From: Promethearchaeota archaeon
Lineage (GTDB): Archaea > Asgardarchaeota > Lokiarchaeia > Sigyniarchaeales > SOKP01
Direction: 5' to 3'
NCBI GenBank assembly: GCA_048939995.1
Contig: JBHLOY010000002.1
Location: forward strand, 128,001-192,000
Length of the DNA stretch: 64,000 nt
In this document: piece after piece, positions 1-64,000 of the stretch
Numbering within the stretch: position 1 is the stretch's first letter
Layout: every line of letters starts with the position of its first letter
The notes under the pieces: generated by a model
Database searches by the model: none
Told to the model about the DNA's origin: nothing
Seen by the model: the letters and a program-made list of their open reading frames with translations, nothing else
Position numbers and translations under genes: made by a program

Positions 1-55
1 GGGATCCATATTCTCCTCCACAGCTTGAACCATATAATCATCTCACTTTATTCAG

Positions 56-280
56 TTATTCATAGAGTGTGGTTACAAAGTTTTTTTCAAATAGAATGAG
101 AGGCTTAATGAATGTTTTATCTTTAGTTCCAATATTGCGCATATTTTGATAACAATTCCACTGATATTCATATGAACTTGAATCAAACACCCTTCTATGG
201 AATATGATCTCATTATCACATAGATGTACAATTCTTCTGCCATAAGATCTCTTTTGATTACATATTGGACAATGGAACAT
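56..280 (-). CDS. Small Cys/His-rich (zinc-finger-like) protein
   Basis: CPIC...HLC...WNC pattern; GAGAGGT SD and a promoter-like motif upstream. Confidence 0.55.
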   Translation of the reverse strand: MFHCPICNQKRSYGRRIVHLCDNEIIFHRRVFDSSSYEYQWNCYQNMRNIGTKDKTFIKPLILFEKNFVTTLYE

Positions 281-419
281 TATTCATAGACCTCTCATCT
301 TTTCTAAGATGATATTACCCTCTCTATATAAAAGAAAATTTTACAAATTTTTTTCTTTATATACACTTGCCATAAATCTTCCTTAACAATTCTATATTCA
401 TAAAATAAGGTTAAAAATA

Positions 420-1496
420 ATGCAAGAAATTGAAATTATTAAAAAATTATCAACGAGAATTGAAGATCGTCCTGAAGAGATTTTAAAATATATCCATATT
501 GGAATTAGCATTCCTGTATTGCCCCAATTCCATAAATATATTAAAAGTGATATTGAGGAATATAATGCTAAATCTATCCTTCTTGAAAACCAAATTGAAG
601 CGAAAGAATTCGGAAAACAAACCGATAATGTGATTGGTCATACTCTTATATACGATGATGGCGGAGAAGTATTATTTTTTGGATTTTTTAATATATATGA
701 TCATGATCCTAAGAAAATAGAACTTTTAGCAGATGAAATCATTAATTATGCTAAAGACAATGACTTTAGTATTATCAGGGGGCCAATTAATGTACCTACT
801 GTAATCTTTGGATGGGGATTTATGGTTGAGGGGAGTAGAAAAGACTTATTCATCGGATCTCCAATTAATCCACCAATCTATCAGCAAATCTTTATGGAAA
901 AAGGCTTCACTATCAAATTTCAAGAGGATAGGTACTGGATGCCTGCCTTAAAAATGGATCCCCATAATAATCCTGCTCTAGTCAAGAAAGGAGTAAATTT
1001 TGCGGAATATGAATTTAGCAATCCAGGAAGAGATGGGTTGATGGCAATTAAGGAAGAATATATTGAGCTTCACGCGACCTACATGCCGAATTCGGCTCGT
1101 ATTACTCCCAGAGCATCAAAGAATTTTGATAATATTGTAGATTTCACCCATACCTTTGGTGCAAACTGGATGATGTGGATTGTTCGCCATAAAGAATCTG
1201 GTCAGATGGCAGGGTGTGGATATATTATCCCTGATATTTTTCACTTAAATCGTAAAGGTGAATTAGATTCAGTAAGTTTTCATGATTGGGTTGTACATCC
1301 TGATCATCGCCGTAAGTATTTGTCAATGCTTATGTATGGAGAGACCTCTCTTCTTGCGAAAGACCGAAGAACACCTCACTATATTAATCGTGGATCATGG
1401 CCCGTAGGAGCGGATAATGTGGCAAATGCGAACGCTGCCATGAAGATGGGTGGAAAGAAAGATAGAAGCCATATAATTCTGGAAAAAACAGTCTAA
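420..1496 (+). CDS. GNAT-fold N-acyltransferase-like protein (YghO-like, two GNAT lobes)
   Basis: LFFGFF, IRGPIN..GWGF, N-P-x-Y and C-terminal VHPDHRRKYLS acetyl-CoA-binding-like segments. Confidence 0.6.
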   Translation: MQEIEIIKKLSTRIEDRPEEILKYIHIGISIPVLPQFHKYIKSDIEEYNAKSILLENQIEAKEFGKQTDNVIGHTLIYDDGGEVLFFGFFNIYDHDPKKIELLADEIINYAKDNDFSIIRGPINVPTVIFGWGFMVEGSRKDLFIGSPINPPIYQQIFMEKGFTIKFQEDRYWMPALKMDPHNNPALVKKGVNFAEYEFSNPGRDGLMAIKEEYIELHATYMPNSARITPRASKNFDNIVDFTHTFGANWMMWIVRHKESGQMAGCGYIIPDIFHLNRKGELDSVSFHDWVVHPDHRRKYLSMLMYGETSLLAKDRRTPHYINRGSWPVGADNVANANAAMKMGGKKDRSHIILEKTV

Positions 1497-1509
1497 AAAT
1501 TATTATTTT

Positions 1510-1869
1510 TTAATATCTATTATTTTTTTCTTTGAGTTTTCTATAAATATTATCTACTTTTAATTCAAGTTCAGTTAGAGTTTTCTTTTTTTCATTTAGT
1601 TCCTTCTCTAATTTGGCGCATATTTTTACATTTTTCCTTTGGTGTTCTAAATTTGCATAAAATGGGAAAAAATTAATGAGTTTATCAATAGTATTCTCTC
1701 CAAGTTTTAAAATGGCCTTCCTAAGTACGATATCTTCTATTTTTCCTGTTTTTAATTCTTTTATTAGCGATTTTAGTTTAAGTAGTTCATCGCCATCTAG
1801 CACGATTGAAATTAAATTATCTCGCAAGGTCTTATTATTATCAAAATCTTTTCCTTTAGCTGAGGTCAT
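1510..1869 (-). CDS. Hypothetical protein with C-terminal coiled coil; last gene of the membrane operon
   Basis: 119-aa ORF with AGGT SD, 7 nt after the apparent ancestral stop of the upstream gene. Confidence 0.6.
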   Translation of the reverse strand: MTSAKGKDFDNNKTLRDNLISIVLDGDELLKLKSLIKELKTGKIEDIVLRKAILKLGENTIDKLINFFPFYANLEHQRKNVKICAKLEKELNEKKKTLTELELKVDNIYRKLKEKNNRY

Positions 1870-1876
1870 TATTTAC

Positions 1877-2447
1877 CTACTCTCCTCTAACTCGAGATAT
1901 ACTTTTATAAAAATGTACTCGAATCTTTTTTTTTCTGGACTACTTGGAATGAAAAGGGAAGGGTAGGTTCGACAGTAGAAAGGCTTCTTAGAAATTGATT
2001 AATATTCGCATGTACAGTTTCAGGAACTACTTCAATCCTGAAAATCTTTAATCCAACAGTTAGAAGGTCAACCTTGTTCGTATAGAATATAATTTTAGGG
2101 TCATTAATAATGGTCCAAAATACAATATCTTTGAATGGATTTATAGATTGAAATTGAAATAATCCTTTTAGATGAAAGAATGACTCCCGAAATATTAATG
2201 AAAATATACTAATAAGAAGAATTGCAGATCCTAAAGCTATATAGACATTGTTAATAAGTAAATAGATGCATACTGAAAATAAAATTCCTAATATTACTAA
2301 AAATATTAGCTTAAATATTGAAAAGATGCTATTAGTATCATTGTAAGAAGGATGGATATCCCAAATCATCTTAAAATCTTCATTTGTGTCTTTTCTATCA
2401 GAATTTTGCTCACTTCCATTAAGAAAGTTTGTATAAAGATTAGTTAT
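1877..2447 (-). pseudogene. 2-TM membrane protein with cytoplasmic domain, frameshifted or internally deleted at an A9 tract; probable ATA start at 2447
   Basis: Frame is open from ATA 2447 right after GGAG and the upstream stop; main frame stops at 1905 just after T9 (1926-1934); a second frame reads KIRVHFYKSISRVRGE* to 1877, abutting the next gene. Confidence 0.5.
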
Positions 2448-2448
2448 T

Positions 2449-3279
2449 TTATTTCTCCCCCCTAAGAAAGAATTTTAGATACAATAATAAAGTCAAAAAG
2501 CCACTTCCAAAAAAAATCACAAGCAAAAGGCTTATAGCGAAAGTTAAATAAGGAAACATAATCATCTCATATAGAATTACACTCCCTAATAAAAAGAAAA
2601 AAATAATTGCCCCTATTATTACACATCCTAAACAAAAGGTTCTTATCCTGTTATTATTCCCCGAAAAAGATAGGATCTTCTTTTGTTTTGTAATTGATGT
2701 TTCTAATTGTTTCATATGTATGGCTTCCTCAAAGGAGCTTTTATGGAACCTCTGCTGTAATGTTTTCTGAAGTAAAACTTCTCTCTGACGTATATTATGG
2801 AGAAGAAGCTGTCTTGCTTTATTATTATCACTCTCATTCTTTTTATTTCGTGTCATTACCATAAAAAGATTTAAGTCCCTATGTTCAGGCCAAATATCGT
2901 CACCTAAAACCTGGTAGATATCTGGAACATCCATCTCTTGTAATTCATAATATAATGTAAAAATCTCTTTAATCTGATCATAGGAAATTTCACCTCGAAG
3001 TTTTAACAACATCAATTCTGCTAGTTTAAGGCGCTCCAATGTTGAAGTTTGAAAAATTGGGCTTTTAATAAAATTATAAAATGTTTCATTTATGAACTCT
3101 AAATAACTATAGAGATGTTCATTTTCCTTCTTTTTACGAGGTCGGAATCCTAAATAAGCACCTATCTCATCAATTGTATTGCTTAAAAGAACAAACCCTA
3201 CTACTGCTAATTTTTTAAAATTATGTGTTTGTTTGCATAGGTGAATAAGAAGCTTTAATTTAGAGTTTACATTATTCAT
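2449..3279 (-). CDS. Hypothetical protein with helical N-domain and two C-terminal TM helices
   Basis: Hydrophobic C-terminal hairpin; ATGA overlap with the upstream gene. Confidence 0.7.
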   Translation of the reverse strand: MNNVNSKLKLLIHLCKQTHNFKKLAVVGFVLLSNTIDEIGAYLGFRPRKKKENEHLYSYLEFINETFYNFIKSPIFQTSTLERLKLAELMLLKLRGEISYDQIKEIFTLYYELQEMDVPDIYQVLGDDIWPEHRDLNLFMVMTRNKKNESDNNKARQLLLHNIRQREVLLQKTLQQRFHKSSFEEAIHMKQLETSITKQKKILSFSGNNNRIRTFCLGCVIIGAIIFFFLLGSVILYEMIMFPYLTFAISLLLVIFFGSGFLTLLLYLKFFLRGEK

Positions 3280-3971
3280 GCCCTTATCACACTCTTTTGT
3301 TTTTTATTATTAGATGCGTTTTTATATTGATTAAGCACAAGTTCCTCTTCTTGGATATATTTATCTAAATCAAGAGGTTCTTGAATTTTCTGAATATATT
3401 TCTCTAATATTCCTTCAGAAGATTGAGGGTTTTGTTCTAATGAGGTTGCTATCCTATAATATAAAATTGTATAAGGAAATAAGAAGATAAAGCTGATTAC
3501 TTCCATAATATATCCGATGTTAATTGAATATTGAAAGATAACTTCCAAATCGGGATCATAGAACGAAATATTTGGGAAATAATATTGATAGGGGAATAAG
3601 TACATAATAGGATAAACTACTATGAAAAATACGACTAAAAGCAATGTGAAAATATTTATGTATGAAACTAATCTATTCGGAGTTCTATAAACTAAGCCTA
3701 TTAAGGTAAATGCTAAACTGACAAGAAAACAAATCACAATTATAAATGGTAAAGACTCTGCAGTTGGGGTATAGATTTCATTAAATATTGATCCTGATGC
3801 AAAGATGGTATACCAGTTAAAAATAGGATTATAACTCCAATAGACTACAAGGTTTCCGTTCTCGTCAAAAGCTTGGAAAATATACCAATCAAAAAACAAG
3901 AAAACTCCTGCAATAATAATTCCTATTATAAACATTATCCGTGTAAAACTAGGGATCTTAATTAAGAACAC
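3276..3971 (-). CDS. Integral membrane protein (about 4 TM)
   Basis: Four hydrophobic segments; GTG start 3 nt after the upstream stop. Confidence 0.7.
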   Translation of the reverse strand: MFLIKIPSFTRIMFIIGIIIAGVFLFFDWYIFQAFDENGNLVVYWSYNPIFNWYTIFASGSIFNEIYTPTAESLPFIIVICFLVSLAFTLIGLVYRTPNRLVSYINIFTLLLVVFFIVVYPIMYLFPYQYYFPNISFYDPDLEVIFQYSINIGYIMEVISFIFLFPYTILYYRIATSLEQNPQSSEGILEKYIQKIQEPLDLDKYIQEEELVLNQYKNASNNKKQKSVIRA

Positions 3972-3974
3972 CTC

Positions 3975-5726
3975 TTATTCAGCCAAAAATTCATAAATCT
4001 TAGCGTGGTATCCATCTTCTTTATTTTCTGGGTCATCATCTTCTTGTTCGAATAAATCTTCTAAATCTTTCTCTTGAGGTTTTAGAAGTTGATTCTTGAT
4101 CATCAGTTCAGATTTTGTATGTTCAATTTTATTCAATAACCTATATGGATTCGATTTACCGAAACATTCATAACCAAGCTGAAGCATTAAATCATCAATA
4201 AACTCTTGATAAATTATCTCTAAACTTGCCTCATCTAATGTTATTTGCCTTTGATAACTATGGATCATATACTGATCCCTAATATTCTTTCTCTTAACCC
4301 TAAAAATATAAAAAAGATATGCTACTAATGCGGTATAAATGCCAAGTATCACATAACTTAACCCTATAAACGGAAGGAGCAAAGAAGGTATTTGTGTTAA
4401 TGCTACAATTATAGTAAGAAACCCAAAACCAAAGGGTAAAAGAGAGTATCGCAGAAGTTGCTTTTGAAACCTTTGATTTGCTTGATTTTCTGTAATTTCA
4501 CCTTCTTGTGCAGTATTATATTCTGCTACAAACTTATGCTTATTCTCCAGAAACTGTGTAAGCGTGGTAACTTGATTTTCTTGAATAAAATGAATATTTG
4601 AGCTTTTTTGATAAGCAAAAGGAATTGATTTCTCTAAGAACTTAATTTCTGATAATGAGATTAAAATTGGATCAACATGAACTAAATAATGAGTTTTTGA
4701 AGAATTTAATAATACCTCATCACTCTCATAAAAATTCTGGTTTACTTCAAAATTAGTTATCAAAAATTTCTGAATATACTCAAATAGAGCACCTTTATTT
4801 TTAACATTTTCAATTATATTATGCATTACTTCCGTTAAATTTGCAGCAAAATTATTGATCATTAGATTTTTCTCTCTTTGGCTTCGATAATAAATAGAAT
4901 CTTCAGAAATTATTAATAAATCATCAATTTGGGCAAATTTGATTGGATAAATGAAGATTATATGCTGAGTTTGCCTAAAAGAATCTACCTTAAATATTAA
5001 CTCATCTATATCCTGAAATTGATCCTTAATTTTCTCTAAAGGTATTGAGAAGTAACCTTTTGAGGTTAATTCTTCTATTATTTTTGCCTTAGAGTCTAAA
5101 ATCTCCGGTATCTCTTTAATCTCATCTGGAAGAATTTCTTCTTTTAGATATTCATGATATGAGGTCTGATCCTTAATTGAATCTAGTTGGTCTAAGGGTC
5201 CATTTAGCTTTGACTTAATCATTAGTTCTCTAGAGTCTTTTACAGGCTCAAATTCAACAGAAATTTTACTTTTTGGCTGGATGTTAAGATTAGTTTGCTT
5301 TGTTTTAGGATAATCGTTCAAATTAGAAATCCTTAGATACTCCTGTGCTGAGATAACCATTTGCTTCGCAGTTTCGATTCCTATTCCTTTAATACATGCT
5401 AATGTTTTTGGACTAGATTTAGCAATTTTCTCTATTGTATTATATCCTGCTTCCCATAATTTATGTTCATGAGTAGGACCTACTCCCTTCAGTTTTGTAA
5501 GACCTGCATTTAACTTTTTCTCCTCCTCCGCCTTATATGATTTCATGAGAACAAATGAAAGCTCTCTAAACTTAGTTGACCATTCTTTTTCTGCATGTAA
5601 TTCTGACTCTTCTATGCCCTTTTTTGCTAATTTTGCAGCTTGATCTGTATCCCCTGCTTCCAATGCTTGTTGTGTCATATCATATAGATAATTTAGATCC
5701 CATTTCTTTTCTAATAGGTCTTGCAT
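3975..5726 (-). CDS. Membrane-anchored helix-hairpin-helix DNA-binding protein (RadA-N-like HhH pair, 2 C-terminal TM)
   Basis: LTKLKGVGP..KLWEAGY.TIEKIA...LACIKGIG.ETAKQM; two TM helices near the C-terminus. Start moved from 5990 to ATG 5726 because it lies 31 nt from a TATA box and the longer ORF overlaps the divergent gene. Confidence 0.7.
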   Translation of the reverse strand: MQDLLEKKWDLNYLYDMTQQALEAGDTDQAAKLAKKGIEESELHAEKEWSTKFRELSFVLMKSYKAEEEKKLNAGLTKLKGVGPTHEHKLWEAGYNTIEKIAKSSPKTLACIKGIGIETAKQMVISAQEYLRISNLNDYPKTKQTNLNIQPKSKISVEFEPVKDSRELMIKSKLNGPLDQLDSIKDQTSYHEYLKEEILPDEIKEIPEILDSKAKIIEELTSKGYFSIPLEKIKDQFQDIDELIFKVDSFRQTQHIIFIYPIKFAQIDDLLIISEDSIYYRSQREKNLMINNFAANLTEVMHNIIENVKNKGALFEYIQKFLITNFEVNQNFYESDEVLLNSSKTHYLVHVDPILISLSEIKFLEKSIPFAYQKSSNIHFIQENQVTTLTQFLENKHKFVAEYNTAQEGEITENQANQRFQKQLLRYSLLPFGFGFLTIIVALTQIPSLLLPFIGLSYVILGIYTALVAYLFYIFRVKRKNIRDQYMIHSYQRQITLDEASLEIIYQEFIDDLMLQLGYECFGKSNPYRLLNKIEHTKSELMIKNQLLKPQEKDLEDLFEQEDDDPENKEDGYHAKIYEFLAE

Positions 5727-5834
5727 ACTATAAACTAATTTTTTCCTCATATATAAAGAAAAAATTTCCATGAAATGTTTGAAATTTTCCTTTAAATAGT
5801 TAAGAAAATTAGAATTCAGTTGAGGCTGGTAAAA

Positions 5835-6131
5835 ATGGGGATTGAGCTTAAAATTAAAAAGAATACGAAAGCAATACCAAGGAAGTTTTTTAAGTGTGCT
5901 CATTGTGGCTCTTTTATCGAAATTAAAATAGACTATAAAGTAGTAGAACAATCTAAAGAGAAAGGTCAGTTTATTATTCCTCATTTTCATCTACATGGTA
6001 ATCCCTTACATGGTACTCTCTGTCATTTTAACTTAAATGGAGATATAAGAAATATAGATATAATAGAAAATATCTCGGTTGCAAAAGAGCCAAATATTCT
6101 ATACCAAATACTAGATAAATTGTTAAACTAA
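5835..6131 (+). CDS. Small putative Zn-binding protein (CxxC ... HxHGxPxH family typical of Lokiarchaeia)
   Basis: CAHC and HFHLHGNPLH; ATG 5835 lies downstream of TATA 5791-5798. Confidence 0.65.
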   Translation: MGIELKIKKNTKAIPRKFFKCAHCGSFIEIKIDYKVVEQSKEKGQFIIPHFHLHGNPLHGTLCHFNLNGDIRNIDIIENISVAKEPNILYQILDKLLN

Positions 6132-6147
6132 CTTTAACAGGGAAATA

Positions 6148-7042
6148 ATGACTCTTCATAATTTCACCACTGATGAGATTCCAGAGTTAGTAAAACAAGA
6201 TAATGAGATCTTTAAATACATCTCTGATGATAGAATTCTCCGAGTACTATTCGAGCAAAAAATTTTTGTCTTAAGAGAAATTCAAAAAAAAGCTATTGAG
6301 AATGGTTTGTTTTTCCGAAAATCATTCTTAATTTGTTCACCTTCTGGGAGCGGAAAGACATTAATAGGAGAGATTTGTGCGTTTCATAATATATTTAATA
6401 ATTTTGGGAAATCTATATACTTGGTTCCGTTTAAGGCATTAGCCACTGAGAAATATTATTATTTCAAAAAATATTATAGCCGTTTTAAAGTAAATGTTAC
6501 ATTATCAATTGGAGATTATGATGTGGATGATTTGAAATTAGAAAAAGCAGACCTGGTTATTACCACATACGAAAAATGCGACTCGATTCTCAGAAATTTC
6601 TATGATAAAGCGTGGATCCACGATATCTCTACAATCATCATAGATGAGATACATATAGTAGGAGAATCAGACCGTGGTCCACGATTGGAATCATTAATAG
6701 TGCGATTAAACGAGTTTCTTCACCACCCCCAATTTAGAGCGAATTATCACTTTTATTGGAATTATTGCGATCCACTTAAGTGATAATTATATCGAACTTC
6801 AAGACAAAATGATTCATATTGCAGAGATAGCTGAGACTTTGAAGATTCGGGTACATTATGGAATAAAAGAACAATTATTCGATTTAGTATTGCGTTTAGA
6901 TAATGTAGCGCTGGTGAGCGCGCGTATTATTTATAACGCGGGCTATCATACCGCTACACAGGTACGTAAAGAGAATCCTTATAAATTACATTGCAAAACC
7001 GGATTAGGAATAAATATATGTAGAAAAATCATAAAAAGCTAA
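6148..7042 (+). pseudogene. hel308: Hel308/Ski2-like SF2 helicase with a large internal deletion and frameshift
   Basis: Q-motif (REIQ), PSGSGKT, VPFKALA, TTYEK and DEIH..RG in 6148-6730; a new frame from about 6730 gives NLERII...RVHYGIKEQLFDLV...ARIIYNAGY (Hel308 domains 4/5); motifs III-VI are absent. Confidence 0.85.
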
Positions 7043-7228
7043 TATGTAAGATTTTTTATTTAAATATAGTTATTATTTCTTTTATCCAAGAGGTAACTAC
7101 GTAAAATTTTTACTCAATTGGAAAATTCTCCTTAAAATCTCTACCAATAATGGTATTTAAAGGTTTAAGTAGTCCCTCTTTCTTTTTTTTCTTTTTATAG
7201 TCTTAAATTAAATACGAATAGAGAATAA

Positions 7229-7543
7229 ATGGATAAAGCAGAAAAATCTGAAGAATCTAAAGAATTTCAGTGGAAAGATTATATTAAGAGAAGAAACAGG
7301 CAACCTGGAGGGGCTCAAATTCAAGAGTATATTATATATCAAAAGCCAGGTAAAGAGAAAAATCATTACTATATTAGGAAATATGAGAAAACTAAAGAAC
7401 AAAATTTAGAAACATTAAATTTAATCCAAGAAATTCTTGACAATACAGCAGATTTGACTCCAAAACAAATAATAGACTATTTTAATAGTCAAAGATACTT
7501 TATCAAACTCTATTTTAAACAATTAAACGAAGAAAGAAAATAA
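7229..7543 (+). CDS. Hypothetical protein
   Basis: 104-aa ORF with a promoter-like motif at 7183-7199. Confidence 0.55.
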   Translation: MDKAEKSEESKEFQWKDYIKRRNRQPGGAQIQEYIIYQKPGKEKNHYYIRKYEKTKEQNLETLNLIQEILDNTADLTPKQIIDYFNSQRYFIKLYFKQLNEERK

Positions 7544-7670
7544 ATTTGTTTAAGTAAATTAGTAAATTTTCAATCTAATTTTGTTTTTCTATTAATTCTT
7601 TAATATGCAAGTTATAATTTTCCTTTAAATTAAATTAAAATTATTATATTTAAAAAAAAAGTGAATAAAG

Positions 7671-7886
7671 ATGAGTTCTGGAATTACCAAAATTAAAAAG
7701 CATTTAGAAACTGAGATGAATAGTGATCTAGAGTTAGTATATATTCTATCTAAAACCTTAATTCCTTTTTCCAAACTCTTCGACAAGAAAAGAGACCCAG
7801 ATATATATACTGGGCAAGAAATAATACCTTTTCGAGAAAAACACCCTATTTTTAAAGCTTTAATGCGAATTGAGTTTGAGGATTGA
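7671..7886 (+). CDS. Hypothetical small protein
   Basis: 71-aa ORF with a promoter-like motif at 7616-7630. Confidence 0.5.
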   Translation: MSSGITKIKKHLETEMNSDLELVYILSKTLIPFSKLFDKKRDPDIYTGQEIIPFREKHPIFKALMRIEFED

Positions 7887-7989
7887 AAAGAATTTAAAGT
7901 AAATTTTCATCCTTTTTCCCGTATTTTTAATTATCTGAATCCAAATAAAGGTATAATTAGATTATAAAAAGTGGAAATAAAAAAGATAA

Positions 7990-8151
7990 TTACTTTTTTT
8001 GAAATAATTTAATAATTTGATCCCAAAGTCTAGGATTCGAAATTCTATATTCCCGAATCTTTTGGAGCATGATCTCTGTGTTTTCTTGTTGTGGGATAAC
8101 ATGTGTAATAAATTCTATCGTTTGTGTCATCTTTAATTTTTCTTTTAGCAT
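7990..8151 (-). CDS. Small hypothetical protein (53 aa, not in ORF track)
   Basis: GAGGT SD, then MLKEKLKMTQTIEF...WDQIIKLFQKK*; TATA at 8199-8206. Confidence 0.5.
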   Translation of the reverse strand: MLKEKLKMTQTIEFITHVIPQQENTEIMLQKIREYRISNPRLWDQIIKLFQKK

Positions 8152-8327
8152 ATTTTACCTCAATGAATATAATGATTACTTATAATCAAATATAGAAATA
8201 TTTAAACAAAAAATTCAGAAAAGTAGTTAATTGCTAGATAAGAATATTTTTTCAAGTGGATTAAATTTTTCTTTATAAATAATCGCTATTTTTTGACAAT
8301 ACAGAAATTATTGGATATAAAAATAGC

Positions 8328-9554
8328 ATGATCACTCAAAATATTCTCCCTTTCTATATAGTGCAGCATGAGGAATTATTTCCTAACACTATAGATGAAT
8401 ATCTGCTTAAATTATTCCCTCTAGTGGATGTAAATATAAATAATCGAGTATACTATCCATTTGAATTAGAAACTCGATTAGGAAATAAAAAAATAAATCC
8501 CTATCTGCGAATAGCTCAACCAGATGATGCTCCGAAGATTGCCGAGATTTGTAAAGAAGTATATGAATCCTCATATCCATATAAAGAAATGGAAGACGCT
8601 GTTCATATACATGAAATGATATTGAGTTCAAATCATCATTTTATCCTCTTTGAGACTGATACAGGAGAAAATGCAGGATGTTTTCGCTGTGCATTAGATT
8701 TTGAGCATAAAAAGGGATATATGGGAGGATTTATGGTTCGTAAGAAATTTCAAGGAAAATTGGACGTAGTACGAGCGATTATGGGATCTTATATTTGGAT
8801 GTGGAATTCTTTTAAAGATGAAATTTTGGTGTGGTATTGTGAGAATCGAACCGCTCATGCCACTTCTCAATATATTACCGCTATTTGTGGCATATACACC
8901 GTGGCCATCTTTCCTAATAAAGATCGATTCTTTGGTAAGATTGAATCGGATGTTATGGGTATTATCTATGTAGAGAAAGTATTGCGAGACTTACGAATCT
9001 CTCAAACTCCTTGTTTTATAGAAGCTGTAGAGAAACCATATCTGTATTCAGATAAATTATATAATCTTGGACTCTATAGAAAAGTAAAGCCAATGATTAA
9101 ATTAGATACACACAGGATTGATAAATTTAAGAAAGATTTTAGATGTAATGTTACAAAAGATAAGTATGGCTATGAATATTATTGTTTCTCTATAGAGCAT
9201 TCTGGCTCATACTTTAATTTTCTCCATAACAGCCATATTCAAAATCTTGAGAAAGCTGAATTTCGAGTTGATTCTACAGAAGAATTGTATTTATATATTC
9301 AAGAGCTAAAAAAATTAATGACCGACTTAAAAATTCGATATTGTGAGGTATTTGTCTCTGCTTATAATCCGGAATATCAACAATTATTCTTTAATGCAGG
9401 TTTTAGTCCAAGAGGATATGTACCTTGCTGGACCTATAACCCTGAAAAAAATAGATTTGAAGATAAAATTATTTTTAACTATTTCGAAGGAGATATTACC
9501 CATATAGATTTATTACCTCAAGGATATGAACTACTTAGTTGTATCCAGGTATGA
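8328..9554 (+). CDS. GNAT-family acetyltransferase-like protein (tandem GNAT)
   Basis: LRIAQPDDAPKIAEICKEVYESSYPY, FMVRKKFQG, ENRTAH..SQ, GFSPRGYVP. Confidence 0.65.
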   Translation: MITQNILPFYIVQHEELFPNTIDEYLLKLFPLVDVNINNRVYYPFELETRLGNKKINPYLRIAQPDDAPKIAEICKEVYESSYPYKEMEDAVHIHEMILSSNHHFILFETDTGENAGCFRCALDFEHKKGYMGGFMVRKKFQGKLDVVRAIMGSYIWMWNSFKDEILVWYCENRTAHATSQYITAICGIYTVAIFPNKDRFFGKIESDVMGIIYVEKVLRDLRISQTPCFIEAVEKPYLYSDKLYNLGLYRKVKPMIKLDTHRIDKFKKDFRCNVTKDKYGYEYYCFSIEHSGSYFNFLHNSHIQNLEKAEFRVDSTEELYLYIQELKKLMTDLKIRYCEVFVSAYNPEYQQLFFNAGFSPRGYVPCWTYNPEKNRFEDKIIFNYFEGDITHIDLLPQGYELLSCIQV

Positions 9555-9688
9555 TTTTTTTTTATACTAATTCATTCTGAATTTGTATCTTTGCTTACCT
9601 AATGGAATAAGAATTTTTTCTTGTATTGCTTTTCTAATATAGTGGTTCTTTAAGTCGCTCTTATCTAAATCAAAGGAAATTATTTTAG

Positions 9689-18497: not shown

Positions 18498-19802
18498 CTA
18501 ATTTTGATCCAATTTTTTCAGCTTTTTCTTTTTTAAGAAATCTCGAAACTCAAAATCACTTATCTTACCCAATTCTAGTGCTCCAGTACTTTCTAAATAA
18601 TCTTTAAAATCTCTCATGAGAGAGATGACTTCCTCTTGTTTAAAATTCCGTTTAAAAATGAAATTCTTTTTTTCTAAAATAAATTCAGAGTACCACCAAT
18701 AAAATATGAGAGTTATTAAAATGATTAAAAAATTATTTACAAGATTTATTTGGCTTTGACTAGTATAAGTACCTGCAATTGAGCCTGCTCCCATAATCAT
18801 TATTATCTGACCCTCAAAATATAAGATTGTAAATGTAAATAGAAAGAAAGGTAAATTATTTTGATTAAATATCTTGAATTTATATAGCTTATCTCCTAGA
18901 CCCTTTAAAACCATGAATGCTGTCAAAATCATTAATAAAATATCCATTATAACCCTAAAAATATCTAATCCAACTGGTATTGTAGTAGCACTTCGAAATG
19001 ACCAGATAAAACTAAACGATCTGTACCATAAATAAAACCAAATAAAAATATAAAATATAGAAGAAAACACATTAGGAGTTTCATTTCTGAAGCTTTTAAT
19101 AAATAAAATAATTAATCTATAAGAGGTTAAGGCTATAATAACATACATACAAATATTCCATCCATTAAACCATGGACTCTGAGGCTCAAAATAACTAATA
19201 AGACCGAAATAGGTTAGTATTTGGAGTAAGATTGGTAAAAACAAACCAACACCTAAGAAGCTATAACTAATAATTTTATTTCTATCTGAACTTATAGTAT
19301 TGCTGATGGCTTTTTCATTGACCTTGGTTGCAATATTTTCAAATATTCTTCTAATAAAGAATATCTGAATCAAATTCCACCCAAAATAGATAATTATGCA
19401 TAGAAAAGGAAGAATTATATCCCATCCTAAAAATTGGATAAAGAGTTGAGAAGAGGAGCCGTATTGGAAATAAGTTAAAATTAGGAATAAGCATATTACA
19501 AAAACAATTGTAAATATAACTAATTTCTTAATATTACTTTTTTTCTCTTTAGAAAATAAATGTCTTTCCAATTGAGGGAAGATTCCAACAATCATTAAAA
19601 CTGTATAAGAGAGAGCAAATGATATCGTTATATACAAAGCAACATTTCCTATACCTTCTCTTGGAAAAAGAATTAGAATAGTTATAATTAATAAGATTAT
19701 AAAAAATAAAATGGTATAAACTATGTGACTAAAACTGAAAAGTTTGTGAAATGAAGTTTTTAAGGATAATTTTTTCCATATAGAGTCTTTTTCTTCACTC
19801 AT
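18498..19802 (-). CDS. Polytopic membrane protein (about 10-11 TM), unknown function
   Basis: Hydrophobicity pattern. Confidence 0.7.
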   Translation of the reverse strand: MSEEKDSIWKKLSLKTSFHKLFSFSHIVYTILFFIILLIITILILFPREGIGNVALYITISFALSYTVLMIVGIFPQLERHLFSKEKKSNIKKLVIFTIVFVICLFLILTYFQYGSSSQLFIQFLGWDIILPFLCIIIYFGWNLIQIFFIRRIFENIATKVNEKAISNTISSDRNKIISYSFLGVGLFLPILLQILTYFGLISYFEPQSPWFNGWNICMYVIIALTSYRLIILFIKSFRNETPNVFSSIFYIFIWFYLWYRSFSFIWSFRSATTIPVGLDIFRVIMDILLMILTAFMVLKGLGDKLYKFKIFNQNNLPFFLFTFTILYFEGQIIMIMGAGSIAGTYTSQSQINLVNNFLIILITLIFYWWYSEFILEKKNFIFKRNFKQEEVISLMRDFKDYLESTGALELGKISDFEFRDFLKKKKLKKLDQN

Positions 19803-20025
19803 TAATTCATCAATGAGATTTTATTCTTCTAAATTTTCTTACTATAAATTTTAATTACAAACATATATAACCTTTATGAGTCAAATAGGCTGTACTATTA
19901 ATAAGAATGTGAACACACAAAGCATCTCATAATTTTCCGACTCTAAAATCACTATGGTTAAATCCAAAAATGAGAAAACTTCCTCTCCCTTTTTAATTAT
20001 AAATTGTTAGCTTTTTTAAATCCAT

Positions 20026-20496
20026 ATGGAAAAACCCCTCTCATATTTTGATTGGGAATTACGATTGAGAAGTGACCTTGAACCCAAAAATTCTCAAATT
20101 TTATCTCAAGAGGATATGCTACTTAAACATGATTTTAATAACTTAATTAAATGCTTCTCAAAAAAAGAAAGCCTATTTAAAAGCGGAGGGATAATATCTT
20201 CCCAATTTAATTTTATCAATATGAATTTAGAAAACGGATTAATCAATTGCAGGATTCAAGATCAATCATCTGAAGAGTTTAAGCTTGAAATTAATAAAAA
20301 GAAAAGATTTATTCATCACCAATGCCAGGAGTTTCTTTCCTTGAATAAATTTAAAAAGCAGTTTTGCTCTCATTTGATTAGGCTTTTCTTTATATTGAGA
20401 GAAGTTGATATGAAGGGCACAAATGAATTATTAAAGCATATCTCCTCCCATGATTATGACTTCTTTCCTAAAATTAGAAAAAAGAAAAGAAACTGA
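20026..20496 (+). CDS. SWIM-like Zn-finger protein
   Basis: HHQCQEF...FCSHL (HxC...CxH). Confidence 0.55.
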   Translation: MEKPLSYFDWELRLRSDLEPKNSQILSQEDMLLKHDFNNLIKCFSKKESLFKSGGIISSQFNFINMNLENGLINCRIQDQSSEEFKLEINKKKRFIHHQCQEFLSLNKFKKQFCSHLIRLFFILREVDMKGTNELLKHISSHDYDFFPKIRKKKRN

Positions 20497-20656
20497 ATTT
20501 TTATAAATTTTTGTTTCCAAGGACTTTAAATATTCATTATATAATCTTCTATTGATCACAAATTTTCCAACTTCTACTCATTGGATGCTTTATTTTTTGG
20601 AAATATGTATCTTACATATTTCCTCCCACTTTTCTCAAGGATAATAAAAGATTAGA

Positions 20657-21589
20657 TTAAATTTTATTTCTTAAAAACATCATTAATGATTTTTGAGCAT
20701 GAAGTCTATTTTCAGCCTCATCATAAACAATTGAGTGAGGACCATCAATAACTTCCGCTGTTTGTTCATAGCCTCGCTTAGCTGGTAAGCAATTCATAAA
20801 AATAACATCATTTTTAGCAGATTCTAAAACCTTTAAGTTTACTTGAAAAGGCATGAAGGCTTTTTTCCTTTCTTCCTCCTTTTCAATCGGTATACCATAG
20901 CTCATCCAAGAGTCTGTATATATTATATCTGAACCTTCTGCTGCTTTAAATGCATCGTGTATTATATTAATTTCTGCACCAGTTCGATTGGATAATTCTT
21001 TAACTTCATCTAAAACAATTTGTTCTGGATTATATTCATTTCCAGTTGGACAGGCGACGTCCATTCTCAACCCATATATTGCACAGATTCGCATTAAGTC
21101 ATAAGTTACATTATTATGGGCATCTCCAAAATAAGCCATTTTTAAATTCGATAATCGTCCTTTTTTCTCCTTAATTGTCATAAAATCCGCTAAAATTTGG
21201 CAAGGATGAGCAAAATCATCTAGCATATTAATAACTGGAACTTCTGAATATTTTGCTAGATCCCAGATGTCTCGTCTCTTGTAAACTCGAGCAGCGATTA
21301 GATTTACATAACGTGATGCCACTCTAGCCGTATCCTGTATATTCTCTTTCTTACCAAGTGGTGAATCTGTTATTGAATAAAAAATTGCATGACCTCCTAA
21401 TTGTTGCATCCCTGTTTCAAAAGATATTCGCGTCCTCAAAGAAGGCTTTTCGAAGAGCATCAATAATGTTTCCCTTTTTAAAATGGCATGATACTTTTCA
21501 GGATTTTTCTTAATCTGAATTGCTTCATTAATTACTTTCTCACATTCTTCCTTTGAAAAATCAGATATTTTGGTTAAATGCCTAACCAT
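20657..21589 (-). CDS. argF: Ornithine carbamoyltransferase (catabolic, Giardia/Trichomonas-like type)
   Basis: KPSLRTR, HPCQ, NNVTYDLM, DSWMSY, FMNCLPA, EAENRLH. Confidence 0.92.
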   Translation of the reverse strand: MVRHLTKISDFSKEECEKVINEAIQIKKNPEKYHAILKRETLLMLFEKPSLRTRISFETGMQQLGGHAIFYSITDSPLGKKENIQDTARVASRYVNLIAARVYKRRDIWDLAKYSEVPVINMLDDFAHPCQILADFMTIKEKKGRLSNLKMAYFGDAHNNVTYDLMRICAIYGLRMDVACPTGNEYNPEQIVLDEVKELSNRTGAEINIIHDAFKAAEGSDIIYTDSWMSYGIPIEKEEERKKAFMPFQVNLKVLESAKNDVIFMNCLPAKRGYEQTAEVIDGPHSIVYDEAENRLHAQKSLMMFLRNKI

Positions 21590-21653
21590 TTATCTCACAC
21601 TTTTTTAAGTTTACCTTAAATTAATTCTTATAATAAACTGAAAAATAAAAAAT

Positions 21654-22817
21654 TTATTTTAACTCTTCTTCTTGACAATACTCACGAAAGCATGATAAAT
21701 CTAAAAGAATCTCCTTATCTTTAGAGTTCAAATTTTTAGTCAAAATTCTGCTTATTAATTCGCCAAGTCCAGGTCCAAGCATAAAACCTTGACCACACAT
21801 ACCAACAGCATTGATAAAACCCTCGATTTTATCAACTTCTCCTAAAATCGGATTGCCATCAGGTGTCATTGGGTATAATCCCCTCCATGTGCGCCTTACT
21901 TTAACATTTTTCAAACGAGGTATTAAATTAACCATGCGTTTCGTAATTTGAGGTAAAAATAAACTAGTTTCTTTTCTATCAACTCCCGGAATGTTTGGTT
22001 TAGGGGTTAAACAGAAAATTATTTTTCCTTCTTTATTTTGGTAAAAATAATAATTTTTAGAATCGCCAAAAATTGGATCCTTTGCTGGCTGAATGTCAAC
22101 TATCATTGTAGAGAAAAAATGTTTAACTGGTTCTGTAATTCCGGCTTCATGAGATTCGGGAATTATAGGTAGATCAAGTCCTACCATCTTCCCAATCTCA
22201 TTTGCATACGCTCCAGCAGCATTAACCACATTCTGAGTTTTATAGGAGCCTCTTGTTGTTTTAACTTCAGTTAAATCACCACCATTATTTATAACATTGG
22301 TTACACTTTCATTAAATCTATATTTTGCTCCATTGTTCTTTGAATGACGATATAAGGCGTGCAGAGCTAATAATGGTGAAGCATTCCCATCCTCCGGACT
22401 ATGAGTGCCTCCATATAACCGCTCATCATTAATCCCAGGTATTATTTCTTTAATTTTTTCGGGTCCTAGATAATCGATATTAAGACCATAGCTTTTTTGT
22501 TGTTCTACAGTGCTTTTGAGTAGTTCTTCATCTTTTTCTGTAAAAGCAAGAAATGTATAACCACCTTGATTCCACCAAATGTCATCACCATACTTCTCTT
22601 CCCATGTTGAAAAGATTTCAATGGACCTTTGACAAAGCCTGATTTTACTTCTTTGAGAATGAGTAGCTCTTATACCTCCAATTGCATGTTTATTATCTGC
22701 TTGAGCTACAGAAGGTAACGAATCTATAACTAAGGTTCTTAGTCCGTCTCTAGACGTCGCTAAAGCTGTAGGAACTCCAACGCTTCCAGCACCAATAATT
22801 ATAACATCATATTCCAT
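21654..22817 (-). CDS. FAD-dependent amine dehydrogenase beta subunit (sarcosine oxidase / dye-linked proline dehydrogenase family)
   Basis: IIGAGSVG, VVNAAGAYA, WRGLYPMTPDGNPILG, GMCGQGFMLGP. Confidence 0.85.
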   Translation of the reverse strand: MEYDVIIIGAGSVGVPTALATSRDGLRTLVIDSLPSVAQADNKHAIGGIRATHSQRSKIRLCQRSIEIFSTWEEKYGDDIWWNQGGYTFLAFTEKDEELLKSTVEQQKSYGLNIDYLGPEKIKEIIPGINDERLYGGTHSPEDGNASPLLALHALYRHSKNNGAKYRFNESVTNVINNGGDLTEVKTTRGSYKTQNVVNAAGAYANEIGKMVGLDLPIIPESHEAGITEPVKHFFSTMIVDIQPAKDPIFGDSKNYYFYQNKEGKIIFCLTPKPNIPGVDRKETSLFLPQITKRMVNLIPRLKNVKVRRTWRGLYPMTPDGNPILGEVDKIEGFINAVGMCGQGFMLGPGLGELISRILTKNLNSKDKEILLDLSCFREYCQEEELK

Positions 22818-22822
22818 TGTAA

Positions 22823-24904
22823 TTAATACTCTCTCTTGTTTTGAACATTAGCAAAAATCCCCATGGGAACTTCTATAAAGATAGGTCGTTTATTTCCTGC
22901 AGTAATTTCTTCAGGAGGAATTCCTTCTTCCCGAAATATTTGCTCAATTAAAGGAGTGCATGTTTTTGCTCCACAAGCTCCCATCCCTGCTTTAGTAAGT
23001 GCTTTTAATTCATTAAAATCACGAACCCCTGAGCGAATCCACTTTCTTATTTCTCCAACAGAAACCCGTTCACATCTACATACAATTGTTTCATCATCAG
23101 TAAATGATGGATGATATGACTCAATCGGTTCATAATACGTACTTTTTAATAATTTAATAGCTACAACTTGTTTAGCAATATCTGAAGGGAGTCTAACAGT
23201 TATCAATTGAGTTTTGGGGAATTCTGGTAATATCCTCGTTCGATGAACTTCAAATTCTCCTAATTCCATCTCATTACTCACAGCGATTACTTTCTCTCCT
23301 TTCTGTAACCTCTTGTTTGTAAGCTCGAGCGGAAGTGTAACCAATGGATATTCTTTATTTTTTCTATAATCCAATAGAACAACTGCTAATCCTGGGCAGA
23401 CAGCAACGCATTTACCACAACCAAGGCATTCTTTTTCACCTTTAAAATATGGTAGTTGAGTAATCAAATCGTCAACTGTTTCAATTTGTTCCTGATCACA
23501 TACAGAAGTACAAGGATTACACGGAATTTCTTGATTACAATAAAAAACGGGATATATTCCTTCTTCTTTAAATTCAATATTTGTTTGGACAGGCAAGGGT
23601 GGCTTTTTTTTCATGATTTCCGCAGTATTTAGCAGATCTTTAATGTTTTCGGAGAAATTTATTCCAATTTCTTCTAAAATCTTTATAGCTTCAATCTTCC
23701 CAGTAAAAATCGCTACAGATGCTTCGGCAATTTCTTGAGCATCTCCAGCAACCCAAACTTTAAATCCAAAGTCATTAGCTTTTTGATAAAATTCATCTAC
23801 AGAATTTAAGCCGACAGCAATTAAAATTGTATCACATTCAAAAGTTTTTTCAGTTCCAGGAATTATATTGAATTCTTTGTCAACTTGACTAATTGTAACA
23901 GAATTTACTTCTTTTTCACCATTAGCAGATAACACAGTATGACTAGTATAAATCGGGACCCCTAAACGCCTAAGTTTATCTTCATGGACTTTATACCCAC
24001 CACAATAGGGTAAAGCTTCAATCAAACCTGCAACTTCTATACCTGCTTGAATAGCATGATAACCAGCAATTAATCCAACGTTTCCGCCTCCTATAATAAA
24101 TACTTTCTCAGCAGCTTTGACTAGATCTCGATTAACTAATGTTTGAAAAGCACCGGCACCATATACTCCTGGAAGAGTGTTTCCAGGGAATACCAACATT
24201 TTTTCTCTCGCTCCTGTAGCAATAAGCAAATATTTAGGTTTGATTAAAACATAATTGTTATTATCTTTAAGGATACCAACAAATCCATCACTAAAAACCG
24301 CGAGACATATACTATTAAGCCATATTTTTATATTAGGCAATGATTTTATAATGTTCCCAAGAATTTTTGCAATCTCAATACCACGTTTACCCGCATATAC
24401 ATCTTCTTGAGATCCAAAAAATTTATGAGTTTGAAGAACTAATTTACCTCCCAGATGATGCTTATCGTCTACAAGAATTACATTAACATTATTTTCTCCT
24501 AATATTTTCGCAGCAGATAATCCCGCTGGGCCAGCTCCAATGATTAAAACTTCAATCTCAATCATTTTTGCATTTCCCACATTTAATAGGGTGTCATCAG
24601 CTGGTAATTCTGGTAATCCATTACAACTCTCTATTATCATTCCCTCTTTTAAAGGAGTCATACACGCTTTAACAGGTATATTATTGACTATTACATTACA
24701 TTGAGAACATTGCCCATTACTACAAAATATTCCTTGGGGGCTTTTGTCTTTAACGTGATGACCAAAAACTTTAATTTTATTTAAAAATAGAGCAGAAGAT
24801 ATAACCATACCATCAAATCCCGTTAACTCCTTTCCATCAAATCTAAATGTAATCTTTTTTTTTTTAGGAATTTCTAAGATGGGATGTGAGGTTATATTAT
24901 CCAT
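22823..24904 (-). CDS. Fused alpha-type subunit: 2Fe-2S + FAD/NAD oxidoreductase + 4Fe-4S dicluster + BFD-like 2Fe-2S
   Basis: FCSNGQCSQC; IGAGPAG; IATGARE; CNPCTSVC and CLGCGKCVAVCP; VCRCE...GMGACGAKTC. Confidence 0.85.
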   Translation of the reverse strand: MDNITSHPILEIPKKKKITFRFDGKELTGFDGMVISSALFLNKIKVFGHHVKDKSPQGIFCSNGQCSQCNVIVNNIPVKACMTPLKEGMIIESCNGLPELPADDTLLNVGNAKMIEIEVLIIGAGPAGLSAAKILGENNVNVILVDDKHHLGGKLVLQTHKFFGSQEDVYAGKRGIEIAKILGNIIKSLPNIKIWLNSICLAVFSDGFVGILKDNNNYVLIKPKYLLIATGAREKMLVFPGNTLPGVYGAGAFQTLVNRDLVKAAEKVFIIGGGNVGLIAGYHAIQAGIEVAGLIEALPYCGGYKVHEDKLRRLGVPIYTSHTVLSANGEKEVNSVTISQVDKEFNIIPGTEKTFECDTILIAVGLNSVDEFYQKANDFGFKVWVAGDAQEIAEASVAIFTGKIEAIKILEEIGINFSENIKDLLNTAEIMKKKPPLPVQTNIEFKEEGIYPVFYCNQEIPCNPCTSVCDQEQIETVDDLITQLPYFKGEKECLGCGKCVAVCPGLAVVLLDYRKNKEYPLVTLPLELTNKRLQKGEKVIAVSNEMELGEFEVHRTRILPEFPKTQLITVRLPSDIAKQVVAIKLLKSTYYEPIESYHPSFTDDETIVCRCERVSVGEIRKWIRSGVRDFNELKALTKAGMGACGAKTCTPLIEQIFREEGIPPEEITAGNKRPIFIEVPMGIFANVQNKREY

Positions 24905-24940
24905 TAGTACTCATAATTTGATTTTTGTCATTAAATAAGT

Positions 24941-27121
24941 TTATTGATATGGTTTAATATACTTTAAAACATCCTCAAGATCAATACCTAATTCTCTTAC
25001 TTTTTTGACAGTTGGACAACCATTTTCATTCCAACCCCTTTCTTTATATACAGCATCTTGTAGTTTTCGATACTGCTCTTCTCTATGATTTCGTAAAATC
25101 TTAATCTTTTCTTCAGTTGATTTGTTTTCAATCTTAATTCCAATATCCTTTAATTGCATATCATATCGATCTTGACGACTTTCATATTCAGGTGGAGTCA
25201 CTGGACCCATAGCTCTATATGGAAGGTTCGAATCATTTTCTCGGAGACCTTTTCCTTGTCTAATATTAAATATGCGTTGAAAATTGTAGACTCTTTCAGA
25301 CATTCTAATTAGGTCATTCGGAGTAGATTTTCGTCCTGTAACTGCAGAGAAATATTGAGCATACCATTTCACATGATCAGGGACTTTCGCCCGGATTAGC
25401 TCACCTGTTTTAGAATCCTTAATAGGATAATCCGCTTGACTTTCTGGTTGAATATCATTCCAAGGTAACTTACAGAGTCCGCATAAGCTAAACCAAGTAC
25501 GCCACAAGGGAAACCACCACAATGCTTTTGCTTTATCCTCAAATGTAGGTATTGATTGCCTAATAACATCCTCAAAAATTAACCATGCTTCGTCATGTTG
25601 AGGCCCCTTATTCGTAAGACCATATCCCCCTTGCTGTGAAAGAGATTCTTTAGTTACATATTCAGAAAATTCCAAACCTTTATGTTCCATTCCTATGTCT
25701 TGGACAAATTGAGGATCTGCCCCATATTGTTCTACAAATAATTTTTTCATATTTTTTATCCCTTGACCAACAATTACTCCAAAACCTTCTCCTTTTGCCA
25801 TTTGATGAATTAACTCAACTGCTTGTTCAGCGTTACCAAAACTAAGATCTAATCCTCCTGTAATATTATTATTTAATATACCAGCCTCAAAACATTCCAT
25901 TATAAAAGCAATTCCGGTTCCTAACGAAATCGTGTCCAAACCGTATGTATCGCAATAGAAGCAAGTTTCTAATACCCATTTAGGATCCCAAACGCCCCAA
26001 TTAGAACCCACCCCTGCAATAGTTTCGTATTCAGGACCATCTACAATCACTTTTTGTCCTTTAAATGGGCCAGTCATTACTTCATAATCTTCGGAATAAT
26101 GTGAACAACTTACAGTACATCCAATCCAGCAACCATCAGCACCTTCTTTTCCAGAATATATCTTTCTCCATACTTCTCGAGCAAAAGGAATATCTTTTCC
26201 AGATATTTCCTTATGAGCACCATACCTAAAATTTTCAGTAGGTAATAGATCGGCAGCATTCATGAGATCAGGCAAATGACCTGTCCCTACTCTTCGCATT
26301 TCATTTTGTTTAGGGTCAAGCTTAATTACTTCTTGTGTATGCATTATTCCAGTTTTCTTTGCAGTTTCTAAATCTGCTGGATTATTAGACCCAACAACCG
26401 CCTTTGGAGATCGGCATACTAATGCTTTAATATTTTTATCTGCAAAAACAGTACCTATACCACCTCTTCCAGCTTGTTTATACGATGCCCAATTTCTTCC
26501 TTTAACATACCAAGAAAAATTTAACATACCCCATTTTGTATAGTGCGCTGCAGGTCCAGTACTCACTACTGAAACTCTTTGTTTTTCATTTGGGTCATCA
26601 GCATACTTCTCAGTAAGTTGTTGGGTTAATTCATGAGAAAAATCTGATAAATTATCTTTATCCTCAACTGATTCAATTTGAATTAGGTGATTTATTCCAT
26701 CAATGAATATAATTACTTCTTTTTCGGCTTTACCTTGAATTTCAATGGCATCAAAGCCAGAAAACTTAAGATAAGGACCAAAATAGCCCCCTACATTCGA
26801 ATCAATAATAATGTCGGTCAAGGGGGATATTGTTGTAACTATTGATTTTCCTGAACCTGGGTAAAATATGCTTCCTCCTAAAGGTCCCGAACAAATACAA
26901 ATTTCATTTTCAGGATCATTCCATTTTATAATCTTATCTTTTGGTAAGCCATCCCACATTAAATATAAGTCAAACCCCTTGCCTCCAATGAATTTTTCTT
27001 TCATCTCATTAGATACAGGCTTAATAAGAATTTCTTTTCTGGTTAAATCAATAAATAATGTTTGATTAGCATACCCTTTTTGAACCTTATCAAATTGGTA
27101 TTGCATACTTTTTAAAATCAT
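24941..27121 (-). CDS. aor: W/Mo aldehyde:ferredoxin oxidoreductase family protein
   Basis: SNVGGYFG, GFDAI, AGRGGIG, GPEYET, CDTYGLDTIS, CGLCK. Confidence 0.9.
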   Translation of the reverse strand: MILKSMQYQFDKVQKGYANQTLFIDLTRKEILIKPVSNEMKEKFIGGKGFDLYLMWDGLPKDKIIKWNDPENEICICSGPLGGSIFYPGSGKSIVTTISPLTDIIIDSNVGGYFGPYLKFSGFDAIEIQGKAEKEVIIFIDGINHLIQIESVEDKDNLSDFSHELTQQLTEKYADDPNEKQRVSVVSTGPAAHYTKWGMLNFSWYVKGRNWASYKQAGRGGIGTVFADKNIKALVCRSPKAVVGSNNPADLETAKKTGIMHTQEVIKLDPKQNEMRRVGTGHLPDLMNAADLLPTENFRYGAHKEISGKDIPFAREVWRKIYSGKEGADGCWIGCTVSCSHYSEDYEVMTGPFKGQKVIVDGPEYETIAGVGSNWGVWDPKWVLETCFYCDTYGLDTISLGTGIAFIMECFEAGILNNNITGGLDLSFGNAEQAVELIHQMAKGEGFGVIVGQGIKNMKKLFVEQYGADPQFVQDIGMEHKGLEFSEYVTKESLSQQGGYGLTNKGPQHDEAWLIFEDVIRQSIPTFEDKAKALWWFPLWRTWFSLCGLCKLPWNDIQPESQADYPIKDSKTGELIRAKVPDHVKWYAQYFSAVTGRKSTPNDLIRMSERVYNFQRIFNIRQGKGLRENDSNLPYRAMGPVTPPEYESRQDRYDMQLKDIGIKIENKSTEEKIKILRNHREEQYRKLQDAVYKERGWNENGCPTVKKVRELGIDLEDVLKYIKPYQ

Positions 27122-27188
27122 CTAAAATCACTTATTGTAAGGTTAATTAATCATGAAGTAAAATGATTTCAATCCTTATGCTAAAAGA

Positions 27189-28529
27189 TCATTTTTTTAA
27201 ATATTTTTCAGTAAAATCATCTAACACACTTTCAATTGTAGGCTCTTTAACTGGTTCTATGTCGTATGAGACTTTTACTATTGGTTTATTGGTTTTAATT
27301 AGTTTTGTTAGATCTATTGGACTTCCATTTAGGATTATATCACATTTAACTTTATTGAGAGTTTTTTCTAAATCATCTATTTGTTGATCTGTGTAACCCA
27401 TTGCCGGCACTACTTCAGTTATTTGAGGAAATTCCTCGAAAACATCCCTTATAGAACCTACCAAATAAGGTCTAGGATCAACAATTTTAGCGTTAGCATT
27501 CATAGCTGCAACATAAGCAGCTCCAATTGACATCCCGCCATGTGTAAGTGTGGGACCGTCCTCTACGATTGCAGCTTTCTTTCCTTTCAATTTTAGAGGA
27601 TCCTCTGCTTTTACAACTGAATTAGTATATACTCTTATGGCGCTTGGATTCAGTTCTTGCAGATTTTTTTCAACAATTTTTACATCTTCTGGTCGAGCAC
27701 TATTCATTTTATTGATAACGAAAACATCAGCATACTTGGCATTAACTTCTCCTGGATGATATTTATTTTCATGACCAGGTCTTAAGGGATCTACAACAAC
27801 AAATAATAAGTCAGTTACATAGAAAGAAATCTCATTATTTCCTCCATCAAATATTATTACATCTGCTTCTTGTTCCGCTTCACGGATAATTTTTTCATAA
27901 TCAACACCCGAATAAATGACTAAACCTTGTCTGATATATGGTTCGTATTCTTCGCGCTCTTCAATTGTACAATCGTACTTATCTAAGTCCTCATACTTTT
28001 CAAATCTCATTACATTTTGTTGGACTAAATCCCCATAAGGCATTGGTTCCCTTATCGCTACGACCTTATAACCTTTTGCTTTAAGATAACGATACACGGC
28101 TCTCGATACTTGACTTTTTCCACAACCTGTTCTAACTGCACATACGGCTATCAAAGGTTTATTAGCTTTTATTTGTGTAAAACGTCCTGAAATTAATCGA
28201 TAATTTGCACCAGCTGCTAGAGCTCTCGAAGCCTTATGCATTACTTCTTCGTGGGAAACATCTGAATAAGCAAAAACAACTTCATCAACCTTATATTTTT
28301 TAATTAGGGTCTCTAAATCTTCTTCAGAGACCATTGGAATTCCATTAGGATACAATTTCCCCGCCAATTGGGAAGGGAATTTTCTTTCTGCCTGATCCGT
28401 TGTTCCGACATTTTGCTCTCCAGCTATAGTAAATGCTATAACATCATACTGTTCGTTGTCTCTAAATATTCGGTTAAATACATGGAAATCCATCCCAAGT
28501 GCGCCTATAATGATAACCTTCTTTTTCAT
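27189..28529 (-). CDS. arcE: Arginine-synthetase (ArcE)-like / cDPGS-family P-loop protein
   Basis: G..G.DFH.FN N-terminus, AVRTGCGKS P-loop, PMPYGDL, CTIEEREEYEP, DGGNN, EDGPTLTHGGM, PAMGY; in an operon with OTC. Confidence 0.7.
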   Translation of the reverse strand: MKKKVIIIGALGMDFHVFNRIFRDNEQYDVIAFTIAGEQNVGTTDQAERKFPSQLAGKLYPNGIPMVSEEDLETLIKKYKVDEVVFAYSDVSHEEVMHKASRALAAGANYRLISGRFTQIKANKPLIAVCAVRTGCGKSQVSRAVYRYLKAKGYKVVAIREPMPYGDLVQQNVMRFEKYEDLDKYDCTIEEREEYEPYIRQGLVIYSGVDYEKIIREAEQEADVIIFDGGNNEISFYVTDLLFVVVDPLRPGHENKYHPGEVNAKYADVFVINKMNSARPEDVKIVEKNLQELNPSAIRVYTNSVVKAEDPLKLKGKKAAIVEDGPTLTHGGMSIGAAYVAAMNANAKIVDPRPYLVGSIRDVFEEFPQITEVVPAMGYTDQQIDDLEKTLNKVKCDIILNGSPIDLTKLIKTNKPIVKVSYDIEPVKEPTIESVLDDFTEKYLKK

Positions 28530-28714
28530 GTAAAGCGACCCATAAATCTTAATCTTTGATTGATCATCATATTTAATTTGGGACTTGTTATTAAGATTAT
28601 TAATTCAATAAAGGGAATGATAACCCACCTTTAAATAAGAGTAAAAGTAAAACAGAAACACACAATTTTATTTGATTAAAGATAAGATTATTTTTGTAGT
28701 TTAAGAAATAAATT

Positions 28715-29047
28715 CTAATTTTTCAATTTCATGATTTCTGCTTCTTTTTCTTTACTTAGTTCTTTTAGTCTTTGCTTTAATAATTTCTTTTTATTCTTAG
28801 TTAAAATTGAAATCTCTTTTTTAAATATTTTTAATATATATTTCAATTCAGAGATTCTTCCCTTTAAATTTCTTTTTTCTTTTTTAACATTCCCCATATC
28901 TCGATAATCTTTTTCATATTTTGAATAAATATCGTTGAGTACTGAATCAAATTCTATTGAAATTTTTTCTTGAATTTCAGCTTCCTTTAGCTTATATTCT
29001 TTTTCTATTTCATCAATTTTTTTCTTAATTTCAACCTCATTTGTCAT
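28715..29047 (-). CDS. Coiled-coil hypothetical protein
   Basis: K/E-rich heptads; GAGG SD. Confidence 0.55.
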   Translation of the reverse strand: MTNEVEIKKKIDEIEKEYKLKEAEIQEKISIEFDSVLNDIYSKYEKDYRDMGNVKKEKRNLKGRISELKYILKIFKKEISILTKNKKKLLKQRLKELSKEKEAEIMKLKN

Positions 29048-29212
29048 AATATTTTCCTCAATACATTATAATAAAAGTTTAATGCTTTATTTTTTAAAAA
29101 ATCTTAAATTTTAAATTGGTATAACTTAAAATCCCTGATAATCCAAAAGTTATAAAAATACGATTAAGAATAGATATATTAACAATTTTATAATTAATGA
29201 AGGCTAGAAACA

Positions 29213-30535
29213 ATGAGGCAAAAAAAATTAAAAATACTTATTATTTCTATAATAATCCTTAATTTTATGTTCTTTAGTACTTATTCTATTGCTAATCCCC
29301 CCATGAACAATGTCCTTATCGATGGTATTATTCACGAAAATGAATGGAGCGATGCCGATTGGAAAGTTGTATTTTATTTAGATGTAGATAACACTCCAGA
29401 TTACAGTGGAAAGATAAATGTAGATGGAGAGAATGTATTATATATAGGAGAGGATTTAAATAATCTTTATTTAGCACTTGACCTATGTAGTGATCGGTCT
29501 GATAATGAAACAGGTGAATGGATTGGTGTTTGGTTAAACACTGCCAACAGAACATTTGATAACTGGGTTGATTGGGTTACGTTTTTTGATAATGGAGTAG
29601 AAACAATGATGCATGATGTTGAAGAGAATCAACCTTGGGAATACTATTTAGAAGACATTTTTTTATATACTGAACATATAAATGATGATACCGAAATTAT
29701 ACCAACTTTAGGAAAAGTTGACGGGAGTGCTGACTTTTTACGAGAGTGGTGGACACCAGATTATGTGAACATTACTTCAGAAACAATAGGGGCTAATGAA
29801 ATTTACTGGATAAATTTCTCAGTAGATCTCTCCAAATGGTATGAATTCCAGGATGAAATAAACGCAATCCAGAGATTACAAATAAGAGTGGGAACCGAAC
29901 ATAGTATATTTGTCGATGAGCATAAACTAATTTTATGGAATAGTGATGGTACATTACCAGCATTAAATGATCCTCAACAAGTAATCTCCTTAAATAATCA
30001 AAATTCCTATTTGTTGGAACTTCATGATTATTGCTTAGCTAATTTGACTGTCGATAATAAACTCCAATTCAGCTTATTTGCGAATAATTCTGCTCCCTTT
30101 ACTACTCGATTAGAAAGACTCGACTTTAATGTGTATAGAAATCAGACTAACTGGGCAGGAGATATTTCTGTTCCCCATTCTACTATAAATTCATATCAAC
30201 TGGATTGGAGTTTTGGATCCAGCCCAAATAATGCTACCGATCACAGGATGTTTGAACTTTCTATCCCAAAGTCAGAACTTGAACATTATGACCCAAATAG
30301 AGATTTGGGAATTATAGTTGGAGGTTATGGCACTTTAAGCTATATTAATGGCTCAAATTTCTGGGTAATTTCAACAATTGATTATTGGCAACGTGTAGAA
30401 AATAGTTCATATTACTTATATTATAATATGAAGGGAGTTGAAATCTCGGGAATTATTTCTGGATATCCATTAATCATTTTAATTGGAATTACAATCATAT
30501 GCTCTATAATAATAATAAAGAAGAAATTCAAATAA
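29213..30535 (+). CDS. Secreted surface protein with DOMON/CBM9-like domain and C-terminal sorting-type anchor
   Basis: Signal peptide; IDGII..NEW.DA, NLYLAL and MFELSIP motifs; ISGYP-TM-KKKFK tail. Confidence 0.65.
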   Translation: MRQKKLKILIISIIILNFMFFSTYSIANPPMNNVLIDGIIHENEWSDADWKVVFYLDVDNTPDYSGKINVDGENVLYIGEDLNNLYLALDLCSDRSDNETGEWIGVWLNTANRTFDNWVDWVTFFDNGVETMMHDVEENQPWEYYLEDIFLYTEHINDDTEIIPTLGKVDGSADFLREWWTPDYVNITSETIGANEIYWINFSVDLSKWYEFQDEINAIQRLQIRVGTEHSIFVDEHKLILWNSDGTLPALNDPQQVISLNNQNSYLLELHDYCLANLTVDNKLQFSLFANNSAPFTTRLERLDFNVYRNQTNWAGDISVPHSTINSYQLDWSFGSSPNNATDHRMFELSIPKSELEHYDPNRDLGIIVGGYGTLSYINGSNFWVISTIDYWQRVENSSYYLYYNMKGVEISGIISGYPLIILIGITIICSIIIIKKKFK

Positions 30536-30622
30536 TTTATTTTAATTTTTTTTCATTTTTTACATTTATTACCAATTACGATATAGTGGAAGGTAGTTAA
30601 AGAACGTGAATATCGAAATAAT

Positions 30623-30925
30623 TTAACTCCTTTTTTTCTTTTTTTTTTTTTTCTTCTTTCTTTTTTTTTCTGGTTCAGGCGTAACATCTACATCTACTTC
30701 AGCAACAATAAAGGCTAAGTATATAGGCGTTGAATGAGGATAACGTTGGTCATTAAAAATATTAAACTTAATATCTTTAATTTTATAATACTTATTACTT
30801 TCATGTAAAATTACAAGATTTCTATTTACCTTATTTGTAAAATCCGAAGGATCATCAAAACTTCCCCCTACCACATATACTTGATCAATTCTTACAATTT
30901 TTTTCTCTACTGGACTTTCTTCCAT
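30623..30925 (-). CDS. Small hypothetical protein with poly-Lys tail
   Basis: 100-aa ORF. Confidence 0.5.
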   Translation of the reverse strand: MEESPVEKKIVRIDQVYVVGGSFDDPSDFTNKVNRNLVILHESNKYYKIKDIKFNIFNDQRYPHSTPIYLAFIVAEVDVDVTPEPEKKRKKKKKKKKKRS

Positions 30926-31041
30926 AATTCATATCAGAAAATTAAAAAAAAGATAAATAATTTATGTTTGAATTAAAAAGATTTAGTTTTGTTTTGTTAG
31001 TCGATAAGATATTTATATAATTTCCAATGAAAAATGATTTA

Positions 31042-31983
31042 TTAATCTTGTTTGTAATAAAATGAATTATTATCTGCGTTTAATATGCATTGTTCTAATA
31101 ATTTAAGTATTTCATCTCTATTTTGGAGAGAATTATAATATGGGTGTGCAAACAATCCTTTTCGGGTGATTCCAAATTTGACCATCAAATAGAAATCTTT
31201 GAAAAACCGTTCTACATGGAAGTAACCATTCAACTTATCTGGCTCTTTTGCAAAATTCCAAAATCGCTTTCCCTGGAAAGGAGCAAATAATGAAGATAAC
31301 CAGTGGTTAATTTCGTATGTATCAAGTTTATTTCGTAATAATGCTGTATAAACTGCTAAGGCTATTCTTAACTCTTCCTTCCCATTGAATGCTCTGAGTG
31401 AGGGTGAAGCTAATTTCTGTTTAAAAAGTTGAAGTATTTGGAGAATTTCCTCTTTTTGAATTAAACGATGTCTCGCGAAATTCCTAAACAAATCTGCACC
31501 ATGGGCAATCGAATGTGCCCAACCTTTCCCAATTACATAAGATCTATAGTCTCTTTCTTGCTGATAATATTCCACTGCTGAAATGAACCATCTTTTTACA
31601 ATTTCTGGGGTTAAGAATGCATTTCTCCCTTCTATTTCTCCTTTTTCACAATTTTCATCAAAAAGCAATATTCCAGCCACTTCTAATGCCGTAAATGCCC
31701 GTAAAAACACAAAATCGGATATTTCTTGATCTAATCCTGCGTGTGTCAGGGATATAAGTTGATCTCCTAACAAAATAAGAGTTGCATCATCATATTCTCC
31801 ATTCATTATCCACGCATACAAAATTTCCAAGCAACCTTCTCGAACATCGGAATCAATGGCGCCTAATTTTTCAATCAACATAGGAGTTATCTCCATTAGA
31901 GAAGATTCTGAAGGGATCTGAAAATTATTATCCATAATAGATCTGATTTGCTCTATGGTTAATTCCATTTTATCTTGCTCCAT
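31042..31983 (-). CDS. DUF2785-family helical protein
   Basis: VFLRAFTAL, ERDYRSYV..KGWAHSIAHGAD; start moved to ATG 31983. Confidence 0.75.
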   Translation of the reverse strand: MEQDKMELTIEQIRSIMDNNFQIPSESSLMEITPMLIEKLGAIDSDVREGCLEILYAWIMNGEYDDATLILLGDQLISLTHAGLDQEISDFVFLRAFTALEVAGILLFDENCEKGEIEGRNAFLTPEIVKRWFISAVEYYQQERDYRSYVIGKGWAHSIAHGADLFRNFARHRLIQKEEILQILQLFKQKLASPSLRAFNGKEELRIALAVYTALLRNKLDTYEINHWLSSLFAPFQGKRFWNFAKEPDKLNGYFHVERFFKDFYLMVKFGITRKGLFAHPYYNSLQNRDEILKLLEQCILNADNNSFYYKQD

Positions 31984-32267
31984 TTTATTCAAAATTAAAA
32001 GTAAAAAGCAATTTATTTTTGAAATTTCTTGGGAATATAATATTATAATACAATAAAATTTTATCAAAATGCATTCGAAAATATTAAAACCCCTTATTAT
32101 TTAAAGAGAAACACAATAAAAAGGAATAGATGACATCTAAATCGAATGGCAAATTATTTCCATAGTCTATTGAAAAACTTCAATAATACTATTTTTTAAT
32201 TATAAGAAGATTTATTTGATTGTAAATAGATTATTTAAACACAGAAGATTGTATTTATCTTAATAAC

Positions 32268-33311
32268 ATGTTAAGTAAAGGATCTGAATTTCTTTTAGGA
32301 CTATTTTATTCTGATGAAGAAACCCTAGTATACGATAAAATAAAATTATCTTATAATCTGCCTGAAGAATCAATTCGTGAATTAAAGTCAATTTCATTTA
32401 AATTCCTTGGTCCCCTATTAATGACGAGAGCATTGTATAAGCAGCAGCAGTGGAGGATTGATTATATTGAAACCTCATTAACGCCACAATCTAGCATGGT
32501 AATTGATGATACTCTTATGCAATCATTTATCTGTCTTAATTCATCACTAAAAACAGCACAATACATAACCAATCTCTTTGCTTTTATAGGATCACCCTAT
32601 ACAGAAGATCTAGCACTGATATATGAAAGATTGGATAAATATATTCACCCAAGCATTATTCAAGGAAAATTTGTTGCTCAAAAGGTGCATGGCCCTGATT
32701 TTGATTTTAATACGTTAATAAACGAGGAAATGAAAAGAGGAATTGACTTACTTGAACATACGTTGGGATCTCCAAGAAAGATATATTGGGAGGAAAAAAC
32801 AATTTACACTCCTATAGCTGTCATAAAGAGAACTTTAAAAGATGGAAGATTAAACTCTGATCTCTATACCTTCGATTTAGAAGATCCACTGAGAAAAGAA
32901 GCCCTAAACCAAATTCCTTCATATTATTTTTTGGGTATTTTACCCGATTATTATGAAAAAAGAATGAATAAGACTTTAAGATTGTTTGGAAAGGATGGAC
33001 TATATTCCAATATTAATAAAATGAAGATTAGTAGCCCAAATAAGGTGGTGCTGTACGTAGAAGAATTCGCAACTAGAGTCAATGAGAAGATAAGTTACGG
33101 TTTGATTCTCATACCAGATAAAGATAACATTCAGGAATCACGAGATTTATTTTTTTATAAAAAGAAGTTGAGGAATATGTTAGATAAAAATAATAATTTT
33201 GAAAGGTCTGTAATTGAGTTAAATTCAAGTCTCAATCCATTTGATGGTTGGAATCTAAATTCTGAGGAATCTCTTCAAAAAATTGAAAAATCCCTAGATA
33301 AAAAGCAATAA
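32268..33311 (+). CDS. Hypothetical protein
   Basis: 347-aa ORF in an operon with the next gene. Confidence 0.7.
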   Translation: MLSKGSEFLLGLFYSDEETLVYDKIKLSYNLPEESIRELKSISFKFLGPLLMTRALYKQQQWRIDYIETSLTPQSSMVIDDTLMQSFICLNSSLKTAQYITNLFAFIGSPYTEDLALIYERLDKYIHPSIIQGKFVAQKVHGPDFDFNTLINEEMKRGIDLLEHTLGSPRKIYWEEKTIYTPIAVIKRTLKDGRLNSDLYTFDLEDPLRKEALNQIPSYYFLGILPDYYEKRMNKTLRLFGKDGLYSNINKMKISSPNKVVLYVEEFATRVNEKISYGLILIPDKDNIQESRDLFFYKKKLRNMLDKNNNFERSVIELNSSLNPFDGWNLNSEESLQKIEKSLDKKQ

Positions 33312-33333
33312 TAATAAGAAGGTATAACTGAAG

Positions 33334-34341
33334 ATGGAGCAAATACAATACAATAAACTTTATAATATTGATAAAGAACGATTATATTCTAATTTTCAGC
33401 GTATTGAGAATATGAATAAAGACTTAGATTTGATAGAAATTATAGCAAAATTTTTAGAAAATCAATCTGTTGGAACTTCATTAGCTCAAGTTTCAGAAGT
33501 TCTCAATTATTTTGAGAAAAAAATCTCTAAAGATAATTCCTTGTTAGATTTTGCATTTGAATGGATAAGAGCGAATAGGATTCGATTAGAATACAAAAAA
33601 TACATAAATATACGTGATTATAAGGAATACACCATTGCTTTAGATGAAGTTATTTTCCTCTTTTTCCTAAAATATGATAAAACATTCAGGGTTTTATTAA
33701 AGGATAATGTGGAGGAATATGAATTTGCATCATTATATCAAATCTTCTTCAATCCAAAACAATCAGATCTTGTTAGTTTAATGGCACTAATAGAAAGAAA
33801 TAAAGTCAGAGTACCCACTATTATTGTTGATGGAGAAAAAATTGATACTAGGATTCACACTCTTCGAGAGGGTCTTTCAGAGATGGTAAGAGATGATTAT
33901 AATGAAGGTTTACCCTCAGATGTCAAAATTATTAATTATGAGAGGAAGGCTTTCAATGAGAAAGTCATCGATAAAGATTTTGATGGAACAATGCTAGAAA
34001 GGTTAATAAAATTCTATTGCTTTCAGAAAAGGAAGATTGATAAAAAAGAATTTACCCTAGCAATTAATCGATTTCTATCCTCTTATCTACAATTTAATTT
34101 ATTCTATAATTTTAATGAATTCAAGGAAAAATTGATTTTAAACTTTGTAGAATATATATTTTCTGGTTTGACAGAAGATTATGATAACTATTCAACTGAA
34201 AGTATACAAAATGAACTAACAATGGTAATAAACGAATTTGAGAAAAAACTGCAAGACACAAGACTCAAAGGTAAAGCATGGATTGATGATTTAAAACCAA
34301 TCCTACAAAATTTTGTTGAAAACTTTATAGATCAATTATAG
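33334..34341 (+). CDS. Hypothetical all-helical protein
   Basis: 335-aa ORF; AGGT SD. Confidence 0.7.
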   Translation: MEQIQYNKLYNIDKERLYSNFQRIENMNKDLDLIEIIAKFLENQSVGTSLAQVSEVLNYFEKKISKDNSLLDFAFEWIRANRIRLEYKKYINIRDYKEYTIALDEVIFLFFLKYDKTFRVLLKDNVEEYEFASLYQIFFNPKQSDLVSLMALIERNKVRVPTIIVDGEKIDTRIHTLREGLSEMVRDDYNEGLPSDVKIINYERKAFNEKVIDKDFDGTMLERLIKFYCFQKRKIDKKEFTLAINRFLSSYLQFNLFYNFNEFKEKLILNFVEYIFSGLTEDYDNYSTESIQNELTMVINEFEKKLQDTRLKGKAWIDDLKPILQNFVENFIDQL

Positions 34342-34342
34342 T

Positions 34343-35392
34343 TCATTTCTTAATCATCGATTTTAAAAAATTAATCTCATGTGTTGAATAGGCTGTTCCA
34401 TCCTCGTGAAAAATATCATGAAACCATATTTCTGGTATAGGATCACCTTTTTTAGATAACCATGAATAAACGGTCTGAGTTTTTCCTGAGATAAATCCCC
34501 AATTAAAAGCTCCAATTTTGTACTTCTTAAAGAGAGGAAGATGTGTTTCAAAAATATTATTAAAAGTGCGTGCTAAATATTCAGTACATAATATCGGGCG
34601 TTTTCCTTTTTTAAAATCTTGAATGGTTCCAATAGTTTTTTCAACCTCTCGATAATCATGGAAACTAATTATATCAGAAGATTGAATACAAATTGATTCT
34701 AAGTCCTTCCAATTTTTACCTTTAAGATGAAACTGCCATAAGCCAACTGTAATTGGTTGAGACGGATTACATTCTCTAGCCCATAGAAAACTAGCAATTA
34801 CTAAAGGGAATGATTTATTTTTCATACCCATATTACCAGGTTCATTATATAAATCCCAACCAAGAATTCTTTCATCTAAAGTATAATAACTTATAATATC
34901 TTGAACATAATCTTTTAAATCTGGATAGTAGGTTTCATCTAAAACTCTTTTTCTGCCCGGACTCGCTACCCATCCTGAATTATGAACCCCCGGGAGTAGA
35001 TCTGGTTGAGTTCCTAATTCTGGATCTTGATTCCACATATCGTCAAATAACACAAAAAGAACCCTCATATGATGTCTTTCACATATGTCGAGGAATCGGT
35101 TTAATCTTCTCTTAAATCCCGAAAAATCATCTTTCCATAAAAGAAAGTGTAAAAAGACTCTAAGTGAATTAAATCCAAGCTCTTCTGCCCATGTTAATTC
35201 TTGATTTATTCGATCAGGATTAAAAGTTTCTTTTTGGAACATTTCAATTTGATTGATAGCATCGCTTGGGATATAATTGCATCCAACGAACCATGGTTGT
35301 TCTTTATACCAGTCATTTGCTTTTTTAATATCCCACTTAGCTTTCAAGAGTGAACTTACTACAGATTTATCTAAATAATCTTCAATTTTCAT
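34343..35392 (-). CDS. Clan GH-A glycoside hydrolase (GH5-like, cytoplasmic)
   Basis: GFNSLRVFLH, WDLYNEP acid/base, CTEY nucleophile, WFHDIF. Confidence 0.85.
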   Translation of the reverse strand: MKIEDYLDKSVVSSLLKAKWDIKKANDWYKEQPWFVGCNYIPSDAINQIEMFQKETFNPDRINQELTWAEELGFNSLRVFLHFLLWKDDFSGFKRRLNRFLDICERHHMRVLFVLFDDMWNQDPELGTQPDLLPGVHNSGWVASPGRKRVLDETYYPDLKDYVQDIISYYTLDERILGWDLYNEPGNMGMKNKSFPLVIASFLWARECNPSQPITVGLWQFHLKGKNWKDLESICIQSSDIISFHDYREVEKTIGTIQDFKKGKRPILCTEYLARTFNNIFETHLPLFKKYKIGAFNWGFISGKTQTVYSWLSKKGDPIPEIWFHDIFHEDGTAYSTHEINFLKSMIKK

Positions 35393-35465
35393 TTTAAGTG
35401 CAATCTTCTTAATTGATAATAATGATTTAATAAAGAGTTAGTTATATTTTTTTTCTGAAATTAAT

Positions 35466-36287
35466 CTACTTTCCAATAAAAATTGGGTCTCGTTTTTCTT
35501 TTAATGCTTTTAAAGATTCTCCAAAATCTTTACTCTGAATCACTTTAGTCCATCCTTTATTTTCTAAATCCAACTGTTGTTCTAATACATTTCTGAAAAA
35601 TGAATGCATAGTTTTTTTCATTAGTTTGATCGAAAGCGAGGGTCCTCTAGGAGGTATGAGTTTGAAGGCTTGTTTTCTCGCATAAGACATTAACTCCTCT
35701 CTTGGCATCACCTTATTTACAAGACCTAAATTTTCGGCATCTTTTGCTGTCATGCGATCACCAAAATAAAATAGTTCCTTAGCTTTATTCATACCAATCA
35801 TGAGAGGTAAAAGCACTGTAGTAGCAAAATCTGGTATCACAGCTCTTTTTATAAAAAATAATGCCCACCATGCGTCTTCAGCCATATAAACTAAATCAGA
35901 ACAGATTACTGGGAGTGTAAACCCACCACCCACAGCAAAACCATTAATTACTGATATAACTGGTTTTGAGAAATCCCAAAACTTAAGACATAGTCTTTTT
36001 GATGCCATATCTCTTAAATTAATCTCCATTTTGTGTTTCTCAGGGATTTGTTTTACCATATCTTCTGAAAAGTAACCCCCTGAAGAGAAAGCTCTTGCTT
36101 CCTCACAACCTGTAAGTATTATAACCCTAACATCTTTATCTTTTTCAGCATAATCTACAGCATACCAGAGTTCCAACAGACCTAATGGTGAAAGCGCATT
36201 CTTTTTAGTTGGCCAGTTAAGTGTAACCGTTAGAATTCCATTTTCTTCTTTTTCATATTTAATCTGGCTAAATTCTTCTATTAACAT
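35466..36287 (-). CDS. Enoyl-CoA hydratase/isomerase (crotonase) family protein
   Basis: LNWP.KKNAL, AFSSGG, KPVISVINGFAVGGG, GLVNKV. Confidence 0.9.
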   Translation of the reverse strand: MLIEEFSQIKYEKEENGILTVTLNWPTKKNALSPLGLLELWYAVDYAEKDKDVRVIILTGCEEARAFSSGGYFSEDMVKQIPEKHKMEINLRDMASKRLCLKFWDFSKPVISVINGFAVGGGFTLPVICSDLVYMAEDAWWALFFIKRAVIPDFATTVLLPLMIGMNKAKELFYFGDRMTAKDAENLGLVNKVMPREELMSYARKQAFKLIPPRGPSLSIKLMKKTMHSFFRNVLEQQLDLENKGWTKVIQSKDFGESLKALKEKRDPIFIGK

Positions 36288-36340
36288 TAATTTAATAAAA
36301 ACATAAGAGAATAAAATATTTTATAATAGTCAGGCTAGCC

Positions 36341-37051
36341 TTATTTTCTGGATTTTTTATAGAAAATAATTCCAAATGGAACTACAACTGCAGCTAATCC
36401 AATTATAACTACTAGTGTGATAATTAACACTAGATCATCCCCTTCAGCTAATTCTATTAAAGTAAGAGTTGCTATTATCTCATTATTATTAATAAGTTCT
36501 TCTTTTATTAATATTCCATTCTCGCTATATGTAAGAATAGCTTGTATATTAGCAATATCAATAGTTATTATGTTCCCATTAACATTTGCAGACCAAACTG
36601 TATATGCTTCTATAAATCCTTTTACAATATTTACATCAACTGGGTCGTTTGGAATAATAAAATACCCACCGTATCCATTTAACAACAAATTACTCATATT
36701 GTCTCCATATCTAAAAAATTGATGTGTCTTATTATAAAGTAAGCAGGTCACATTTTGATATTGTATGTTATCTACGAATAAAGTCTCGTATTTATTAGAT
36801 GTGGAGTTTAATTCACTAACAGTTACTTTAACTCCTAATCCATTAAATATATCATAAAATCTATAAATCTCTACAACGTTCACTTTTACTTTCGATAATG
36901 CAGAGGCCAATGTATCTTCAAAATCATATTCTATAAACCCTTCTTCATCTACGGGTAGCGTTGAATCACCAAGTTGAAAATCCGCCAAAATAGGAGTAAA
37001 AATTAAAGATACTAATAGGATATTGATAACCATTAGGTTTTTTAATGTCAT
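36341..37051 (-). CDS. Secreted, C-terminally anchored surface protein
   Basis: Signal peptide, beta-rich body, C-terminal TM + KKSRK. Confidence 0.7.
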   Translation of the reverse strand: MTLKNLMVINILLVSLIFTPILADFQLGDSTLPVDEEGFIEYDFEDTLASALSKVKVNVVEIYRFYDIFNGLGVKVTVSELNSTSNKYETLFVDNIQYQNVTCLLYNKTHQFFRYGDNMSNLLLNGYGGYFIIPNDPVDVNIVKGFIEAYTVWSANVNGNIITIDIANIQAILTYSENGILIKEELINNNEIIATLTLIELAEGDDLVLIITLVVIIGLAAVVVPFGIIFYKKSRK

Positions 37052-37175
37052 TAAAATTTAATAGTCTTCATTTAAATAAAACTTTTGATCAAAAATGAAG
37101 TTGAAACTTTTTTATAATCTTAGGTTAATTATTAATTAAACTCTTAATTGAATCAAAAGTAAAGGAAGGTAAAAT

Positions 37176-38567
37176 ATGTCAGAAGAAGAGTTTATACCTA
37201 GGAAATCACGAGTTGCTTTTGGGGGAATAACATTTTCTAGTGGTCTCTTTTCAAATTTAGTTATAAATGTTACATTTACTTTTTTTTATAACGTAAAACT
37301 TGGATTAAATGATTTTGCAACAGGCCTTGCATGGTTAATATTCATTATTTGGAATACATTAAATGATCCTCTTCTTGGTTATATTGAAGATAGAACCAAA
37401 TCAAAGAAATATGGAAGAAGAGTTCCCTACGTTCGTTTTGGTGGAATCGTCTATGGAATCTTATTTGTCCTAAGTTGGATACCTTTTGCTACCATCGATA
37501 ATCAACTAGGTTTATTTTTAAATATGCTTATAATGTTGTTTTTATTTGATACTTTGTTTACAATGGTCGGTTTAATTTCATATACATTACCTGCTGAAAT
37601 GGCAATCACTGGTACAGCACGTTCAAAATTGAACATATCTGGATCTGTAGGCAACGCATTAGCTTTATTGCTGTCATTCGTAATTCCAGCTATATTGCTT
37701 ACGGGAGATTATTTAGCTACTGTGGATCCAATGTTTCCAGTATTTATCCTAACAATGATCGTTTTAGGTGTCGTCGGAACTGTAATATTGTTTGTATGCA
37801 GTTTTCATATCAAAGAAAATAAGTATACAATATTTGAAGAACCGCTTGGCTTTAAGTCTAGTATTGTCGAGACGTTTAAAAATCGTTCATTTTTAATATT
37901 TGAGTTATCGAATTTCTTCTTTTTAATTGCTCAATTTATATTAACTAATGGCGTATTATATTGGGTAACATTTGTTTTAGGGCTTTCAGGTATTATTGCA
38001 ATGGTTCCGTTACTAGTTTTCTTTATAGTAGTCTTTCTATTCTTTCCAATATACAGTAGATTAATTATTAAATATGGAGTAAAGAAAGTATTCATGTGGT
38101 TATTAATCTTTACGGGTATTTCATTTCTAATTAGCTTTGCTCTAGCTTGGTCTTTTTATCCCGCCTTTATAGCTATGGTATTGATTGGGATCGGAATATC
38201 TGGCTACTTTATAACAAATCAATTAGTTATGGCAGAAGTGATTGATAATGATGAAATCTTAACAGGTAAACGAAGAGAAACCACTTATGGTGGAATGAAT
38301 GCTTTATTAACTAAGCCTACAAATTCATTAGGACCATGGATTTTAATCTCTATTATAAACATATTTGAGGTACAATTATCAAATAAACCATTAGGTGTTA
38401 TGGTTGCTTTTACAATTATCCCAGCAATTCTAATTTTTCTCAGTGGATTAGTCATCAAATTTTTTCCTCTAAGTGGTCCAGAATGGAACAAGAAAAAAGA
38501 GGAGTTACATAAAATTCATCAAGAAAAGGAAAAATCTTATTTAGAAAAGATTAGAACCCAAGAATAA
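37176..38567 (+). CDS. MFS transporter, glycoside-pentoside-hexuronide (MelB-like) family
   Basis: WNTLNDPLLG..DRTK.K.GRR.PY; EVIDNDE..TGKRRE. Confidence 0.88.
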   Translation: MSEEEFIPRKSRVAFGGITFSSGLFSNLVINVTFTFFYNVKLGLNDFATGLAWLIFIIWNTLNDPLLGYIEDRTKSKKYGRRVPYVRFGGIVYGILFVLSWIPFATIDNQLGLFLNMLIMLFLFDTLFTMVGLISYTLPAEMAITGTARSKLNISGSVGNALALLLSFVIPAILLTGDYLATVDPMFPVFILTMIVLGVVGTVILFVCSFHIKENKYTIFEEPLGFKSSIVETFKNRSFLIFELSNFFFLIAQFILTNGVLYWVTFVLGLSGIIAMVPLLVFFIVVFLFFPIYSRLIIKYGVKKVFMWLLIFTGISFLISFALAWSFYPAFIAMVLIGIGISGYFITNQLVMAEVIDNDEILTGKRRETTYGGMNALLTKPTNSLGPWILISIINIFEVQLSNKPLGVMVAFTIIPAILIFLSGLVIKFFPLSGPEWNKKKEELHKIHQEKEKSYLEKIRTQE

Positions 38568-38718
38568 ATAAAACTTAAATCTTCATCATTTTTTTTTTAT
38601 GTACCTAGCTTGGCTAGCTTAGCTTTAATAAGCTCTTTTTAAAAACATAACTAATAAGGAAGAGTTAATAAAAATAAAAATAATCATTTAAAGTTAATTA
38701 GAAATTGAATTCTAAATT

Positions 38719-39927
38719 TTATTTTTGATAGCTATTCCACTTTTCCTCAAGGTTAGGATCTTGAATGGTCTCCATAATATATTTAGCATAATCTTCTCCA
38801 GTAGCACCAGTATCTCTACCTGTAACCTTTAGTTTCTTTTCATAGATTGCACATATATCTAAAGCCATTTCCAGTTTCTTAGCTTTTCCTACGAATCCAA
38901 TATGGTTTAGAAGCATCGCAGCAGCTTTTATAATGCTCGTTGGGTCAGCATATTTGGTTCTTCCAGTTTCAACCATTCGCGGAGCAGTACCATGAATAGC
39001 CTCAAACATAGCATAACGTTTTCCGATATTTGCACTACCCGCTGTACCAACAGAGCCCTGAATCTGAGCTGCTTCGTCCGTAATTATATCTCCATATAGA
39101 TTGGGAGCAACAATTACCTTAAAATCTTTTTGACGTTCAGGATCTATTAATTTAGCAGCCATAATATCAATATACCAGTCATCAAATTTGATTTCAGGAT
39201 ATTCTTCTTTTGCAAGTTGTTTAGCCATATTTAGATACATTCCATCAGTAGTTTTTACTACATTTGCTTTTGTTACTAATGAAACTCTATTTACTCCCGT
39301 CTTTTTAGCATGTTCAAATGCCAATCTCAAAATACGATCGGTACCTTGCAATGTATGCACACAGAAATCAAAAGCTAGATCATTTGTCACCTTAATTCCC
39401 TTTGAACCTAGAACATAAGCACCTTCAGTGTTCTCTCTGAAAAACATCCAGTCAATTCCTTTATCAGGTACCTTTACTGGGCGCACATTAGCAAATAAAT
39501 CAAGTTCTCTTCGCATAGATACATTAGCACTCTCTAAGTTTGGCCATTTGCCAGAAGCTAAGTCCGCTGAGGAAGGTGTGTGCGTGGGCCCTTTGAGTAT
39601 TACATTACAACCCTTCAATTGCTCTAAGGCTTCATCAGGTATGGCTTTCATTACTTTTGCCCTATTCTCAATAGTTAATCCTTCAATATCTTTGAATAGA
39701 ACCTTTCCACTCTGAACCTCATCTTCTAAAAGAAACTTCAGAATTGCTTCAGCATGTTTTGTAATCTCTGGCCCTATACCATCTCCACCTGCTACTCCAA
39801 TAATAATTGGTTTTAGTGTTGAGTAATCAATCCAATCTGCCCCTTTTTTCATTTCTTCAATTCGTTTTAATTGTGCTTTAACTAATGTTTCAAAGTGTTC
39901 TTTTGCTTTTTCAATAACATTTTCCAT
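38719..39927 (-). CDS. icd: Isocitrate/isopropylmalate dehydrogenase family, probably isocitrate dehydrogenase
   Basis: GDGIGPEI, LKGP, RENTEG.Y, TKANVVK, NLYGDIITD, FEAIHGTAP; TCA context. Confidence 0.78.
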   Translation of the reverse strand: MENVIEKAKEHFETLVKAQLKRIEEMKKGADWIDYSTLKPIIIGVAGGDGIGPEITKHAEAILKFLLEDEVQSGKVLFKDIEGLTIENRAKVMKAIPDEALEQLKGCNVILKGPTHTPSSADLASGKWPNLESANVSMRRELDLFANVRPVKVPDKGIDWMFFRENTEGAYVLGSKGIKVTNDLAFDFCVHTLQGTDRILRLAFEHAKKTGVNRVSLVTKANVVKTTDGMYLNMAKQLAKEEYPEIKFDDWYIDIMAAKLIDPERQKDFKVIVAPNLYGDIITDEAAQIQGSVGTAGSANIGKRYAMFEAIHGTAPRMVETGRTKYADPTSIIKAAAMLLNHIGFVGKAKKLEMALDICAIYEKKLKVTGRDTGATGEDYAKYIMETIQDPNLEEKWNSYQK

Positions 39928-40053
39928 TTTATAATTCCTCTATTTTTTTCAATTTTATTGACTTTTTTTTTTAATTTTTAGCATTTCTTAAAATTTATTA
40001 TTTTTATAAACTGAAAAAAGATTTAATTTAAAAGATAGTGTTTAATACCAGAT

Positions 40054-41889
40054 TTAACTTCCAAATAGTATCTCATCCCAAGGTTGACGATATAATCCTG
40101 CTCGTTGTCTTTTTTGATCAAAAACATGTCCCATCATTCCAATACTTCTGCCTAAAACAAATAGTCCATTTAAAGCTTCACTATAGATCACATCCTCAAT
40201 TTCTTCTGCTGTAAAGTCTAGATTCTCAAGTAAATCAAGGAAGCAAATTCCGATACATCCATCAACATTCAATATCAAATTATTTCTTTTTGCTGTAGTT
40301 AATTTCTCAACGTCTAGTGCAAAGTCAAGGTGAGGATGTTTTTCAAAGTTTTTAAACACAAATTCCTTTAGCAATGAAACTCTTACATCTGGGTTTTGGA
40401 CAGATTTAATTCTATGACCTATTCCGGGAATATTTATTTGTACAACGTTTTTCATATAATCAACGAAGTCATGGGGAGACATTTCTTTTTGTACAGCTTC
40501 CCTTATATATTTTGCAGCATCTGATATTGCTCCTCCAAATCTAGGTCCTATAGTCAAGATCCCACTTGCAACTGCAGACATAAGATCCTTGCCAGCTCGA
40601 GCAGTAATGATCGCATTATGCGCTCCAGAAACTGCTGGTCCGTGATCTGCAGTAAGCTTTATTACAATTTCAATAAATTGTTGTGCGAATTCAGGTAATT
40701 CTCTCTTAAACCATAAGAGTCCTATAACATATCCGATAGATTTATTCTCTTCAATAATTTTATCAAGTCCAACGCCAGCAAAAGTTGGAACATCACCACG
40801 ATCATCTGAGATCGTCACTACTACATCTGAGGATCGTCTTACTAGACCCATTCTCACAGCTTCATTATAATCCATAGGTACTTTGGGAGGTTCTATTTCT
40901 TTTATAATTTCTATTTTTCCTGATTGTTTTAACTTCTCAAAAGTTTCCTTTATTAGCTTATCAAAATCTTCATATGATTCTGGAACAAGAGCTCCCGCTT
41001 TTTTGAGTGCTTGATTTTTAGCTTCAGCAGTTTCTTTATCACTGCCCGCCATAGCGCCTGCGTGGCCAAACTGGAGCCCTTTCGGGAGTATTTTAGCCGC
41101 AGTACCGGTCACCCATATTACAAGCGGTTTCTTTATCTTTCCGCTCTCTAATGCATCAACAATCTCATATTCTTCTGTCCCTCCAATTTCACCTAAACAA
41201 ATTAGCATTTTTATTTTCGGATTTGTTTCATAGCGTAGAAGATGATCAATTAATCGTGAGCCTGGATATCTATCACCTCCGATTGCAATTGATTCATAAA
41301 CACCGTCTGTGTTTTGAGCAATCATAAAATTCATTTCATTACTTAATCCACCAGATTTGGATACAAATCCAACTGAACCTGGGCGATATAACTTTGATAG
41401 AATAATATTCTCCAGTGTTCCTGCTGTATTTCCAATTTTAAATGCTCCTGCTTTAATTCCACCAACAGTTGCTGGACCGATAATCACTTTATTTCGCTCT
41501 TTTGCTAATTTAATCAACAAGCGACTTTGTCTCTCTGGTACGCCTTCAGCTATTATTGTTACGACTCGAATGGTATTTGATTCAAGTGCTTCTTTACTAG
41601 TTTCGTAAGCAGATCGAAAGGAAGCAAAATTTATCATAACATCTACATTAGGATGTTTTTTAATTGCCATATTAAGAGTTTTATATACTGGAATAACAAC
41701 TTCTTTGCTACCCCAAAATGCTTTATGATATGCGACTGCAGCTTCTTGAGTAGGTCGAATCATCGCAGCAACCGAGGGTTTTTTTCGTCTACATACATAA
41801 TCAAAATCTAACATCCTTTGGACTGGAGCTGCTTGAAGTCCATATATTATTGCTTGAGTTTCTTCATTAAATAACTCATAATCTTCCAT
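40054..41889 (-). CDS. aclA: ATP citrate lyase large (alpha) subunit
   Basis: QRMLDFDY, NFASFRSA, IGPATVGG, SKSGGLSNE, QFGHAGA phospho-His, DHGPAVSGAHN, IPGIGHRIKS, NLILNVDG. Confidence 0.93.
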   Translation of the reverse strand: MEDYELFNEETQAIIYGLQAAPVQRMLDFDYVCRRKKPSVAAMIRPTQEAAVAYHKAFWGSKEVVIPVYKTLNMAIKKHPNVDVMINFASFRSAYETSKEALESNTIRVVTIIAEGVPERQSRLLIKLAKERNKVIIGPATVGGIKAGAFKIGNTAGTLENIILSKLYRPGSVGFVSKSGGLSNEMNFMIAQNTDGVYESIAIGGDRYPGSRLIDHLLRYETNPKIKMLICLGEIGGTEEYEIVDALESGKIKKPLVIWVTGTAAKILPKGLQFGHAGAMAGSDKETAEAKNQALKKAGALVPESYEDFDKLIKETFEKLKQSGKIEIIKEIEPPKVPMDYNEAVRMGLVRRSSDVVVTISDDRGDVPTFAGVGLDKIIEENKSIGYVIGLLWFKRELPEFAQQFIEIVIKLTADHGPAVSGAHNAIITARAGKDLMSAVASGILTIGPRFGGAISDAAKYIREAVQKEMSPHDFVDYMKNVVQINIPGIGHRIKSVQNPDVRVSLLKEFVFKNFEKHPHLDFALDVEKLTTAKRNNLILNVDGCIGICFLDLLENLDFTAEEIEDVIYSEALNGLFVLGRSIGMMGHVFDQKRQRAGLYRQPWDEILFGS

Positions 41890-43178
41890 TATTTTTCACC
41901 CTTTATTTTTTCAATCATTCGAGATACAGGACGAGTCATACTACTATAGCGATCATAAATTTCAATTGGAATTCCAGTTTCTTCTCCTACCTGCCTCATT
42001 AACTCTAATCCCTGTTTTTCATTTGGACCTCCTCTCCTTACAAGAATCTTTACATTTGCTTTCTTTAGTTTGTCAACAGATTTCTTTATAGCATTTACAA
42101 TTCCCCCAAAAGTTGCTTTTACATCGGTAAAATTTGCAATTCCTCCACCAATAATCAAAAATTTATCTCCTTTTGGATTCGGATGTTCTGTAATAAGATC
42201 AATCAATGTTTGAGCATATATTTCAGTATGTTCCTGAGATGGATTTCCTGAATATTCTCCATAATTCCCCAATTCTTTCGAAAAACCGAGATCTGCAATA
42301 GTATCTGTATAAATAACTGAGGCTCCTCCACCAGCTACCATGGTCCATACATTGCCCTCTCTATTTAGAATTGTAAGCTTAAGGGAGGCTCCAGTTTTTT
42401 CATCCAATTCTTTTATTTTATTTTCTTCTGGACTCATCACCTGCCCGAATCCTGCGGGAAACTCAATAGGATTGCTTGGATTACCCCATGTATCAGTATG
42501 AAGAAATGCAGCAGTGTCATCTAACCGCGCTTTTACATCAAGTGGAACGACTTTATTGTCATGAGTAACTGCGAAAGGATTTATTTCTAAGAAAGTAAAA
42601 TCTTGATCTACAAATACTTGATACAAACCTTTAAAGAATGGAATTAAAACATCTTTTAAGTCTCCCAAATTGGGTAATTTCCTTTCTAAATCGAAGGAAG
42701 AGATATCGGTACCAATAGGGATGTGAATATGGGAAACCTTGTCCCAATTTTCCTCAATAAAAATACCCCCTTCAAAGCTAAAATGGATTATATCTCCTTC
42801 TCTATCAGAGGTTATTGATACATAATATTCCTTCTCATGTGGGATAAATGGTTCAATTAATAAACGTTTTAATGCTCCTCGTACATTGCCAATTTCACAA
42901 ACTCTATCTAAATTGTTATAACAGAAGTCCTTCATTTCATCACAATTTGCATCTAATAAGATTAAATTAGCTTTTCCTCGCTTCCCAAATAATTGGTCTG
43001 GTTTTGCTACAACTTTTTCTGTATTTAACCATGGATTTTCAGAAATAACTTTATCTATATCTGTGTCGCAATCGATTATAACCAATTTATTATGATAGTT
43101 AAATTCTGGATAAAACTTTGGCAGCTGAGTTGTTAGAAGTTTTTTAGCATCATATTCATAAATATTCTTTTGAGCCAA
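41889..43178 (-). CDS. aclB: ATP citrate lyase small (beta) subunit
   Basis: KPDQLFGKRGK, LEINP, GASLKLT, MVAGGGASVIY, NYGEYSG, GGGIANFTDV, VRRGGPN. Confidence 0.93.
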   Translation of the reverse strand: MAQKNIYEYDAKKLLTTQLPKFYPEFNYHNKLVIIDCDTDIDKVISENPWLNTEKVVAKPDQLFGKRGKANLILLDANCDEMKDFCYNNLDRVCEIGNVRGALKRLLIEPFIPHEKEYYVSITSDREGDIIHFSFEGGIFIEENWDKVSHIHIPIGTDISSFDLERKLPNLGDLKDVLIPFFKGLYQVFVDQDFTFLEINPFAVTHDNKVVPLDVKARLDDTAAFLHTDTWGNPSNPIEFPAGFGQVMSPEENKIKELDEKTGASLKLTILNREGNVWTMVAGGGASVIYTDTIADLGFSKELGNYGEYSGNPSQEHTEIYAQTLIDLITEHPNPKGDKFLIIGGGIANFTDVKATFGGIVNAIKKSVDKLKKANVKILVRRGGPNEKQGLELMRQVGEETGIPIEIYDRYSSMTRPVSRMIEKIKGEK

Positions 43179-43243
43179 TTTCTTTATTCTCCTAAATTTT
43201 AAGCAATATTTTATAAAATATACTAATATGTGTAGAGTAAGTT

Positions 43244-43305
43244 TTTATAAAAATTTTTCCCACATCTCTTATATGGGAAGAACTTCCCTTTTCATTGGGG
43301 AAAGT
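43244..43305 (-). promoter_or_regulatory. aclB promoter (GGAAAAA-TTTTTATAAA) with two adjacent TTCCC-Nn-GGGAA inverted repeats
   Basis: TTCCCA..TGGGAA at 43257-43279 and TTCCC..GGGAA at 43284-43302. Confidence 0.45.
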
Positions 43306-43411
43306 GTAAAACTCGTTTAAAATTTTAAAGATTTTAACAAAAAGAAAATGAAAACTGGCTCGAAATAATAAATTTATTTATAAGATTGTATGTCTAATGT
43401 TAATGAGATAC

Positions 43412-44020
43412 TCACTTTCTTACAATATAATCTATTATACAAGTACGTTCGGTATTAAAGTACTTTCCTTTTAAAACATGTTTTTTTTCCTTATAAAGGA
43501 TCTCAAAATTATCAAAAAACATATCGGGTTCATCATCATCATAATAACTATGCAAATATTCTTCGTTTCCATGTTTACTAATTATTTCACCAGAATTAGA
43601 TTCTTCATTTTCGTTGAACCAAATATCATCTTTTGAAAGAAAGTTGAGATAACATAAGCCTCCTTTAGTTAATACACGGCATATCTCATTAATAGCTTGA
43701 TTTGTGTCATTTTTGCTTAAGTGGACCATAGAAAGGTAAGAATATACGTAACCAAAGAAATTAGAGTCAAAAGGTATATTCCTCATATCTCCTTTAATTA
43801 TATTTAACTTTATATCATTCACTTTGCAAAAATCTTCTGTTTTCTTTATCTCTTCCTCAGAGATATCAATACCATATGTTTCAAAACCATTTTCATAGAA
43901 AAAAGCAAGCTTAGGACTGGAACCCCCAGCACCACAATCCAATATTCTTTTGACAACTGGATTTAACTGAATAAATCTTAGAAAAACGTATAACGAAGTT
44001 GGATAGAATTTTTTAATCAT
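43412..44020 (-). CDS. Class I SAM-dependent methyltransferase
   Basis: ILDCGAGG, GIDIS, GDMRNIPF, RVLTKGG. Confidence 0.88.
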   Translation of the reverse strand: MIKKFYPTSLYVFLRFIQLNPVVKRILDCGAGGSSPKLAFFYENGFETYGIDISEEEIKKTEDFCKVNDIKLNIIKGDMRNIPFDSNFFGYVYSYLSMVHLSKNDTNQAINEICRVLTKGGLCYLNFLSKDDIWFNENEESNSGEIISKHGNEEYLHSYYDDDEPDMFFDNFEILYKEKKHVLKGKYFNTERTCIIDYIVRK

Positions 44021-44042
44021 TTTTAAAGAAATTTTGGGTAGT

Positions 44043-44903
44043 TTATAAAATTTCTTTAATTAAATGAGGAATATCCCAAGGAGTATCCGCAACATAAACT
44101 CCAGCGTTCTTTAAGGCTTTATTTTTTCCCTCCGCAGTCCCAAAATCACCAGAAATAATAGCGCCCGCATGACCCATTCTTTTTCCCTCAGGAGCGTTCT
44201 TTCCAGCAATATATGCTATAATAGGTTTATTTACGCTACTCTTTATGTAGTCTGCAGTTTTTTCTTCTTCATCACTTCCTATTTCTCCAATTAAAACAAT
44301 TAGTTTTGTATTTTCATCTTCAACATAATATTCAACAGCTTCTTTCATAGTTGTACCTCTAACTGGATCTCCCCCAATACCAATGTAGGCTGATACTCCA
44401 ATGCCCTGATCTCCGATAAATTTTGTTATTTCATATGAAAGAGTTCCACTTTTGGATATTATAGCAACATCTCCAAATTTACATATATCATCGGGCATAA
44501 TACCTAGTTTAATTTTTTCTGGTATTAACATTCCTGGACAATTAGGGCCAATCACGTGTAAATTTCGCTTATTTGCTATTTCTACTATTCGAAGCATATC
44601 AAAAACTGGCACATTTTCAGTTATAATTGTAGTACTTTTTATTCCTGCCAAGAGGCTTTCTTTAACAGCTCCAAATGCGAATCTAGCAGGTACAAATACG
44701 ATACTTGTATCACATCCAGTAATTTCTTTTGCCTCCTTGACTTTATCAAATACAGGAACACCTAATACTTCTTGCCCCCCTTTTCCTGGAGTTACTCCAG
44801 CAACGATATTAGTACCATACTTTAACATCAATTCAGTATGAAAATTTCCTTGATATCCTGTTATTCCTTGTACAAGAACTCTTGAATTTTCGTTAATATA
44901 CAT
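44043..44903 (-). CDS. sucD: Succinyl-CoA synthetase alpha subunit
   Basis: VQGITG, GVTPGKGG, IGPNCPG, SKSGTL, GIGGDP, MGHAGA. Confidence 0.95.
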   Translation of the reverse strand: MYINENSRVLVQGITGYQGNFHTELMLKYGTNIVAGVTPGKGGQEVLGVPVFDKVKEAKEITGCDTSIVFVPARFAFGAVKESLLAGIKSTTIITENVPVFDMLRIVEIANKRNLHVIGPNCPGMLIPEKIKLGIMPDDICKFGDVAIISKSGTLSYEITKFIGDQGIGVSAYIGIGGDPVRGTTMKEAVEYYVEDENTKLIVLIGEIGSDEEEKTADYIKSSVNKPIIAYIAGKNAPEGKRMGHAGAIISGDFGTAEGKNKALKNAGVYVADTPWDIPHLIKEIL

Positions 44904-44906
44904 ACT

Positions 44907-46028
44907 TTATTTCAAAACCTCCTTAACCTTATTTACAGCTTCCAATACATCTTGATATGCATTAATTCCTTTACTTTTGAGGATTGAGATTCCTTCTTTA
45001 TCTTTTGTACCAGTTAATCTAATAACCATTGGAGGAGTGTTTTGAAAATCATTTAAAGCTTGGATTATTGCTTCAGCAACAATATCACATCTCGTAATAC
45101 CACCAAAAATGTTAATTAGAATTGCTTTCGGTTCTAATTTGAATAATAGCTCTAAAGCCTTATACACTCGTTCCTTACTAGCTCCACCCCCTACATCTAA
45201 AAAATTTGCGGGCTTTAAATCCTTATTAGCTAAGAGATCTAAAAGAGCCATTGTTAAACCTGCTCCATTAGCCAATATTCCAATATCTCCTTCTAATTCC
45301 ACAAATGAAAATCCTGCTTTCTTTGCATCGTATTCTAATATTGAAAGCTTCTTTTCTTGTAACTCTCTTATGATGGGTTGCCGAAAAGCTGCATCATCAT
45401 CCAAGATCATTTTACCATCAACTGCAATTAATCCAGTGGAAGTTAAAACTAGTGGGTTTATCTCTACTAATTGTGCTTCCAATTCAGTGGTTATTTTCCA
45501 TAAACGAAGAAAAATCTCTTTAATTGAATCTAGAAGAGAATCCCTAAATCCTAACATTTTCCCCATATTTAAAGCCAATTCTGGGGTCAAACCGACATTA
45601 ATAGAGAAACCTTCCTTGATAATTGCATCTGGATTATTCTTGGACACCTCTTCAATATCAATACCCCCTTCCTTACTAGCTATTGCGAAAAATTGTTTCC
45701 CTGATGCATCCAATGCTATAGAGATATAATATTCATTTTGAATGTTTACTAACTCTTCAATTAAAACTGCTTCTACATTAAATCCATTAACTTTCTTTTC
45801 CAAAAAATCTGAAACCAAATTGAAAGCTTCATCTTTTGATTTAGCAACCTTAATCAAACCAGCCTTCTTTCGACTACCAATCGCTATTTGTGCTTTAATT
45901 ATTGCGGGAAAGTTAAAACGGTTGACTTTTTCTTTTATATTGTCTTCCTTTAAGATAACAATACGTTCTGCTAAAGGAATCTTAAATTTTTCGAAAATAT
46001 TCTTACTTTCAAATTCTAATAAACGTAT
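44907..46028 (-). CDS. sucC: Succinyl-CoA synthetase beta subunit (ATA start)
   Basis: Frame extends upstream of 45857 to ATA-CGT-TTA-TTA-GAA (xRLLEFESK..., KAQI..GSRKKAG); EINPL, NGAGLTM, ANFLDVGGG, NIFGGITRC. Confidence 0.92.
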   Translation of the reverse strand: MRLLEFESKNIFEKFKIPLAERIVILKEDNIKEKVNRFNFPAIIKAQIAIGSRKKAGLIKVAKSKDEAFNLVSDFLEKKVNGFNVEAVLIEELVNIQNEYYISIALDASGKQFFAIASKEGGIDIEEVSKNNPDAIIKEGFSINVGLTPELALNMGKMLGFRDSLLDSIKEIFLRLWKITTELEAQLVEINPLVLTSTGLIAVDGKMILDDDAAFRQPIIRELQEKKLSILEYDAKKAGFSFVELEGDIGILANGAGLTMALLDLLANKDLKPANFLDVGGGASKERVYKALELLFKLEPKAILINIFGGITRCDIVAEAIIQALNDFQNTPPMVIRLTGTKDKEGISILKSKGINAYQDVLEAVNKVKEVLK

Positions 46029-46226
46029 TTTTGATCAACTGTTAGATATCACTTACAATCTAATCATCATTTACGTCCATTTCCTAATAAAACTATTTCT
46101 AATAATCTATAAAATAGAATTAATTCCTTCAAAAATCCTTATAATCTATAAAAAAAGGCTTTTTATCTCTCTGATTACCTAGTTAATATATCTAAATTTA
46201 CTGATTTTTGGTAAAATTATTTTATT

Positions 46227-47960
46227 ATGCAATCAGAACTCAATAAACAAGATATTTCGATTGTTTTATGTGGAGCTGCAGGACAAGGAATTCAAACTGT
46301 AGAAGAATTACTGACAAAAACCCTAAATAGGTCTGGTTATTATGTATTTGCTACTAGAGAATATATGTCTAGGGTGCGGGGTGGAGTAAATTCGACGGCG
46401 ATTCGGGTATCTGATAAACCTGTCAGAGCTTTCGTTGAAAGAATTGACATTTTATTCCCTTTAACTGATCAGGCAGTTCCTCATCTTAAAGAGCGAATTA
46501 AAGCTAATACGATCATTATAGGAGAGAAAAGATTTGTTAATACTATGCCCGAATTAGGTGGTAATCGAATAGAAGTTCCATTTTTAGATATTTCAAACGA
46601 AATTGGAGGAAAAATCTATGCTAATATCATTGCTCTGGGAGCTCTTTTAAATATTTTGAATGCAGATAAATTAGAACTAGAAACACTAATAACAAAAAAC
46701 TTCCAACAAAAAGGACAAAATATTGTAGAAAATAATAAAAAAGCGGTAAATAAAGGTTATGAAATTGCTGATGAGCTTTTAAAGAAAGGCTCTCTTAATC
46801 TTAATATCGCTATTAGTAAAGATAATAATATAATAAACGACTACATCCTTGATGGAACTAAGGCTATAGGGTTAGGTGCAATTCGAGGAGGAGTTAATTA
46901 TGCATGTTTTTATCCAATGGCTCCTTCTACGGGAATTGGTACTTTCTTGGCTCAACATGCTTTAGAATTTGGAATGATCATCGATCAGTCTGAAGATGAA
47001 TTAAGTGTAATTAACAAAGTTTTGGGTGCGTCTTATGTGGGAGCAAGAGCATTTGTATCTACCGCTGGTGGGGGCTTTTCTCTAATGTCAGAAGGTGTAA
47101 GTTTAGCTGGTATGGCAGAATTACCAATTGTAATTGTAGTAGGGCAAAGACCTGGACCTGCTACGGGAATGCCAACACGCACTTGTCAAGAAGATATAGA
47201 ATTAGTGTTATATGCTGGTGCGGGATATTTTCCAAGAATCATATTTGCTCCCGGAACTATTGAGGATTTGTTCTTACTGACTCAAAAGGCTTTTAATTTA
47301 ACCCAACAATTCCATGTACCTGTGTTCATTTTAACTGATCAGTATATTAACGATTCCTATTATAATATTAAATCTTTAGATTATGATAATTTGGAAAATG
47401 AAAAGTACATAGTTAAATCTGATGAAGATTATGAAAGATATATTTTTACAGAAAATGGAGTATCTCCTCGCAGTGTACCGGGGTATGGAAATGGACTTGT
47501 TGATGCAGATAGCCATACACACGATGACTTTGGAAATATTACAGAAGATCCAATTTTAAGAAATAAAGCTGTCCAGAAGAGACTTAAAAAGCTTGAATCG
47601 ATCAAAAAAGAAATTATAGCTCCAGAATTTTTGGGCAATGTAAATTTCAAATATCTAATAATTAGTTGGGGTAGCAATTATTATTTAATTAAGGAGGCAT
47701 TAGAAATCCTTAATAGAGACGATGTTGGATTCCTACATTTTAAACAAATTTGCCCCGTGCATCCAAGTACATTGGATTATCTTATTAAAGCAGAAAAGAA
47801 AATCTCAATTGAACAAAATCCCACAGGTCAGTTTGCAAAACTCCTTGAAAATGAATTTCATATAAACATGAATCATCAGATAACAAAATATAGTGGTTAT
47901 GTTTTTTCTATTGAAGAGATTGTAAGAGAATTAAGAAAATATATTGAGAGTGATGTATAG
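46227..47960 (+). CDS. korA: 2-oxoacid:ferredoxin oxidoreductase alpha subunit (gamma-alpha fused, KorA type)
   Basis: [49 protein letters not shown]. Confidence 0.9.
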
Positions 47961-48817
47961 TGTCCAATAGTGAATATGAATTGGATATAGAAATTCATTG
48001 GTGCCCTGGATGTGGAAACTATATTGCTTTACGTATATTAAAGGAGACTTTAATAGAATTAAACTTAAAACCTCAAGATTTGGTAATTGTGTCTGGTATT
48101 GGTCAGGCTGGTAAATTCCCACATTTTATGAAGTCTCAAAGCTTTAATGGATTGCACGGAAGATATTTATCAAATGCATTAGGAATTAAGGCGGCTAATC
48201 CCAGTTTGACTGTAATTGCAATAAGCGGGGACGGTTGTACATATAGTGAAGGAGGAAACCATTTTATTCATACCATCAGATATAACCCTGATATTGTAAA
48301 CATCGTGCATAATAATCAAGTTTACGGTTTAACAAAAGGTCAAGCGTCACCCACTAGTTTGCTAGGATTTAGGACAAAAGTGCAAGTTTTTGGGGTTATT
48401 AATGAACCTTTTAATCCACTAGCTGTAGCTATTTCACTAAATGCGTCATTTGTAGCCAGAGCATTTGTTGGAGATATAGAAAAGGCGAAAGAAATCTATA
48501 AAAAAGCAATTGAACATAAGGGATATGCCCTAATTGATTTATTATGTCCTTGTGTTACCTTCAATCATGTAAATACTTTTCAATGGTACAAAGAAAACAG
48601 CTATTACATCGATGAGGCCCACGATCCATATGATCAAAATAAAGCAATGAATTTAGCTTTAGATTCAAAAAAACTTGCATTAGGAGTGCTTTATATTAGT
48701 CCTAATAAACGTCCCTATGAAGAAAATGTTCAAATCTATAAACAAGATAAACGTCCCCTATACCAAAGAGAATTAGATATTTCTAAATTTAAAAAGTTAA
48801 TAGAATCTTTTCGTTAG
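47960..48817 (+). CDS. korB: 2-oxoacid:ferredoxin oxidoreductase beta subunit
   Basis: [44 protein letters not shown]. Confidence 0.92.
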
Positions 48818-48841
48818 TTATATGAATTTGATGTAAAAAAC

Positions 48842-50554
48842 ATGAAGATCGAAGAATTTGATGTTGTAATAGTTGGAGCAGGTTTAAGCGGTTTAAGAGC
48901 AGGATTAGAATTATCCTCTCATTGGAATACCGCCATAATTAGTAAAGTATATCCTGTTCGGAGTCATTCTGGAGCCGCTCAAGGAGGTATTAATGCGGCT
49001 TTAGGTAATTTAGTAGAAGCGAAAAATGACAGTCCAAAAAAACACGCATTTGATACAGTAAAAGGATCTGATTATCTAGCAGATCACGATGTCGTTATGT
49101 TTATGTGTGAAGAAGCTCCTAAAATTGTTATCGAATTTGAAAGTATGGGTGCTCCCTTTTCTAGATTAGAAAGTGGCTTAATTGCACAACGCCCATTTGG
49201 TGGAGCTGGTTTTCCACGTACTTGTTATGCTGGTGATCGTACAGGTCATACTCTTTTACACACTCTTAATGAGCAATGTGTCCGGAATGGAATCAATTTT
49301 TTTGATGAGTTTTTTTTAATAGATTTAATTGAAGTTGAAAACAAAATTGCAGGATTAATCGCATTAGAAATTACTACGGGAGATTTAGTCTCTTTTCGAG
49401 CACCTTATATCATTTTAGCTAGTGGAGGATTTGGGAGGATATTTAAGCAGTCAACTAATGCAATGATCAATACTGGTGACGGTGTGGGAGCTGCTTTTCG
49501 CTTGGGTATTCCTATGCAAGATGTCGAATTTGTTCAGTTCCACCCTACCACCTTGTATGGATCTAATATACTTATAACGGAAGGTGCAAGAGGAGAGGGT
49601 GGATATCTATTTAATAAAGAACAAGAACGATTTATGCGTAATCTTGCACCAGATGCTATGGAATTAGCTCCAAGAGACATTGTTGCTAGAGCAATAGAAA
49701 CTGAAATTAATGAAGGAAGGGGGCATAAGAATGCTTATGTGTATTTAGATCTTACCCATCTGGGCGCTGAAAAAATCAAACAGAGACTTCCAGGAATTCG
49801 GGAAATTAGTATTTATTTTGCAGGAATAGATCCTATTGAAGCTCCAATACCAGTACAACCTGGACAACATTATTCGATGGGTGGTATTAGCACAAAATAT
49901 AATGGTGACTATGGTGAGACTGACCTTCCAGGATTATATACGATTGGAGAAAATTCTTGTTTGTCCGTTCATGGAGCCAATAGGCTGGGGGGAAATTCAC
50001 TATTAGAAACTTCTGTATTTGGGAGATATATAGGTAGATTATTACAAAAGAAAGGGCTTCCTAGGAAAATCTCATCCGATAAGATTCAAAAAAAAGAAGA
50101 AAAACTGATTACTAATATCGAATCACAATTTAAACAATGGGATACAAATGAAGGCAAAAAGCCTGTTGAAATAAGAAATAAAATGAAAGAAGTGATGACT
50201 AATAATGTTGGAGTATATAGGAATCATGTAAAATTACAAGAAGCTGTTAATTTATTAAGAGAATTACAGAGGGAATTCTTAGATGTTCATATTCTAACTG
50301 ATGATCGCAAATTTAATTATGGATTAATTAGAACTTTAGAATTAAGAAATATGCTTGATATAGCAGAAGCAACCGCATCAGTAGCATTATGGAGGAAAGA
50401 AAGTCGAGGTGCACATTACAGAATAGATTTTAAAAAAAGAGATGATCAAAATTTCTTGGTCCATTCTTTAGTTTATAGAGTTAAAAATAAATTAGAGATT
50501 AGGACTAAACCCGTTAGATTAGGAATATTTGAAGTGAAGGAGAGGAAATACTGA
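48842..50554 (+). CDS. sdhA: Fumarate reductase / succinate dehydrogenase flavoprotein
   Basis: RSHSGAAQGG, QFHPT, LITEGARGEGG, ELAPRD, HYSMGG, HGANRLGGNSL, ESRGAH. Confidence 0.95.
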   Translation: MKIEEFDVVIVGAGLSGLRAGLELSSHWNTAIISKVYPVRSHSGAAQGGINAALGNLVEAKNDSPKKHAFDTVKGSDYLADHDVVMFMCEEAPKIVIEFESMGAPFSRLESGLIAQRPFGGAGFPRTCYAGDRTGHTLLHTLNEQCVRNGINFFDEFFLIDLIEVENKIAGLIALEITTGDLVSFRAPYIILASGGFGRIFKQSTNAMINTGDGVGAAFRLGIPMQDVEFVQFHPTTLYGSNILITEGARGEGGYLFNKEQERFMRNLAPDAMELAPRDIVARAIETEINEGRGHKNAYVYLDLTHLGAEKIKQRLPGIREISIYFAGIDPIEAPIPVQPGQHYSMGGISTKYNGDYGETDLPGLYTIGENSCLSVHGANRLGGNSLLETSVFGRYIGRLLQKKGLPRKISSDKIQKKEEKLITNIESQFKQWDTNEGKKPVEIRNKMKEVMTNNVGVYRNHVKLQEAVNLLRELQREFLDVHILTDDRKFNYGLIRTLELRNMLDIAEATASVALWRKESRGAHYRIDFKKRDDQNFLVHSLVYRVKNKLEIRTKPVRLGIFEVKERKY

Positions 50555-51315
50555 TGAGTGAAGAGAAAACATTTTTAGTATATCGGAATTCAGGAAAAGG
50601 AGATATTCGTTATGAACGATACACTGTTCCTGTATTTAAAGGAATGAGTGTTTTAGAAGCGCTTTTTTATATCCAAGATTACTATGATTCTACTCTAGCT
50701 TTTCGATATGCTTGTAGAGGGGCAATATGTGGTTCATGTGGAATGACAATAGATAAGATCCCATTATTGGCATGTAGGAGTCAAATATCTACATTAAAAT
50801 CATATAAAAAACCCATCAATTTACCGCATTTCGATTTTGGAACTAATTTAAACTGGGATAGTGAGAATGAGATTTTGGTTGAGCCTTTACCTAATATGAT
50901 TATAATAAAAGACTTAGTAGTGGATATGGATACCTTCTGGAATTTTTATAAAGAAGTCGAACCTTACTTTTCAAGAGAATGGAATGATATTGCTTCAGAA
51001 TCAAAGCAATCTCCAAAAGATATGAAAATCATTGAGCGATATGTTTATTGCATTTTATGTGGACTTTGTTGGGCTTGTCCTGTAAATAAGAAAAATAAAA
51101 ATTACTTAGGACCTGCTCAACTAGCAAAAGCAAATCGATTTATTGAAGATACAAGATTAACAGAAGATAGAAGAAAAAGAATCACATTACGAATCTCTAA
51201 GGATGATGCTGTACCTGCTTGTGAACAATATTTCGTCTGCAATAGGGTTTGTCCTAAACAAGTTATGCCAGGAACAGCAATAAAAGAATTAAGGGATAAC
51301 TGGATTAAAAAATAA
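50554..51315 (+). CDS. sdhB: Fumarate reductase / succinate dehydrogenase Fe-S subunit
   Basis: CRGAICGSC...LAC; KDLVVD; CILCGLC..CP; C.....C...CP. Confidence 0.92.
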   Translation: MSEEKTFLVYRNSGKGDIRYERYTVPVFKGMSVLEALFYIQDYYDSTLAFRYACRGAICGSCGMTIDKIPLLACRSQISTLKSYKKPINLPHFDFGTNLNWDSENEILVEPLPNMIIIKDLVVDMDTFWNFYKEVEPYFSREWNDIASESKQSPKDMKIIERYVYCILCGLCWACPVNKKNKNYLGPAQLAKANRFIEDTRLTEDRRKRITLRISKDDAVPACEQYFVCNRVCPKQVMPGTAIKELRDNWIKK

Positions 51316-51457
51316 TTGAATTCAACTAAGGTTTTCAAACAAATTTTAATTTTATAGGATATTTTGAAAGATCTTATTATAATGTATTAGTAAAAAGTTT
51401 TTTTATATCTCCATTTAATGATAGCTTAAGAAGAATCAAATGTTAAAATGAATAAAA

Positions 51458-52843
51458 TTGGATTTTAGAATTGAAAAAGATGTCCTAGGAGAAATTCAAG
51501 TCCCAGCTAACGTTTATTGGGGTATTAACACACAACGAGCAATTCAAAACTTTCAAATTAGCGGAAAGAATCTTCCTTCAACATTTATTTTATCCCTAGC
51601 GAATGTGAAAAAGGCATGTTTAATGGCGAATTTAGAATTAAAATTAATAGACCAACAGAAAGCAGATGCAATCCTCAAATCTTTAGATGAAATATTGAAT
51701 GAAAAGAAATATTTAGATCAATTCCCAATAGATGTATTCCAAACTGGGAGTGGGACCCAAACTAATATGAATATGAATGAAGTGGTTGCAAACAGGGCTA
51801 ATGAAATTTTAGGGCATCCTTTAGGTAAAAAATCTCCAGTACATCCAAATGATGATGTTAATAAATGCCAATCATCTAATGACGTCATTCCCTCTGCGAT
51901 GCATCTCTCTACAATTCATCTGATTCGAGAGAAGCTAATTCCATCCCTAAAAAATCTAAAGAACAATTTAGATTTAAAGATTAAGCAGTTTAAAGACATC
52001 ATAAAGGTAGGAAGAACTCATCTCCAAGATGCTGTTCCAATCCCTTTATCGTTAGAATTTGAAGTATATAGGAAGCAAATTGAAATTAGTCTTCAAAGAG
52101 TAAATAACATACTAGAAGAATTACTTTTTATTCCCATAGGAGGTACCGTAATTGGAACTGGTTTAAATTCTCATGATAAATTCTCAGATTTAGCTGTACA
52201 ACATCTTTCTAAAATTACAGGTTATCACTTCAAGAGTAATTTAGTTAAAGCTGAAGGAATTGCCTCACATAATACTATTACTGCTATGAGTAGTGTAATT
52301 CGATCTTTAGCATTATCATTACTAAAGATGGCTAATGATATAAGATGGATGGGTAGTGGACCACGAGCAGGTCTTTCAGAGTTAATTCTTCCTCGGAATG
52401 AACCAGGTTCTTCTATTATGCCAGGCAAAGTTAATCCGACTCAATCAGAAGCACTCATTCAGGTGTGCTTGCAAGTAATTGGAAATGACACAACAATCAC
52501 ATATGCGGAGGGTTATGGAAGTATCTTAGATTTAAATGTTTGTAAGCCTTTAATGATTTCTAATTTAATTGAGTCCATAAATCTACTTAGTAATGCGATT
52601 AATTCATTTATCAGCCTTTGTCTTAATAAAATTGAAGCAAACAAAAATCAAATAAATTCCAATTTAGAGAGGATGCTTATGGTAGTTACTAAGCTTACAC
52701 CAATTTTAGGATATGACCAATGCTCTGCAATCGCGATGAAAGCATATAAAGAAGGTAAAACAATAAAAGAAACAATCAGAGAGATGGGTATTAAAGTTGA
52801 AGGAGATTTAGATGAATTATTAGATCCAAAAAAAATGGTTTAG
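51458..52843 (+). CDS. fumC: Class II fumarate hydratase
   Basis: QTGSGTQTNMN, HPNDDVN, QSSND, GRTHLQDA, GSSIMPGKVNPTQ. Confidence 0.93.
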   Translation: MDFRIEKDVLGEIQVPANVYWGINTQRAIQNFQISGKNLPSTFILSLANVKKACLMANLELKLIDQQKADAILKSLDEILNEKKYLDQFPIDVFQTGSGTQTNMNMNEVVANRANEILGHPLGKKSPVHPNDDVNKCQSSNDVIPSAMHLSTIHLIREKLIPSLKNLKNNLDLKIKQFKDIIKVGRTHLQDAVPIPLSLEFEVYRKQIEISLQRVNNILEELLFIPIGGTVIGTGLNSHDKFSDLAVQHLSKITGYHFKSNLVKAEGIASHNTITAMSSVIRSLALSLLKMANDIRWMGSGPRAGLSELILPRNEPGSSIMPGKVNPTQSEALIQVCLQVIGNDTTITYAEGYGSILDLNVCKPLMISNLIESINLLSNAINSFISLCLNKIEANKNQINSNLERMLMVVTKLTPILGYDQCSAIAMKAYKEGKTIKETIREMGIKVEGDLDELLDPKKMV

Positions 52844-52860
52844 TTAAGGGGAGTAAAGGT

Positions 52861-53913
52861 TTGAAAAAAAATATGACTTTAGAAGACATTAGAGAAGCTG
52901 CTAGGAAAAAATTAATGGGATTCTGTGCAGTCTATAAGATTTGTGATGGAGATTCAACTAGAATATGCCAAGGTCAAAGTTATGGGCGACCATTGAATTT
53001 TGGAGGAATTGGAAGTGGTGTGAGCTTCCATAATAATGTTACTGCTTTTAAAAAATACAGATTGAAAATGAGTTTAATTGGTGAACATTTTGAACCGGAT
53101 ACCTCCTATAATTTCTTTGGAAAACTACTAAGTATGCCAATAATGGGAGCTAGTGTCGCAGGTGTAAACAGTTTCGGAGGTGATAATGTAATCACCGAAA
53201 AAGAATTTTGTAGATCGGTGATTCTTGGATGCAAAGAAGCTAAGACAGTTGGTTGGAGAGGTGATACCTATACCTATTCTCTTGAAAATTCTTATGGTCT
53301 TGATGCTATTGCTGAAGCTAAAGGATGGGGAATTAAAATTGTAAAACCAAGAGACCAAGATATTATAAAGCAATTCTATAGAAAGGCTGAAAGTATTAGG
53401 TGTATAGCAGTAGGTATTGATATTGATGGATGTGGTTCTTATGCTATGTCAACTCATAATCAACCAGTTTACAGAAAAAGCATTGAAGAATTAAAAGAAC
53501 TTGTTGCATCAACTAAATTACCAGTAATAATTAAGGGTATAATGTGTGTTGAGGATGCAGAAGCTGCAATTGAAACTGGTGCTGCTGGGATAGTAGTTTC
53601 AAATCATGGAGGGAGAGTCTTAGATCATACTCCGGGAACCATCGATGTTCTTCCCGAAATTTCTTCAATAGTTAGAGGAAAAATAAAAATTTTTGCTGAT
53701 GGTGGAATAAGAACGGGATATGATGTACTAAAGATGTTAGCATTAGGAGCAGAAGCAGTTTTAATAGGAAGAGATATAGTACGAGCTGCTGTTGGGGGAG
53801 GAATTGAAGGGGTCTATATACATATGGATTATCTCCAAAAAACACTTGCTAAAGCAATGAAAATGACAAATTGTAGGAATCTCTCAGAAATTAGTCCTAA
53901 TATATTGCAATAA
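52861..53913 (+). CDS. FMN-dependent alpha-hydroxy-acid dehydrogenase with N-terminal Cys cluster
   Basis: IKGIM, VSNHGGRVLD, DGGIRTG.DVLK.LALGA..VLIGR; N-terminal C.....CDG....C. Confidence 0.85.
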   Translation: MKKNMTLEDIREAARKKLMGFCAVYKICDGDSTRICQGQSYGRPLNFGGIGSGVSFHNNVTAFKKYRLKMSLIGEHFEPDTSYNFFGKLLSMPIMGASVAGVNSFGGDNVITEKEFCRSVILGCKEAKTVGWRGDTYTYSLENSYGLDAIAEAKGWGIKIVKPRDQDIIKQFYRKAESIRCIAVGIDIDGCGSYAMSTHNQPVYRKSIEELKELVASTKLPVIIKGIMCVEDAEAAIETGAAGIVVSNHGGRVLDHTPGTIDVLPEISSIVRGKIKIFADGGIRTGYDVLKMLALGAEAVLIGRDIVRAAVGGGIEGVYIHMDYLQKTLAKAMKMTNCRNLSEISPNILQ

Positions 53914-54008
53914 TGCAATTAAAGATTCTCTATGAATATTAAAATGGAATTATAACTAAATTAACTTCTGGAAACAAATTCCTTTATAAATAATTAATTA
54001 AAAGCCAT

Positions 54009-54089
54009 GGTAAATTATATTATCGGGGATATTCTCTTGAGGATTTAGTAGAAAAATCTTCATTTGAAGAAGTAGCTTATTTATTATAG
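54009..54089 (+). pseudogene. gltA: Citrate synthase N-terminal remnant
   Basis: Translates [26 protein letters not shown], the conserved G-x-L-x-YRGY...FEEVAYLL motif; no start codon or remainder. Confidence 0.85.
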
Positions 54090-54156
54090 TCTTATTGATA
54101 TTGAATATTATCGAAATGGTGGGATTCTAAATACAGTTCTACGTAATATGTTATAA
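54088..54156 (+). pseudogene. acnA: Aconitase A C-terminal remnant
   Basis: Translates SLIDIEYYRNGGILNTVLRNML*, matching the AcnA/IRP terminus E-x-x-YY-x-x-GGIL-x-x-VLR. Confidence 0.8.
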
Positions 54157-54294
54157 AGTGAAGTTTTTCTAATCATTTTAGATTATCTATTCTAGATAGA
54201 ACTTCCAAACGAAGTATTTCATATGAATGAATCTAAAATGAATTCAACTAGCAGTCAAAATGCTAATAGAATGAGAGGTAAAAATCTCAGTTAT

Positions 54295-54441
54295 TTATAT
54301 ATTTTCGTACTTATCTTTTGAAGCCTTACCTATGGAGTCTTTAGCTCCGCACTTTTCGCAAAATTCTCTTTTTGTGTGAGTAAATTCCCCACATTCAGAA
54401 CATATGAATGGGTATGTTTTCCTAAATAATTTTTTATTCAT
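54295..54441 (-). CDS. Small Zn-ribbon/rubredoxin-like protein (48 aa, not in ORF track)
   Basis: FICSECGEF...FCEKCGA; GAGG SD. Confidence 0.65.
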   Translation of the reverse strand: MNKKLFRKTYPFICSECGEFTHTKREFCEKCGAKDSIGKASKDKYENI

Positions 54442-54521
54442 AATATATATTCCCTCTTGGTATCATTTTTCATAAAATTTTAATTTTTTTATTATAGTTT
54501 ATAATTCTTAATTTGAACAAA

Positions 54522-55577
54522 TTAATTTTTAATAACATCTGGTGGGAGGTGAATCTCGACCTGACAAAAATTATCTCCTTTTAGAAGTGATTTTAACACC
54601 TTTATTTTTACTGGTTTCTCTATTATTCCTTCCCATTGCTGACGGTACCATCCAGTTCCACAATTACAAAAAGTTGGAGAGATACCTTTATCTAAATTCT
54701 CATTAATGAATGAACAATGACAATAATTTTTCCTTTTTTCTTCAGGAGTTTTAGCTTTATCATATTCTTCTTGGTTTACGGGAACTTTCGACACATATAA
54801 CTTATTGCCTTTTCTTATTGGTTTTTCATACCATGCATTATCTTTATGCATTTCCTTTATAACAGCGTCAATATCTCCTGTTCTCTGATATATTTCTTTC
54901 ATATAAGAGATTCGTTTTCGTGAGAAATCATGTGCACATCGAGATACGATTTCATATTTTTGATCATCATCAGTAACTTGATCTAATCGATTGAGCATTT
55001 CTTTTAGCCATTGGATTCGATCGTTATAAGAAGATTCAATTGTGAATAATTTATCTCTATCTTTCATGATTTCATTTCTTGCTTTTTTTCCTAAGATTTG
55101 GTCAATACTTCTTTCTAATCTTTTATCCCATCTGTGCAAGTTATGTTGAATCTCTATCTTATTTTCTTCAGGATTATCTAAATTATATTTATGATACACA
55201 AGTCTTAGCCATGCTGTACCTAAAACTACATGTTCTTGTCTATATCTCTGAATTTTTTGAAAACTTTCTTTTAAGGTGTCATTTGGGCCATTATGCATGA
55301 TTGATAAGACTTCCACACCATCAAGGTATTTAGTATTTAAATCTTTGAAGTTTTTTCCTTCTTGAATTGGAATGCAAACATCAATATCTTTTCCGCTTTC
55401 TGAATAAACTCCGTAATCTATCACCGCTATTGCTGGGCTGGTAGTATTTTGCTTTATCTTTTCGGCTAACTCATTTATTTTAGCTGGAATATCTGAAATT
55501 TCTCCTCGAAAATTTATAAAACTTACAAATTGTTTGTCAATTACCTTATACTCAATCCCTAAATCTTTTAATGTCAT
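54522..55577 (-). CDS. GyrI-like effector-binding domain fused to a Cys-rich (DUF6144-like) domain
   Basis: DIDVCIPI, IMHNGP in the N-half; CAH, YCHC, FCNCGTGW and SLLKGDNFC in the C-half. Confidence 0.7.
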   Translation of the reverse strand: MTLKDLGIEYKVIDKQFVSFINFRGEISDIPAKINELAEKIKQNTTSPAIAVIDYGVYSESGKDIDVCIPIQEGKNFKDLNTKYLDGVEVLSIMHNGPNDTLKESFQKIQRYRQEHVVLGTAWLRLVYHKYNLDNPEENKIEIQHNLHRWDKRLERSIDQILGKKARNEIMKDRDKLFTIESSYNDRIQWLKEMLNRLDQVTDDDQKYEIVSRCAHDFSRKRISYMKEIYQRTGDIDAVIKEMHKDNAWYEKPIRKGNKLYVSKVPVNQEEYDKAKTPEEKRKNYCHCSFINENLDKGISPTFCNCGTGWYRQQWEGIIEKPVKIKVLKSLLKGDNFCQVEIHLPPDVIKN

Positions 55578-55747
55578 TATAATTTTGCTTAACTAACTAA
55601 TCATTTAAAAGCAAATATCAGTGATATTTAAAAAAAGTTTTTACATATATCGTGTATTAGAAAATTAATCTCTTTCTTGAAAAAAAAGAGAAATAAAATA
55701 CTTTTAAAACAAAAGAATTTATAAAAAACTAAACGTGAAAAAAAATA

Positions 55748-57310
55748 ATGGCTAAGCAATATATTTTATCACATGATCTTGGAACTACAGGCAATAAGGT
55801 GGTTCTTTTTGATCTGAATTTAAATGTTATTCATCAATTAAAGGTAGATTATCCAATATATTATCCCAAAGAAGGATGGGCAGAACAAGAACCTGAAGAT
55901 TATTGGAACGCTGTAAAAGAGTCTACCAAAAATATCCTTGAAAAAGGAGGGGTGGATAAAGAAGATATTATTGCGATGGTTTTCGATTGCCAAATGAATT
56001 GCACAATTCCAGTTGATCAAGAAGGTAAACCACTAATGAGATCTATAAGTTGGCTCGATACAAGAGCATCTATCGTAGCTAGAAAATATACAAAAGGATT
56101 AATAAAAATCGCAGGTTATGGTTTAAGTCAATTACTCATGTTCCTTAAAATAACTGGTGGTGCTCCGGGAGTTAATGGAAAGGATCCTATCTCTCATATA
56201 TTATGGATCAAAGAACATCAGCCAGAGATCTACAACAAAACCTTTAAATTTTTAAGCGTTAAGGACTTTATCATTTATAGATGTACCCAAAAAGCAGTAA
56301 TTTCGAAAGATTTAGGTCATACTTCTTGGATGATGGATAGTAATCCAGATAAATTCGTTTGGTCAGAAAAGATCCTGAAGAAGTATAAAATTGATAAGAA
56401 TAAGTTACCTGAACTCAGAAGATCAGTTGAAAATGTTGGGAATTTAACTAAAAATACAGCAGATATACTTGGATTGCAAGAGAATGTTCCGGTATTTGTT
56501 GGTTCGGGAGATTTAACTTCTGCAGCAATAGGATCCGGCGCTATTATGGATAATCAGCCAGTTATTTGTTTAGGAACCGCTGATTGGATAGCAGCGCATA
56601 CGTCCGAACGATTGAAAGATTTAACTCATTATGCTGGTAGTATTTGTTCATCTCAAGATAATTACCTATGTATCTCCAAGCAAGAGACAGGTGCGACTTG
56701 TCTTGATTGGGTCATAAACCAAATGTTTAAAGATCTAGTGGAAATTCATAAAACCGATACAAAACGATTGTATAATTATATAGATTCAATTGTTGAGTAT
56801 AGCCCTGTAGGAGCCAAGAATTTGATATTTACGCCATGGATGTTTGGAGAAAGAAGTCCGATAAATGATGCTAATGTAAGAGCAGGATTTTATAATTTAA
56901 GTCTTAATCATGAAAGAGAGGATTTACTCCGTGCAGTATTTGAAGGCGTAGCATACAACATTAAGTGGGCTTTACAAATTATTGAAAAACTTGTAGGGAG
57001 GACCCAAAAGATTCACATTATAGGAGGGGGTGCTAAATCTGAAGTTTGGTGCCAAATTCTATCTGATATTCTAAATAAAGAAATTGTACAAATGCTAGAC
57101 CCTGATTTAGCAGCAGCAAAAGGTATTGCAATTATCGCAATGGTAGGATTGGGAATTATAGATTCTTTTTCAGAAGCAATTCCATTAATTAAGATTAAGA
57201 GAGAATATAAACCAAATCACAATAATACTAAGATATATCGAAAACTATATTCTGAATATTTAAAACTTTATAAGAGGAATAAGCAAATGTTTAAGAATCT
57301 AAATAGTTAA
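55748..57310 (+). CDS. FGGY-family carbohydrate kinase (xylulokinase-like)
   Basis: DLGTTGNK, WAEQEP, WLDTR, GERSP, RAVFEGVA, GGGAKS..WCQI. Confidence 0.9.
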   Translation: MAKQYILSHDLGTTGNKVVLFDLNLNVIHQLKVDYPIYYPKEGWAEQEPEDYWNAVKESTKNILEKGGVDKEDIIAMVFDCQMNCTIPVDQEGKPLMRSISWLDTRASIVARKYTKGLIKIAGYGLSQLLMFLKITGGAPGVNGKDPISHILWIKEHQPEIYNKTFKFLSVKDFIIYRCTQKAVISKDLGHTSWMMDSNPDKFVWSEKILKKYKIDKNKLPELRRSVENVGNLTKNTADILGLQENVPVFVGSGDLTSAAIGSGAIMDNQPVICLGTADWIAAHTSERLKDLTHYAGSICSSQDNYLCISKQETGATCLDWVINQMFKDLVEIHKTDTKRLYNYIDSIVEYSPVGAKNLIFTPWMFGERSPINDANVRAGFYNLSLNHEREDLLRAVFEGVAYNIKWALQIIEKLVGRTQKIHIIGGGAKSEVWCQILSDILNKEIVQMLDPDLAAAKGIAIIAMVGLGIIDSFSEAIPLIKIKREYKPNHNNTKIYRKLYSEYLKLYKRNKQMFKNLNS

Positions 57311-57347
57311 AATTTTAAAATTAAATCTTTCTTTCATTTCTTTTTAA

Positions 57348-58085
57348 TTAAATTTTTCCATAATAGATCTCAGTATCATATTCAATTCTTATCAATCCAT
57401 TTCGCTGGTATTTCTTAAAAAGATTTTCAAAGTCACTAATCATCCTTTTGTAATTTGGGTCATCTTCCAAAGGGATATATGAAGCTGAGAGTATTCTTCC
57501 TTTATATTCTTCAAGATTAACGTCTTGGAAATTATAAAATATTTTTTTTTCAAATTGAAAAAATCTTTCAATATTTTTCTCAGTTTTTTGTACTTCTTTA
57601 TAGTCTTTACCATATTTTAAGAGTAGCTGTTCGCTTTCACTGGGAAATCCTGGTGCTGTCTTTCTTCGGTTATTCCATATTAAAACGACGTAACCCATAG
57701 GTTTTATAATTCTTATAAATTCCTTTTTAGTTTTTTTGACATCAAACCAATGAAAAGCTTGACCTGCTGTAATTAAGTCAATAGAATTTTCTTTTAACCC
57801 AGTATTTTCAGCTGAACCTTCAACACTATTAAAGTTTGCATAATTGCTTAATAATTTTTCAGCAGCAGCCCTCATATCTTTATTTGGCTCAACACCATAA
57901 ACTAAATTACCATTTTTTAAAAATAATTCACTTAAAATTCCAGTACCTGAGCCAATATCTGCTACGATAGAATCACTTAAGAGAAGCTCTTTTTCAATTA
58001 GAAAATTAATTACTTCCCAAGGATATTTTGGGCGATATTTAATATAATTTTCCACTCTAGAAGAGAAGCGCTCTTTAGGGTCCAT
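57348..58085 (-). CDS. Class I SAM-dependent methyltransferase
   Basis: Y.KYRP.YP, ADIGSGTG, VEPN..M, GQAFHWFD; start moved to ATG 58085. Confidence 0.9.
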   Translation of the reverse strand: MDPKERFSSRVENYIKYRPKYPWEVINFLIEKELLLSDSIVADIGSGTGILSELFLKNGNLVYGVEPNKDMRAAAEKLLSNYANFNSVEGSAENTGLKENSIDLITAGQAFHWFDVKKTKKEFIRIIKPMGYVVLIWNNRRKTAPGFPSESEQLLLKYGKDYKEVQKTEKNIERFFQFEKKIFYNFQDVNLEEYKGRILSASYIPLEDDPNYKRMISDFENLFKKYQRNGLIRIEYDTEIYYGKI

Positions 58086-58164
58086 ATAAAATTTTATTTT
58101 ACCTATAATTCTCACTTCATCCAATTGGTAGAATTAAAAAAATAAAGATAAAAATATTTCTTAT

Positions 58165-60093
58165 TTATTTAGCATGTCTTTGTTTTATTAAGGTTAACTT
58201 TCCACCAGCTTTTAATTCTTCTAAATCAGTTTTACTGAGTGAATGAATTAATTCGGTTTCAAAACCCTTTGTTAAGTTCTTTAATCTTACTTTACCAGTA
58301 TCTAGTGTAGTTAAATCAATTTCGAATTTATCTCCTTGTTCCATCTTATTATAATCATCCTTATTTACAAAAGTTAAAGGTACAATCCCAAAATTTACAA
58401 GATTTGCTAAATGGATACGAGCAAACGATTTTACAATCACTGCTTTAACCCCTAAATACTTAGGGGCAATTGCAGCGTGTTCACGACTAGATCCTTGGCC
58501 ATAATTCTCCCCAGCAATAACAAAACCTCCATTCTTTTGTTTGGCTCTCTCTGGAAAGGATTGGTCAACTAATTTAAACACAAATTTGCTTATTTCAGGA
58601 ATATTACTACGTAAGGGAAGTATCTGAGCCCCTGCTGGCATAATATGATCAGTTGTGATGTCATCCTCGACTTTTAAGAGAACTTCACCTTCCAATATAT
58701 CTGGGATGGGATTAAATTCTGGCAAAGGTTTTATATTTGGACCACGTATAATCTCAACACCCTCTGCCTTTTCTGGGGGTAACGGAGCTATTATCATATT
58801 ATCATTTACTAAAAATTTTTCTGGCATCTCAATCATAGGCATCGTTCCAAATTTTCGAGGATCAGTGACTTGACCTTCAATCGCAGCCATCGCAGCTACT
58901 TCTGGACTTACAAGATATACATTAGCACTTTTTGTACCTGATCTTCCTAAAAAATTTCTATTGAATGTTCTTAATGAAACAGCGTCACTTTTCGGTGCTA
59001 GTCCCATACCAATACAAGGTCCACATGTATTCTCAAGAATTCTAGCCCCGGCTTCAACAAAATATGCCATTTCTCCAGAATGAATTAAATGATCGACGAC
59101 TTGTCGTGATCCTGGAGACACAGTAAGGCTTATATTTTGATGAACAGTCTTACCTTTTAACATATTTGCGGCAACTTTAAGATCTCGTAAGGAACTATTT
59201 GTACAAGATCCAATACAAACTTGATCTACTTTTAAGCCTTCAATTTGTTTGATTGATTTAACATTTCCGGGGCTATGAGGCTCTGCTACAAGGGGTTCAA
59301 GCGTACTTAAATCAATTTCAATTCTCTCATCATAAATTGCATCTACATCGGCTTCTAGGGGAATCCACTGGTCCCCTCTTTCCTGGGCTTCAAGGAATTC
59401 TTTAGTAATATCATCAGAAGGAAAAATTGAAGTGGTTGCGCCTGTTTCAGTTCCCATATTAGTGATTGTTCCCCTTTCTGGAACTGATAAAGTCTTTACT
59501 CCTGGTCCTGAATATTCCAACACTTTATTTACTCCTCCTTTTACCCCAATTCTCCGTAAAACTTCTAAGATAACATCCTTGGCGGACACAAAATCAGAAA
59601 GTTTTCCAGTTAAATGGACATTAACAATTATTGGTAGTTTTAAGTTAAACGGCTCTCCTGCCATTGCAGCTGCAACATCTAAACCACCCGCTCCGATAGC
59701 AATCATTCCTACCCCACCTCCAGTTGGAGTATGGCTATCCGAGCCCAATAATGTTTTACCAGGACGAGCAAATCGTTCAAGGTGAACTTGATGGCATATT
59801 CCATTTCCAGGACGCGATAAATAGATCCCATATTTTGCTGCTATGCTTTGTAGATATCGATGGTCATCAGGATTTTTATAATCCTCTTGAAGGGTGTTGT
59901 GGTCGATATAACTTACAGAAAGCTCAGTTTGAACCCGTGGAATACCCATTGCCTCAAATTGAAGATAAGCCATCGTTCCTGTAGCATCTTGCGTAAGGGT
60001 TTGGTCAATTTTGATTGATATATCTGTTCCTTTTTCTAAGATCCCTTCTACTAAATGTTGTTCTAAAATCTTTTCTGTTAGGGTTTTTCCCAT
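58165..60093 (-). CDS. acn: Aconitate hydratase (short Aquifex/Clostridium type)
   Basis: QDATG, YIDHN, GICHQVH, GSDSHT, IGSCTNSS, CGPCIGMG, FNRNF.GR, TTDHI, YGQGSSREHA. Confidence 0.93.
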   Translation of the reverse strand: MGKTLTEKILEQHLVEGILEKGTDISIKIDQTLTQDATGTMAYLQFEAMGIPRVQTELSVSYIDHNTLQEDYKNPDDHRYLQSIAAKYGIYLSRPGNGICHQVHLERFARPGKTLLGSDSHTPTGGGVGMIAIGAGGLDVAAAMAGEPFNLKLPIIVNVHLTGKLSDFVSAKDVILEVLRRIGVKGGVNKVLEYSGPGVKTLSVPERGTITNMGTETGATTSIFPSDDITKEFLEAQERGDQWIPLEADVDAIYDERIEIDLSTLEPLVAEPHSPGNVKSIKQIEGLKVDQVCIGSCTNSSLRDLKVAANMLKGKTVHQNISLTVSPGSRQVVDHLIHSGEMAYFVEAGARILENTCGPCIGMGLAPKSDAVSLRTFNRNFLGRSGTKSANVYLVSPEVAAMAAIEGQVTDPRKFGTMPMIEMPEKFLVNDNMIIAPLPPEKAEGVEIIRGPNIKPLPEFNPIPDILEGEVLLKVEDDITTDHIMPAGAQILPLRSNIPEISKFVFKLVDQSFPERAKQKNGGFVIAGENYGQGSSREHAAIAPKYLGVKAVIVKSFARIHLANLVNFGIVPLTFVNKDDYNKMEQGDKFEIDLTTLDTGKVRLKNLTKGFETELIHSLSKTDLEELKAGGKLTLIKQRHAK

Positions 60094-60347
60094 TAATCTC
60101 AACCTTTTTAAGCTTTATACTATTTAATTTGAATTTTTAGTAAAAATAATGAAACCCCTTATATTAAATTAGTTAAATACAAGAATAAGACTATAAAATC
60201 GCCTTTCATCCTTTTCCAATTAAGAAAGTTTCCATATATATAGATTTCCAGATTCAGAGAAATAAATCTTTAAATATTTTAAAAATACAATAAATAATAA
60301 TTGTTATTTTCAAATTTACGATTTTTAAGGTAAAAATAAGCTATAAA

Positions 60348-60839
60348 ATGGTGCTAAGTATTACACAAGAAGAGCATATTAATACAATTGATAAAAATGT
60401 AAGAGCTGAAAATCTTATAAGACAAACTAAAGTGCTGAATATTGCTAGATTAGCTAAAATGCTAGTTGATTTGTTTGGATTAGATGCTCAATTCCAAAAA
60501 GTAGATGAGAAATTAGAGGGGAAAGAAATTGAAATATATCTCAAAGAATTAGATGGATATATCACATTTATAATGACTTCAGATAGACAAAAATTTGAAT
60601 GTCATGCTGAAAAAGCAAATAATCCTATTGCGAAGATCATAATTACAGTTAAGGAAGAAAAAATCCTTAAAGTTATTAGTGAAATAATTCGTTCTAAAGC
60701 TAATATATTTGGAATAATAAAATTATTAAAATATATAATCCCAGGTAAGGCTAAAATTAGAGGTAATATAAGAGCTAGCTTAAAGTTGGCAAAGTGCCTG
60801 ATGATAAGTAAAAACGAAATGTATAAAAAACGAAAATAA
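60348..60839 (+). CDS. SCP2 sterol/lipid-carrier-like protein
   Basis: C-terminal ..GKAKIRGNIRASLKL resembles the SCP2 GKxKxxG motif. Confidence 0.5.
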   Translation: MVLSITQEEHINTIDKNVRAENLIRQTKVLNIARLAKMLVDLFGLDAQFQKVDEKLEGKEIEIYLKELDGYITFIMTSDRQKFECHAEKANNPIAKIIITVKEEKILKVISEIIRSKANIFGIIKLLKYIIPGKAKIRGNIRASLKLAKCLMISKNEMYKKRK

Positions 60840-60850
60840 GGTAATTTCGT

Positions 60851-62002
60851 ATGAATTTAGAAGATGATCCGTTTTTAAAAATTTCAAGCTCTATAATTAA
60901 TCCCCATATTGAGGAATGGCAGAAATCTAATAAAAAGATCGTAGGATTTTATTGCACTTATCTTCCCGAGGAGTTACTTTATGCAGCAGATTTATTACCT
61001 TTTCGAATAAGAGCAACAGGAACGAAAGATACTGATTTGGGAGATATTTATATGGTTCGCTTCACTTGCTCTTTTGTAAGGGCAACTTTGGATTTAGCTC
61101 TAAGAGGTGGTTACGATTTCCTTGATGGGTTCTTAGTATGTAATAGCTGCGACCACAGCAGACGTATGTTTGAATTATTTGATTTAAAAGTATTTAATCG
61201 AGACAATTTTAACAAGAAGGTTCCACAATTTTATTTGGCTTTACCGCATGTCATTACAGATGAAGGTTTCGAATGGTACAAAAAAGAAGTAGAAGAATTA
61301 AAAGTAGAATTGGAGAGTAGTTATCAGATTCAACAAATTACAGAAGATAAATTACTAGAATCAATAGAAGTATATAATGAAAATCGAAAACTACTAAGAG
61401 AACTCCATAAATTGAGAGTCCAAGAAACACCTAAACTAACAGGAACAGAAGCTCTACAAATCAATATGGCTAATTCTTCTGTTCCAAAAGATATTGCCAA
61501 TATGGAGTTAAATAGACTACTAAATCTTTTAGAAAATCGAGATCCTATAGAAACAAGCGGTAAAAAGAGAATCTTATTGGTTGGAAGTGTAGTAGATGAC
61601 CTTGAATTTACACGTTTAATTGAAAAGTCAGGAGCATTTATTGCCTCAGATTTTCTCTGTTTTGGTACTCGTAACTTTATGGATGATGTTCAATTAATAA
61701 ATCATAGCGATGCTTTAGAAAGCATAACCAAGCGGCTTTATTACAGGTTGTCATGCCCCAGAATGATGGATGACCATTCTAGACGGTTAGATTTCTTAAT
61801 AGAGGAGATAAATCATGCTAGAATTGATGGTGTCCTTTTACAGAGAATTAATAATTGCGATCTACATGGTTGTGATAATATGCTCTTTTATCATGAATTA
61901 AAGGATTTAGATGTTCCTGTGTTAAATATAGACAGAGAATTCTATCAATCCGATACTACTCGCTTACAAACCAGAATTGAAGCTTTCATTGAAATGATCT
62001 AA
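60851..62002 (+). CDS. 2-hydroxyacyl-CoA dehydratase / benzoyl-CoA reductase-type subunit
   Basis: GFYCTYLPEELL, CSF, SCD, SCP, CDLH, TRIEAFIEM. Confidence 0.88.
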   Translation: MNLEDDPFLKISSSIINPHIEEWQKSNKKIVGFYCTYLPEELLYAADLLPFRIRATGTKDTDLGDIYMVRFTCSFVRATLDLALRGGYDFLDGFLVCNSCDHSRRMFELFDLKVFNRDNFNKKVPQFYLALPHVITDEGFEWYKKEVEELKVELESSYQIQQITEDKLLESIEVYNENRKLLRELHKLRVQETPKLTGTEALQINMANSSVPKDIANMELNRLLNLLENRDPIETSGKKRILLVGSVVDDLEFTRLIEKSGAFIASDFLCFGTRNFMDDVQLINHSDALESITKRLYYRLSCPRMMDDHSRRLDFLIEEINHARIDGVLLQRINNCDLHGCDNMLFYHELKDLDVPVLNIDREFYQSDTTRLQTRIEAFIEMI

Positions 62003-62025
62003 AAATCTTTAATAATGGTGAAATC

Positions 62026-63315
62026 ATGGTAAATAAAACAAATAATGTGAATCGAATTATACCTTACCAAATGCTCCTTAAAGCTTTATCTACAACTCGT
62101 GAATTACTAGAACGAATTTTACCCGAAGATGGAATTCCATCATTGAAAATTGGCACTAAGAAAATTGAAACCGTCATGCAAAGAAATATTGAAAAAGCAG
62201 AAGAAGGTCTCCCAATTGTAGGATACCATTTTTCACTTCCAGCTGAATATCTAAAATGTTTTGATTGTGTCCCTGTATGTGTGGAGGGAACTTCATACTT
62301 TCTTGCGACATTTTTGGAGGGGGGGATAGAAAATTATTATGATTTAATGAATAGTTGGGGGCATCCTTTCCATACATGTACCTCACAAAAAGGTTCAATG
62401 GCAATGACTTTAGATGATCTATTTCACTTTGATGCGTTATTCTGTCCCACTGCACCATGTGACTGTACCATAGCCTCTTACCCATTTTTTAAGTATAAGA
62501 AGAAATTTCCACTAATAATGGTTGATTTACCATACTTACACGAAGAAAAAAGCTATAGATATTATGCAGAGCAACTTCAAATTGGTTTAGAAAAACTTGG
62601 AAAAATTATAGGGCAAGAACCAGATTATAATCGTTTAAAAGAAGCAATTGAAATAGAAAATCGCGTAAATAGGTTAAAGCTAGATCTATTTGACTTAGTA
62701 AAAGCTAAGCCTAGCCCAATTGAAAATATGTTCAATGCAGTATCTGCGGGAGCATCCATTTTTATCTCTGGAACTAAAGAGAATGAAGAATTTTATAATG
62801 AGATGTTATCAGTTGCTAAAGATCGATATAAAAACGGCAAACACCACGGAAGAGATGAAATTGTCCGTTCCATTTGGCCTTATATGATAACATTCTTCTC
62901 TGTTGACCTATTAGAATGGTTAGATAGAGAATTGGGTCTAAGCGTACTATTTGATATTTTCAACTATAATTTTTCAGATCCCATCAATACAAAATCTGAT
63001 TTAGAATCAATGTTTTATGGGATGGCGAAAAAGGGGATGAATTTTCCTATGGTACGACAATCTACAGAATTCTACAATCCATTTATAAAATATTGCGTCA
63101 AGTTTGCCAAAGAATTTTCTGCCGATTGCTTCATCTATACTCAGAGTATAGCGTGTAAACAATTTGGTTCAATGGGAACCTTACTACGTGAAGCGCTGAG
63201 GGAAGAGGTTGGAATTTCTATGCTACTTATAGAATTTGACGCTGGAGATGCTCGTATGACCTCTCTTAAAACATTTAAAGAGAAAATATCCTTGTTTGTA
63301 CAAACTTTAATTTAA
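62026..63315 (+). CDS. 2-hydroxyacyl-CoA dehydratase / benzoyl-CoA reductase-type subunit
   Basis: CTSQKG, PCD, ACKQ, IEFDAGDAR. Confidence 0.85.
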   Translation: MVNKTNNVNRIIPYQMLLKALSTTRELLERILPEDGIPSLKIGTKKIETVMQRNIEKAEEGLPIVGYHFSLPAEYLKCFDCVPVCVEGTSYFLATFLEGGIENYYDLMNSWGHPFHTCTSQKGSMAMTLDDLFHFDALFCPTAPCDCTIASYPFFKYKKKFPLIMVDLPYLHEEKSYRYYAEQLQIGLEKLGKIIGQEPDYNRLKEAIEIENRVNRLKLDLFDLVKAKPSPIENMFNAVSAGASIFISGTKENEEFYNEMLSVAKDRYKNGKHHGRDEIVRSIWPYMITFFSVDLLEWLDRELGLSVLFDIFNYNFSDPINTKSDLESMFYGMAKKGMNFPMVRQSTEFYNPFIKYCVKFAKEFSADCFIYTQSIACKQFGSMGTLLREALREEVGISMLLIEFDAGDARMTSLKTFKEKISLFVQTLI

Positions 63316-63332
63316 CACCCTATAATTTTCTT

Positions 63333-63671
63333 TCAAAAAAATCTTTCAAGAAAATTTTGATAAAATGTAGCATTAGTCAAAGAACTAATGAATATAGATA
63401 TTAAAAGTACCATTAAAAGAAAAAAGCCAACAAATAAAAAATAGATGCTAATAGTTCCAGTCTTATTAAACATAGACAAAATTGATCCAGCAATTAAAAC
63501 AGGTAAGAAACTAAAAAGTGAGAAAATAACTAAATAATTAAACGTTATATATACTATATTCTCTAACCCAAAACGATACAGCAAAAAAGGGTACAAAATT
63601 GTTAAGAAAAAAAATATCAATATTATAGTTAAAATACAAAATACAATAAAATGACCCTTTTTTTTATCCAT
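63333..63671 (-). CDS. Small membrane protein (3 TM)
   Basis: Hydrophobic segments. Confidence 0.5.
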   Translation of the reverse strand: MDKKKGHFIVFCILTIILIFFFLTILYPFLLYRFGLENIVYITFNYLVIFSLFSFLPVLIAGSILSMFNKTGTISIYFLFVGFFLLMVLLISIFISSLTNATFYQNFLERFF

Positions 63672-64000
63672 TTTAAAAAATTTATGAATCTGATTTATTG
63701 ATTAAATAAATCTATGGTAGGGTTAAAAAATTTTTGAGAGTTAAATAAATCATATAATTTTTTTGCTTTAGTGTATTCTTATATTAAACTATAACTAGCT
63801 TTTGTAGGTAATTAATACTTGAGAGAGGATTTAAGTAATTTTTCAAGCAAAATTTTCTTTCAGTTCCATAGGAGTTCCACAAAAATATTAGTTAATCTTT
63901 TGGTGAGTGTTTTGTTTCATCCTTTCTTAATGTGTTTCTTCATGTTAAAGTATAAGCTTGGTAAAATCAGTAGATATATAAATTTTTCATCTAATTTTTA

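Follow-up and report, generated by a model that had tools for sequence, protein, structure and literature searches.

The window, a stretch of 64,000 nucleotides of genome G000, contains five minus-strand open reading frames (genes 1–5). They form the membrane arm of a chromosomal island of Lokiarchaeia of about 35 kb, which is partly deleted here. The following features were found:

420–1496, plus strand: conserved island-flanking gene with the same promoter motif at 350
1510–1869, minus strand: gene 5, 119 aa, soluble helical/coiled-coil protein, intact short form
1905–2447, minus strand: gene 4 stump, first ~179 codons for a protein of originally ~1,240 aa, two transmembrane (TM) helices and part of the first module resembling the VirB4 N-terminal domain (NTD)
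1907–1923: deletion junction, ~3.17 kb with most of the VirB4-like gene removed
2449–3279, minus strand: gene 3, 276 aa, helical N-terminal domain and two C-terminal TM helices, intact
3276–3971, minus strand: gene 2, 231 aa, four TM helices, intact
3975–5726, minus strand: gene 1, 583 aa from a conserved ATG, intact
5750–5763, minus strand: island promoter motif (T-tract-C and TATA box) upstream of gene 1
5785–5798, plus strand: island promoter motif upstream of the Zn-finger/Hel308 transcript
5820–6131, plus strand: small Zn-finger (Cys/His) protein, conserved before Hel308
6148–7042, plus strand: remnants of a Hel308-family helicase, residues ~11–205 and ~747–847 of the 851-aa orthologue
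6731–6733: Hel308 deletion, ~1.63 kb
8328–9554: GNAT-fold gene
9542–9716: site of a missing segment of ~2.7 kb, which in the closest relative carries a Zn-ribbon gene and a gene for a Hef-like helicase
10356–12680, minus strand: prenyltransferase-fold surface protein, membrane-anchored, conserved island member, intact
12774–14021, minus strand: TFB paralogue, divergent, intact, candidate reader of the island promoter motif
14224–14237, plus strand: island promoter motif at the head of the M50 peptidase–small TM protein–RadB operon
14259–15035, plus strand: M50-like membrane metalloprotease
15032–15376, plus strand: 114-aa TM protein
15377–15985, plus strand: RadB-like paralogue, cut short with ~190 of 234 residues left

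This genome yielded neither the RadA paralogue nor three further genes that lie beyond RadB in relatives.

A sequence-only reading of this DNA had described an operon of five genes spaced 1–7 nt apart or overlapping, four of them with TM helices. The five genes and the TM segments (genes 1–4) were confirmed, but the spacing only in part. Genes 1 and 2 are separated by 3 nt and genes 2 and 3 overlap by 4 nt. The gap between genes 3 and 4 is 1 nt only with an ATA start codon at 2447 (ATG in the orthologue) and 79 nt to the first ATG, from which gene 4 spans 1905–2369 (154 aa). The 35 nt between genes 4 and 5 are the out-of-frame 3′ end of a deleted VirB4-like gene, with its last codons at 1873–1907.

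The gene 1 product consists of an N-terminal helical domain, a RadA-N-like HhH pair, a low-complexity linker, an alpha/beta domain, a coiled coil with two TM helices and C-terminal helices. The HhH pair, already recognised before, matches HHH_5 at residues 76–129 (E 3.6e-12), with archaeal RadA N-termini as the best PDB matches, and is missing from the orthologues in L036 and L037. The suspected PD-(D/E)xK likeness is weak: the Asp is kept (D241, nearly invariant), but P-I-K or P-I-I takes the place of ExK. Residues 1–192 of the AF2 model (pLDDT 86) align with Cdn1 (8z4i) over 115 residues at Z 8.8 and rmsd 2.8. Fold searches, dominated by the helical hairpin of the model, yielded no Foldseek match at E ≤ 0.001 and only weak Rpb5, Mrr and NERD rows (E > 0.01); the core gave a low-confidence model and no useful match in the ESM Atlas.

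Genes 2–5 and full-length gene 4 gave no useful match in Pfam/NCBIfam and PDB sequence searches. Gene 2 encodes a DUF4293-like bundle with a beta-hairpin loop after TM1; its Atlas structure reaches TM scores of 0.51–0.57 (by query) with 4-TM proteins including DUF4293, and a VirB6/CedA-like match was absent from all its search results. The helical N-terminal domain of gene 3 is HEPN-like by eye and lacks RxxxxH, and longer orthologues of gene 5 carry a C-terminal HEPN-type domain with RxxxxH. In a search for related loci, genome contigs yielded nothing related to gene 1 and metagenomes a single relative of gene 3, so that the comparisons include no close intact sister strain.

The segment QFLRSL..PFSFQVVQK, from which gene 4 had been taken for a PrgI/TraC-like partner of VirB4, is present, but gene 4 is instead the N-terminal stump of a VirB4-like protein itself. 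A stand-alone PrgI/VirB3-like 2-TM protein was rejected because the match lies within frames of ~1,235–1,320 aa in most relatives; the short form was produced by the deletion. Full-length relatives of ~1,250 aa comprise two modules, each of two TM helices and a VirB4-NTD half, followed by a VirB4/HerA fold and a winged helix. One-module forms of ~820–850 aa and split forms also occur. The AF2 model of an intact orthologue (pLDDT 84) predicts the two-part alpha/beta NTD and the FtsK/HerA-fold C-terminal domain of the VirB4 family. Its top 13 Foldseek matches all belong to the R388 type IV secretion complex (TrwK/VirB4 chains), with a best E of 9.5e-17 over ~1,000 columns compared to 4e-10 for the best HerA, which provides the structural similarity to a DNA-transport component that had been looked for. 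Structural alignment of this model with TrwK (VIA) resulted in Z 27.0 over 595 aligned residues (model 78–932, including the NTD) with an rmsd of 13 Å, indicating that the domain orientation differs. The ATPase domain alone is about equally near to VirB4, DndH and HerA (Z 24.5, 24.3 and 22.9), and weak sequence matches to HerA emerged only once a deeper alignment was made for the C-terminal domain.

Walker A (GxxxxGK[ST]) was found in 0 of 51 copies of the VirB4-like protein, PHxD stands at the Walker B position and there is no RK finger. Since no copy has Walker A, the protein is a pseudo-ATPase, and the loss, common to all copies, is ancient. The core of the island is a membrane-anchored protein with the full VirB4 architecture and dead ATPase motifs.

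In relatives, this VirB4-like gene fills the deleted interval in which a HerA/VirB4 ATPase was to be looked for. The losses in G000 comprise 3.2 kb of the VirB4-like gene, 1.6 kb of Hel308, the island Hef and RadA paralogues and the RadB C-terminus. An assembly artefact was rejected as their source, since contigs of other studies bridge both the VirB4-like junction (X5 record 9, 1342–2333; X4 record 2, 1370–2037) and the Hel308 junction (X5 record 15; X9 record 32). As some contigs stop close to a junction or right at it (X4 record 7 at 6732), an intact allele may persist in a minority beside the deleted one. The deletions look recent (stumps 18 versus 24). On the G000 branch, genes 2 and 3 show 65 versus 37 substitutions, compared to 235 versus 400 for control genes, and gene 3 has a faster substitution rate. 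The copy in G000 is non-functional for DNA handling: with the module broken, it cannot be a working uptake machine there.

Genome G077, from a second genus, independently lacks the same block, and its remaining VirB4-like copy clusters with a clade of non-island paralogues in a quick tree. Genes 1–3, the TFB paralogue and the surface protein are retained in both genomes. The joint loss of the VirB4-like gene and the recombination enzymes in two lineages suggests that these work as one undescribed DNA-handling machine, although linked genes may be lost or missed together trivially and kin genomes are not independent. Apparent decay at contig ends (G151, G026, G110, G132, G022 and G024) was left out of the counts.

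Within the family, 103 of 134 genomes have matches to the long VirB4-like gene, which also occurs in many other Asgard families; it is phylum-wide, with extra copies outside the island. The locus itself is syntenic and mostly single-copy. A Hel308-like gene is divergent from the operon, as had been reported; its intact orthologue has a DExH SF2 core with a ratchet domain, part of which is deleted in the window, and the island Hel308 retains Walker A and DExH. Hel308 was present within the fetched ~20 kb at 33 of 49 loci and also occurs nearby in distant families, often beside RadA or RadB. The linkage with recombination genes that had been asked about in other genomes thus exists, being conserved for Hel308, RadA, RadB and Hef paralogues across Asgard families. 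All 14 genomes with a VirB4-like gene have the TFB paralogue, whereas 8 of the 13 that lack such a gene yielded none.

The motif TTTT(C/T)C-TTTAWATA occurs 12 times in the genome, five times within the 16-kb island (window positions 350(+), 5763(−), 5785(+), 14224(+) and 16184(+)). In relaxed form it precedes 21 of 30 orthologues of gene 1, compared to 19 of 311 ORFs in the background. The promoter described as common to the operon and the RadB paralogue is shared via the operon head at 14224, but the exact 17-mer is downstream of RadB.

Candidates for the other parts of a transport machine were searched for as well. TrbL/VirB6 (PF04610) remained below the cut-off in five genomes; CedA–VirB6 homology needs a profile–profile search. 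ComEC (PF03772) was found in none of five genomes including the complete G055, with 11 of 14 controls positive, and the small 2–3-TM island proteins gave no pilin match by sequence. Relatives encode a separate, active HerA/VirD4-like ATPase with three TM helices. It is present in 10 of 13 genomes without the island and was rejected as obligatory motor because its distribution is independent of the island. That it is missing from G000 says little, since the genes beside it are unassembled there too. The canonical HerA genes of the genome lie elsewhere, one adjoining Mre11- and Rad50-like genes.

Based on these results, we tentatively favour a TFB-controlled, Ced-like programme of DNA handling and recombination in intact genomes that is inactive in G000. 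The TFB paralogue would turn on the island via its T-tract/TATA promoters, and the pseudo-ATPase would make a membrane ring or platform that takes up DNA crossing the envelope. ComFA is the helicase counterpart in Bacillus competence, and by analogy the ATP-driven step might come from the co-encoded Hel308 in trans. The RadA, RadB and Hef paralogues would recombine incoming DNA into the chromosome, while genes 1–3 may code for co-regulated accessory membrane proteins whose role outlasts the machine. As to DNA transfer itself, we infer it with somewhat less than even confidence. The undescribed Asgard DNA-transfer module proposed in the sequence-only reading gains from the VirB4/TrwK likeness and the conserved linkage, but suffers from a motor that is dead in all copies and from a channel or proven pilin not having been found. 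An apparatus headed by the HhH protein is harder to maintain, as the HhH pair is absent in some orthologues and genes 1–3 outlive the VirB4-like loss in two lineages.

It is rather unlikely that the island instead encodes an intracellular, membrane-tethered platform for repair or chromosome processing. Here, the cell's own DNA would be held at the membrane by the HhH protein and the winged-helix pseudo-VirB4 ring, and the Hel308, Hef, RadA and RadB paralogues would act in a state of stress or differentiation, without DNA crossing the envelope. Such a platform accounts for the dead motor and the missing channel, is consistent with the predicted cytoplasmic orientation of the DNA-binding-type domains and fits the same linkage and co-loss data. 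The known role of the VirB4 NTD is docking to the secretion channel, and its complete retention in all lineages argues against the platform, as do the co-encoded surface proteins, membrane protease and small TM proteins.

That a single TFB controls two separable programmes is unlikely. The five-gene operon would then be a juxtaposition of an envelope or cell-contact module (genes 1–3 with the surface protein, GNAT and ThiF) and a VirB4-like gene belonging to the recombination arm, with the HhH protein outside DNA uptake. In line with this are the HhH-less gene-1 orthologues, the survival of genes 1–3, TFB and surface protein in G000 and G077, the position of genes 1–3 and gene 4 on different contigs in G067, and the occurrence of genes 2 and 3, among the loci read, only in the window's own family, compared to the phylum-wide gene 4. 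However, the excess of gene 2 and 3 substitutions on the G000 branch is as expected after the loss of a partner, the recent look of the deletions means that retention may be mere lag, and gene 3 was found in 0 of 13 genomes (≥ 90% complete) without gene 4.

A defence or toxin-type membrane system, composed of a nuclease-fold protein with two TM helices, a HEPN-like protein with two TM helices, a HEPN RNase and a HerA-like scaffold, is very unlikely. The weak restriction-endonuclease-like fold of gene 1, the RxxxxH extension of some gene-5 orthologues and HerA defence complexes among the structural matches point to it, but genes 1 and 3 lack catalytic residues, the extension is optional, and a syntenic, mostly single-copy locus amid recombination genes with its own TFB is unlike patchy defence islands. 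A decayed integrated conjugative element, suggested by the VirB4 fold, the copies outside the island and the erosion in some genomes, is highly improbable given the wide distribution of the long gene, pairwise dN/dS values of ~0.1–0.2, the ancient motif loss and the fact that no integrase or relaxase was seen by eye in the loci read.

Returning to the Ced-like programme, a bolder form of it is possible but doubtful: an inducible, TFB-controlled parasexual programme of Asgard archaea, in which the dead-motor VirB4 scaffold would pass DNA from cell to cell and Hel308, RadA, RadB and Hef would recombine it. If so, the deletions in G000 and G077 mark lineages that gave up DNA exchange. Neither a published description of the system nor a described route of cell-to-cell DNA exchange in Asgard archaea was found in the literature, and a 2026 Asgard review does not mention conjugation, DNA uptake or DNA transfer (PMC12993045). 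The phylum-wide island, with its VirB4-like scaffold and recombination enzymes, is a concrete candidate for DNA exchange in the lineage nearest to eukaryotes. Provided that the clades are the same, it may also help to place the second Asgard RadA clade (PMC12722695) and the patchy occurrence of Hel308 in Lokiarchaeia (PMC10946056). In organisms without genetics, natural knock-outs are valuable: the two parallel losses reveal which genes travel together, and recombination rates can be contrasted between populations that have the island and those that do not.

Among known systems, Ced (CedA, CedA1, CedA2, CedB and CedD in Sulfolobales and Desulfurococcales) and Ted (Thermoproteales) derive from T4SSs, are encoded on the chromosome and import DNA for repair (PMC9905601). 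CedB and CedD each combine TM helices with part of the VirB4 NTD (PMC11868833), and Ced of Sulfolobales is controlled via an alternative TFB, TFB3 (PMC11823120). Like these systems, the island is chromosomal and archaeal, has a membrane-anchored VirB4/HerA-fold protein of TM and VirB4-NTD modules, lies near DNA-processing genes and may be under alternative TFB control. In contrast to both, its VirB4-like protein lacks Walker A/B motifs. Compared to Ced, a single chain in this family unites both NTD halves and gives each a separate TM hairpin, resembling CedB and CedD head to tail, and a C-terminal winged helix is present. No CedA/VirB6 or CedA1 homologue was identified, genes 1, 2, 3 and 5 have no Ced counterpart, and dedicated Hel308, Hef, RadA and RadB paralogues are added.

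VirB4/TrwK of R388 (PDB 7o41–7o43, 8rtb, 8rtd) is the best structural match over NTD and C-terminal domain. It differs at ~10% identity from the island protein, which has in-chain TM hairpins and a dead ATPase; further T4SS genes were not recognised, and the island is not on a mobile element. The ring translocases HerA, DndH and TrwB share the fold of the C-terminal domain (Z 21–24), but are devoid of the VirB4 NTD. By analogy, the island also resembles ComEA–ComEC–ComFA in that a single locus encodes an SF2 helicase and an HhH protein with a membrane anchor, although its HhH pair, unlike that of ComEA, is of the RadA-N/HHH_5 type, precedes the anchor in the chain and is predicted to be cytoplasmic.

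All five ORFs of the minus-strand membrane operon, as claimed in the sequence-only reading, were confirmed:

3975-5726, minus strand, gene 1, ORF
3276-3971, minus strand, gene 2, ORF
2449-3279, minus strand, gene 3, ORF
1905-2369, minus strand, gene 4, ORF, stump
1510-1869, minus strand, gene 5, ORF

Hydrophobic segments were found in genes 1-4, in agreement with the four genes thought to have TM helices. The proposed spacing of 1-7 nt or overlap holds for the first three junctions (3 nt, a 4-nt overlap and 1 nt, the last counted from the ATA at 2447, the position of the ATG in an orthologue), but 35 nt precede gene 5. These 35 nt correspond to the 3'-terminal codons of the former gene 4 and have fallen out of frame.

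Gene 4 is the stump of a longer gene. It was matched in 28 of 36 genomes of the same genus, in most cases where a frame of approximately 1,235-1,320 aa begins. The earlier comparison with PrgI/TraC-like partners of VirB4 is superseded, the relatives carrying a long VirB4-like gene. Compared to the closest relative found (G019), approximately 3.17 kb of gene 4 is missing between 1907 and 1923, and a search for this part elsewhere in the genome did not find it. The divergent Hel308-family gene lacks approximately 1.63 kb at 6731-6733. Contigs of other studies bridge both junctions without gaps (sets X5 and X4 for gene 4, X5 and X9 for Hel308), which shows that this population does carry both deletions. 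The HerA/VirB4 ATPase to be looked for in the deleted intervals was found in so far as a VirB4-like gene fills the gene 4 gap, but it lacks Walker A. Elsewhere in the assembly, the helicase remnant (6148-7042) matched only a Ski2-like gene of contig C28 at 30% identity, and the organism may therefore be without an intact Hel308. What the window contains is a relic copy of the operon, valuable as a natural knock-out.

In the alignment of the intact gene 4 product, a module made up of a TM helix pair and an alpha/beta domain occurs twice, and a HerA-like region and then a winged helix follow. With an AlphaFold2 model covering residues 25-1100 of an intact orthologue (pLDDT 84), the top 13 Foldseek matches were all R388 type IV secretion complex chains (TrwK/VirB4, with a best E of 9.5e-17 over about 1,000 columns), with HerA behind them at 4e-10. 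VIA-align placed 595 residues on TrwK over both domains (Z 27.0), the rmsd of 13 Å resulting from a different domain orientation. The C-terminal domain alone is nearly equidistant from VirB4 (Z 24.5), DndH (Z 24.3) and HerA (Z 22.9), and it is therefore the N-terminal domain that supports the VirB4 assignment. A Walker A motif was present in none of the 51 copies from the loci read and is also missing from the library representatives checked; the Walker B position has PHxD, and the arginine finger has been lost. Judged by these motifs, the protein is a pseudo-ATPase, and the loss is old. In a single-contig genome the gene looks fragmented (L089:9255-11568, G044), possibly by further decay. VirB4-like copies outside the island were observed at L044, L056, L062, L064 and L065, those of L056 and L062 near P-loop ATPases of 640-680 aa with intact Walker A. 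A second, RadB-adjacent TM protein of 470-570 aa in distant Asgard loci (L048:16143-17867, L051:10558-11973, L067:5296-6711) resembles, by eye, a further protein of VirB4 N-terminal-domain type.

The RadA-N-like HhH of gene 1 was recovered as HHH_5 at residues 76-129, its best solved relatives being RadA N-termini; it is missing from two orthologues. The gene 1 core has a confidently predicted fold (pLDDT 86), which matched the nuclease Cdn1 weakly (Z 8.8) and gave no Foldseek match at E 0.001 or better. Of the suspected PD-(D/E)xK likeness, the Asp is conserved but the ExK is not, and the core may therefore be a dead nuclease fold at most. Gene 2 is a four-TM bundle resembling DUF4293, gene 3 a helical domain with two C-terminal TM helices, and gene 5 is helical. 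Some gene 5 orthologues (L029, L030, L031, L033, L034, L041, L042) have an optional C-terminal HEPN-type domain with RxxxxH, to which a domain of a separate gene (L060:18950-19807) is related.

The five-gene order and the divergent helicase are kept in nearly all genus and family loci read. In the window's family, the operon forms one end of an island of approximately 35 kb with Hel308, Zn-ribbon, Hef and winged-helix genes, a prenyltransferase-fold surface protein, a TFB paralogue, an M50-like protease, RadB, a RadA paralogue and small membrane proteins. The long VirB4-like gene has matches in 103 of the 134 family genomes, and its C-terminal profile matches 219 of 400 in the phylum, where weak matches may be ordinary HerA. 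The relatives are labelled Promethearchaeota by their sources, one Hodarchaeota; the window's genome is taken to belong to the Lokiarchaeia. In distant families the gene still has a Hel308-like gene nearby, in many cases along with RadA or RadB paralogues, which bears out the proposed linkage with recombination genes. Two or three full island copies were present in the assemblies G008 (contigs C12, C20, C49) and G017 (C32, C68), reflecting duplication or mixed strains (contamination 8-9%).

Of the 12 occurrences of the promoter motif TTTT(C/T)C-TTTAWATA in 3.75 Mb, five lie inside the island. The motif precedes 21 of 30 gene 1 orthologues versus 19 of 311 background ORFs. We infer that the TFB paralogue reads it. 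A palindrome, TTGGACA-N4-TGTCCAA, lies within 14021-14259, between the TFB and M50 promoters. The GNAT-fold/ThiF genes (420-1496, 8328-9554) have the island motif in relatives and, speculatively, might act in the synthesis or modification of a small signal or lipid; a second GNAT-ThiF-partner cluster is located elsewhere on the same contig (G000:C17:314741-317937, L079).

Compared to G019, the window's genome (G000) has lost the VirB4-like and Hel308 cores, the Hef and Zn-ribbon genes (2.7 kb), the RadB C-terminus, the RadA paralogue and three further genes. It retains intact copies of genes 1, 2, 3 and 5 and of the TFB, surface-protein, protease and GNAT genes. A similar split was found on a single contig of another genus (G077, 98% complete), which keeps TFB, the surface protein, genes 1-3, ThiF and GNAT and has lost from this locus the VirB4-like gene, Hel308, Hef, RadB and protease, short remnants of neighbours persisting. 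Neither the Hel308 core nor the RadA paralogue was found in the G077 genome, and its one VirB4-like copy clusters in a quick tree with non-island paralogues (support 100 and 97). Thirteen genomes at least 90% complete and without a strong VirB4-like match were compared with 14 that have the gene: gene 3 was found in 0 versus 14, the Hel308 core in 2 versus 13, the RadA paralogue in 4 versus 11 and an active, unlinked HerA-like ATPase with 3 TM helices in 10 versus 12. As the genes are linked and the assemblies drafts, these counts carry less weight than the two erosions seen within contigs. Stump substitutions (18 on the G000 branch, 24 on the G019 branch) suggest that the deletions here are recent. 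Genes 2 and 3 were fast on the G000 branch (65 versus 37 changes; controls 235 versus 400).

A HerA/VirD4-like ATPase anchored in the membrane by 3 TM helices, its Walker A intact, is conserved between thermosome-like and P-loop GTPase genes, near an apparent rRNA locus, with a paralogue inside the island in G079 (L114:13184-14953):

L083:6090-7856, minus strand, 3-TM ATPase locus
L085:6879-8648; L076:2963-5737; L074:9115-11694; L075:13329-16013, 3-TM ATPase loci

The fold, the dead motifs, the linkage, the common promoter and the joint loss are established; DNA transfer with recombination is the reading we tentatively favour. The pseudo-VirB4 would serve as a membrane platform for DNA, the Hel308-like helicase, which in relatives keeps intact Walker A and DExH motifs, would supply the motor, and the RadA, RadB and Hef paralogues would integrate the DNA. 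Searches of five genomes found neither TrbL/VirB6 nor ComEC, and the small hydrophobic island proteins gave no pilin match. One small island protein with 2-3 TM helices (L086:14710-15075 and orthologues, alignment A14) has a pilin-like hydrophobic pattern; it was not found in G000 or G077 and matched no known pilin in sequence searches. An intracellular repair platform tethered to the membrane, with the same recombination paralogues, is a doubtful alternative. Two separable programmes, one lost and one kept in G000 and G077, are rather improbable. A defence system is very unlikely, and a decayed mobile element can hardly be credited.

A literature search found no description of the island system. 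It would work like the Ced/Ted systems but is not a member of them, as its VirB4-like protein lacks the motifs of an active ATPase and any channel or pilin is at most putative (PMC9905601, PMC11823120). CedB and CedD each carry part of the VirB4 N-terminal domain (PMC11868833), and the one-module (820-850 aa) and split VirB4-like forms of other lineages match this CedB/CedD layout.

Follow-up and report, generated by a model that had tools for sequence, protein, structure and literature searches.

A citric-acid-cycle gene cluster with ATP-citrate lyase and a citrate synthase relic in a Lokiarchaeia genome

The reaction of ATP-citrate lyase (ACL) lies thermodynamically close to equilibrium, and the enzyme is known to run backwards as an ATP-conserving citrate synthase in Desulfobacter postgatei. 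Asgard metabolism feeds models of the origin of the eukaryotic cell, and the syntrophy proposed with the mitochondrial ancestor changes according to whether these archaea rely on CO2 fixation, amino-acid fermentation or both. An ACL-based reverse TCA cycle was inferred in Lokiarchaeia in 2018 (Bulzu et al., bioRxiv 10.1101/385732), and ACL was reported across the Asgards in two later papers. The preprint describes a complete TCA cycle with isocitrate dehydrogenase (ICDH), 2-oxoglutarate:ferredoxin oxidoreductase and ACL, in which sdhCD are missing and the only malate dehydrogenase (MDH) is of the COG2055 (Ldh_2) type; all of these features are reproduced here. Publication of the gene set in Lokiarchaeia dates back to 2018, the DNA analyzed here holds no new pathway, and this prior publication weakens the surprise claimed for the cluster in an earlier note on the same sequence.

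The window (the whole stretch of DNA that was analyzed, 64,000 nucleotides) contains a genuine, compact citric-acid-cycle cluster that is transcribed divergently as two operons. The host is a Lokiarchaeia (Promethearchaeia) Asgard archaeon, which agrees with the "probable Asgard" origin given in the earlier note; among named sequences, those most similar to the FMN enzyme of the cluster come from Promethearchaeia, Promethearchaeota and Lokiarchaeota MAGs. Pfam and NCBIfam searches recovered every gene named in that note at or near the position assigned to it, in the divergent blocks sucC-sucD-MTase-aclB-aclA-icd and korA-korB-sdhA-sdhB-fumC-FMN-dehydrogenase and with aconitase 4 kb beyond. The genes for the three marker enzymes of the reductive TCA (rTCA) cycle (ACL, a putative OGOR, and a putative fumarate reductase) are all present in the cluster. 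The features are as follows.

38719..39927, minus strand: icd, isocitrate dehydrogenase (Iso_dh, 231 bits)
40054..41889, minus strand: aclA, ATP-citrate lyase large subunit (Pfam CoA_binding, Ligase_CoA, and the C-terminal part of Citrate_synt)
41889..43178, minus strand: aclB, ATP-citrate lyase small subunit, ATP-grasp plus citrate-binding (Citrate_bind, PF16114, 255 bits; Citrate_synth_N, PF24948, 230 bits)
43412..44020, minus strand: class-I SAM methyltransferase in the sucD-aclB interval (Methyltransf_11/25)
44043..44903, minus strand: sucD, succinyl-CoA synthetase alpha (NF004230, 382 bits, above the cut-off of 336)
44907..46028, minus strand: sucC, succinyl-CoA synthetase beta, predicted start ATA at 46028-46026 (NF001913, 320 bits on the truncated ORF)
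46029..46226, no strand: divergent intergenic (promoter) region shared by both operons, as read from the sequence
46227..47960, plus strand: korA, two-subunit 2-oxoacid:ferredoxin oxidoreductase (OFOR) alpha, fused gamma-alpha (TIGR03710, 594 bits, above cut-off)
47960..48817, plus strand: korB, OFOR beta (TIGR02177, 345 bits, above cut-off)
48842..50554, plus strand: sdhA/frdA flavoprotein (TIGR01812, 740 bits, above cut-off)
50554..51315, plus strand: sdhB/frdB iron-sulfur subunit (TIGR00384, 199 bits)
51458..52843, plus strand: fumC, class II fumarase, with aspartase as a less likely identity (TIGR00979, 581 bits, cut-off 665)
52861..53913, plus strand: FMN-dependent (S)-2-hydroxy-acid dehydrogenase family protein (FMN_dh, PF01070, 219 bits)
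53994..54089, plus strand: citrate synthase relic, a 31-codon open frame ending in TAG (PF00285 positions 18-47, E = 4e-7 in a whole-genome search)
57348..58124, minus strand: SAM methyltransferase downstream of aconitase (Methyltransf_11)
58165..60102 (or to 60093), minus strand: aconitase, 645-aa PRK07229 type (NF005558, 987 bits, above cut-off)

The minus-strand operon would supply succinyl-CoA synthetase, a two-subunit ACL and ICDH, and the plus-strand operon a two-subunit 2-oxoacid:ferredoxin oxidoreductase, an anchor-less SdhAB/FrdAB, fumarase and the FMN enzyme. These products could interconvert glutamate/2-oxoglutarate, aspartate/oxaloacetate, fumarate, succinate and acetyl-CoA in a host that also carries the Wood-Ljungdahl enzyme CODH/ACS. 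The favored reading, with a probability of roughly 55%, is that the cluster serves a near-equilibrium, reversible network of amino and organic acids in an anaerobic amino-acid fermenter and not a dedicated autotrophic cycle. Flux direction cannot be read from DNA, and the directions discussed below are inferred.

Genes for enoyl-CoA hydratase and 2-hydroxyacyl-CoA-dehydratase homologues adjoin the cluster. The methyltransferase within the minus-strand operon has no specific NCBIfam match, and its orthologue lies near aclB in one relative (G092). A scan of the divergent region for bacterial-type promoters and terminators found no enrichment, the model being bacterial and the host archaeal. The "nearby Arg operon" of the earlier note proved to be a single carbamoyltransferase gene (20657-21589), 17 kb away and beside flavoprotein and AFOR genes, and the idea that it feeds the cluster was rejected.

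AclA combines the CoA-binding, CoA-ligase and citryl-CoA-lyase (citrate-synthase-like, C-terminal) domains in one chain and aligns over its full length with 6hxi_B and human ACLY. Bit scores against the PDB (782 for Methanosaeta (Methanothrix) concilii ACLY-B, 728 for human ACLY and 435 for Chlorobium AclA) place the enzyme, as judged from its sequence, in the archaeal/eukaryote-like type. In the alignment, residues H276, E115 and D543 correspond to H760, E599 and D1026 of the human enzyme, H276 being the phosphohistidine of GHAGA and D543 the lyase Asp; the catalytic residues are intact and the enzyme is predicted to be catalytically intact. A bearing on the origin of eukaryotic ACLY had been suggested for this enzyme. 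The bit scores support the archaeal/eukaryote-like kinship, but in published trees the eukaryotic ACLA/B branches with DPANN, ACLY branches with Thermoplasmatota-E3, and neither is placed beside the Asgard sequences.

Icd is closest among solved structures to NAD-type isocitrate dehydrogenases (176 bits, compared with 139 for homoisocitrate DH and ~120 for IPMDH) and carries the isocitrate-type S-x-N...R motif "ESANVSMRR"; its gene adjoins aclA in relatives too. The sucC frame is open for 375 codons and its conserved N-terminus is not covered by any ATG, GTG or TTG start, so translation would have to begin at ATA 46028-46026. Of 34 orthologues, 30 carry ATT or ATA at this position, usually preceded by a GGAGG-like motif and often with an in-frame stop one codon before it. 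A frameshift from sequencing error, considered because a TTG sits next to an A5 run in a frame shifted by one base, was rejected in view of these orthologues. The AUU/AUA start affects automated annotation, in which the gene is called "sucC truncated". The aconitase is the single match in the genome and shares 64-77% identity with the enzyme encoded in the acn-aclB-aclA-icd operons of two relatives (G054 and G007). The methyltransferase-aconitase pair also occurs in a further relative (G127); an assignment of this methyltransferase as trans-aconitate methyltransferase was rejected as unsupported, the only similarity being a tail match to yeast Tmt1 at E = 6e-4.

KorA scores about equally against the broad-range OFORs of S. 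tokodaii (240 and 218 bits) and the 2-oxoglutarate enzyme of Magnetococcus (6n2n, 214 bits), and the gene context suggests 2-oxoglutarate/succinyl-CoA as the KorAB substrate. FumC reaches 517 bits with the aspartate ammonia-lyase subfamily model (cut-off 510). No membrane anchor gene follows sdhB and no Sdh_cyt match was found in 26 genomes of the genus, including this one. The sdhB-fumC gap of relatives holds no conserved redox partner for SdhAB; the genes in this gap (an opposite-strand membrane protein, Hsp20, a hydrolase, a rubredoxin fusion) are not conserved and were rejected as anchor or CCG subunit. Approximately 22 CCG-domain genes are located elsewhere in the genome.

For the malate step, the sole LDH/MDH-family member of the genome (C11:107760-108725) has Gln at the substrate-discriminating position 102 ("GRNQRPNETR"), where an MDH would need Arg; its scores clear the L-LDH cut-offs but fall short of the one for MDH, and it was rejected as the MDH of the cycle. 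The only MDH is of the COG2055 (Ldh_2) type, as in Bulzu et al. The gene for the FMN enzyme is found directly 3' of fumC in 46 of 50 genomes. Its product is a candidate malate:acceptor dehydrogenase that probably interconverts malate and oxaloacetate. The predicted structure is a TIM barrel (pLDDT 78) with hydroxy-acid, mandelate and glycolate oxidases as the best structural matches (Foldseek probability 1.0 to 1tb3, 5zzp, and 1gox). The N-terminal 200 residues fail to align with solved members in sequence comparison; SNHGGR, C22, C28, C36, C117 and C338 are invariant, as are R133, R164 and Y139. A literature search found no paper on a malate dehydrogenase that depends on FMN and is encoded beside fumarase. 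The candidate also bears on how these genomes are annotated automatically ("MDH missing").

Downstream of the FMN enzyme, 24 of 27 residues of the relic are identical to residues 55-81 of an intact citrate synthase orthologue (G057). The sdh-fum operon terminates in citrate synthase in relatives, and the same slot holds an intact gene in G062, G057, G147, G118, G013 and G031. No further remnants beyond the 27 aligned codons were found in 53700-54600. A Pfam search of the genome, which answers the call in the earlier note for a check of other citrate synthases, revealed no intact copy, and AclA is the sole intact citrate-synthase fold. The objection foreseen in that note to a reductive cycle, an active citrate synthase with oxidative flux, consequently does not arise. 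The plus-strand operon formerly closed with a canonical citrate synthase, which has since been deleted, a loss caught in the act in one genome. The relic at the syntenic slot and the lack of an intact copy indicate that ACL is now the sole citrate enzyme here, and would be the only one connecting citrate with acetyl-CoA and oxaloacetate.

The loss of the citrate-forming enzyme with retention of ACL fits an oxidative cycle in which ACL runs in reverse as an ATP-conserving functional replacement of citrate synthase, as do the near-equilibrium reaction and the finding (below) that genomes with the Sdh module miss citrate synthase only when ACL is present. However, the genus genomes yielded no Sdh membrane anchor, no acceptor was identified for the electrons of succinate, and the complete oxidation of acetyl-CoA is hard to square with a fermentative or syntrophic lifestyle; an oxidative cycle is considered very unlikely. 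It is possible, and is put forward tentatively, that ACL replaced a recently deleted citrate synthase in a complete anchor-less TCA module, such that citrate formation would be ATP-conserving and the module reversible, and that the malate/oxaloacetate step is carried out by an undescribed member of the 2-hydroxy-acid oxidases with FMN and a cysteine cluster, encoded behind fumarase.

The rest of the genome (a MAG, 98% complete in 38 contigs, with absences resting on Pfam searches) points to an amino-acid fermenter. It encodes four Glu/Leu/Phe/Val (ELFV) dehydrogenases, AFOR, and six OFOR alpha genes that include IOR and three POR/VOR-like genes; the enoyl-CoA hydratase and 2-hydroxyacyl-CoA-dehydratase homologues that adjoin the cluster fit the same lifestyle. 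The POR that the earlier note had asked for is represented by the three PorA-like genes, all of them under the equivalog cut-offs. The check for Wood-Ljungdahl genes that this note also called for recovered CODH/ACS (subunits CdhB and CdhC). Of the PEP carboxylase/PEPCK pair it named, a single GTP-PEPCK gene was found and is the only C3-C4 link; no match to PF14010, PF00311, PF02436 or PF00390 (PEP carboxylase, pyruvate carboxylase/OadA, malic enzyme) was detected. PEP synthase and PPDK are present above their cut-offs.

A candidate enzyme exists in the genome for every step of an autotrophic reductive TCA (Arnon-Buchanan) cycle, in which ACL would cleave citrate, KorAB carboxylate succinyl-CoA, SdhAB reduce fumarate, and acetyl-CoA feed biosynthesis. 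This was the carbon-fixation reading of the earlier note, and it has been published for Lokiarchaeia (Bulzu et al.). It accounts for three marker enzymes in one cluster with aconitase, ICDH, succinyl-CoA synthetase and fumarase. An rTCA organism would carry precisely this complete set, in which ACL is intact and citrate synthase is lacking, and POR-like OFORs, PEP synthase, PPDK and a PEPCK that can carboxylate are at hand; these points weigh against the reversible network. Set against carbon fixation are a CODH/ACS that is already available for C1 assimilation, the failure to find PEP carboxylase, pyruvate carboxylase or malic enzyme in the genome or an anchor or donor for fumarate reduction, the amino-acid-fermenter gene content, the citrate synthase that ends the sdh-fum operon of relatives, and the distribution described next. 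A dedicated reductive cycle is judged unlikely.

A total of 151 genomes of the class were compared. ACL is present in 84 and SdhB in 33 genomes; 24 contain both, and 19 contain ACL, SdhB, FumC and SucC, and the full rTCA enzyme set does not travel together in the lineage. The SdhB orthologue is absent from 60 of the 84 ACL-bearing genomes, many of which are 97-100% complete, and these relatives therefore cannot close a cycle. The ACL of Lokiarchaeia mostly lies outside a closed cycle. Each SdhB-positive genome has ACL or citrate synthase, and citrate synthase is absent only with ACL present (8/8 cases; about p = 0.05 assuming independence, although the genomes are related and not independent), which is suggestive of the two enzymes being interchangeable in the Sdh-containing module.

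The conserved unit in G054, G105 and G007 is acn-aclB-aclA-icd. This core, found in relatives without the rest of the cycle, would suit a linear catabolic branch from glutamate through 2-oxoglutarate, reductive carboxylation by ICDH, aconitase and ACL to acetyl-CoA and oxaloacetate, with a C4 branch that runs in the reductive direction and uses succinate as electron sink. The four ELFV dehydrogenases, the PEPCK link from oxaloacetate to PEP and an anchor-less SdhAB that fits a soluble fumarate reductase agree with it. The branch would spend one ATP at ACL, a literature search gave no described precedent as a fermentation pathway, and the same genes equally suit glutamate synthesis in the opposite direction; as a full account of the cluster it is regarded as quite unlikely. 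The conversion of glutamate/2-oxoglutarate to acetyl-CoA as such, the alternative offered in the earlier note, is plausible.

Compared with known systems, the closest precedent is Bulzu et al. (10.1101/385732), who took gene presence as the basis for autotrophy; the reversible heterotrophic network is favored here by the class-wide distribution, the citrate synthase relic and the remainder of the genome. The accessible part of the preprint makes no mention of the operon layout, the relic or the FMN enzyme. The published rTCA claim is sharpened in that ACL mostly occurs without a closed cycle, citrate synthase and ACL are apparently interchangeable, and one citrate synthase loss has been caught.

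The Arnon-Buchanan organisms (Chlorobium, Aquificales, Campylobacterota, Nitrospira) share ACL, a ferredoxin-dependent 2-oxoacid oxidoreductase, an Sdh/Frd-type enzyme, aconitase, ICDH, succinyl-CoA synthetase and fumarase with this cluster. They differ in that AclA here is far closer to the M. concilii and human enzymes than to Chlorobium AclA, PEP carboxylase and pyruvate carboxylase were not found in the genome, CODH/ACS coexists, and most ACL-bearing relatives lack Sdh.

The FMN enzyme shares the TIM barrel, the catalytic His-Arg SNHGGR, the KGI lysine and DGGIR with glycolate oxidase, L-lactate oxidase, mandelate oxidase and flavocytochrome b2. It departs from this family in a divergent N-terminal half, in the invariant C22, C28 and C36, which are disordered in the model, and in the tight linkage of its gene to fumC. 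No obvious equivalents were seen of Tyr129 and Arg164, which with Tyr24 are the canonical substrate-carboxylate residues in the N-terminal half of glycolate oxidase. Finally, the two-subunit ACL of M. concilii (PDB 6hxi, 6znw) and the fused human ACLY share domain order and the catalytic His/Glu/Asp with the enzyme described here, which differs from both in being part of a TCA operon.

The earlier note's gene list was borne out by an ORF listing and by Pfam and NCBIfam scans. A 198-bp intergenic region separates the sucC side of the minus-strand genes from the korA side of the plus-strand genes. The window spans C17:128001-192000 of a MAG (G000; 3.75 Mb, 38 contigs, 98% complete) that was rightly called a probable Asgard archaeon, because one cluster protein has its best named homologues in MAGs of Promethearchaeia, Promethearchaeota, and Lokiarchaeota. 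The features are:

20657-27121, minus: carbamoyltransferase, DAO-type flavoprotein, Fer2_4/Pyr_redox_2/BFD protein, and 726-aa aldehyde:ferredoxin oxidoreductase (AFOR)
minus: icd, aclA, aclB, small SAM methyltransferase, sucD, sucC
plus: korA (fused gamma-alpha), korB, sdhA, sdhB, fumC, FMN-dependent 2-hydroxy-acid dehydrogenase (FMNdh, 52861-53913)
54003-54089: citrate synthase (CS) relic
54295-54462, minus: 55-codon ORF with two CxxC pairs (zinc-ribbon-like), inside the gap left by the CS deletion
57348-58124, minus: SAM methyltransferase, 258 aa, directly downstream of aconitase
4 kb beyond the plus-strand genes, minus: aconitase, 645 aa (NF005558, 987 bits)
60348-63315, plus, adjoining aconitase: 163-aa ORF without family match, then two HGD-D family genes (2-hydroxyacyl-CoA dehydratase, benzoyl-CoA reductase, or double-cubane type)

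A CS-profile search of the whole genome matched AclA and a short stretch at 54003-54089 with an internal stop, and nothing else. The frame encodes the N-terminal motif that is a hallmark of CS (22 protein letters), followed by the stop. Aligned with residues 55-81 of a congener's intact orthologue, it matches at 24 of 27 positions; no remainder of the CS gene was found beyond it. An intact CS occupies precisely this slot in five genomes of the same genus (G057, G147, G118, G013, and G031) and one of the sister family (G062), where the plus-strand operon runs korAB-sdhAB-...-fumC-FMNdh-CS-aconitase, the order of the reactions. The relic and the intact genes in the same slot therefore show that the G000 lineage lost CS, and with it the aconitase paralogue linked to CS, by deletion. 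The sole remaining aconitase is of the type found in the acn-aclB-aclA-icd operons of three relatives (G054, G105, and G007). Some congeners carry two tandem CS genes behind fumC-FMNdh (L062/L063 of G147, L064 of G118; G070), and the aconitases 3' of CS in congeners are of two kinds, with 50-55% versus 26-28% identity to that of G000. G102 and G019 contain short CS fragments, a hint that CS has decayed in other genomes as well. The aconitase-methyltransferase pair recurs in G127 (L105, 6399-7139), and an orthologue of this methyltransferase adjoins fumC-FMNdh in G017; no convincing similarity to trans-aconitate methyltransferases was found.

ATP-citrate lyase (ACL) consists of AclB, with ATP-grasp and citrate-binding domains, and AclA, with CoA-binding, CoA-ligase, and C-terminal citrate-synthase-like domains (Pfam). 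End-to-end alignments of AclA score 782 bits against the solved ACLY-B of Methanosaeta concilii and 728 bits against human ACLY, whereas Chlorobium AclA reaches only 435 bits. Three catalytic residues are conserved: H276 (the phosphohistidine, in GHAGA), E115 (equivalent to Glu599), and D543, the aspartate of the citryl-CoA lyase (human D1026; Ala in entry 6znw). ICDH is nearest to NAD-type isocitrate dehydrogenases and has the isocitrate-type S-x-N...R motif. KorAB is a two-subunit 2-oxoacid:ferredoxin oxidoreductase (OFOR) about equally similar to broad-range Sulfolobus enzymes and the Magnetococcus 2-oxoglutarate enzyme, and its putative substrate was assigned from gene context alone. Another OFOR alpha paralogue of the two-subunit type (552 aa; TIGR03710, 513 bits) lies ~81 kb beyond the window (G000:C17:272652-274310, L007), and either is a candidate 2-oxoglutarate enzyme. 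SdhAB is a classical flavoprotein and Fe-S pair; no anchor gene was found 3' of it and no Sdh_cyt match in the 26 genus genomes including G000. FumC scores highest as class II fumarase and also passes the aspartase subfamily cut-off.

The conserved N-terminus of SucC has no ATG, GTG, or TTG start, so that sucC must start at ATA (46028-46026, minus). Among 34 orthologues (loci L074-L103, L054, L055, L061, and L068) the homologous codon is ATT in 19, ATA in 11, and ATC, CTG, TTG, and ATG in one each. It usually lies 6-10 nt 3' of a GGAGG-like motif, and 13 of the 34 have an in-frame stop one codon ahead. Gene callers would shorten SucC by 57-105 residues.

The FMN enzyme belongs to the (S)-2-hydroxy-acid oxidase family by fold and catalytic His-Arg motif. 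The N-terminal half diverges from the family; the cysteines of C22-x5-C28-x7-C36 are invariant, as are C117 and C338, and residues 26-72 form a Cys-rich segment modelled mostly at low confidence. Of 151 genomes of the class, 50 carry an orthologue (65-83% identity), and in 46 of these 50, some of them without Sdh, the gene immediately follows fumC in the same orientation. Our best guess is a candidate NAD-independent malate/oxaloacetate enzyme, because fumarase yields an (S)-2-hydroxy acid, the operon position matches the reaction order, and G000 lacks a canonical malate dehydrogenase (MDH), its only LDH/MDH-family protein being an L-lactate dehydrogenase by score and Gln102-type motif. A literature search for an FMN-dependent malate dehydrogenase next to fumarase returned no paper. 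The rival candidates for this step are two Ldh_2 (COG2055) genes on another contig, which are conventional MDH candidates.

Across the 151 genomes, ACL (Citrate_bind) was found in 84, FumC in 95, SucC in 51, full-length CS in ~41, and an SdhB orthologue in 33. ACL and SdhB occur together in 24 genomes and ACL without SdhB in 60, of which many are 97-100% complete; this distribution points to a linear acetyl-CoA + oxaloacetate/citrate/2-oxoglutarate branch, not a closed cycle, as the place where ACL usually works in the class. ACL, SdhB, FumC, and SucC co-occur in 19 genomes, five of which, G000 among them, lack CS. SdhB tracks CS (25/33 SdhB-positive genomes): the nine without ACL all have CS (9/9), and the eight without CS all have ACL (8/8). 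This pattern, only suggestive because the genomes are related, would be expected if CS and ACL could replace each other at the citrate node, which in turn fits near-equilibrium, reversible operation.

Every cycle step can be assigned, so that the cycle could formally run in the reductive or the oxidative direction. The earlier note had read the cluster as reductive TCA (rTCA) carbon fixation or as conversion of glutamate/2-oxoglutarate to acetyl-CoA; its gene set and marker enzymes were confirmed and its interpretation is partly supported. A dedicated autotrophic cycle remains a rival, but several findings, some from the genome-wide check that the note proposed, speak against it. CODH/ACS is present alongside the cluster, with adjacent CdhB and CdhC genes of the Wood-Ljungdahl pathway (L071, G000:C11:296000-312000, 6588-8567). 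No CdhA-sized ORF precedes them, only a ~1.1 kb gap after an enoyl-CoA hydratase gene, and the gene for CODH alpha may lie at another locus or be interrupted. The genome search found no PEP carboxylase (archaeal or bacterial), PYC/OadA, or malic enzyme, leaving one GTP-PEPCK as the only C3-C4 link; PEP synthase and PPDK both score above cut-offs. The six OFOR alpha genes comprise three PorA-like (POR/VOR, below equivalog cut-offs), two of the two-subunit type, and one IOR. Also against a dedicated autotrophic cycle, no donor was identified for SdhAB, the full enzyme set is rare in ACL-bearing relatives, CS is the ancestral end of the sdh-fum operon, and the genome profile is that of an amino-acid fermenter, with four full-length Glu/Leu/Phe/Val-dehydrogenase genes and with AFOR, 2-hydroxyacyl-CoA-dehydratase homologues, and enoyl-CoA hydratase beside the cluster. 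The 60348-63315 genes may add another module for the fermentation of amino or hydroxy acids, and the 20657-27121 run resembles a proline/sarcosine-type dehydrogenase module more closely than an arginine biosynthesis operon.

An ATP-conserving oxidative cycle is likewise a rival, and a glutamate-to-acetyl-CoA branch is a third. Against complete acetyl-CoA oxidation, neither an anchor nor an acceptor for succinate electrons was identified. As the evidence speaks against both the autotrophic cycle and complete oxidation, we favour, at a probability of about 0.55, a reversible network that would shuttle carbon among glutamate/2-oxoglutarate, aspartate/oxaloacetate, fumarate, succinate, and acetyl-CoA. 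Flux direction is beyond what DNA alone can decide.

The ACL-centred TCA gene set of Lokiarchaeia is already known. For this lineage, Bulzu et al. (bioRxiv 10.1101/385732) describe a complete TCA cycle with ICDH, OGOR, and ACL, a COG2055-type MDH, and missing sdhCD, and infer rTCA autotrophy. ACL occurs in many Asgard lineages, and eukaryotic ACL does not branch with the Asgard sequences (2022 preprint; Santana-Molina et al. 2025). Specific to this window, beside these known systems, are the CS relic and the quantified module structure.
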